Positions 1 to 28,183 of a stretch of DNA of 28,183 bases are shown here, piece by piece. A model generated the notes under the pieces. That model was not told the DNA's origin. It made no database searches and worked only from the letters and a program-made list of their open reading frames with translations. The DNA is taken from the NCBI GenBank assembly GCA_044344065.1, contig JBIJDP010000001.1:1-28183 (forward strand), read 5' to 3'. Numbering within the stretch: position 1 is the first letter of the stretch; every line of letters starts with the position of its first letter. This stretch comes from Opitutaceae bacterium (GTDB lineage Bacteria; Verrucomicrobiota; Verrucomicrobiia; Opitutales; Opitutaceae). Made by a program: the position numbers and the translations under genes.

Positions 1-196
1 TTGGTGTGCTCTGCGCAAGAATTCTGGCATGCATTGTGATCACAGGTTGTTACTGAAAGGCCTTCTCAACGTGAAGCATATCTTTGCTCTCAAGTTTTTA
101 GGCGGCCCATGCTTATTTAAATCAACGATTCGAGTTCTGGGAAATTCAGATTTATATCGTTCATCATGAAAAATTGTCGCAACTAGGAAAATCAAT

Positions 197-379
197 ATGT
201 CGCGCTTGATAAAACTCGAAACGTGGGCAAAAAAAGAATATGGAAATGATGCCCCTGATCCACGCACTTTGCGACGTTGGGCCCGCGACGGGCAACTTTT
301 TCCTCCCGCTGAGCAGCATGGTAAATGTTGGTTTGTTTCCCCTGAAACAAAATACCAACGCCTCAAATTTATCGTCTAG
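197..379 (+). CDS. Excisionase (lambda Xis-like winged-helix recombination directionality factor)
   Basis: 60 aa; pattern LETWAKKEYG..P..RTLRRWARDGQLFPPAEQHGKCWFV matches Xis/Exc-family proteins; lies next to AlpA and an integrase. Confidence 0.75.
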   Translation: MSRLIKLETWAKKEYGNDAPDPRTLRRWARDGQLFPPAEQHGKCWFVSPETKYQRLKFIV

Positions 380-388
380 AGCCGAAAA

Positions 389-619
389 ATGACCAGCAAA
401 ATCCTTATCAACCGCAAGAAGCTACTCTCGATGATTCCGCTGTCGGAGCGCACCATCTTCAATATGGAGCAGCGAGGGGAGTTCCCGCGACGGATTGCGC
501 TCACTAGCCGGAACGTGGCCTGGGAGCTGAATGAGGTCGAGGCGTGGATTGAGGCCCGTAAGTCGTCTGGTATTCAGGCGACGCGCCCCGGTTTCACGCC
601 GATTGCCGTGGCCGCCTGA
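389..619 (+). CDS. alpA: AlpA family phage regulatory protein
   Basis: 76 aa; LSERTIFNMEQRGEFPRRIAL..RNVAWELNEVEAWI is the typical AlpA pattern. Confidence 0.88.
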   Translation: MTSKILINRKKLLSMIPLSERTIFNMEQRGEFPRRIALTSRNVAWELNEVEAWIEARKSSGIQATRPGFTPIAVAA

Positions 620-1802
620 GCGTCAATTCGTCAATCATGTCAGCCCAATCCTGCAACATAGCCGTGCGTTGCTCCCGATACTCGGCCTTGTTGTACACCG
701 CCCTAACGCCCTTCTGTTCGTGGGCAAGGCACTTCTCAATCCAGTCGGAGTTGTACCCGGCTTCATGCAACAAGGTGCTTGCCGTTCGGCGCAGATCGTG
801 CGGCCCGAACTTCGTCAGTGCCTTGCCTTCTTTCTGCGCTAGTTTGTAGGTAAGCGTCAGCACCTGATTCAGGGTCGCGCTGCTCATGGGCGTGTCGGAG
901 TCGTATCGCGACGGCAGCACATAGTCAGAGCCGCCCGCAAAGGTTTTCAGGGCAATGAAGATATCCAGCACCTGCCTGGACAAATAGACGTTGTGCGGGT
1001 TGCGCCGCTTCATCCGTTCCTTCGGGATCGTCCAAACCGCCTCGGTGAAATTGACCTCGCTCCACGTTGCGTTCGTCAATTCGCTTTTCCGCACCATCGT
1101 GAGCAGCAGCAACTTGGCTGCAGCCCGGATGGATGGCGTCGTGCCGATGCGCTCGATGTACTGATACATCAGCGCGATCTCGTCCGGTGTCAGCGCCCGG
1201 TCGCGTGGTTCGAACTTGGCAATGGAGGTCGGCCGAACCATTTCCGCCGGGTTCTCAACCTTCTGGCCACGCTCTATCGCCCACCGAAACACCTGCATGA
1301 CAATCTCGCGCACATGCACCGCAGTGGCCGGTGCGCCGCGCTCAACGATGGTATCGGTCAGGATTCGCAAGTCCTCGTGGGTGATCTCGGTCAATTTCTG
1401 GTTGCCGAACTTGGACTTCAACTCGCGCTCATAGACCGAGCGCCGCATATCGCGCGTTGAGTCGGCCATCTGGTAGCCGCGCAGCCACTTTTCCGCCCAG
1501 GCACCGAACGTCTCGGCGTCCTTCACTCGGGCCTTGTCTCGCGCCTTCTCTTTGGCAGGAGACTTCCCGGCAGAGATCATCTTCTTGGCCTCGCCCAACT
1601 GTTCGCGGGCCTCCGACAGGGTGATGCCCCCGACGCCGTAGCGCCCGAAGGTGATGGTCTCCTGTCTGCCATTGATCGAGTAGTTGTAGCGGAACGAGAT
1701 CGACCCGGCAGGCGTGACGGCAACATAGAGGCCGTCACGGTCGTTCACTTTGTACAGCTTGTCCTGAGGTTTGAGGTTTCGCAGCTTGGTATCGGTCAGC
1801 AT
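594..1802 (-). CDS. P4-like tyrosine recombinase/integrase with N-terminal arm-binding domain
   Basis: 402 aa; N-terminus MLTDTKLRNLKPQDKLYKVNDRDGLYV; catalytic motifs VRKSEL, HDLRRT, LAH and VYN are present; GGAAGG RBS upstream. Confidence 0.95.
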   Translation of the reverse strand: MLTDTKLRNLKPQDKLYKVNDRDGLYVAVTPAGSISFRYNYSINGRQETITFGRYGVGGITLSEAREQLGEAKKMISAGKSPAKEKARDKARVKDAETFGAWAEKWLRGYQMADSTRDMRRSVYERELKSKFGNQKLTEITHEDLRILTDTIVERGAPATAVHVREIVMQVFRWAIERGQKVENPAEMVRPTSIAKFEPRDRALTPDEIALMYQYIERIGTTPSIRAAAKLLLLTMVRKSELTNATWSEVNFTEAVWTIPKERMKRRNPHNVYLSRQVLDIFIALKTFAGGSDYVLPSRYDSDTPMSSATLNQVLTLTYKLAQKEGKALTKFGPHDLRRTASTLLHEAGYNSDWIEKCLAHEQKGVRAVYNKAEYREQRTAMLQDWADMIDELTLRRPRQSA

Positions 1803-1825
1803 GGTTTCCTTCCATTTTAGGCTCC

Positions 1826-1969
1826 TGATACCATACTAGGAAAGCTCGCCAGTTTCGCCTCTCTAGCCATTGTGTATCAACGGTTTGTGCGATTTCAATA
1901 CCATGCACTTTAGAGAATTCGCAGCATGGTATCGATCGCCAATCATGGTATCAATCCAAATAATACCAC
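1826..1969. repeat. Cluster of ATACCA(T) repeats, candidate integrase arm-type sites
   Basis: TGATACCAT 1826-1834, CAATACCATGC 1896-1906, inverted GCATGGTATC 1924-1933, inverted CATGGTATCA 1944-1953 and AATACCAC 1962-1969, all between the integrase start and the att core. Confidence 0.6.
1875..1887 (+). promoter_or_regulatory. IHF-binding site in the att arm
   Basis: TATCAACGGTTTG is an exact match to the IHF consensus WATCAANNNNTTR and lies between the arm repeats. Confidence 0.55.
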
Positions 1970-2037
1970 TCGCCATGCCATAAAAAAATGATGCTTGGGA
2001 GTGCGGTATGATGCCAGCCAATGCCGAACACAGACGC

Positions 2038-2063
2038 AAAAAAGCCCGCTATTACACGGGCTT
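2038..2063 (-). terminator. Rho-independent terminator downstream of guaA
   Basis: AAGCCCG-N8-CGGGCTT stem followed by a T run on the minus strand. Confidence 0.7.
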
Positions 2064-2110
2064 AAATGGTGTTTTATGCTTTTCAGTGCCAACAGCTACC
2101 TAACGTCAGA

Positions 2111-3745
2111 TCATTCCCACTCGATCGTCGCCGGCGGCTTGCCTGAGACGTCATAGACGACCCGGTTCAAACCGCGCACTTCGTTGATGATCCGGTTCGA
2201 CACCCGGCCGAGCAGTTCGTAGGGCAGATGCGCCCAGTGGGCGGTCATGAAGTCGCTGGTGACCACGGCGCGCAGCGCGACGACGTTTTCGTAGGTGCGG
2301 CCATCGCCCATCACGCCGACGCTCTTGACCGGCAGGAAGACAGCAAAGGCCTGGCTGGTCAGGTCGTACCAGCTCTTGCCGATGTCGGCCGCAGTACAGG
2401 CGCCGGCCGCCACATCGCGCTCGGTGGCATGCGTGGCGCGCAGTTCGTCGATGAAAATGGCGTCGGCGCGCTGCAGCAGACTGGCCGCATCGCGCTTGAC
2501 CTCGCCGAGGATGCGCACGCCCAGGCCGGGGCCGGGGAAGGGGTGACGATAGACCATCTCGCGCGGCAGGCCGAGCGCGACACCCAGTTCGCGGACTTCG
2601 TCCTTGAACAGTTCGCGCAGCGGTTCGAGCAGCTTGAGGTGCATGTCTTCCGGCAGGCCGCCAACGTTGTGGTGGCTCTTGATGGTGTGGGCGCCCTTCT
2701 TGCCCTTGCCGGCCGATTCGATCACATCCGGGTAAATGGTGCCCTGGGCCAGCCACTTGGCGGCGGAGAGCTTCTTCGATTCGGTCTGGAAGACCTCGAC
2801 GAATTCCTTGCCGATGATCTTGCGCTTCTGCTCCGGGTCGGAAACGCCAGCCAGCTTGCCCATGAAGGCGTCGACGGCATCGACACGGATGACCTTGACA
2901 CCGAGGTTGCGGGCGAACATCTCCATGACCATGTCGCCTTCGTTGAGGCGCAGCAGGCCGTGATCGACGAAAACGCAGGTCAGCTGGTCGCCGATCGCCT
3001 TGTGAATCAGCGCTGCGGCGACGCTGGAATCGACGCCGCCGGACAGGCCGAGGATGACTTCCTCATCGCCGACCTGGCGCTGGATCGCATCGACGGCTTC
3101 GGCAATGTAGTCGCCCATCACCCAGTCGGTGCCGCAGCCGCAAATGCCATGCACGAAGCGTTCGAGAATGGCGCGCCCCTGCTGGGTGTGCGTCACTTCC
3201 GGGTGGAACTGGACGGCATAGAACTTGCGGCTTTCGTCGGCCATCGCCGCAATCGGGCAGGAGGCGGTCGACGCCATCTTGATAAAGCCGGCCGGCAGTT
3301 CCATCACGGAATCGCCGTGGCTCATCCAGACCTTCAGCATGCCGTGGCCTTCCGGGCTGTAGAAATCGGCGATGTCGTTCAACAGCGCCGTGTGGCCGTG
3401 GGCGCGGACTTCCGAGTAGCCGAATTCGCGGGACTTGCCGGCCGCTTCGGCGGTCATCACCTGGCCGCCGAGCTGCTGGGCCATGGTCTGCATGCCATAG
3501 CAGATGCCGAGCACCGGGATGCCCAGCTCGAAAACGACGTTCGGCGCGCGCGGCGTGTCGCCCTCGGTGACCGAACTCGGGCCACCCGACAGGATGATGC
3601 CCTTGGCGCCATAGTTGCGGATGAACTCGTCGGAAACGTCGTACGGGTGGATTTCGCAGAAAACCTTGGCTTCGCGAACGCGACGGGCGATCAGCTGGGT
3701 GACCTGGGAACCGAAATCGAGGATGAGGATTTTTTGGTGGGACAT
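2111..3745 (-). CDS. guaA: GMP synthase (glutamine-hydrolysing)
   Basis: [41 protein letters not shown] and C-terminal KPPATIEWE; ATG at 3745 chosen over the longer ORF-track start. Confidence 0.98.
2115..2122 (-). other. Putative att core in the guaA 3' end (GAGTGGGA)
   Basis: Plus strand TCCCACTC, within codons for the terminal ...IEWE; matches the core I recall for guaA islands. The partner copy is not visible. Confidence 0.6.
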
Positions 3746-3766
3746 TTTCAGTGCCTTGAATGAACA

Positions 3767-3789
3767 AGGGCGGCTCCGCGAGCCGCCCT
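3767..3789 (-). terminator. Intergenic hairpin between guaB and guaA (weak terminator or mRNA-stabilising stem)
   Basis: Perfect 10-bp stem AGGGCGGCTC-CGC-GAGCCGCCCT with only a weak U tail on the minus strand. Confidence 0.35.
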
Positions 3790-3806
3790 GAGGACCATGA
3801 AGACGA

Positions 3807-5815
<2,009 letters not shown>

Positions 5816-5828
5816 GCTGAATCCGGAA

Positions 5829-6158
5829 TTAAGCTTCAGCAGAGGCGTCGGCATCCCCGGCGCCTTTTTTCATGACCTTGCCCTCAGCTGCCCGCTGCTT
5901 GCGGACTTCCTTGGGATCGGCAATCAACGCCCGGTAGATTTCGACGCGATCCTTGTCGCGCAGGACAGAATCCGCTTTGGACAGCTTGTTCCAGATGCCG
6001 AACTTGTTTTTCTTCAAGTCGATTTCCGGATACTTGGTGAGCAGACCGGAGGCCTCCAGCGCCTGTTGCAGCGTTGCGCCTTCGGCCAAGCCGACCTTGA
6101 CCAGCTCCTGCTTGTCAGCCATTGCGTAACAAACTTCAATATTGATCATTTCAGCCAT
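5829..6158 (-). CDS. ratB: RnfH/RatB (YfjF) ubiquitin-like protein
   Basis: INIEVCYA...FGIWNK...LRDKDRVEIYRALIADPKEVRKQRA; overlaps the ratA stop. Confidence 0.92.
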   Translation of the reverse strand: MAEMINIEVCYAMADKQELVKVGLAEGATLQQALEASGLLTKYPEIDLKKNKFGIWNKLSKADSVLRDKDRVEIYRALIADPKEVRKQRAAEGKVMKKGAGDADASAEA

Positions 6159-6594
6159 GGGTGGCTCCATAAACCTGCGCGGCACGGCGTACGAAGGCAT
6201 CGACGAAGGTGTTCGCGATATGGCTGAACACCGGACCGATGACCTTTTCGAACAATTTGCTGGAAAACTCGTAGTGCAACTGGAACTCGATCTTGCAGGC
6301 ATTCTCGGCCAAGGCCTTGAAGTGCCAGGCACCTTCGAGGCGGCGGAATGGCCCATCAACCAGACGGATATGCATCGAGTGTGGGAATTCCTTGGCGTTC
6401 TCGGTGGTAAACGACGATTTCACCGAGTGGTAGTTGATATGCAGCGTCCCGACCGTCTTCGCCGCGTCGCGAAACTTGACATCGGTATGGCTGCACCACG
6501 GCAGGAAGGCCGGGTAATCCTCGCAGCGATCCACCAGCTCGAACATGCGCTCGGCGGACTGCTCGATCAATACTGTCTTTTCAACCTGGGCCAT
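6151..6594 (-). CDS. ratA: RatA/PasT (YfjG) START-domain protein
   Basis: [37 protein letters not shown] and FVDAFVRRA; canonical position divergent from smpB. Confidence 0.93.
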
Positions 6595-6653
6595 GCAGCA
6601 GCGGCATTCCTGTATCCTGTAGAATTGGCGATTTTAATGGATCACCCGGCAGC

Positions 6654-7103
6654 ATGAGCATCACCGTCAACAAAAAAGCCTTTCACGACTACTTCGTCGA
6701 AGAAAAGTACGAGGCCGGCATCGTCCTCGAAGGCTGGGAGGTCAAAGCCATCCGCGCCGGGCGGATGAACATCAAGGAATCCTACGTCATCATCAAGGGT
6801 GGCGAACTGTTCCTGATCGGCATGCACATCTCACCGCTGGCCCAAGCCTCGACCCACAATTCCCACGATCCGACGCGCACCCGCAAGCTGCTGCTGCACG
6901 CCCGCGAAATCGGCAAGCTGATCGGCAAGGTCGAACGCGCCGGCTATGCGCTGGTGCCGCTCGACCTGCACTTCGTGCGCGGCCGGATCAAGCTCGACAT
7001 CGGCCTGGCCAAGGGCAAGAAACAATACGACAAGCGTGCCGACGCACTGGACAAGGATACAAAGCGCGAAGCCCAGCGGGCCATAAAAGAGCGGCTGCGC
7101 TAA
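6654..7103 (+). CDS. smpB: SsrA-binding protein
   Basis: [37 protein letters not shown] and GKKQYDKR. Confidence 0.98.
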
Positions 7104-7202
7104 GGGAGCCAGCCCCCGTGGCGCGGCGCCGCCAATCAAATTCCGTCATCAACCCAAATGACTATGTCGTCCGTATCATTCCTAGCTTATCCTAGCGCCA
7201 AT

Positions 7203-7835
7203 ATGAAAACGGTACGTATAGTTCTCGCCGACGACCAGCTACTGATCCGCGCCGGTATTCGCGCCCTTGTCGAAACCTTGCCGGGCTACCGGATCGAGGC
7301 TGAGTGCGCCGATGGTCACGAAGCCATTGAGGCCATCCGCCGCCTTCAGCCCGACGTCGTTTTGCTCGACATCGCGATGCCTGGCCCCTCAGGCATCGAA
7401 GTGGCAAGAACCATCCGCCGTTCGGACCCCGACACCCGGATACTGGTCCTCTCCAGCATCGATCGCCCGGATATCATCGAGCAGGCGCTGGATGCCGGCG
7501 TCAATGGTTACCTGCTGAAAGACTTTGTTCTCGGCGAACTGCAACTGGCGCTCGAAACGGTACTTTCCGGCCAAAGTTTCCTTTCTCCAAAAATCCAGGA
7601 AATGCCTTTGCGCCCGGGTCTAGGCAGCAACGCCAACGGAACATTGCTGACGCCAAGGCAAACAGAAATCCTGCGCCTGGTCGCCTCCGGCCGAACCACC
7701 AAGGAAATTGCCCGCGACCTCGGGATCAGCCCGAAAACGGTCGAATTCCATCGCGGCAGGCTGATGGAAAGAATCGGCGTCCGCGACGTAACCGGATTGA
7801 CCAGGTTTGCCCTGCAGACCGGCGTAGTCTGCTAA
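7203..7835 (+). CDS. NarL/LuxR-family response regulator
   Basis: Receiver domain (LADD, LLDIAMP, GYLLK) plus LuxR HTH (LTPRQTEILRLVASGRTTKEIARDLGISPKTVEFHR). Confidence 0.93.
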   Translation: MKTVRIVLADDQLLIRAGIRALVETLPGYRIEAECADGHEAIEAIRRLQPDVVLLDIAMPGPSGIEVARTIRRSDPDTRILVLSSIDRPDIIEQALDAGVNGYLLKDFVLGELQLALETVLSGQSFLSPKIQEMPLRPGLGSNANGTLLTPRQTEILRLVASGRTTKEIARDLGISPKTVEFHRGRLMERIGVRDVTGLTRFALQTGVVC

Positions 7836-7913
7836 CGCAGCGACAACGCCGGTTTCCGGGTCTTACGTCCGGGGACTGGAAATTCGCGGGCTGGCGCCCC
7901 GTAGGCGCTCGGC

Positions 7914-8309
7914 TTACTGGTCTTGTGAATCGATGTGCGTACCGAGCTCGTCCGCCATGCGCTGGACGCACGCGCAGAGAGACGTTGCCATGGCACGCCA
8001 CTCGGCATGGCCGCCGTTGGCGGAGCGCTGATCGTCGCGCAGGGCGACTTCGAATTTTTTGGCCAGATCGACGCAACAATGGCCTGAGAACAGGACGCAA
8101 CTGCTGCGAATATCGTGCAGCGCGTCCTTGACGGCAACGCGGTCACCCCGCTCAACCGCCTCCAGCAATCGCTGACAGAGGGCGGGCGAATTCTCCAGAA
8201 ACAGCCGGATCAAACGATCAGCCGTCGCCTGATTTCGCCCCAGGTTGACCAGCAGATATTCCAGATTGCAGAGGCTCTCGTCCCCCTCTTTGCCGCTACT
8301 TCCTACCAT
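7914..8309 (-). CDS. Hpt (histidine phosphotransfer) domain protein
   Basis: All-helical 131 aa; LIRLFLENSP..CQRLLEAVERGD......LHDIRSSC resembles the Hpt H-box. Confidence 0.75.
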   Translation of the reverse strand: MVGSSGKEGDESLCNLEYLLVNLGRNQATADRLIRLFLENSPALCQRLLEAVERGDRVAVKDALHDIRSSCVLFSGHCCVDLAKKFEVALRDDQRSANGGHAEWRAMATSLCACVQRMADELGTHIDSQDQ

Positions 8310-8405
8310 GACCGGGTATCCAGTTTTCTTTGTATTATTTGGTCATAGCTTAGAGCCAAGGTATGACACAGTGAACTCGGTGATACCCTAGGCGCAAACT
8401 ACAAA

Positions 8406-8440
8406 GAAAAAGCCCGAAGCGCTTGCGCCTCGGGCTTTTC
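8406..8440. terminator. Intrinsic terminator downstream of tRNA-Asp (potentially bidirectional)
   Basis: AAAAGCCCGA...TCGGGCTTTT stem with A/T runs on both sides. Confidence 0.75.
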
Positions 8441-8448
8441 TGGAATGC

Positions 8449-8525
8449 TGGCGGAGTGGACGGGACTCGAACCCGCGACCCCCGGCGTGACAGGCCGGTA
8501 TTCTAACCAACTGAACTACCACTCC
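8449..8525 (-). tRNA. tRNA-Asp (GTC)
   Basis: Reverse complement GGAGTGGTAGTTCAGTTGGTTAGAATACCGGCCTGTCACGCCGGGGGTCGCGGGTTCGAGTCCCGTCCACTCCGCCA: 77 nt, anticodon GTC, TTCG T-loop, CCA end. Confidence 0.97.
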
Positions 8526-8636
8526 ACGTCGATCTGCCCAGGCGGGCAGCGACGAAGGCGCGAATAATAGCACGCCTCAATGGTTCCGAAAGCGCACTGC
8601 GACTACAATTTCCACCTTTCAGGCAGAATCCCGTCG

Positions 8637-10244
8637 ATGAACGATACCGGCACGCTCAACTTTCTCTGGTCGCAGGCCATGATCGCCGGTTTCGTCGCGG
8701 CCGGCGTCAGCGATGCCGTCATTTCACCGGGGTCGCGCTCGACGCCGCTGGCCCTGGCCATGCTGCGCCAGCCCCGCCTGCGTTGCCAGGTCGCTGTCGA
8801 CGAGCGCTGCGCGGCATTTTTCGGGCTGGGCATCGCCAAGGCGACGCGGCGCCCCGTTCTCCTCCTTGCCACCTCGGGCACCGCACCAGCCAACTGGCTA
8901 CCGGCGGTCATCGAGGCCAGCCTGGCCGGCGTGCCATTGATCCTGATTTCGGCCGACCGTCCGCCGGAGTTGCAGAACTGCGGCGCCAACCAGACCATCA
9001 ACCAGTTGGGGTTGTTCGGTTCGCAGGTCCGTGCCAGCCATGCGCTGGGCGCACCGCAAGCGGAATTCGATCCGGGCTACCTGCATCGACTGGCCGCCCA
9101 GGCCTGCGAGCAGGCGACCTGGCCTCACCCCGGGCCGGTCCATCTCAACCAGCCGTTTCGCGAGCCGCTGCTGCCGGCGGGCCCGACGCTTTTGGCGCCC
9201 ATTCCGGATTCGATTCCCGCGGCACCGCCCGTCATGCAAGCGGATACCGCCACCATCAGCGACTTGGCACGGCGCATTTCCGGCCGCCCCGGTCTCATCG
9301 TCTGCGGCGAAATGCCGGCCCGCCCGGGCCAGAGCGATGCCCTGGTCGCGCTGGCTGCCCGGCTGCGCTGCCCCATCCTGGCCGAACCGCTGTCCGGGCT
9401 GCGTTTCGGGCCGCACGACCGGACTCATATCGGCGTTCGCTACAACCACTGGCTGAACGATGCGCGGCTCGCCGAGCGCTGCCGGCCGGAATGGATCATC
9501 CGTTTCGGCGGCTATCCGGTGACCCGCAAGCTGCAGAACTTCATCGCCGGCGTCGGTGATACGCAGGCGCTGGCCGATCCCTGGCCGCGCTGGAGCGATC
9601 CGGCACACCGCCTGACGCATCTGCTGCGCGCCGAACCGGCGGCCGTTTGCCAAGCCCTGCTCGATGCCGCCCCGGTACCGGCGCCGGCAAGCTGGCTGGC
9701 GGCCTGCGCCGCGCTCGAAGCCGATGCGCCTGCCGAAGCCGGCCACATCCCGGTGTTGGTCGACGAACTGCCGGATGACGCCGCCCTGTTCGTCGGCAAC
9801 TCGCTGGCCATACGCCAGTTGGATGCCGATTCGGGCAGCGCGACCAAGACGCTGCATATCCATGCCAACCGCGGCGCCAGCGGCATCGACGGCAACATTT
9901 CGACAGCCGCCGGCATCGCCGCCAGTCACCGGCGCACCGTCGCCCTGATCGGCGACCTGACCTGCCAGCACGACATCGGCGGCCTGGCCCTCGCCCAGGG
10001 CCGCGATCTGGTCATCGTGACGGTCAACAACGGCGGCGGCGGGATTTTCGACCACCTGCCCCAGCGCGACCTGCCCGAATTCGACACCGGCTGGCGGACG
10101 CCGCAAAACGTCGATTTCGAGCACGCGGCCCGGACTTTTGGCATCTCCTATGCCAAGGCCGATGCGAACAAAGCGTTCAGACGTACGCTGCGCGCTGCAC
10201 TGGCCGCCGGCGGCCCGCACCTGATTGAACTGAACGTTGCCTGA
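8637..10244 (+). CDS. menD: SEPHCHC synthase (ThDP-dependent, menaquinone biosynthesis)
   Basis: [47 protein letters not shown] and GD...NNGGGGIF ThDP motif. Confidence 0.93.
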
Positions 10245-10293
10245 CGCATCGTATTGCCTGCCAACACCGGCCTTGCAGGTAAAATCCACCGCC

Positions 10294-11148
10294 ATGACTT
10301 CGACCACCCACCACGTCGCCGATCCCAGCCACGCCTCGCCGCTCGGCAAGGCGACGGAATACCAGAGCCACTATGCGCCGGAACTGCTCTACCCGATCCC
10401 GCGCCAGTTGAAGCGCAGCGAACTCGGCATCGCCGACGCGGCGCTGCCCTTCGTCGGCGAGGACCTGTGGAACGCCTACGAGTTGTCGTGGCTGAATGGG
10501 AAGGGCAAGCCGGTGGTCGCCGTCGGTACCTTCCGGGTCCCGGCGACCAGCCCGAACCTGATCGAATCGAAGTCCTTCAAGCTCTACCTGAACTCCTTCA
10601 ACCAGACGGCCTTTGACAGCCTGGAAGCGGTCAGCGCCGCGATGACCCGCGATCTCTCGGCCGCCGCCGGCAGCCCCGTCACCGTCGCCCTCGAATCGCT
10701 GTCGCAGCGGCCACAAGCAGCGATCGGCACGCCGGACGGCGTCCTGCTCGACGATCTCGACATCGCCTGCGACCGCTACCAGCCGGCGCCGGAGCTGCTG
10801 GCCTGCCGGCCCGGTGACACCGTCGAGGAAACGCTGTATTCCCACCTGCTCAAGTCGAACTGCCTGGTCACCGGTCAGCCGGACTGGGCGATGGTTGTCA
10901 TCCGCTACCGCGGGGCACCGATCGACCGCGCCGGCCTGCTGCGCTACATCGTCTCCTTCCGCAACCACAACGAATTCCACGAACAGTGCGTCGAGCGCAT
11001 TTTCACGGACATTCGCCAGCGCTGCCGGCCCGAAACGCTGGCCGTCTACGCCCGCTATACGCGGCGCGGCGGTCTCGACATCAATCCGTTCCGCAGCACC
11101 GGCGAATGCTACGGTCGGCCCGAAAATACCCGCGAAATCAGACAATAG
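10294..11148 (+). CDS. queF: NADPH-dependent preQ0 reductase (bimodular QueF)
   Basis: [51 protein letters not shown] and [14 protein letters not shown]. Confidence 0.96.
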
Positions 11149-11155
11149 CCCATCA

Positions 11156-11239
11156 ATGAACGCACCCGCCGCACCCGACCTGTCCAAGCACACGCCGATG
11201 ATGCGCCATTACCATTCGGCAAACTTATTTCACTTATAA
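11156..11239 (+). pseudogene. mutS: Stranded native 5' end of mutS, truncated by the island insertion
   Basis: ATG 7 nt after the queF stop encodes MNAPAAPDLSKHTPMMR (MutS N-terminal motif), then runs into AT-rich island sequence (HYHSANLFHL*). Confidence 0.9.
11201..11208 (+). repeat. attL core ATGCGCCA
   Basis: Identical to 27705-27712 and in frame with the native mutS ATG. Confidence 0.85.
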
Positions 11240-11397
11240 ATCAATAGCATACATCCAACAAAAGCCACTAGAAGCACACTGGGAAGCCATTAGGAATCCA
11301 TAAAAACCGGAAGATTTCGGCAAACTTACGAAAATGGCGGCATTTGACGGAGCTCCGTTCGGGGCGTTCTCCTCTCCTCCTACCTCTCTCGAACATC

Positions 11398-11697
11398 TCA
11401 AATCTGCCCCTTCCGAATCGCAGCCTCCAGGGTTGAACCCTGTCTATTTGCCGCCAACCAAGCTCGCAGATCACCCAGTCTATAGCGTACCGATTGGTTG
11501 AATCCCTTCATGCCGGAAATGGCAGCCTGATGGTAGTCAGGACCTATTCTGGGGTCGGTTGCGGAACGCATTCGCTCCATGGAGCGGACAGATACCCTGA
11601 GAAACAGGGCAGCCTCTTTTGTTGTCAGCATCACTTCATCTGATAGCTTTGCAATCCGGTCGGCCGCTTCGAGATTTTCCCAATCGAGTGAGGTCAT
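11398..11697 (-). CDS. Small HTH DNA-binding protein (excisionase/AlpA-like)
   Basis: MLTTKEAALFLRVSVRSMERMR...GPDY...VRYRLGDLRAWL resembles MerR-like/HTH_17 directionality factors; lies ~190 bp from attL. Confidence 0.75.
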   Translation of the reverse strand: MTSLDWENLEAADRIAKLSDEVMLTTKEAALFLRVSVRSMERMRSATDPRIGPDYHQAAISGMKGFNQSVRYRLGDLRAWLAANRQGSTLEAAIRKGQI

Positions 11698-11969
11698 TTA
11701 GGTTGGCAGGTATTTGAATGCATTGCGGTCCATCGCGACCTGTCGAAACGGGATAGGAAAATGTGCCCATCCACGCTCGCCTCAAGGTCTTTCTTACCCG
11801 ACCAACCATACCCATTAACATGACATATGTGTATATGAACTTGTTACCCGTGCTTTTCCCGAGTCGTTTCTGGGGACTCGCCTAGTGAAAATCAAAGCGG
11901 ATCGCTCCGGCATAGACGAGCTATTGATTTATCTTGCTGATCGATTAACGTACGCCCATTGATCCGGAA

Positions 11970-12305
11970 GTGGCAGACGTGGAACAGGTCGACAACAAAT
12001 ACCTTCCAAGCGATTGGCGTAGCCTTGAGATGCATCGTCTGATTGCCACAAAGTTGGAAGCAGATCCGTCTCTGGTCGAACGAGCCCGCTCCAACATTTC
12101 CCGTTGGAAAAATCAGCGTGGGGTGAGACCTACCTACTCTGAATGGGAGGAGATTCTCTCGTCAGGAATGGAGCGTATTTTTCACGTCTTGACCTGCGAG
12201 GACCAAGCAAGCGCCCGACTACGTTCTTCCACTCCCTTTACGGGCATTCTGTCTGATACGGAACGTGTTCAGCTATTCAATCGTTGGGCAGAAAAACACG
12301 GGTGA
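11970..12305 (+). CDS. Hypothetical protein, possibly antitoxin-like
   Basis: 111 aa from GTG; HRLIATKLEADP.LVERARSNISRW...EWEEIL...ARLRSSTPFTGIL resembles, from memory, a small family usually adjacent to nucleotidyltransferase-like genes. Unverified. Confidence 0.55.
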   Translation: MADVEQVDNKYLPSDWRSLEMHRLIATKLEADPSLVERARSNISRWKNQRGVRPTYSEWEEILSSGMERIFHVLTCEDQASARLRSSTPFTGILSDTERVQLFNRWAEKHG

Positions 12306-12356
12306 TCCGCCTCCAGCTATCAACAACATGTGTGTAAACAGCTTGTGGTCCGTAAC

Positions 12357-12392
12357 AAAAAAATGGGGATCGATTTATTCGATCCCCATTTT
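12357..12392 (-). terminator. Strong intrinsic terminator
   Basis: Perfect 14-bp stem AAAATGGGGATCGA-TTTAT-TCGATCCCCATTTT between convergent ORFs, with an extra T run on the minus strand. Confidence 0.8.
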
Positions 12393-12517
12393 AATGCGTG
12401 CAGCTTGGCTATTCCGCATCTCAAAAAGTTCCGACCTAGTGAAAGCTAGCCGTGTTCAGTCGGACCGTCCTGGCACCAGTTCTGGACTATTCATTTTCAT
12501 TCTCATTGGTGCCGAGT

Positions 12518-12904
12518 TTATCGAACGCTTAATCCGAGTATGTTACTCACGTCCGTCATTAAACCGTAAGCGGTGGTTTCGTTAAGGCCGCCCGCAAGTG
12601 TCGTGGCTTTGCCCCCATGCTCTGCGTCAAGGCGATATGATATCTCCGCCAATTTCTGAATGCGCTTCTTCTCGAGATGCTGTCCAAGAGCGGCGCCGGC
12701 GTTCTGAAGACCGGCAGACACTCCGCCACCATATTGCTGAACGCCGCCGAACACTTCAGTCCCGTCAACATGGTTGCGCAAGATCAGACGATGCAGTTCC
12801 GAAGTCGGGACTGCCTTGCCATTGATGTCGATTGTGGCCGGTGAAACCTTGATCGTGACAGGAGCGCGATACTGATTGGCCTGCTTGCCCTTCCAGATAA
12901 ACAA
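12518..12904 (-). pseudogene. Hypothetical protein, probably an N-terminally truncated or frameshifted remnant
   Basis: 128-aa ORF starting at TTG two codons after an in-frame stop; a hydrophobic stretch (MLYILTVV, ATG 12923) lies just upstream in a shifted frame. Confidence 0.45.
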
Positions 12905-13085
12905 CTGTTAATATATACAGCATTCGTCCGAAAAACTACTGTGTGGCCTTTCGTACCTTTCACTTTTTTGCGGCCTTCGTGGCCGTGCGCCAATCCCATG
13001 GAGGGACGCATCGCTCTTGAACTAACGCCAACACCGACAGGGGCGATCCGGTAAAATCGGTCGACAAGACTCCCAGAGCACTCAC

Positions 13086-13490
13086 ATGAGCGACATCAAA
13101 ACCCACGCGTCAATAACAGCGGAAGCCCTAAGGGAAAGACACCGCTCGGGGCTGGTAACACTCTACTCGCTGCCAGCCACCCAAGAGCGCATCGTCCTCC
13201 GCATTGCCGCACCCAACGGTGGAGAGCCAATCGAGGGGGAGAAATACATCGCCGAGTTCATCAACGCCGATACCGGTTCGGTAATCGAGGTGTTAGAGGA
13301 GGACGAGACTCAGCTGCTCGACATGGACTCAATACGCAACGTCATGGACGATCTTGGGGAGACATATCTTCTGTCGATAGCCGGCGACTGGGAAAACTAT
13401 GTTCAACAAAGCGGCCGTTGCTCTCCCGAAGACGGCGGTCCAAGCGTCTATGAAAGAGCCGACATAGAGCAGCTTGTCATCCGAGGCTGA
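13086..13490 (+). CDS. Acidic hypothetical protein
   Basis: 134-aa ATG ORF with protein-like composition and no competing longer ORF; no family recognised. Confidence 0.6.
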   Translation: MSDIKTHASITAEALRERHRSGLVTLYSLPATQERIVLRIAAPNGGEPIEGEKYIAEFINADTGSVIEVLEEDETQLLDMDSIRNVMDDLGETYLLSIAGDWENYVQQSGRCSPEDGGPSVYERADIEQLVIRG

Positions 13491-13576
13491 CATGTGTCAC
13501 TTGTCAAGAAGGACTCGTAGGATGCGGATCGGGACAAAACCACAAAGCACTGACATGAAGATGATTACGTGCAGTT

Positions 13577-13605
13577 TTGCCGAGAGAGTGGCCAAAGGAT
13601 AAAAT
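13577..13605 (+). promoter_or_regulatory. Candidate sigma70 promoter for the methyltransferase
   Basis: TTGCCG-N17-TAAAAT ending ~100 nt upstream of ATG 13706. Confidence 0.45.
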
Positions 13606-13705
13606 CACAAAGACGACGGGAACTTCCCGCTCATTCCGGTAGCATCCGAGGGCGCGGCAGACGCCCTTGAGTTTTGGCGCCTGGCAAACAACAAGAAAAG
13701 ACCAC

Positions 13706-15286
13706 ATGGCGACGCCCAAACCGATTCCAGTTATTGACCTTTTCGCAGGCCCGGGAGGCCTTGGCGAGGGCTTCTCCTCGCTCTCGGCGCCGGACGGATC
13801 GCCCCGCTTCAAGCTGCGCGTGTCCATCGAGAAGGATCCGCACGCCCACCGCACCCTTTCCCTGCGCGCCCTCTTCCGACAGTTTCCAAGGGGAAAGGCA
13901 CCGGACTGCTACTATGACCGCATTCGGGGAGACATCTCACAAGAGGCGCTGTTCGCCCACCCGGACGCGCGGGAGGCCGGCGAGGAGGCCCTGAACGAGG
14001 CAAGGCACGCCGAGCTCGGCTCGAAGGCCCATGACGAGATTGACGCCCGGATCGCCGCCGCCCTTGGCGACGAGAGCGACTGGGTCCTGATCGGCGGGCC
14101 GCCTTGCCAAGCCTATTCCCTCGCGGGACGCTCGCGACGTACCAAGGAGGCTCAGGAGACGTTCGAGAGCGACGAAAAGCATTTCCTCTACAAGGAGTAT
14201 CTGCGGATCATTCGCCGGTTCAAGCCCGCCGTCTTCGTCATGGAAAACGTAAAGGGGATGCTCTCGTCCACCCACGGCGGATCGGGAATCTTCGAAAGAA
14301 TCATGGCGGACCTGTCTTCGCCGGGTGAAGACCTGAGCTACGGCATCCGGTCGCTTGTGGTGCCCGGCGAAACAGGGGGACTCAACCCCAAGGATTTCAT
14401 CATCGAGGCCGAGCGTTTCGGTATCCCCCAGTGCCGCCACCGCGTCATCCTGTTCGGCGTGCGCTCGGACGTCGCCGCCCGCACACCGGAGCTTTCCCTC
14501 CACCCGGAACGCTTCACCATCCCCTTCTCTCCAGTGCCCGTCTCGGTGGCAGAGGCCCTTTCCGGCCTTCCGCGGCTTCGAAGCTGCCTGTCGCGCAGAT
14601 CCAAAACAGAGGACTCACACGAGGCTTGGCTCGACATCCTTCGGGGCGCGCCAGCGGCAATGGGGGAGTGGTCCGGGGCGGCAAGCCAAGCCTTCTCGAC
14701 AAATCTGGCAAACGCCATCGCGGCGGCCGGGAGCAGCGTATCGCCCGGCGGCGCCTTCATCGCCCAAGACGCGGCGATGAATGGGCCAGTGGGGCGGCTT
14801 CACGACTGGTTTTTCGACCCGCGGCTGGGCGGCGTCATCCAGCACGACACCCGCAGCCACATGCACTCGGATCTGCACCGCTACCTGTTCGCGTCCTGCT
14901 ACGCGAAAACCTTCGGTGTGTCGCCCAAGGTCACGCAGTTTCCGCGGGGGCTCCTACCCGCCCACGAGAACGCGACCGACGACCACCCGCCCTTCTCGGA
15001 CCGTTTCCGCGTCCAACTGGCGAGCTCCCCATCCTCCACCGTCGTGGCCCACATCGCCAAGGACGGGCACTACTTCATCCATCCCGACCCGTCGCAATGC
15101 CGCAGCCTGACGGTGCGCGAGGCGGCCCGCCTGCAAACCTTCCCCGACAACTATTTCTTCGAGGGCAACCGGACGCAGCAATACACCCAGGTCGGCAACG
15201 CCGTCCCGCCCCTGCTCGCCCGAAAAATCGCCCTTGTGGTACTTGACTTCATGCGACTGTCGAGCCGCCAGACAGCTCCCCGCTGA
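13706..15286 (+). CDS. DNA (cytosine-5) methyltransferase
   Basis: Motifs I DLFAGPGG, IV GGPPCQ, VI ENVKG, VIII QCRHRVIL, IX RSLTVREAARLQTFP and X QVGNAVPP in canonical order, with a long variable region. Confidence 0.95.
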   Translation: MATPKPIPVIDLFAGPGGLGEGFSSLSAPDGSPRFKLRVSIEKDPHAHRTLSLRALFRQFPRGKAPDCYYDRIRGDISQEALFAHPDAREAGEEALNEARHAELGSKAHDEIDARIAAALGDESDWVLIGGPPCQAYSLAGRSRRTKEAQETFESDEKHFLYKEYLRIIRRFKPAVFVMENVKGMLSSTHGGSGIFERIMADLSSPGEDLSYGIRSLVVPGETGGLNPKDFIIEAERFGIPQCRHRVILFGVRSDVAARTPELSLHPERFTIPFSPVPVSVAEALSGLPRLRSCLSRRSKTEDSHEAWLDILRGAPAAMGEWSGAASQAFSTNLANAIAAAGSSVSPGGAFIAQDAAMNGPVGRLHDWFFDPRLGGVIQHDTRSHMHSDLHRYLFASCYAKTFGVSPKVTQFPRGLLPAHENATDDHPPFSDRFRVQLASSPSSTVVAHIAKDGHYFIHPDPSQCRSLTVREAARLQTFPDNYFFEGNRTQQYTQVGNAVPPLLARKIALVVLDFMRLSSRQTAPR

Positions 15287-15710
15287 CGGCCCCTCCGTCG
15301 ATCCATTCGGCGAGCGCCATGGGAAGCGCGGCCAATGTGCCTTTGCCCCTTGTCGCGCACTCCCAGACCACGAGGGCGCGCCACCCGGAGCCCGTCAGGG
15401 ACTCGATGGCCTTTCGGTCCCTCGCGACGTTTCCCTCCAGCTTGGCCTTCCAGAATTCCGGCCGGGTCGCCGGAAGCTTCGCGAAGCGACAGCCCGCGTG
15501 CATGTGCCAGAAGCAGCCGTGGACGAAAACCGCCACGCGCCTCCCCGGGAGGACGATGTCGGGTGCCCCTGGCAAATCCGCCCGGTGAAGCCGGAACCTG
15601 AACCCGGCCGAGAACAGGGCCTTCCTGACCAGCATTTCCGGGCGCGTGTCCTTGCCCCTGATGCCCGACATCATCCGACTGCGCGTCTTCAAGTCGACGA
15701 CGTCGGTCAA
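15249..15710 (-). CDS. vsr: Very short patch repair endonuclease
   Basis: DVVDLKTRSRMMSGIRGKDTRPE, LPGAPDIV, FVHGCFWH and GWRALVVWEC; TTG start overlaps the AIPR stop (TTGA). Confidence 0.95.
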   Translation of the reverse strand: MTDVVDLKTRSRMMSGIRGKDTRPEMLVRKALFSAGFRFRLHRADLPGAPDIVLPGRRVAVFVHGCFWHMHAGCRFAKLPATRPEFWKAKLEGNVARDRKAIESLTGSGWRALVVWECATRGKGTLAALPMALAEWIDGGAVSGELSGGSTVA

Positions 15711-17497
15711 GCGGCGCTCCGGCGGGCCTCCGGAACGTCGAACAGCGGCGCCGAGAACGGCCGGGCGAACATGGCCTCCTTGCACTCGGGGCGCTTCGCC
15801 CATTCGGAAATCATCTTCCCGTTGGAGGTCTGGTGGAGGCGTTCGGCGACCTCACGGGCCCAAACCTCGACCTGCTGGACGAACTGCGGGGAGAGGCCCT
15901 GCCTGCCCCACACGCGTTCCAAATCGAAGGCGCTCCCGTATGTGCGGGAAACCACGGCGACCGTGTAGGCCGCGACGTTGGCGAGAAATGCGGAAACCAG
16001 CGGACGGGCGGTTTTGTGCACGGCCTTGAATATCAACGCCTTGGCGACGAGGTCCTTGAAATAGGCGACGTCGGTGGCGATGGGGCGGCCCTCGGCCTCG
16101 GCGGAGGCCAGCCCCGACATGAACCGGTCGAAGCACTTTTGGGTGCCGAGGCCAACCACGTCGGGCTGGGCGTCCCAGGCCAGGACGTATTTCGCGAGTT
16201 CGGTCTTGGTGATTTTCCGGGCATTGGGGACAGACTCCTTCAAGGCGCGCAACTTGGCGGGCGTCGTGCCCTCGCGGGAGAGAAGCGTGTTGTAGCTGCC
16301 CGCGGCGCGTTCGTAGAACCAGCGGCCGGAGCCGTCAGGGCAATAGACGGAGAGGGACAGGCGCTCGATTTCAACGTGGAAAGGCTTGTTGGCCGAGAGG
16401 TCGGACTGGCGGACCGCGTTCTGGGAGTTCGCGAAGCGCGAGATGTCGGATACCAAGGCCTCCTCCTTGGCGGGGTCCTCCTCCTTCATGACGATGATTT
16501 TGGCCGGGACCCGGACCCTGCTCAGATCGGTCTCGCAGAACTTCTTCTTGGCGAAGAATATCGAGGCGGTGGTCTGCCCGCCGTTCACAATCTGCATGCC
16601 GCGAAGCCAGACTATTCCAGGCGAGCCGTCCGCGGCCCTGTCGAGGCGCATCTCGTCGGCGACGAGGACGATGCCGTTGTTGTAGGCCATGAAACGCTCG
16701 GGGGCGTTCCGAAGGGTGTTCTGGATGCCGGCGTTGACGCCCTTGGCCTTCACGCTCAGGAACGAGCGGACGTTCGCCTCCAGGAGCCTCGGGCCGAACT
16801 TTTCATATACGAAACGGAGGGCCTCGCCGGGGATGGCGGTGAGCGCGTAGTCGTAGTCGCCCGTGTCGCCGGGGACGAAGACGCACGGCAGCGGTGAGCC
16901 GGATACCTCGTTGAAGTCGACGACCAGTTCGTCCCTCGGCTTGCCCTCGGAACGGTGGCGGAACAGCCGCTCGATGTCCATGACCTCGAGCTTGACGCTC
17001 TTTCCGCCGATTTCCCTCGTCTTGAAGCTCTTGGACTTGGCCACCCTGTCGGTGAGGACGAACACCCGGATCTGCTCCAGGTCGTTGTAGATGCTCTGGA
17101 TGTTTAGGGCCAGGAGGTGCGCGTCGTGCGACTGGTCGATTTCCTCGGCCATCTTCCCCGAGGCGCAGAGCGTGAGAAAACGCAGGCACTGCTCCACGGC
17201 GGTCGTCGTCTCCGAGTCGGGAATCGGGACAAGCCCCTCCGCCCCGTCGTAGAGGCTCACGAACAGATCAAGCTGATCCGTCTCCTCCGAGACGGCGTAC
17301 CCGGTAATGCGCAACTTCGCGCGGCCCCGTCCGACCTCCGCCTGGTAGTGGCACACGACGGGGTCGAAGGTCATGCCAACGTCCGCGAGGTGCTGCATGA
17401 CGACCTCGGCGAACACGAGTTCGGCGAAGGGAGAACCGTCGCTCATCTGGGCCCTGACTTCGGTCTGGGTTTCGAGAAGAAAATCCAAAAGGGTCAT
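15707..17497 (-). CDS. mzaE: AIPR family protein (MzaE)
   Basis: LLEANVRSFL, RFMAYNNGIVLVAD, QIVNGGQTTASI and ISRFANSQN; ATG 17497 overlaps the upstream TGA (TGATG). Confidence 0.88.
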   Translation of the reverse strand: MTLLDFLLETQTEVRAQMSDGSPFAELVFAEVVMQHLADVGMTFDPVVCHYQAEVGRGRAKLRITGYAVSEETDQLDLFVSLYDGAEGLVPIPDSETTTAVEQCLRFLTLCASGKMAEEIDQSHDAHLLALNIQSIYNDLEQIRVFVLTDRVAKSKSFKTREIGGKSVKLEVMDIERLFRHRSEGKPRDELVVDFNEVSGSPLPCVFVPGDTGDYDYALTAIPGEALRFVYEKFGPRLLEANVRSFLSVKAKGVNAGIQNTLRNAPERFMAYNNGIVLVADEMRLDRAADGSPGIVWLRGMQIVNGGQTTASIFFAKKKFCETDLSRVRVPAKIIVMKEEDPAKEEALVSDISRFANSQNAVRQSDLSANKPFHVEIERLSLSVYCPDGSGRWFYERAAGSYNTLLSREGTTPAKLRALKESVPNARKITKTELAKYVLAWDAQPDVVGLGTQKCFDRFMSGLASAEAEGRPIATDVAYFKDLVAKALIFKAVHKTARPLVSAFLANVAAYTVAVVSRTYGSAFDLERVWGRQGLSPQFVQQVEVWAREVAERLHQTSNGKMISEWAKRPECKEAMFARPFSAPLFDVPEARRSAA

Positions 17498-18504
17498 CAA
17501 ACAACTCCAAGTTTTTGCAGGGCCGCGTGCAAATCCGTCCGGTGGGCGGCGGCGCGGCCAAGGTCAATCTCATAGAGGGCCTTCGAGACCCCCTCGGGAA
17601 CGTTGCCGCGGACGAGCCTCGGGAACCCGTCCGTCACGGCGTGGACGTGGGACTCCTTGTCGAGGAAGCGGCGCGTGTATTTGTCGGCGTGGGATTCGGC
17701 GTAGCCCGCGGCGAAGGTTCTTTCGCGGAACGCCGAGACCGCCCCGGGGTCCGCCCCGAGCCTTTTCTCGATCTCGGCCACGCGTTCCGGCAGGGTCGTG
17801 CCGGAGTCGACCACCGCAAAGCGAATCCCCGCGAGGAAAAGGGGCGAGAGAAAGGAGTCGTCCAACTGTTCGAGGGAACCGATTTTGGCGGGGAAGCCCG
17901 CCGTGGAGACGGTGGCCTTCACCTCGATGGCCCCGTCGCCCAGCGCGAAGTCCTGAGGGGCGTCGTCCGGCCCCACCCACGATTCGAGGGCGATCTCCGC
18001 GTCGACACCCGCATCGAGGAGCGCCGAAAGGAACGAGATTTCACCGGCGAGCCCCACCTCTGCCTCGGGGCCGAGCGGTCTCGCGCCCTTGCCCATGAAC
18101 GCCTGCCACATGCGGACCCTTCGGAGCATGGCTTTGAGAACCCTCTCCTCCCCCTCGGGAACGGCGGCGTCCATCGCCCCGGCCACGTCGCCGACCATCT
18201 CGGCGAAAAGGTCAGAGCTTCCGGATTCGCGCCGCGACAGGGCGAGCCAGGTCTTTCCGTCGCCGTCCGGGTCGGCCCTCACGATCTCGAAGCCCCTCCC
18301 CTCGGGAAGATGCTCGGAGGGTCCGAGCCGGGCGGACGGGAACCGCGCCAGAAGGGCCTCCTCGTTTCCGGGGAACCGTCTGGCGGCCACCAGCCGGCAG
18401 CTTCCGGCCGGCGTCACGGGAATCCCCCGCCAGCCCCCCTCGCCCGGATCCCTTCCGGACAGCGCGGCCCAAGCGGCCACGAACTCGTCAATCGGCCTTG
18501 CCAT
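17497..18504 (-). CDS. mzaD: DUF4420 PD-(D/E)XK motif protein (MzaD)
   Basis: EVGLAGEISFL, WVGPDDAPQDF...AIEVKAT and IGSLEQLD. Confidence 0.85.
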   Translation of the reverse strand: MARPIDEFVAAWAALSGRDPGEGGWRGIPVTPAGSCRLVAARRFPGNEEALLARFPSARLGPSEHLPEGRGFEIVRADPDGDGKTWLALSRRESGSSDLFAEMVGDVAGAMDAAVPEGEERVLKAMLRRVRMWQAFMGKGARPLGPEAEVGLAGEISFLSALLDAGVDAEIALESWVGPDDAPQDFALGDGAIEVKATVSTAGFPAKIGSLEQLDDSFLSPLFLAGIRFAVVDSGTTLPERVAEIEKRLGADPGAVSAFRERTFAAGYAESHADKYTRRFLDKESHVHAVTDGFPRLVRGNVPEGVSKALYEIDLGRAAAHRTDLHAALQKLGVV

Positions 18505-18561
18505 GCCAACCTCCCAAACGCACTTCGGACGGACCCGCCCAAACCATGCAAACGTCGCCGT

Positions 18562-19614
18562 TCATGAACCTTCCGTCCTTCCCAGACAGCGGGACATCTC
18601 GACGAGGCGAAGCCCGAGCCGTTCAGCCTCCCCGGGGGAAAGCATCATTTCACCATACCCGTGGTTGAAAACGACCTTTCCGTATTTCACCCAAAGAGTG
18701 ACACCGGAAACGGTTTCCTTGTCATCGACGAGATGCAGCAGGCCAAACACGCCGTCCAAGAGCCCGGAGACAAACCCCTCAGACTCCTCTTTGGTCATTT
18801 CCAAGGCCTCAAGAATCCGCGTTTCAGCCCATGCTTCCACAATCCTTCCCGAACCTGCACTGTCGCCCGGCAGGAGCAGGGAGAAGGAGAGTCCAAAACC
18901 GAACCGGCGGTTTCCGCGGCAAACAAGCAGCCACGGTTCCTCATGGTAGAAAAACCATTTGAAGTCATGGTCCCCAAAGCACCCTCGGCGCATCGCTTGG
19001 AAATCAGCCGCCGAATATTCGTTCGGCAACTCGATTCGGACCTGGCCTTCGGAAACGGAAGGCTGAGCCGCCAGTGCCTCGGAAAACGCGGAGGCGGACT
19101 GTTCGTCGGCAAGCACGAAACGGATTTTTTTGAGATTGGAATAGGCCGGGCTCAGGTCCCTGACCGCCTCCATGGCCAAACGGCCGGACAGTTTCGCGGC
19201 GAAGCCTTTGGAACCCGCCGACACGGCGGGAAGGGCGACCGATGCGAATCCGGACTCCTCGGCCAGTTCAAGGACGTTCAAGTAGGTATTCAGCAACCCG
19301 TCGGAAGCGTCCGGATCTCCGTGCCGCGGCCCCCTGCAGTGGATGAGGTTTGGGCTGCAAAGTCCGAGCACGGGAGTCAGGGCCGCCGAACATCTTTCCA
19401 GCGGCGGTAGTTTTCGGCAGGCCTCCGCCAACGCGGCCGCGTCAGCCTTTGCGCGAATCGCGGCTCCCACCTTCCCGTCGAGGGCCATCCGCTCATTCGT
19501 GGGGTGCACGATGGCGTCGAAGCCCTCCTGCCCGGTTATGTCCCCGATGGCCACCTCGACGACGGCGGTTCCGAAACGCCTCGTCGCAACGACCTTTGTC
19601 GCCACGCCGGACAT
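18562..19614 (-). CDS. Macrodomain (ADP-ribose-binding) protein with a C-terminal domain of unknown function
   Basis: VEVAIGDIT...DAIVHPTN, VGAAI, LIHCRGP, Y.N.L..A, SVALPAVSAGSKGF and IRFVL map onto the macro fold; ATG overlaps the Z1 stop (TGATG). Confidence 0.8.
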   Translation of the reverse strand: MSGVATKVVATRRFGTAVVEVAIGDITGQEGFDAIVHPTNERMALDGKVGAAIRAKADAAALAEACRKLPPLERCSAALTPVLGLCSPNLIHCRGPRHGDPDASDGLLNTYLNVLELAEESGFASVALPAVSAGSKGFAAKLSGRLAMEAVRDLSPAYSNLKKIRFVLADEQSASAFSEALAAQPSVSEGQVRIELPNEYSAADFQAMRRGCFGDHDFKWFFYHEEPWLLVCRGNRRFGFGLSFSLLLPGDSAGSGRIVEAWAETRILEALEMTKEESEGFVSGLLDGVFGLLHLVDDKETVSGVTLWVKYGKVVFNHGYGEMMLSPGEAERLGLRLVEMSRCLGRTEGS

Positions 19615-22478
19615 CAGTCCGCCCCTCCGTATTCACGCTCCCAGAGGAGATGGTCGACCTCGTATTTGACTGTCGTGTTCGACCTGCTGCCCGGGAAGCT
19701 GACGCCGAAGGCTGTGACCGGCGGCGAGCCGGCAGGCATCCCGGCAAACGCGGGGTCAAGCGGGTAGATCAGGAGAAGCCCGCGTTCGGGCGTCGCGGGG
19801 ACGCCCTGCGCCCCGAAGCCGCGAACGTTCCGGATGGCCGGGCCGCCCGGGATTTTCGGCGGTTCCGGCTTTTCCGGCTCCGACTGCCTGGCGGGGTCCT
19901 TGGTCCAGGCTGCAAGCGTGACGTCCATGGCCGCGGACCACGCCGCCTCGTCGAGGTCGATTGCCTCGTCACGCGGGGACAGGAGGCGGCCGATGGAATA
20001 ATACCCGCCGCCCTCCTTGGGCTTGCGTCGGATCATCTTTTCGACGAGATGGCGGCCGCAGAACCCGTGCGACTCCCCTTCCCCACCACCCATGAGGACG
20101 ACCGTCCAGGAGGTCAGTTCGCCGTTCGCCGCCATGGCCCTGACGAAGTCGCACAGGAGGGCGCTGTTGACCTTCCTGGCGGCCGGGTGGGTGAGGTAGG
20201 AGGAGAAGAAGTCGGCGATCAGATCGGCCGGCACGCCGTTCCAGAGGAAGCCCTTCCACTCCTGGGTGGAGGTTCCGCGCCTGCGGACGACGGAGCCGTC
20301 CTCCGCGGGAGCCCCCGCCGCGTCGAGCAGCCTCTCAGCCGCGGCCAGGTTTTTGGCGAGAATTTCGGGGTCTCGGTGGAAGGCCACGGTTTCAAGCACG
20401 TCCCCGCTGAACGAGAGTTGCAGGCTCTTCGCCGAGCGCATTTTCAGCGGCGAGGTCACCATGAGGATGGGATGGGACTGGACCTTCATACCGTAGTTTT
20501 CGGGCGTGGCTCCGACGGCGGCCATGGTGTCGAACTCCTGCCGCAACTCCTCGGCGGCGTCGGCGATGTGGCCGAACCACTCGACGAGGTCCCCGCTCGT
20601 GTAGAGCCTGCACAGGTCGATGTATCCCGGACGGTATCCGAACCACCTGCCCATCTGCATCAATGTGTCGTACATCTTCGAGGTGCGGACGAAGTAGCTG
20701 ACACAAAGCCCCTCCAAGGTGAGGCCCCGGGCGAGCTTGTCTCCGCCGATGGCAATCACCTTCAGGCCGGTCCCCTCGTTCTCCGAGTAGTCCAGGGCGT
20801 CCTTCGCGGTCCCGTTGATGGCCCGGACGTCGATGTCCCGGAGCGTCTCCGGCAGGACGGCCACGACGTCGTCCCAGGCCGGCAACGCGCAGTCGGACTC
20901 CGATCCGGGCAGCGCCTTGGCGAGGGTCTCCGAGGTTGGGGCGAAATCGGCCTCCCAGAGGCCGCGCCACTCGTCGAGAAGCTCGTCGCGCTCGAATCCG
21001 CGCTCGACCCTCTGCCTGAACCGCTTGACCAAGTCTTCCACCTGCCGGCGGACGTCCTCCTGGACGGAGTTGTATCGCGTGACGTGGACCAGCATGGAGG
21101 AGTGCTGACGCCCCTGCCCCCTCAGTGTCCTGGCCGCGCAGGCGAGGACGAAGGAGCCGACGGCTTCGCGCAGGGACGGAGGAACCGCGTCGTTCCCCTG
21201 GAACAGGGGGACGTGGTCGGTCTTGTGCTTGGCGGGCATCCAGCCCTCCTTACCGGTGGAGTCGACGTGGTCGTCCACCTCCCTGACCAAGGGCAGCCCG
21301 CCCGAACGCCCGTCCTGGGAGCGCAGGCCGAAGACCCTCGCGGGGCCCACGTAGTTGGACGGGGCGGCCAGGTTGACGATAAAGGATTGCGGGAACAGGT
21401 CGGGCCCCTCCTCGCTCGTCGCCCCGCGCCGGTGGATGAAGATGTTGGCGAAAGGGGTGGCCGTGTATCCGACGTAGGCCTTTTTGGCGAACGCGTGGAG
21501 GATTTTCCGGATGCGGCTGTTGATCGCTTTGGGCTGGTGCTCGTCGTCGGGAGTCCCGTCGGGGTTGAAAAGCTGCTCGCCGGTGTCGACCGAGGCGTGG
21601 TCCGCCTCGTCGTCGATGAGGAGGAGCGGCAGGTTGGTGACCAGCGGGCGGCCGTCGGCGTCCTTGGAGTCCGCGACATGGTTGCGAATCCATTTGAGCA
21701 GGCGCTCGAGGACGGTCTTGTTCTTCTTGACGACGAAGAGCCAGGGCCGCTGCTCCGGGGAGATGGCGTAGTGCTGGGCGACCTTGGTGTTGAAATCCCC
21801 GTTGTTGGAGCGGTTGGTCGCGCAATTGGGCCTGATTTCGGTGTCGCTGTCGAACTCGCCGACCCCGATGACCCTGACGGAGTCGCCCTTGGCGGAGGTC
21901 TCGTATCCGAGGAAGCCCTCTTCGAGCCGAATCTGGGTCTGCGAGCGCAGGTTGTTGTGCAGCCCGGCCAGGACGATGACGATTTTGTAGCCGGCGTCGG
22001 AGGCCTTGCAGACGAGCCCCGTGTAGTTGCCCGTCTTGCCCGACTGGACGTGGCCGACGACGAGACCCCGCCGGTCCCACCTTCCCTCGCGTTTGGGGTC
22101 CTCAAGGAGGCCGAGGATGTGGTTTGTCGACTCGTCGAGCGCGTCGACGGCCTTCACGGACATCTTCGTCTCGAGCATGGACTGGTAGCGCCGCCAATAT
22201 GGCCAGTCCTTCCTGCGGGCGGCGGTGAGCCACGCCTTGTGCCCCTCGTTGTCCGCGAGGGTCGAGTCCTTCCCGATCCAGAGGCTGAACCGCCGGATGA
22301 GTTCCGCGACGGCGGCCTGCTTGTCGATTTCCGCCCCGCGGGCGACGACCATGGCGGCCACCTCGACCTGCTCAAGGATGAGGGCCGGCGTGACCGCGCC
22401 GGTCTCCCGGTCGGCCTGAAGGAGGGTCTGGGCGACGCTTAGGACCCTCTGGAATGTCTTGCCTTCGTCTTCCGTCAC
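19614..22478 (-). CDS. mzaC: Z1 domain-containing SF2-like ATPase/endonuclease (MzaC)
   Basis: GHVQSGKT, IDDEADHAS, GYTATPFANIF and RGLTLEGL...YDTLMQMGRWFGYR; GTG start overlaps the mzaB stop. Confidence 0.9.
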   Translation of the reverse strand: MTEDEGKTFQRVLSVAQTLLQADRETGAVTPALILEQVEVAAMVVARGAEIDKQAAVAELIRRFSLWIGKDSTLADNEGHKAWLTAARRKDWPYWRRYQSMLETKMSVKAVDALDESTNHILGLLEDPKREGRWDRRGLVVGHVQSGKTGNYTGLVCKASDAGYKIVIVLAGLHNNLRSQTQIRLEEGFLGYETSAKGDSVRVIGVGEFDSDTEIRPNCATNRSNNGDFNTKVAQHYAISPEQRPWLFVVKKNKTVLERLLKWIRNHVADSKDADGRPLVTNLPLLLIDDEADHASVDTGEQLFNPDGTPDDEHQPKAINSRIRKILHAFAKKAYVGYTATPFANIFIHRRGATSEEGPDLFPQSFIVNLAAPSNYVGPARVFGLRSQDGRSGGLPLVREVDDHVDSTGKEGWMPAKHKTDHVPLFQGNDAVPPSLREAVGSFVLACAARTLRGQGRQHSSMLVHVTRYNSVQEDVRRQVEDLVKRFRQRVERGFERDELLDEWRGLWEADFAPTSETLAKALPGSESDCALPAWDDVVAVLPETLRDIDVRAINGTAKDALDYSENEGTGLKVIAIGGDKLARGLTLEGLCVSYFVRTSKMYDTLMQMGRWFGYRPGYIDLCRLYTSGDLVEWFGHIADAAEELRQEFDTMAAVGATPENYGMKVQSHPILMVTSPLKMRSAKSLQLSFSGDVLETVAFHRDPEILAKNLAAAERLLDAAGAPAEDGSVVRRRGTSTQEWKGFLWNGVPADLIADFFSSYLTHPAARKVNSALLCDFVRAMAANGELTSWTVVLMGGGEGESHGFCGRHLVEKMIRRKPKEGGGYYSIGRLLSPRDEAIDLDEAAWSAAMDVTLAAWTKDPARQSEPEKPEPPKIPGGPAIRNVRGFGAQGVPATPERGLLLIYPLDPAFAGMPAGSPPVTAFGVSFPGSRSNTTVKYEVDHLLWEREYGGAD

Positions 22479-24001
22479 TTGCTGCTCCCCTCAGTGGCCC
22501 CGTCCGCTCCCGGCAGGGAGGCGACGAGCGCCGGATAGTTTTGGAAAGGGTCCGTCGCCGACAGAGCGCGGACGGCTGCCTCGGGGCTCATGCCCCGCCT
22601 GCCCGTCATGTCGCGGTAGAGCGTGAGCAGCACCCGCTGCACGCCCTCGGGGGCCTCGGGAGGCTCGCCGGTGAACCCGGTCTTCGGCGTGTCCTTGTTC
22701 TCGGCGGTGTCCAGCCAGATTCGCTGGACGGGCACAGTCTCCTCGACGACGCGCAGCATGGCCCTCACCAGATCGGAGCGTAGCCCCGCGGCGTCGATGA
22801 CTGCCGCGACGGCGGGATGCGACTCGTCGATCCTGTAGCGGACCCCGTCCCTCAGGCGCTCGACCCGCCACGCCTGCTCGACGCGCGCTCCGCCGGGACC
22901 CGGGGCGGGCGCCCCGCGGAAGGCGAAAACCCTCCGGGCCCTTTCCCTCGTGTCCTCGGCGAGTTTGGTCAGCCACGCCTTGACGAGCACGGGCGGCCTG
23001 GCGGTTGACTTCTTGACGTCGATTTTCCACTCGGCGTCGGCGGTGTTGGGAATGTCCAGGCGGATGCGGGCGAGGCGGTGCGACTCCTCGCGGTTCCAGG
23101 CCCTGCCCTGGCCCAGGCCGAGCCACCCGCCAGCGAGAAGCAGGCGGCGGTTACGGTAGACGTAGAAGCCCTGCTGCGACGTCCACCCCTCGGGGCCGCC
23201 GGCCCGCTTGAACTCGTCGTCGGAGAGGCGGTCCTTGTGGGGGAGGACGTGACACTGGACCTCGATTGCACCGGACGGGGTGGCCGTCCTGGCGGCGGGC
23301 GAGTGCCAAGGCTTGGCCGGGTGCCCTGTCATGAACGGGTCCCATGGCCTGACCGGCTTTCCGTTCAGGAAAAGCCTGAAGTCCGGAGCGTTACCCTCAA
23401 GGAGGCGGTGGAAGACCATGCCGAGGCGCGCCTCGACGTCGTCGGAGAGATCGCCGAAGTGGCCGACGTCGTAGCCGGGCGTCACGATCCGGTCGAGCCT
23501 CTCCCAAAGCACGAGCGTCCCCGAGCGCAAGAGGGAAAGGGGTTCGAGAAACGCCTCGGAGCCGTCAGCCGGCCCCTCGTGCATGTTCCAGCCGCCGTCG
23601 GACGATGCCAGCATGTCGAGGTCCCAGCGCAGGCATGCGGTCGCCCCGCCTTCGCGCTTTGAGGCCACGGTCAGCCGTCGGCACTGCGAAAAGGAGGCGG
23701 TCTTGAGCCCCATGCCGAAGCGTCCAAGGTCGTCGGCCGCCCTCTCGTCCAGCGGGCTCTTCGCGCCGAGTGTCATCGCGGTTTCGAGTTCGGCGTCGGT
23801 CATCCCCCTTCCGTCGTCCAGAACGGAGATCCTGCTGGCCGTCCCCTCCCAGTCGAACGAGACGCGGACCTCGGACGCTCCTGCGGAGACGCCGTTGTCT
23901 ATCACGTCCGCCAGGGCGGAGGCTGTCGAGTAGCCGAGGCCACGAAGTGCCTCCAACATCGCTCCCGCTCTGGGCGGGGCGTAGCGAGTCTTGCCCGTCA
24001 T
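22475..24001 (-). CDS. mzaB: MORC/MutL-like GHKL ATPase (MzaB)
   Basis: ALADVIDN, DDGRGM, DLGRFGMGLKTASFS, GTLV and IDVKKSTARPP. Confidence 0.9.
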   Translation of the reverse strand: MTGKTRYAPPRAGAMLEALRGLGYSTASALADVIDNGVSAGASEVRVSFDWEGTASRISVLDDGRGMTDAELETAMTLGAKSPLDERAADDLGRFGMGLKTASFSQCRRLTVASKREGGATACLRWDLDMLASSDGGWNMHEGPADGSEAFLEPLSLLRSGTLVLWERLDRIVTPGYDVGHFGDLSDDVEARLGMVFHRLLEGNAPDFRLFLNGKPVRPWDPFMTGHPAKPWHSPAARTATPSGAIEVQCHVLPHKDRLSDDEFKRAGGPEGWTSQQGFYVYRNRRLLLAGGWLGLGQGRAWNREESHRLARIRLDIPNTADAEWKIDVKKSTARPPVLVKAWLTKLAEDTRERARRVFAFRGAPAPGPGGARVEQAWRVERLRDGVRYRIDESHPAVAAVIDAAGLRSDLVRAMLRVVEETVPVQRIWLDTAENKDTPKTGFTGEPPEAPEGVQRVLLTLYRDMTGRRGMSPEAAVRALSATDPFQNYPALVASLPGADGATEGSSK

Positions 24002-24044
24002 TCTGCGTACATTCCTTGTGTGCGGCGTGCGGAACCCGTGCCCC

Positions 24045-26366
24045 TCATGCCGCGTCCTCCGTATCGGGTTCGTCCGAGGAGTCGGCAGGCGAGGTCTTCC
24101 CCCACTTCTTTTCGCGCCCCTCGCCCATGTAGACGGCGAGGACGTCCTTGCGGGTCGCGTGGGAGAGCCTGCGCAGGGCCTTGGCCTCGATTTGGCGAAT
24201 CCGCTCCCGAGTCACCTCGAACCGCTGCCCGACCTCCTCCAAGGTCATGGGGTCCTCGTCTCCGAGCCCGAAGCGCAGGGTGACGACCTCCCCCTCACGC
24301 TCCTTCAACTCTCCGACCATCCCAAGAAGCGTCGAGCGCAGAGAAGCCGCCTCGGCATGCAGGTAGGGGTCTTCGGAGGCGGGGCCGGGAAGACCCTCGC
24401 CGAACGGCAGCCCCGTCGCCTCGTCCGGCTCGTCTAGCGAGGAGGCGCCTTCGGAGAGTTCGATAATCCTTCGGGCCTTCCACACGGGAAGCCCCATCCG
24501 TCGCGAGGTTTCCTCGATGGTCTCGGGGCGTCCCGCGCGGGCCTCGAACTCGTCCCGCTCGCGCTCGGTCCGGCGGACGGTCTCGTGCATATGGACCGGA
24601 ATCCGAATGGTCCTCGACTTGTCGGCGATGGCCCTTGAAATCTGCTGGCGAATCCACCATGTGGCGTATGTGGAGAAGCGGAAGCCCTTGCGCCAGTCGT
24701 AGCGCTCGACCGCCTTCATCAAGCCGATGTTCCCCTCTTGGACGAGGTCCTCCAAGGGTTCGCCGGAACGCATGTATTTCTTCGCGAGGGAGAAGGCGAG
24801 CCGGAGGTTGGAAAGGATCATCCTCTCCCGCGCAGCGGCCTGCCGCGTCACGGCTGCGGCGAAGTCGGCACCTGCCCCTTGGCCGCCGGCCGTCTTGGCG
24901 AGCTCGAGAAGGAATCCCCGCGACAGGTTGGCGGCGGCCAGCGCTTGGCGGAGCCGCCCTTTTTTCGCGACGGATGCCTCGACCTCGCCCACGGCCTCAA
25001 CGAACGCCGAGGCGTCCCCGTCGAGTTCGACCGCGTCCTCCTCCGGTTCGCTATCCGGAACCGAGGGTGCGTGGTCGCCGTCGTCAGACGGCTCGGGTCC
25101 CGAGCTGAACGACTCGACGTCCGCCTCGCCGCTGGCCACCTTCCGGCCGGCGTCGATGACGGCGGCTACGCCGGCAGGCCATTCGGCCAGTGCGTCGAGG
25201 GCCTCCTCGCCCGCCTCTTCCATGGCCCTGCCGAGGGAGAGTTCCTCGTCGGCCGTGAGCAGCGCCCCCTTGAACCCGCGAAGATAGAGCCGAAGAGGAT
25301 CGTTTCTGCCGGACGCGAGTTCCTCGGCGTGCTCCATTGCCTCGGAGAGGACGGGCTCCTCCGCGAAGGTTTCGTCAGGCTGGTGAGGCGCGCCGCCGCT
25401 TTCGTCCCGCTCGTCAATCGAGGCGCTGAGGTCGCCCAGCACAAAGGAAAGAAGCCTTTCCGCCTCCGCGTTCCGCGAGCCGTCCGCCTCGCGGCAGACC
25501 TCGACGAGGAGCGATTCCGGCACGGAGCCCTCGCGTAGCGCTCGAAGGAGAAGGCTGCGGACGCCGGGTCCCTCGCCGTCCTCGCGGGCCAAGGGAAGAG
25601 CGCGTTCGGGCAGGAACGCCTCGATGTATCCCCAGTCCTCGTCGGTGTCGACGATCTTGTGCCGGCCTATGGCCTCGTGCACCGCGCGAACCTCGTCTGC
25701 GACGGCGTCGTCGCCTTCCGGAGCGACGCTCTCCGTCTCGGGTTCCCATCCGCCGAAACAATGCCCGTCGTCCGGCTCGTCGAATCCGGGCAACTCCGCC
25801 GCGCCCGTCCGTCCGCACTCCGGAGCGAAGCGCGCCGGCATGAGCGCGGTTTCGGGTCGTTCTTCAATCGTGTCCGCGGGAATGGGCTCAGGCGGGGAAG
25901 AGATTTCACCCGTCCGCAAGCGGAATTCGACACTCTCGCCAGTCGCCTCGGGAACGGGGTCGCCGCTCGTCCCTGTGTCGCCTTGGGAGTCCACGGGGGG
26001 GGCGGGTGAACGGCATTCAGGTTCGGCGGGCACGGTTTCCGGCTCGGCCTGCCGGATGCCTGCGGAAATCGAAGCCAGGGCGGCGCGAATGAGGTCCGAG
26101 CACTCGGCGGAACCAGAACGCTCGGCATGGCCGAGGGCGTCGAGGCCCGAGGGGTCGGTGAGGGAAGGATCGGCACCTGCGGACAGCAGCAGGGCCACGA
26201 CTCCTTTCTTCTTTCGACCTGCGGCGAGCATCAGCGGGGTCGCCCCGCCGCCGTCGCGGGCGTCAAGGTTGTCTCCCCTGCGGATGTGGAGGCGGACGGC
26301 GGTCTCGACCCCGGCGAGGACAGCCATGCGCATGAGGGGGTTCATCGGCTTCACCGGTCTATCCAC
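24045..26366 (-). CDS. mzaA: Ankyrin-repeat + RpoD-like sigma70 fusion (MzaA); true start may be ATG 26345
   Basis: N-terminal ankyrin (DARDGGGATPLMLAA...LLSAGADP); sigma region 1.2 DPLRLYL, region 2 NLRL...DLVQEGNIGLMKAVERYDWRKGFRFSTYATWWIRQ, region 4 TLEEVGQRFEVTRERIRQIEAKAL. Confidence 0.9.
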   Translation of the reverse strand: MDRPVKPMNPLMRMAVLAGVETAVRLHIRRGDNLDARDGGGATPLMLAAGRKKKGVVALLLSAGADPSLTDPSGLDALGHAERSGSAECSDLIRAALASISAGIRQAEPETVPAEPECRSPAPPVDSQGDTGTSGDPVPEATGESVEFRLRTGEISSPPEPIPADTIEERPETALMPARFAPECGRTGAAELPGFDEPDDGHCFGGWEPETESVAPEGDDAVADEVRAVHEAIGRHKIVDTDEDWGYIEAFLPERALPLAREDGEGPGVRSLLLRALREGSVPESLLVEVCREADGSRNAEAERLLSFVLGDLSASIDERDESGGAPHQPDETFAEEPVLSEAMEHAEELASGRNDPLRLYLRGFKGALLTADEELSLGRAMEEAGEEALDALAEWPAGVAAVIDAGRKVASGEADVESFSSGPEPSDDGDHAPSVPDSEPEEDAVELDGDASAFVEAVGEVEASVAKKGRLRQALAAANLSRGFLLELAKTAGGQGAGADFAAAVTRQAAARERMILSNLRLAFSLAKKYMRSGEPLEDLVQEGNIGLMKAVERYDWRKGFRFSTYATWWIRQQISRAIADKSRTIRIPVHMHETVRRTERERDEFEARAGRPETIEETSRRMGLPVWKARRIIELSEGASSLDEPDEATGLPFGEGLPGPASEDPYLHAEAASLRSTLLGMVGELKEREGEVVTLRFGLGDEDPMTLEEVGQRFEVTRERIRQIEAKALRRLSHATRKDVLAVYMGEGREKKWGKTSPADSSDEPDTEDAA

Positions 26367-27270
26367 GTGCGCCGCCTTCCCCTGCGGGAGGAACGTATCC
26401 GGGGGCGATTGCCGCGCTTTCCACGCCGTAGAGCGAAAGCGGGTCCCGAAGCCAGAGGGCGTGTTCCGGACCCCGCAGGCGGTGGTCGGGGGAGCAGTCG
26501 ACGTTCCAGCGCCTCATGACGTAGCCCGCCAAGGCCGCGCGAGCCCGAACCCTGAGAACGCCGTCCGCCATCGGATAGTCGAGTGCAGCCAGTTCCGGTC
26601 GTTCCGAGTCAGGGTGGGCGACCAGTTCGAGGTCCACCACCCGGGTCCACTGGGCGTCGTCTCCTGGGCCCTCGCCTTGGCCCGGTACGTCCCCGGGAAC
26701 GACCTCCGCCGACAGCACCCGCGTGAGGACGAAATCACGGAAGGAGGCGCTTTTCCTGTCGAAGGCCCGGACGTGCCATCGGAGCCCGTTGTCGGCTAGG
26801 GCGAAAGGGACTATTTCTCGCAGCGACTCCCCGCCGGACGCGGAGAAATAGGCGACGCGGAGAACGGCCCCGGACGCGACGGCCCTGGTCACCCGGGCGA
26901 GCGTGTCCGTCGCGGGACGGTTGATGGGCGAGGGAAACTCGCAGGGAACCATGGGCCCCTCCCCGCCGCCGATTCCGTCTCCGAAGCCCAAGGCGAGCGA
27001 CGAGAGGACGCGGTCGATGGGGTGTTCGAACAAGGGAGAGAACGACGCCCCTATCCGATAGGTCTTGGTTCGGCCGTCGAAGGTGATGTTGCCCGGGACC
27101 GCCTCGCGATACAGGGCGAGGTCGCGGGTGGCGCCGGCCGGAGCGACACCGAAACGCGAGCAGATGTCTGCCCTAGAAACCTCGCCGAGGAACCAAAGAC
27201 GAAAGTCTATGTGCGCAAGCCTCTCCCTCTGGGCCTGTCCGAGTTTTGCGGGAAACCCGATTGCCGCCAC
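26359..27270 (-). CDS. WYL-domain transcriptional regulator (BrxR/CapW-like)
   Basis: N-terminal wHTH QRERLAHIDFRLWFLGEVSRADICSRFGVAPAGATRDLALY; WYL region REIVPFALADNGLRWHVRAFDRK...FRDFVLTR; AAGGA RBS before GTG. Confidence 0.9.
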   Translation of the reverse strand: MAAIGFPAKLGQAQRERLAHIDFRLWFLGEVSRADICSRFGVAPAGATRDLALYREAVPGNITFDGRTKTYRIGASFSPLFEHPIDRVLSSLALGFGDGIGGGEGPMVPCEFPSPINRPATDTLARVTRAVASGAVLRVAYFSASGGESLREIVPFALADNGLRWHVRAFDRKSASFRDFVLTRVLSAEVVPGDVPGQGEGPGDDAQWTRVVDLELVAHPDSERPELAALDYPMADGVLRVRARAALAGYVMRRWNVDCSPDHRLRGPEHALWLRDPLSLYGVESAAIAPGYVPPAGEGGARG

Positions 27271-27288
27271 CGCGGTCCTTTTGCTCTT

Positions 27289-27340
27289 GTGTCAATGACA
27301 AACGATTCTACAGAGGGGCCCGGGTTTTGTACATGACACC
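27289..27340 (-). promoter_or_regulatory. Candidate promoter and operator of the WYL-mza operon
   Basis: Minus-strand TGTACA(27333-27328)-N17-TAGAAT(27310-27305); palindrome TGTCA-A-TGACA at 27290-27300 near the predicted +1; GTGTCA/TGACAC copies bracket the promoter. Confidence 0.55.
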
Positions 27341-27554
27341 TGCTCATTTTGACGACATCCGCCTGAAAGTCGCGTCAGGTGACACGGTAAACGGAAAAAA
27401 GGAGGACTTGGGCAATGCATGCATCGAAGGGATAATCACACCCTTTCGAGCAACACATTCTCACGAGGATTTTCCTGATTTCAGGAATCTTTTGGGAAGC
27501 CACGAGAACTAAAAACCGTAGAAAAATGTACTTCAAGCCAGGTGCGAAAATCTT

Positions 27555-27567
27555 TAACATATTGATA
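27555..27567 (-). promoter_or_regulatory. IHF-binding site in the right att arm
   Basis: Minus-strand TATCAATATGTTA is an exact WATCAANNNNTTR match, ~140 bp from attR. Confidence 0.55.
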
Positions 27568-27662
27568 AATAACGATTTTATTTTTCAAAAAGTCCCCCGC
27601 CAATAAAAACAGTGCCCTCAGCAGACAACTTAACGCATCGCAAAAATTACCAATAAAATCAA

Positions 27663-28183
27663 ATGGTTAAAGAAGAAAAAGAGCACACCAAACATACTCC
27701 TTTCATGCGCCAGTACATGGCGCTCAAGGCTAACCATCCGAACACGCTGCTCTTCTACCGGATGGGCGATTTCTACGAGCTGTTCCACGACGATGCCGAA
27801 AAGGCGGCGCGGCTGCTCGATATCACGCTGACCACGCGCGGCCAGTCGGCCGGCGTGCCGATCAGGATGTGCGGTATTCCCTTCCATTCGCTGGAGCCCT
27901 ACCTCGCCCGTCTGGTCAAGCTCGGCGAATCGGCGGTGATCTGCGAGCAGATCGGAGATCCGGCGACCAGCAAGGGGCCGGTCGAGCGGGCTGTGGCGCG
28001 CATCGTGACGCCGGGCACGCTGACCGACGCGGCGCTGATCGACGACAAGCGCGATGTCTGGCTGCTCGCGGTGACCACGAACAGAAACACTGCCGGCATC
28101 GCCCGGCTGAACCTGGCCAGTGGCGAATTCGTGCTGCTCGAAGTGCCGGCCGAGCAAATTCCGGCGACGCTGGAGCGCATCCG
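27663..28183 (+). CDS. mutS: DNA mismatch repair protein MutS (5' part, runs off the window) with an island-supplied N-terminus
   Basis: My translation from ATG 27663: [60 protein letters not shown]...GIPFHS...VICEQIGDP...[14 protein letters not shown]. Missing from the ORF track because no stop is reached. Confidence 0.97.
27705..27712 (+). repeat. attR core ATGCGCCA
   Basis: Identical to 11201-11208; marks the switch from AT-rich island sequence to GC-rich mutS coding sequence. Confidence 0.85.

Follow-up and report, generated by a model that had tools for sequence, protein, structure and literature searches.

A defence island without an integrase occupies the start of mutS in lake-water bacteria

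Introduction

The 28,183-nucleotide stretch of DNA analysed here (the window) contains the beginning of mutS twice, once directly behind queF and once some 16.5 kb downstream. The locus thus raises the question of what separates the two, and how it came to lie there. Mobile elements inserted in the HTPMMQQ motif of mutS have been described in Vibrio splendidus 12B01, E. coli 536, P. putida F1 and B. multivorans CF2 by Chu et al. 2017 (PMC5296598). These elements leave an orphan host start upstream, supply a new start of their own and are bounded by short direct repeats; the empty site was in frame in the three non-Vibrio cases, and the class extends to Betaproteobacteria (PMC5296598). They were both defined by and found through an integrase next to mutS (PMC5296598). 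An earlier note on the window had assigned it to this known class, an assignment that we retain, and when the literature covered was searched for mutS islands that lack an integrase or carry defence genes, Chu et al. 2017 was the sole match. The real departure from the published class, which the earlier note did not mention, is that the island has no integrase.

Results

Insertion site and boundaries

The host and boundary features are as follows.

10294–11148, plus strand: queF, NADPH-dependent 7-cyano-7-deazaguanine reductase (Pfam QueF_N and QueF), the last host gene before mutS
11156–11239, plus strand: orphan native mutS start, MNAPAAPDLSKHTPMMR, followed by 10 residues from the island and a stop codon
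11201–11208, plus strand: attL copy of the core ATGCGCCA, with the host/island boundary after 11208
27705–27712, plus strand: attR copy of the core ATGCGCCA, read from the sequence; unitigs end at 27734 (27704 + 30)
27663–28183, plus strand: mutS, first 173 codons (Pfam MutS_I, 2e-40, from residue 12), running into the contig end

The orphan mutS ATG at 11156 lies 7 nt beyond the queF stop codon (11146–11148). Its frame reads MNAPAAPDLSKHTPMMR followed by HYHSANLFHL, with a stop at 11237–11239, giving 27 codons in total. The 8-bp core ATGCGCCA occurs at 11201–11208 and again at 27705–27712, a spacing of 16,504 bp, so that the cut in the native start and the recurrence of the core read just as the earlier note had claimed. 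The island proper comprises 16,496 bp (11209–27704) plus one duplicated 8-bp core, and is inserted at codons 15–17 of mutS in the HTPMM-R/Q motif, inside the Met-Arg-Gln that follows HTPM.

Since an 8-mer repeat alone may be due to chance, the real proof of insertion comes from empty sites. In the loci L133 and L122–L129, an intact mutS lies directly behind queF, within the same gene order as in the window (guaA ... TPP enzyme – queF – mutS). The DNA of mutS in the window is 90–92% identical to mutS of relatives, and its QueF shares 93–94% identity with Rhodocyclaceae QueF proteins. In L133, queF is followed by 7 nt and then by MutS P0123, which has exactly the predicted N-terminus and whose first 17 residues are the orphan peptide. 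In an alignment with L133, the flanks match the window as far as 11212 (92.6% identity) and again from 27688 (90.5%). Whether relatives lacking the island keep queF and an uninterrupted mutS start had been named beforehand as the comparison that could overturn the insertion; they carry queF and then contiguous MNAPAAPDLSKHTPMMRQY. The precise join of 11200 to 27705, with the 8 letters shared, was also found on contigs from three of four lake metagenomes in which the island is present as well (X4, X16 and X1). Both the relatives and the lake-metagenome joins agree with the predicted in-frame empty site. The mutator that the earlier note expected from imprecise excision is hypothetical, and all empty sites seen are in frame. 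The empty-site contig of run X1 has five mismatches to the window in the adjoining part of mutS and, because of these differences, represents a co-occurring sister lineage and is no proof of excision. No circular attP junction occurred among the assembled contigs of four runs, in which rare forms tend to be dropped.

We also considered the 8-bp repeat as a target-site duplication left by a transposase. This reading was dropped because the site is invariant across hosts and because the two core copies in the genome G041 are unequal, with CGC at attL and ATC at attR. The latter difference fits heteroduplex segregation across the overlap region of a recombinase.

Reality and assignment of the contig

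The window contig belongs to a MAG that holds a second guaA, and in genomes placed in the same genus as this bin, MutS and GuaA are only 39–46% and 54–57% identical to those of the window, respectively. To judge from both observations, the window contig is misbinned, and helper-integrase searches in its own genome consequently say nothing about the true host. A DNA search with the junction region among the relatives of the bin gave weak matches only, and queF was absent within 10 kb of mutS in all 80 GTDB loci retrieved with the MutS fragment, the closest of which was 78% identical and had serB upstream. The true relatives were retrieved solely through QueF and MutS protein searches. On contig C19 of G041, queF lies apart from mutS.

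Poorly matching MutS and GuaA relatives and a second guaA are also what might be expected if the junctions were chimeric joins in a metagenome contig. We give practically no credence to such an assembly or binning artefact, as misbinning leaves the continuity of the contig untouched, and at least 22 contigs from independent assemblies (JGI, ENA and Logan) repeat these junctions and this gene order, as do 19 lake-water runs. Unitigs cross both junctions without mismatch (e.g., from 11179 onward, and up to 27734), and Logan unitigs break exactly at both boundaries, at 11208/11209 and on the 27704 side, in all four runs. Both arms were moreover found again in G041 and in other records.

A small backbone at one site in several hosts

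The conserved backbone consists of about 1.1 kb on the left (an att arm, an excisionase-like HTH_17 gene and one gene of no known family) and about 0.3 kb on the right (an arm and the mutS mimic), with no other conserved parts.

11209–11397, plus strand: left att arm, non-coding, 86–89% identical in five other contexts
11398–11697, minus strand: HTH_17/excisionase-like protein, 99 aa (Pfam HTH_17, 4e-07; PHROG 66 excisionase/regulator, 1e-04)
11970–12305, plus strand: backbone gene of about 105–111 aa, all-helical, 83–91% identical in L155–L158
27400–27662, plus strand: right att arm, AT-rich, non-coding, about 90% conserved in G041, L135, L141 and L142

In the left arm, the 13-nt sequence TTCGGCAAACTTA is directly repeated, with copies at 11215 and 11316. 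A further motif, TGGGAAGCCA...AAAAACCG, is present in the same orientation in the left arm (11280–11309) and the right arm (27493–27518), and in the 3.3 Mb of G041 it has two copies, one per arm. Together with the unequal G041 cores, this shared motif makes the arms look functional. Among the repeat families listed for the whole island, none was an internal att-like copy.

At least 22 contigs encode the identical HTH_17 protein, and a relative with 88% identity precedes four different cargo sets. The second backbone gene had no Pfam, NCBIfam or PHROG match; Atlas returned unnamed clusters only, Foldseek unnamed helical proteins only, and its AlphaFold model is of low confidence (pLDDT 67). A 109-aa ORF of L131 was considered as a homologue of this gene, and the comparison was negative.

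This backbone sits at the same mutS nucleotide in at least five host backgrounds and with at least four cargo sets. The attL junctions follow five different host N-termini (MNAPAAPDLSK, MSTAAPDLAK, MTQTTADLSK, MSKTADSPK and MVKDAVPDLAK), their left neighbours vary among hosts (queF, NOV_C or smpB), and the right arm runs into mutS of four different hosts. Between L155, L156 and L158, the left backbones share 96% identity despite different hosts and cargo. In L131 and L132, the same Mza cargo lies behind queF, where both the orphan start and the entire left backbone are gone and HigBA is found instead.

Backbone DNA is rare. A search of two sets of 401 genomes each, one drawn from the order and one from the family, recovered it in 2 of the 401 family genomes sampled, one being G041 and the other a weak 50-nt match. 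An exact-pattern scan of metagenome contigs for the right arm added one further host only, and two scans of viral contigs gave no match in one case and 13 chance matches without arm homology in the other.

Interchangeable defence cargo

Between the backbone parts, the window carries the following cargo.

12518–13490, both strands: two window-specific small ORFs (128 aa, minus; 134 aa, plus), no family match
13667–15286, plus strand: C5 cytosine DNA methyltransferase, Dcm-like (Pfam DNA_methylase, 6e-45; PADLOC methyltransferase models)
15249–15803, minus strand: Vsr very-short-patch mismatch endonuclease (Pfam Vsr, 5e-30; the plus-strand ORF is not the match)
15707–17500, minus strand: MzaE, AIPR (PADLOC MzaE, 1e-213; Pfam AIPR)
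17497–18504, minus strand: MzaD, DUF4420 (PADLOC MzaD, ~1e-61; Pfam DUF4420)
18562–19614, minus strand: macro-domain protein, 350 aa, between MzaC and MzaD (Pfam Macro, 2e-15)
19614–22478, minus strand: MzaC, Z1 (PADLOC MzaC, E = 0)
22475–24001, minus strand: MzaB, MutL-like GHKL ATPase (PADLOC MzaB, 2e-188)
24045–26366, minus strand: MzaA, ankyrin and sigma-70 (PADLOC MzaA, 3e-67)
26359–27270, minus strand: WYL-domain (BrxR-like) regulator (Pfam WYL, 2.5e-11)

PADLOC and Pfam matches bear out the names Mza, C5 methylase and Vsr given to the cargo earlier. The NCBIfam score of MzaA, 508 bits, is below the 800-bit equivalog cut-off, and the NCBIfam ADP-ribose hydrolase models likewise match the macro-domain protein under their cut-offs. 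In L131 and L157, the Mza operon lacks the macro-domain gene. Both small ORFs were called as genes in the conspecific contigs L149–L153, and the G041 counterpart of the WYL regulator has BrxR WHD, WYL and CTD domains.

The cargo had been thought to make this instance stand out, but Dcm, Vsr and Mza recur together at the same site in G041, L157, L159–161 and L131. Other members of the family hold different sets: Qat-like genes with TIR, DUF4007 with an FtsK-domain giant, or a STAND-like set with a 2015-aa AAA_16 protein.

Absence of a recombinase

When all ORFs of the island were scanned against Pfam, NCBIfam and PHROG, none proved to be a recombinase. A six-frame search for PF00589 gave no match in the island or on contig C18 of G041, and tblastn of the island with the integrases that adjoin mutS in L066 and L092 was also negative. 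The island is flanked by attL and attR and contains no transfer or recombination module; the scans detected no integrase, relaxase or transposase domain. Neither of the two complete copies (the window and G041) has an integrase or other recombinase.

Integrase-bearing elements, among them L066 and L092, occupy the same mutS site in other Betaproteobacteria, and the core mimic of the island, ACATACTCC...ATG, is like theirs. The arm motifs of L066 and L092 are CCTACAC repeats, unlike the arms of the window; because of this difference, their integrases are unlikely helpers. No helper integrase was found: G041 has generic integrases only, which are 24–31% identical to the mutS-adjacent ones.

A replacement start for mutS

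The right end of the island restores a reading frame to mutS.

27663–27704, plus strand: island-encoded replacement start, 14 codons, an identical peptide fused to MutS of four different hosts

Downstream of an in-frame TAA at 27654, the first start codon is ATG 27663, which shares the reading frame of mutS. The mimic encodes His-Thr-Pro as CAT ACT CCT, where the native codons are CAC ACG CCG, exactly as the earlier note had it. Mimic and native stretch share 21 of 29 bases (27688–27716 against 11184–11212), and it is over this stretch that the two BLAST segments on L133 overlap, by 29 bp. The HTPMM-to-HTPFM change, which had been taken as peculiar to this copy, turned out to be a fixed trait of the right arm, present in four hosts. 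Four other hosts have a full-length MutS ORF of 859–863 aa behind the island. In L142 the start is recombinant: the ATG and upstream region of the island precede host-like HTPMM codons.

The right arm also contains candidate mutS promoters, with four promoter-like consensus matches observed against 0.6 expected. The AT-rich upstream region and the 14-codon mimic would yield a full-length, in-frame MutS reading HTPFM. To go by these consensus matches and by the logic of the ORF, mutS would have its promoter in the island arm and its translation start at 27663.

Discussion

The comparisons above demonstrate an insertion with exact boundaries and an empty site, a family that spans several hosts, and the lack of any integrase. 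The reading that we favour, as the probable one, is that of an att-flanked satellite island which is moved by a recombinase acting in trans, keeps an excisionase-like HTH_17 protein and has its defence cargo swapped between the arms. Site-specific recombination would have placed the island in mutS of Dechloromonas/Azonexus-like Rhodocyclaceae from lake water, leaving the native start as an orphan behind queF while the right arm supplies a new one. Integration and excision would be driven by a tyrosine-type recombinase from a helper element, with the HTH_17 protein as a putative directionality factor.

Alternatively, an integrase-bearing mutS element may have lost its integrase and become fixed as a remnant, inherited vertically or passed on by homologous recombination via the flanks, with recombination between the conserved arms accounting for cargo turnover. 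The missing integrase, the lack of an attP junction in the contigs examined and the stable presence of the island over many samples and years are all compatible with such a fossil, as is the small non-excising element also seen by Chu et al. 2017 (PMC5296598). L131 and L132, which retain Mza behind queF and have HigBA in place of the lost orphan start and left backbone, point the same way, and the recombinant start of L142 indicates that homologous exchange does occur at the locus. We nevertheless consider this origin unlikely. The integrase-less backbone stands at the identical nucleotide behind five host-specific orphan starts with differing left neighbours, and its arms keep 96% identity between hosts with strongly divergent mutS starts. 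The homology available on the left, about 20 conserved bases, is too short to produce the identical junction every time, and clean empty sites are present in the bacteria most closely related to the window's host.

A further possibility is that the island moves itself by an unrecognised route, the HTH_17 and ~105-aa proteins either recruiting a host recombinase (e.g., of the Xer type) or constituting a new minimal system. These two genes adjoin attL and are the sole genes conserved in all members, and the ~105-aa gene has no detectable family or named fold. However, both proteins are of about 100 aa, neither has a detectable catalytic domain, the predicted structure has a low confidence (pLDDT 67), and the HTH_17 family comprises DNA-binding excisionases and regulators, all of which makes self-mobility very unlikely. 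A broader proposal, speculative and distinctly improbable in our estimation, is that the start of mutS in Rhodocyclaceae serves as a dock for a recombinase-free defence-cassette system, whose 1.4-kb backbone would hijack a helper or host recombinase and shuttle cargo between species. If that were true, each move would rewrite the promoter and the first 14 codons of mutS, and defence acquisition would be mechanically coupled to mutS control; in the window, the cargo includes Vsr and a MutL-like ATPase, both of which touch this repair pathway too.

The mutS site holds not only integrase-bearing elements but also a family of minimal att-flanked cassettes, in which whole defence systems are swapped and which are spread over several host species. 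Lake lineages that live side by side, some with the island and some lacking it, provide a natural series of MutS N-termini (HTPMM and HTPFM, behind different promoters). Should the insertions leave the mutation rate unchanged, the site would simply be one more defence hotspot.

Comparison with known systems

The island shares with the elements of Chu et al. the target motif, the orphan start, the new start with its upstream region, the direct repeats, the occurrence in Betaproteobacteria and the in-frame empty site. With the integrase-bearing L066 and L092 it shares the AT-rich mimic codons (CAT ACT CC). Unlike the Chu elements, the window island and its whole backbone family lack an integrase, the mimic has Phe for the first Met, and the cargo is purely defensive. 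As the published mutS elements were found via their integrase, integrase-less members could not have been seen.

Integrase-less, att-flanked islands are known elsewhere as CIMEs of Streptococcus ICESt and pseudo-SCC elements of staphylococcal SCC. Like these, the island has attL and attR without a recombination module, and the proposed source of its recombinase is a related element that uses the same attB in trans. It departs from them in that no helper or tandem accretion was seen, the start of the target gene is rebuilt and an excisionase-like gene is kept.

The cargo resembles Mza, an anti-phage system termed validated (PMC9523054), in the form that is linked to Dcm and Vsr: none of the five components is missing, their order is A-B-C-D-E, and the C5 methylase and Vsr adjoin them. 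It differs by the 350-aa macro-domain gene between MzaC and MzaD and by an MzaA under the NCBIfam equivalog cut-off. In its overall design, the island recalls the P2/P4 hotspots, which hold variable defence systems between conserved backbone genes (PMC9122126). In both, a small conserved backbone frames a slot for interchangeable, unrelated defence systems; the frame at mutS consists of ~1.4 kb of att arms and two small genes in place of a phage or satellite genome.

Insertion of the island in mutS

In the window, 7 nt separate the end of queF (11148) from an ATG at 11156. The frame opened by this ATG, which is the native mutS start now cut off behind queF (the orphan), reads MNAPAAPDLSKHTPMMR, followed by HYHSANLFHL and a stop at 11239. 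The 8-mer core ATGCGCCA found here recurs exactly 16,504 bp downstream, preceded by an in-frame ATG (27663) with a 14-aa peptide and followed by normal MutS domain I. This replacement start, the mimic, encodes His-Thr-Pro as CAT ACT CCT against CAC ACG CCG in the orphan, and the two stretches share 21 of 29 bases. It also replaces the first Met of HTPMM by Phe, a substitution that may or may not affect MutS. The recurrence of the 8-mer, the island-encoded in-frame start and the re-encoded HTP had all been described in the earlier note, and each is read in the window. The interval is AT-rich (G+C ~50–56%) at its two ends only, while the cargo, at 62–72%, is close to the host flank. Promoter-like sites in the right arm (the island DNA beside the right core) match consensus and are candidate mutS promoters. 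Insertion with rebuilding of the mutS N-terminus is firmly supported, and translation is predicted to begin at 27663.

Relatives with QueF 93–94% identical retain the order guaA, guaB, ..., smpB, response regulator, Hpt, TPP enzyme, queF, and an intact mutS lies directly behind queF in seven of their loci (L122–L127 and L129). At a further locus, L133, on a 483-kb contig, queF is followed by 7 nt and then by a MutS (P0123) with an uninterrupted N-terminus, an exact match to the contiguous queF–mutS empty site that the earlier note had anticipated. The flanks of L133 align with the window up to 11212 (92.6% identity) and from 27688 on (90.5%); the empty site and this alignment together delimit the island as 11209–27704 plus one core copy. 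The earlier note also suggested that imprecise excision would create a mutator; all empty sites observed are in frame. In the window, ARAGORN places a tRNA-Asp (GTC; minus strand) at 8449–8525, between the Hpt and TPP-enzyme genes.

Features of the island
11201–11208: left core copy
11398–11697, minus strand: HTH_17 excisionase-like gene
11970–12305: conserved gene without assigned function
between the conserved backbone gene and the C5 methylase: two small ORFs without assigned function
13667–15286: C5 methylase
15249–15803, minus strand: Vsr
then, left to right: MzaE, MzaD; macro-domain protein; MzaC, MzaB, MzaA; WYL/BrxR-like regulator
27705–27712: right core copy

All five Mza proteins are assigned from their matches to PADLOC profiles, and the system is called validated (PMC9523054). 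The macro-domain protein (18562–19614, 350 aa) has its macro domain at about residues 18–185 and a C-terminal half without assignment; its gene sits between MzaC and MzaD and is missing from the Mza operons at loci L131 and L157. That Vsr and a MutL-like ATPase occur together with mutS is probably coincidental, given that the cargo of other islands at this site is different.

Junctions and a co-existing empty allele in lake water

The island HTH_17 protein is found unchanged, in the same arrangement, on at least 22 contigs that were assembled independently, and the junction region is complete in 19 lake-water metagenome runs; the same junctions in so many independent contigs and runs rule out an assembly artefact. 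When Logan contigs from four of the 19 runs were aligned to the window, unitigs broke exactly at 11208/11209 and 27704/27705 in all four. In three, one contig runs straight from 11200 to 27705, the two sides sharing 8 letters, at depths of 11.7, 4.2 and 3.6 (island depth in the same runs 13.6, 8.4 and 6.2). The joining contig of one run, X1, has five differences from the window in nearby mutS sequence, and so derives from a sister lineage. What these data show is polymorphism for the presence of the island among co-occurring close relatives, as distinct from excision. No circle junction was seen in the Logan contigs of the four runs, from which a rare form would escape.

Host of the contig

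The window is an entire contig of a 70%-complete MAG (bin G000). Genomes assigned to the same genus are only 39–46% identical to it in MutS and 54–57% in GuaA, and the bin holds a second guaA on another contig (C449), which together argue that the contig is foreign to the bin. Its QueF and MutS are 90–95% identical to those of Dechloromonas/Azonexus-like Rhodocyclaceae. The contig therefore appears misbinned, with its true place, judged from these identities, among that group.

Adjoining the guaA 3' end is a tyrosine integrase of P4 type (402 aa, 594–1802, minus strand), and ATGGTATC-like motifs recur in the spacer (window region 594–2110); the integrase is part of a second island running off the left contig end. 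At the guaA site, L122–L124 carry an integrase and AlpA, and conspecific L149/L150 and relative L126 a 178-aa ORF instead, so that this site is also polymorphic.

A conserved backbone with exchangeable cargo

The left 1.08 kb of the window, comprising the arm, the HTH_17 gene and the conserved small gene, shares 86–89% identity with its counterparts in six other records; identity among L155, L156 and L158 is 96%. This backbone is rare among species representatives. Wherever a contig includes the junction, the backbone starts at one and the same base after ATG-NNN-CA. The orphan starts before it fit the local host clade (MTQTTADLSK, MSKTADSPK, MVKDAVPDLAK, MSTAAPDLAK), and its left neighbours vary (smpB, NOV_C or queF). 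At least four cargo sets were found: Dcm-Vsr-Mza; a Qat-like set (TatD, a KAP NTPase, a TIR protein); a giant FtsK-domain protein accompanied by DUF4007; and an AAA_16 protein of 2015 aa. The right arm (~300 bp plus mimic) is ~90% conserved and is joined to the mutS sequences of four different hosts, one continuing RQYLALKS, with a full-length MutS ORF in each other right-arm host. Locus L142 has the island arm and island ATG, yet host-like HTPMM codons, and is thus a recombinant.

Related arrangements occur elsewhere. In L131 (9054–19054) and L132, Dcm-Vsr-Mza lies directly behind queF, and a HigB/HTH_3 pair replaces the orphan start and left backbone; MutS clusters annotated with the start MMRQYMALK (e.g. 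P0133) may belong to this form. In L144/L145 (8999–10100), mutS is separated from the TPP-enzyme gene by a NOV_C-domain gene, and the upstream DNA is unrelated. The native-looking MutS start there is MIKEEKDLSKHTPMM; the 14-aa mimic resembles it and so may have been acquired from a host of this kind.

Other insertions also occupy the mutS site. In another betaproteobacterial MAG, mutS is interrupted by a 2.3-kb integrase-less islet (L058:1033–3337), and the orphan ends ...ATHTPMM; the two islet genes (245 and 318 aa) read as a putative AbiEi/AbiEii pair. In a close relative (L146:4959–9987), Fic and a 1287-aa methyltransferase-PLD-helicase-DUF3427 protein precede mutS, no integrase was found within 10 kb, and the MutS start (MNKKK...GHTPMM) is common to six MutS clusters. 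It probably represents a separate family of islands that shares the site.

Proposed mobilisation of the island

Domain and profile scans found no integrase, resolvase or transposase domain in any island ORF, and a six-frame PF00589 search of the window returned a single match, the unrelated integrase by guaA, and none in the island. The integrases of L066 and L092, which directly adjoin mutS in other Betaproteobacteria, gave no tblastn match in the island. A second complete copy (~20.7 kb) is present in genome G041 on contig C18, where the left end (attL) follows MSTAAPDLAKHTPMMRQ and, at the right end (attR), the arm mimic is fused in frame to host MutS sequence; an integrase was likewise not found on this contig.

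Each arm carries, once and in the same orientation, TGGGAAGCCA followed 8–20 nt on by AAAAACCG; in the 3.3-Mb G041 genome this motif occurs only at the two arm sites, and the reversed control gave zero. The G041 core reads CGC at attL and ATC at attR, a mismatch that would fit heteroduplex segregation across a recombinase overlap region. Target-site duplication is disfavoured by these unequal cores.

Because several host-specific starts are each followed by the same integrase-less backbone at an identical position, we favour, with some reservation, mobilisation in trans, in which a helper recombinase would move the island; no helper integrase was found in G041 or in the window's bin, which is not the true host. 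That the island is a fixed fossil, distributed by descent or homologous exchange, seems unlikely, and a self-contained or host-recombinase route, unrecognised so far, is more improbable still.

Comparison with known mutS elements

The integrase-bearing elements of L066 and L092 share AT-rich HTP codons with the island mimic, but their arm repeats differ. The earlier note had referred the island to a known class of mutS-inserted elements, and its membership in the functional class of Chu et al. (2017) is firmly supported, insertion and start rebuilding being alike. As the class-defining integrase is absent here, we file the island as a variant of that class: an integrase-less, att-flanked defence island.

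What the first reader, a model, noticed from the sequence alone, without database searches (positions are those of the whole stretch)
18562..19614. Mza-type anti-phage operon with an extra, translationally coupled macrodomain gene
The sequence shows the order WYL, ankyrin-sigma70, GHKL ATPase, Z1, MACRO, DUF4420, AIPR, vsr, with stop/start overlaps at most junctions, including TGATG between Z1 and the macro gene. The five-gene Mza system as I know it (ankyrin-sigma, MutL-like, Z1, DUF4420, AIPR) has no macrodomain. This macrodomain is atypical: the usual NAAN...GGGV reads HPTN...DGKV, while GDIT and the GxxGF-like loop are kept. It is fused to a second domain (DFQAMRRGCFGDHDFKWFFYHEEPWLL). Inference: it may be an ADP-ribose sensor or eraser that lets the system detect or undo phage ADP-ribosylation. 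T4 Alt/ModA modify RNA polymerase, which fits an operon headed by a sigma factor. This could be an undescribed Mza subtype.
Basis: partly seen in the sequence, partly recalled or inferred. Interest (0 to 1): 0.82.

Follow-up and report, generated by a model that had tools for sequence, protein, structure and literature searches.

The report
Mza defence operon with ADP-ribose reader
A known five-gene anti-phage system (Mza) carries here an extra, fast-evolving gene whose product joins a probably non-catalytic, histone-macroH2A-like ADP-ribose-binding domain to an undescribed domain that elsewhere rides on ADP-ribose-removing enzymes, which suggests this rare variant uses ADP-ribose marks or metabolites as an infection signal.

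Summary
The minus strand carries BrxR/WYL, MzaA-E and Vsr, with a convergent Dcm. A 350-aa macro gene (18562-19614) sits between mzaC and mzaD and starts at TGATG.

- The gene is not a one-off. Relatives with 45-91% identity occupy the same junction in at least six other loci. More distant relatives lie after mzaE, upstream of mzaA, or beside a Hhe/PDC-S37-like helicase-nuclease.
- It is rare. None of the 80 nearest reference Mza loci has it.
- The "atypical" HPTN...DGKVG motif is the macroH2A1.1 signature. That domain is the best sequence match (E 1e-25) and fold match (TM 0.88-0.90). MacroH2A1.1 is an ADP-ribose reader, not a hydrolase.
- The MacroD catalytic Asp and His are absent. The Asn is not conserved in the wider family. 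Twelve of thirteen inferred pocket residues are invariant among close relatives.
- The first half of the C-terminal region is homologous to an undescribed ~105-aa domain. That domain also occurs on MacroD, PARG, ARH and NADAR proteins.
- The gene is under purifying selection but evolves 3-4 times faster than mzaB-E, and it recombines.
- No ADP-ribosyl "writer" is encoded in the island.

I read it as an accessory ADP-ribose-sensing subunit. It is a new variant of a known system. Ligand, activity and partners are untested.

The parts
26359..27270 (-). BrxR/WYL-family transcriptional regulator, first gene of the operon
   Evidence: Pfam WYL 2.5e-11. PADLOC WYL models hit. The 96-99%-identical locus L004 carries WHD_BrxR+WYL+BrxR_CTD.
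24045..26366 (-). MzaA: ankyrin repeats + sigma-70 regions 2 and 4
   Evidence: Pfam Sigma70_r2 3.7e-23, Sigma70_r4 1.3e-18 and Ank_2. PADLOC MzaA 2.6e-67. Fast-evolving, dN/dS 0.17-0.30.
22475..24001 (-). MzaB: GHKL (MutL/paraMORC-like) ATPase
   Evidence: HATPase_c_3 2e-30. PADLOC MzaB 1.6e-188.
19614..22478 (-). MzaC: Z1-domain helicase-like protein
   Evidence: Z1 4.8e-83. PADLOC MzaC E=0, 1211 bits.
19612..19616 (-). TGATG: the mzaC stop codon shares its A with the macro gene's ATG. A GGAGG lies about 10 nt upstream, inside the mzaC tail.
   Evidence: Read directly from the sequence.
18562..19614 (-). Extra gene: 350-aa macro + C-terminal-domain protein (P0001)
   Evidence: ORF and translation. 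AF2 model pLDDT 91, pTM 0.87. dN/dS 0.22-0.30. No PADLOC hit.
19054..19614 (-). Macro domain (residues 1-187), macroH2A1.1-like
   Evidence: Pfam Macro 1.6e-15. PDB profile search best hit macroH2A1.1, E 1.2e-25. Foldseek 1yd9/2fxk/3iid with target TM 0.84-0.90 and 29-30% identity. Twelve of thirteen inferred pocket positions invariant in 17 homologues.
18739..19053 (-). C-terminal region, first subdomain (residues 188-292) with the KWFFYxEEPWL...R motif. It belongs to an undescribed domain that travels with ADP-ribose hydrolases.
   Evidence: hhalign gives 98.8% probability, E 5.4e-17, to the C-terminal domain of the MacroD-type fusions P0070/P0115. That domain matches PARG, ARH, NADAR and Macro proteins and 107-120-aa standalone proteins with TM 0.86-0.95. 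The window model matches the same clusters at TM 0.45-0.55. No Pfam, NCBIfam or PHROG model.
18565..18738 (-). C-terminal region, second subdomain (residues 293-350): four short strands plus a long helix. It is specific to the defence-associated clade and is its most variable part.
   Evidence: AF2 secondary structure. It is absent from P0070/P0115. Only 19% of its positions are invariant, against 38% in the macro domain. No fold match.
18505..18561 (-). 57-nt spacer with GGAGG 6 nt before the mzaD ATG. The mzaD head that follows (MARPIDEF) is a second copy of the segment that overlaps the mzaC tail in macro-less loci.
   Evidence: Sequence. Comparison with L020, L021, L001, L008 and L014.
17497..18504 (-). 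MzaD: DUF4420, predicted PD-(D/E)XK nuclease
   Evidence: DUF4420 1.2e-73. PADLOC MzaD 1.2e-61.
15707..17500 (-). MzaE: AIPR_N + AIPR
   Evidence: AIPR 4.7e-86. PADLOC MzaE 1.2e-213.
15249..15803 (-). Vsr very-short-patch endonuclease, last gene of the operon
   Evidence: Pfam Vsr 5e-30. PADLOC Vsr 5.8e-37.
13667..15286 (+). C5 cytosine DNA methyltransferase (Dcm-type), convergent with vsr
   Evidence: TIGR00675 dcm 3.9e-42. Pfam DNA_methylase 6.3e-45.

Best explanation
The gene encodes an accessory, dispensable subunit of a rare Mza subtype.

Its N-terminal macro domain is of the macroH2A1.1 type. I propose that it binds an ADP-ribose-containing ligand without hydrolysing it. The ligand could be free ADP-ribose or an NAD-derived metabolite, or an ADP-ribosylated protein or nucleic acid. 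The island encodes no ADP-ribosyltransferase, so the ligand must come from elsewhere. Candidate sources are a phage ADP-ribosyltransferase or NAD breakdown during infection.

The C-terminal region is a member of an undescribed ~105-aa domain that accompanies ADP-ribose hydrolases, followed by a clade-specific ~60-aa subdomain.

Shown:
- the Mza identity of the operon;
- the macro fold and its macroH2A-like affinity;
- loss of the MacroD catalytic Asp and His;
- conservation of the inferred pocket;
- homology of the C-terminal domain to the hydrolase-associated domain;
- repeated and positionally varied linkage to Mza and to a Hhe-like system;
- purifying but fast evolution, with recombination;
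- absence of an encoded writer.

Inferred: ADP-ribose binding, lack of catalysis, the nature and source of the ligand, and any contact with Mza proteins.
For: Linkage to defence systems:
- Family members lie between mzaC and mzaD in the window, L001-3, L004-7, L008-10, L014 (45% identity), L105 and L106.
- Others lie after mzaE (L017) or as fragments 3.5 kb downstream of mzaE (L103).
- One lies 1.2 kb upstream of mzaA-mzaB (L016).
- Two lie beside a PDC-S37/Hhe-like helicase-nuclease (L012/13 and L015).
- On the MzaC tree the junction type and the after-mzaE type fall in separate clades. This indicates independent recruitment.

Reader rather than eraser:
- MacroH2A1.1 is the best PDB sequence hit, at E 1e-25 against 1e-16 for YmdB and 2e-14 for Af1521. 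It is also the best fold hit.
- HPTN and LDGKVG align with macroH2A1.1 HPTN and IGGEVG.
- The positions of MacroD Asp and His are Gly50 and Arg54.
- Asn40 becomes S, D or T in P0023-26.
- NCBIfam hydrolase equivalogs score far below their cut-offs, 82.7 against 200.
- L012/13 carry a separate ARH hydrolase next to the macro gene.

Pocket kept: D25, N40, D46, G47, G50, I53, S132, G134, K136, G137, F138 and F166 are invariant in 17 homologues. Across the whole macro domain only 38% of positions are invariant. G47 aligns with macroH2A1.1 G224, whose G224E mutant is binding-deficient (PMC12343833).

Sensor-like evolution:
- dN/dS is 0.22-0.30, against 0.04-0.15 for mzaB-E.
- In L004 the flanking genes are 96-99% identical to the window but the macro gene is 76% identical. 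Its dS is 0.51 against 0.08-0.18 for the flanks.
- Per-domain identities are mosaic, and the C-terminal region is the most variable part.

No writer: no ART, TIR or SIR2 gene in the island or in the related loci.
Against: - No binding or activity data exist. Some macrodomains that lack the MacroD Asp and His, such as viral Mac1, are still hydrolases (my own knowledge), and Asn40 is kept in the window's clade.
- The C-terminal domain's relatives ride on hydrolases (MacroD, PARG, ARH, NADAR). This could equally mean that the window protein is, or recently was, an eraser.
- Loop residues D46, K48 and K136 differ from macroH2A1.1 and could change or abolish ADP-ribose binding.
- Macro-less sister loci (L020, L021) are intact. 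The gene is therefore not needed for a functional-looking Mza operon, and its effect on defence could be nil.
- The mapping of pocket residues rests on alignment and recalled numbering, not on a docked model.
Confidence: 0.45

Rival explanations
1. Eraser (counter-counter-defence). The macro domain is an active ADP-ribosyl hydrolase. It strips ADP-ribose that phage transferases place on Mza proteins, host RNA polymerase or DNA, and so keeps the system working. The C-terminal domain targets the enzyme to its substrate.
For: The C-terminal first subdomain is homologous to a domain fused to four unrelated ADP-ribose hydrolase families, including canonical MacroD with NAAN...GGGVD. Asn40, both phosphate loops and the GDIT Asp are conserved in the window clade. 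The family grades from canonical MacroD-like motifs to the window's motifs. An ARH neighbour in L012/13 shows that hydrolysis of ADP-ribose is relevant in at least one related locus.
Against: The nearest relatives by sequence and fold are the non-catalytic macroH2A macro domains. MacroD Asp and His are replaced by Gly50 and Arg54. The Asn is not conserved in P0023-26. All NCBIfam hydrolase equivalogs score far below their cut-offs. A separate ARH next to a homologue suggests that the two proteins divide the work.
Confidence: 0.3
2. Degenerate macro scaffold. The domain no longer binds ADP-ribose. It binds a different nucleotide-like ligand, or nothing, and the protein acts purely as a structural or specificity adaptor, for example by recognising a phage protein through the variable C-terminal region.
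For: There are unusual charged substitutions in both phosphate loops (D46, K48, K136). The C-terminal region is the fastest-evolving and recombining part. MacroH2A1.2 and macroH2A2 show that this class easily loses ADP-ribose binding (my own knowledge).
Against: Twelve of thirteen inferred pocket positions are invariant, against a 38% background. This includes the Gly that aligns with G224 and the adenine-contacting Asp. Such conservation is hard to explain without a ligand.
Confidence: 0.15
3. Passenger. The gene is a hitch-hiking or independent function, such as a housekeeping YmdB-like protein or a stand-alone defence or antitoxin gene, that merely landed in the operon and has no functional tie to Mza.
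For: The gene is absent from 80/80 reference Mza loci and from macro-less sisters inside its own clade. Some homologues sit outside Mza.
Against: The gene is co-oriented and start/stop-coupled to mzaC. It has been kept under purifying selection while the locus moved between different flanks. At least three positional arrangements with Mza exist in separate MzaC clades. The non-Mza homologues sit by another defence nuclease. No partner toxin or ART gene is present. It is the only macro gene in the genome, and it is not found in 12 same-genus genomes.
Confidence: 0.1

Closest known systems
Mza (mzaABCDE) anti-phage system (Gao et al. 2020, cited in PMC9523054 and PMC13223576; PADLOC models PDLC02203-02207). 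It belongs to the paraMORC/SFII-helicase/Dcm/Vsr restriction-like systems of Iyer, Abhiman and Aravind 2008 (PMC2292703).
   Same: All five core genes are present in canonical order with very strong model hits. The Dcm and Vsr partners and the BrxR/WYL regulator occur as in many reference loci.
   Different: A sixth gene (macro + C-terminal domain) lies between mzaC and mzaD. In 80/80 reference loci mzaD starts immediately after or inside the end of mzaC; the two loci read directly (L020, L021) show a 14-nt overlap. No PADLOC model covers the sixth gene.
MacroH2A1.1 macro domain (PDB 1yd9, 2fxk, 3iid; Capsaspora 7ny6/7ny7)
   Same: It is the best sequence and fold match: E 1e-25, target TM 0.84-0.90, rmsd about 2 A and 29-30% identity. 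The HPTN motif, the G-x-V-G loop and the G-x-x-G-F loop are shared. The MacroD catalytic Asp and His are absent in both.
   Different: The window protein is bacterial, not fused to a histone, and carries a different C-terminal region. Loop residues are D46, K48 and K136 instead of G, E and N. ADP-ribose binding is untested.
Macro-domain ThsA effectors of Thoeris (PMC11204291)
   Same: In both, a macro domain inside an anti-phage system acts as a ligand sensor rather than a hydrolase. This is a functional analogy.
   Different: There is no TIR (ThsB) signal generator and no effector domain on the same chain. No sequence kinship beyond the macro superfamily was seen.
DarG antitoxin of DarTG, and YmdB/MacroD-type hydrolases
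   Same: All have the macro fold. DarG is defence-associated. Distant family members (P0070, P0115) have canonical MacroD motifs.
   Different: There is no DarT or other ART partner. MacroD Asp and His are lacking. NCBIfam hydrolase equivalogs score well below their cut-offs.
Hhe / PDC-S37 helicase-nuclease single-gene defence candidates (PADLOC)
   Same: Two homologues of the macro protein (44% and 40% identity) lie next to such a gene.
   Different: This is not the window's system. It shows only that the macro protein family is a module shared between defence systems.

Membership tests
Mza defence system | MzaA (ankyrin-sigma), MzaB (GHKL), MzaC (Z1), MzaD (DUF4420) and MzaE (AIPR) are co-directional and adjacent | tested here: met
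   PADLOC HMMs hit all five (E 2.6e-67 down to 0) in order on the minus strand.
Mza defence system | Protects against phage | not testable with these tools
I could not read the original test in Gao 2020 because the paper is not held.
Macro domain superfamily (PF01661) | Sequence match above the Pfam gathering score, and a macro fold | tested here: met
   57.6 bits against a cut-off of 22. AF2 pLDDT 91. Foldseek target TM 0.80-0.90 to more than 40 macro structures.
MacroH2A-like class of macro domains | Closest kinship to macroH2A macro domains; HPTN and G-x-V-G loop 1; G-x-x-G-F loop 2 | tested here: met
   The top PDB hits by profile (E 1e-25 to 1e-17) and by Foldseek are all macroH2A1.1, 1.2 or 2. 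The motifs align.
MacroH2A-like class of macro domains | Binds ADP-ribose or poly(ADP-ribose) ends without hydrolysing them | not testable with these tools
   Only inferred, from conserved pocket residues and the missing catalytic residues.
MacroD-type ADP-ribosyl hydrolases (YmdB, MacroD1/2, Af1521) | N-x(9)-D-x(3)-H catalytic set within NAAN...GGGVD..H | tested here: not met
   Asn40 is present, but the Asp position is Gly50 and the His position is Arg54. NCBIfam equivalogs score 35-83 bits against cut-offs of 200-315.
DarTG toxin-antitoxin | An adjacent DarT (DUF4433) ADP-ribosyltransferase toxin | tested here: not met
   No ART-type domain in any island ORF or in the related loci.
Thoeris with macro ThsA | A TIR-domain ThsB partner, and an effector domain on the macro protein | tested here: not met
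   No TIR gene. The C-terminal region has no transmembrane or known effector domain.
Undescribed ADP-ribose-hydrolase-associated domain (the C-terminal first subdomain) | A ~105-aa domain with the K-W-F...E-P-W-L...R motif, found fused to Macro, PARG, ARH or NADAR or standing alone | tested here: met
   hhalign 98.8%, E 5.4e-17, to P0070/P0115. Those match the fused domains with TM 0.86-0.95. The window model matches the same clusters at TM 0.45-0.55. K219, W220, W228, R233 and G211 are invariant across the family.

The most novel reading that the evidence does not exclude
A restriction-like, Dcm-linked Mza system has acquired a dedicated reader of ADP-ribosylation. Marks or metabolites produced by phage ADP-ribosyltransferases, or by NAD-cleaving immunity, then become the trigger or specificity input for a nuclease/ATPase machine.
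Probability: 0.25. Interest if true: 0.8.

Novelty: new variant of a known kind. Interest (0 to 1): 0.6.

Why it matters
To my knowledge, how Mza senses infection and what it does are unknown. I found no mechanistic paper in the held library.

This natural variant carries a ligand-binding module with a predictable pocket. It therefore offers a direct experimental handle: point mutants, ligand screens, and phages with and without ADP-ribosyltransferases. It would also add a case of immunity that reads an ADP-ribose signal which the system does not itself write.

Separately, the C-terminal first subdomain points to an unannotated domain shared by four structurally unrelated ADP-ribose hydrolase families in bacteria and phages. 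That is of interest to the ADP-ribosylation field whatever Mza turns out to do.

Tried and rejected
Searches for the C-terminal region that found nothing:
- Pfam, NCBIfam, PHROGs and PADLOC gave no hit.
- Foldseek against PDB and BFVD gave nothing below E 0.03.
- VIA-align over 48,161 chains gave Z of 5 or less, with TBP-like, START-like and KA1-like hits that are within noise.
- The ESM feature search with the window segment gave no usable hit.
- The word-index searches with the C-terminal region or its profile reached only the same family, plus two stand-alone fragments.
- A viral-contig scan with the profile found no relative.
- tblastn found nothing in phages, and only ordinary macro proteins in plasmids.
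- 400 sampled genomes of the phylum held no C-terminal-domain homologue.

Readings rejected:
- DarTG-like and Thoeris-like readings, because no ART or TIR gene is present.
- The 'single-locus curiosity' reading, because of the related loci.

Literature:
- One search was swamped by journal DOIs containing 'mzac'.
- The Gao 2020 paper is not held.
- The NAR 2026 domain-centric screen mentions neither Mza nor macro.

Not done:
- No docking or complex prediction was possible with the tools.
Full report
**1. Observation**

The minus strand of the window carries a tight operon:
- WYL/BrxR, 27270-26359
- MzaA, 26366-24045
- MzaB, 24001-22475
- MzaC, 22478-19614
- a macro-domain gene, 19614-18562
- MzaD, 18504-17497
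- MzaE, 17500-15707
- Vsr, 15803-15249

A C5 cytosine methyltransferase lies convergent at 13667-15286. PADLOC's MzaA-E models all hit, with E from 2.6e-67 down to 0. The macro protein hits nothing in that library.

The mzaC stop and the macro ATG share one base (TGATG, 19616-19612), and a GGAGG lies about 10 nt upstream. A 57-nt spacer with its own GGAGG precedes mzaD.

**2. The macro domain**

Pfam Macro scores 57.6 bits against a cut-off of 22. An AlphaFold2 model built on a 23-sequence alignment is confident, with pLDDT 91 and pTM 0.87.

MacroH2A macro domains come first in both searches. The profile search of PDB sequences gives E 1.2e-25 for macroH2A1.1, against 1e-16 for YmdB and 2e-14 for Af1521. 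Foldseek gives target TM 0.84-0.90, rmsd about 2 A and 29-30% identity.

In the HMM alignment:
- HPTN aligns with macroH2A1.1 HPTN.
- LDGKVG aligns with IGGEVG.
- SAGSKGF aligns with GSGRNGF.

The 'atypical' motif is therefore the signature of the macroH2A-like class, which reads ADP-ribose but does not hydrolyse it (established knowledge of that class).

By my numbering, which is an inference from the alignment, G47 corresponds to G224. The G224E mutant is the standard binding-deficient form of macroH2A1.1 (PMC12343833). D25 corresponds to the adenine-contacting Asp, and G134 and F166 to G314 and F348.

The positions of the MacroD catalytic Asp and His are Gly50 and Arg54. All NCBIfam hydrolase equivalogs fall far below their cut-offs. 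In the wider family the Asn of HPTN becomes S, D or T. Twelve of thirteen inferred pocket positions are invariant in 17 homologues of 62-91% identity. The background over the macro domain is 38% invariant positions.

**3. The C-terminal region**

Residues 188-350 have no Pfam, NCBIfam, PHROG or PADLOC match. No convincing PDB or BFVD fold match was found. Modelled alone, the region is confident at pLDDT 90.5. It has two parts.

First subdomain (about residues 188-292):
- It carries the invariant G211, K219, W220, W228 and R233.
- It is homologous (hhalign 98.8%, E 5.4e-17) to the C-terminal domain of two 293-aa proteins, P0070 and P0115. Their N-terminal halves are canonical MacroD domains with NAAN...GGGVDGAIH.
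- In the ESM Atlas, that domain of P0070 superposes with TM 0.86-0.95 on domains of proteins that carry PARG_cat_microb (phage), ADP_ribosyl_GH, NADAR or Macro. It also superposes on 107-120-aa stand-alone proteins.
- The window's own model finds the same clusters at TM 0.45-0.55, and an AFDB cluster of 397 aa at E 2.4e-3.

This is therefore an undescribed domain that recurs on four structurally unrelated ADP-ribose-hydrolase families.

Second subdomain (residues 293-350): it is restricted to the defence-associated clade and is the most variable part.

**4. Recurrence and rarity**

The word-index search found 21 clusters of 62% identity or more. The exhaustive search added more distant two-domain relatives of 34-45% identity. 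Their genomic contexts are:

| Context | Loci |
|---|---|
| Between mzaC and mzaD | L001-3, L004-7, L008-10, L014 (45% identity), L106, and a decayed copy L105 |
| After mzaE | L017 |
| Fragments downstream of mzaE and dcm | L103 |
| 1.2 kb upstream of mzaA-mzaB | L016 |
| Beside a PDC-S37/Hhe-like helicase-nuclease | L012/13 (with an ARH gene directly upstream) and L015 (the nuclease ends in a GreA/B C-terminal domain) |

Against this, none of the 80 nearest Mza loci in species-representative genomes (MzaC 51-78% identical) has a macro or C-terminal-domain ORF within 8 kb. This held by tblastn and by HMM. The gene was not found in 12 same-genus genomes. The C-terminal domain was not found in 400 sampled genomes of the phylum.

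**5. History**

On an MzaC tree, the five junction-type loci fall in one 7-row clade with SH-aLRT 100. That clade also holds two macro-less loci, L020 (Pseudomonas flexibilis) and L021 (Sedimentibacter). The after-mzaE loci sit in a separate clade.

At the junction, macro-less loci have the mzaD ATG inside the mzaC tail, a 14-nt overlap. Macro-bearing loci differ in three ways:
- They keep the mzaC tail.
- They start the macro ORF at or inside that tail. P0017 and P0011 still use the old mzaD ATG, which gives the N-termini MAQPI and MAQPT.
- They carry a second copy of the mzaD head (MARPIDEF) after the insert.

The overlap segment is thus duplicated on both sides of the insert. This explains the inherited translational coupling. 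It also offers a route to precise loss.

**6. Selection**

Against L001, L004 and L008 the macro gene has dN/dS 0.22-0.30. It is therefore a constrained coding gene. The values are 0.04-0.15 for mzaB-E and 0.17-0.30 for mzaA.

In L004 the flanking genes are 96-99% identical to the window, but the macro gene is 76% identical. Its dS is 0.51 against 0.08-0.18 for the flanks. Per-domain identities are mosaic between alleles. Both results point to recombinational exchange of the gene or of its domains. This behaviour is typical of components that face the phage.

**7. Mechanism**

No ART, TIR or SIR2 'writer' is encoded in the island or in the related loci. The ligand must therefore be made elsewhere.

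My best reading, at confidence 0.45, is an accessory ADP-ribose reader that feeds an infection-linked ADP-ribose signal into Mza. The C-terminal region would act as the targeting or docking part.

The main rival, at 0.3, is an active eraser that undoes phage ADP-ribosylation. The hydrolase company kept by the C-terminal domain and the retained Asn40 keep this open. A ligand-less scaffold (0.15) and a mere passenger (0.1) are less likely, because of the conserved pocket and the repeated, positionally varied linkage.

The sigma domain of MzaA is common to all Mza systems and is not specific to this variant.

**8. Comparison and novelty**

The Mza core is known. It is attributed to Gao 2020 in PMC9523054 and PMC13223576, and the Dcm/Vsr-linked paraMORC systems were described in PMC2292703, which does not mention macro domains. 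Macro-domain sensors exist in Thoeris (PMC11204291). I found no paper or PADLOC model that places a macro gene in Mza.

I class this as a new variant of a known kind. A by-product is a probably new domain family associated with ADP-ribose hydrolases.

**Limits**

- All functional statements are inferences from sequence, predicted structure and gene context.
- Most related loci are metagenomic contigs.
- The ESM Atlas matches are between predicted models.
- The host taxon was not determined.

Noticed in passing
window 18505-18561 and 19612-19640; L020:10840-10870; L021:8275-8300; L008:8030-8060: Insertion scar. In macro-less Mza loci the mzaD start codon lies inside the mzaC tail, a 14-nt overlap. 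In macro-bearing loci that segment is present twice: once as the mzaC tail and once as the relocated mzaD head (MARPIDEF). Some macro alleles (P0017, P0011) still start at the old mzaD ATG.
   Followed up: yes
L015:3-776: The PDC-S37/Hhe-like nuclease next to a 40%-identical macro homologue ends in a GreA/GreB C-terminal domain (E 8e-7). This is a second RNA-polymerase-binding type of module beside this protein family, in addition to the sigma-70 regions of MzaA.
   Followed up: partly
L012:8818-9717 and L013:5081-6040: An ARH-type ADP-ribosylglycohydrolase gene lies directly upstream of the 44%-identical macro homologue, in a locus with a 1486-aa SF1 helicase-DUF559/MTES_1575 protein.
   Followed up: partly
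L105:7000-12000: A copy of the macro-bearing Mza locus on a 293-kb contig has Z1, macro and DUF4420 split into fragments. This is either a decaying locus or the result of assembly frameshifts.
   Followed up: no
window 24045-26366: MzaA evolves as fast as the macro gene (dN/dS 0.17-0.30; 69-71% identity where MzaB-E are 87-94%). MzaA and the macro protein are therefore the two candidate phage-facing parts of the operon.
   Followed up: partly
window 10237-11148, 11398-13490, 27663-28181: The operon lies in an island between queF (QueF_N/QueF) and a mutS 5' end (MutS_I from 27663). The island's left part holds an HTH_17 ORF and four small ORFs without family matches. The macro gene was not found in 12 same-genus genomes, which fits horizontal acquisition.
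   Followed up: partly
window 15249-15803 / 15707-17500 / 13667-15286: The longest Vsr ORF overlaps the mzaE 3' end by 97 nt, and the Vsr domain begins only at residue 33, so the true start may be further downstream. The dcm and vsr 3' ends overlap convergently by 38 nt.
   Followed up: no
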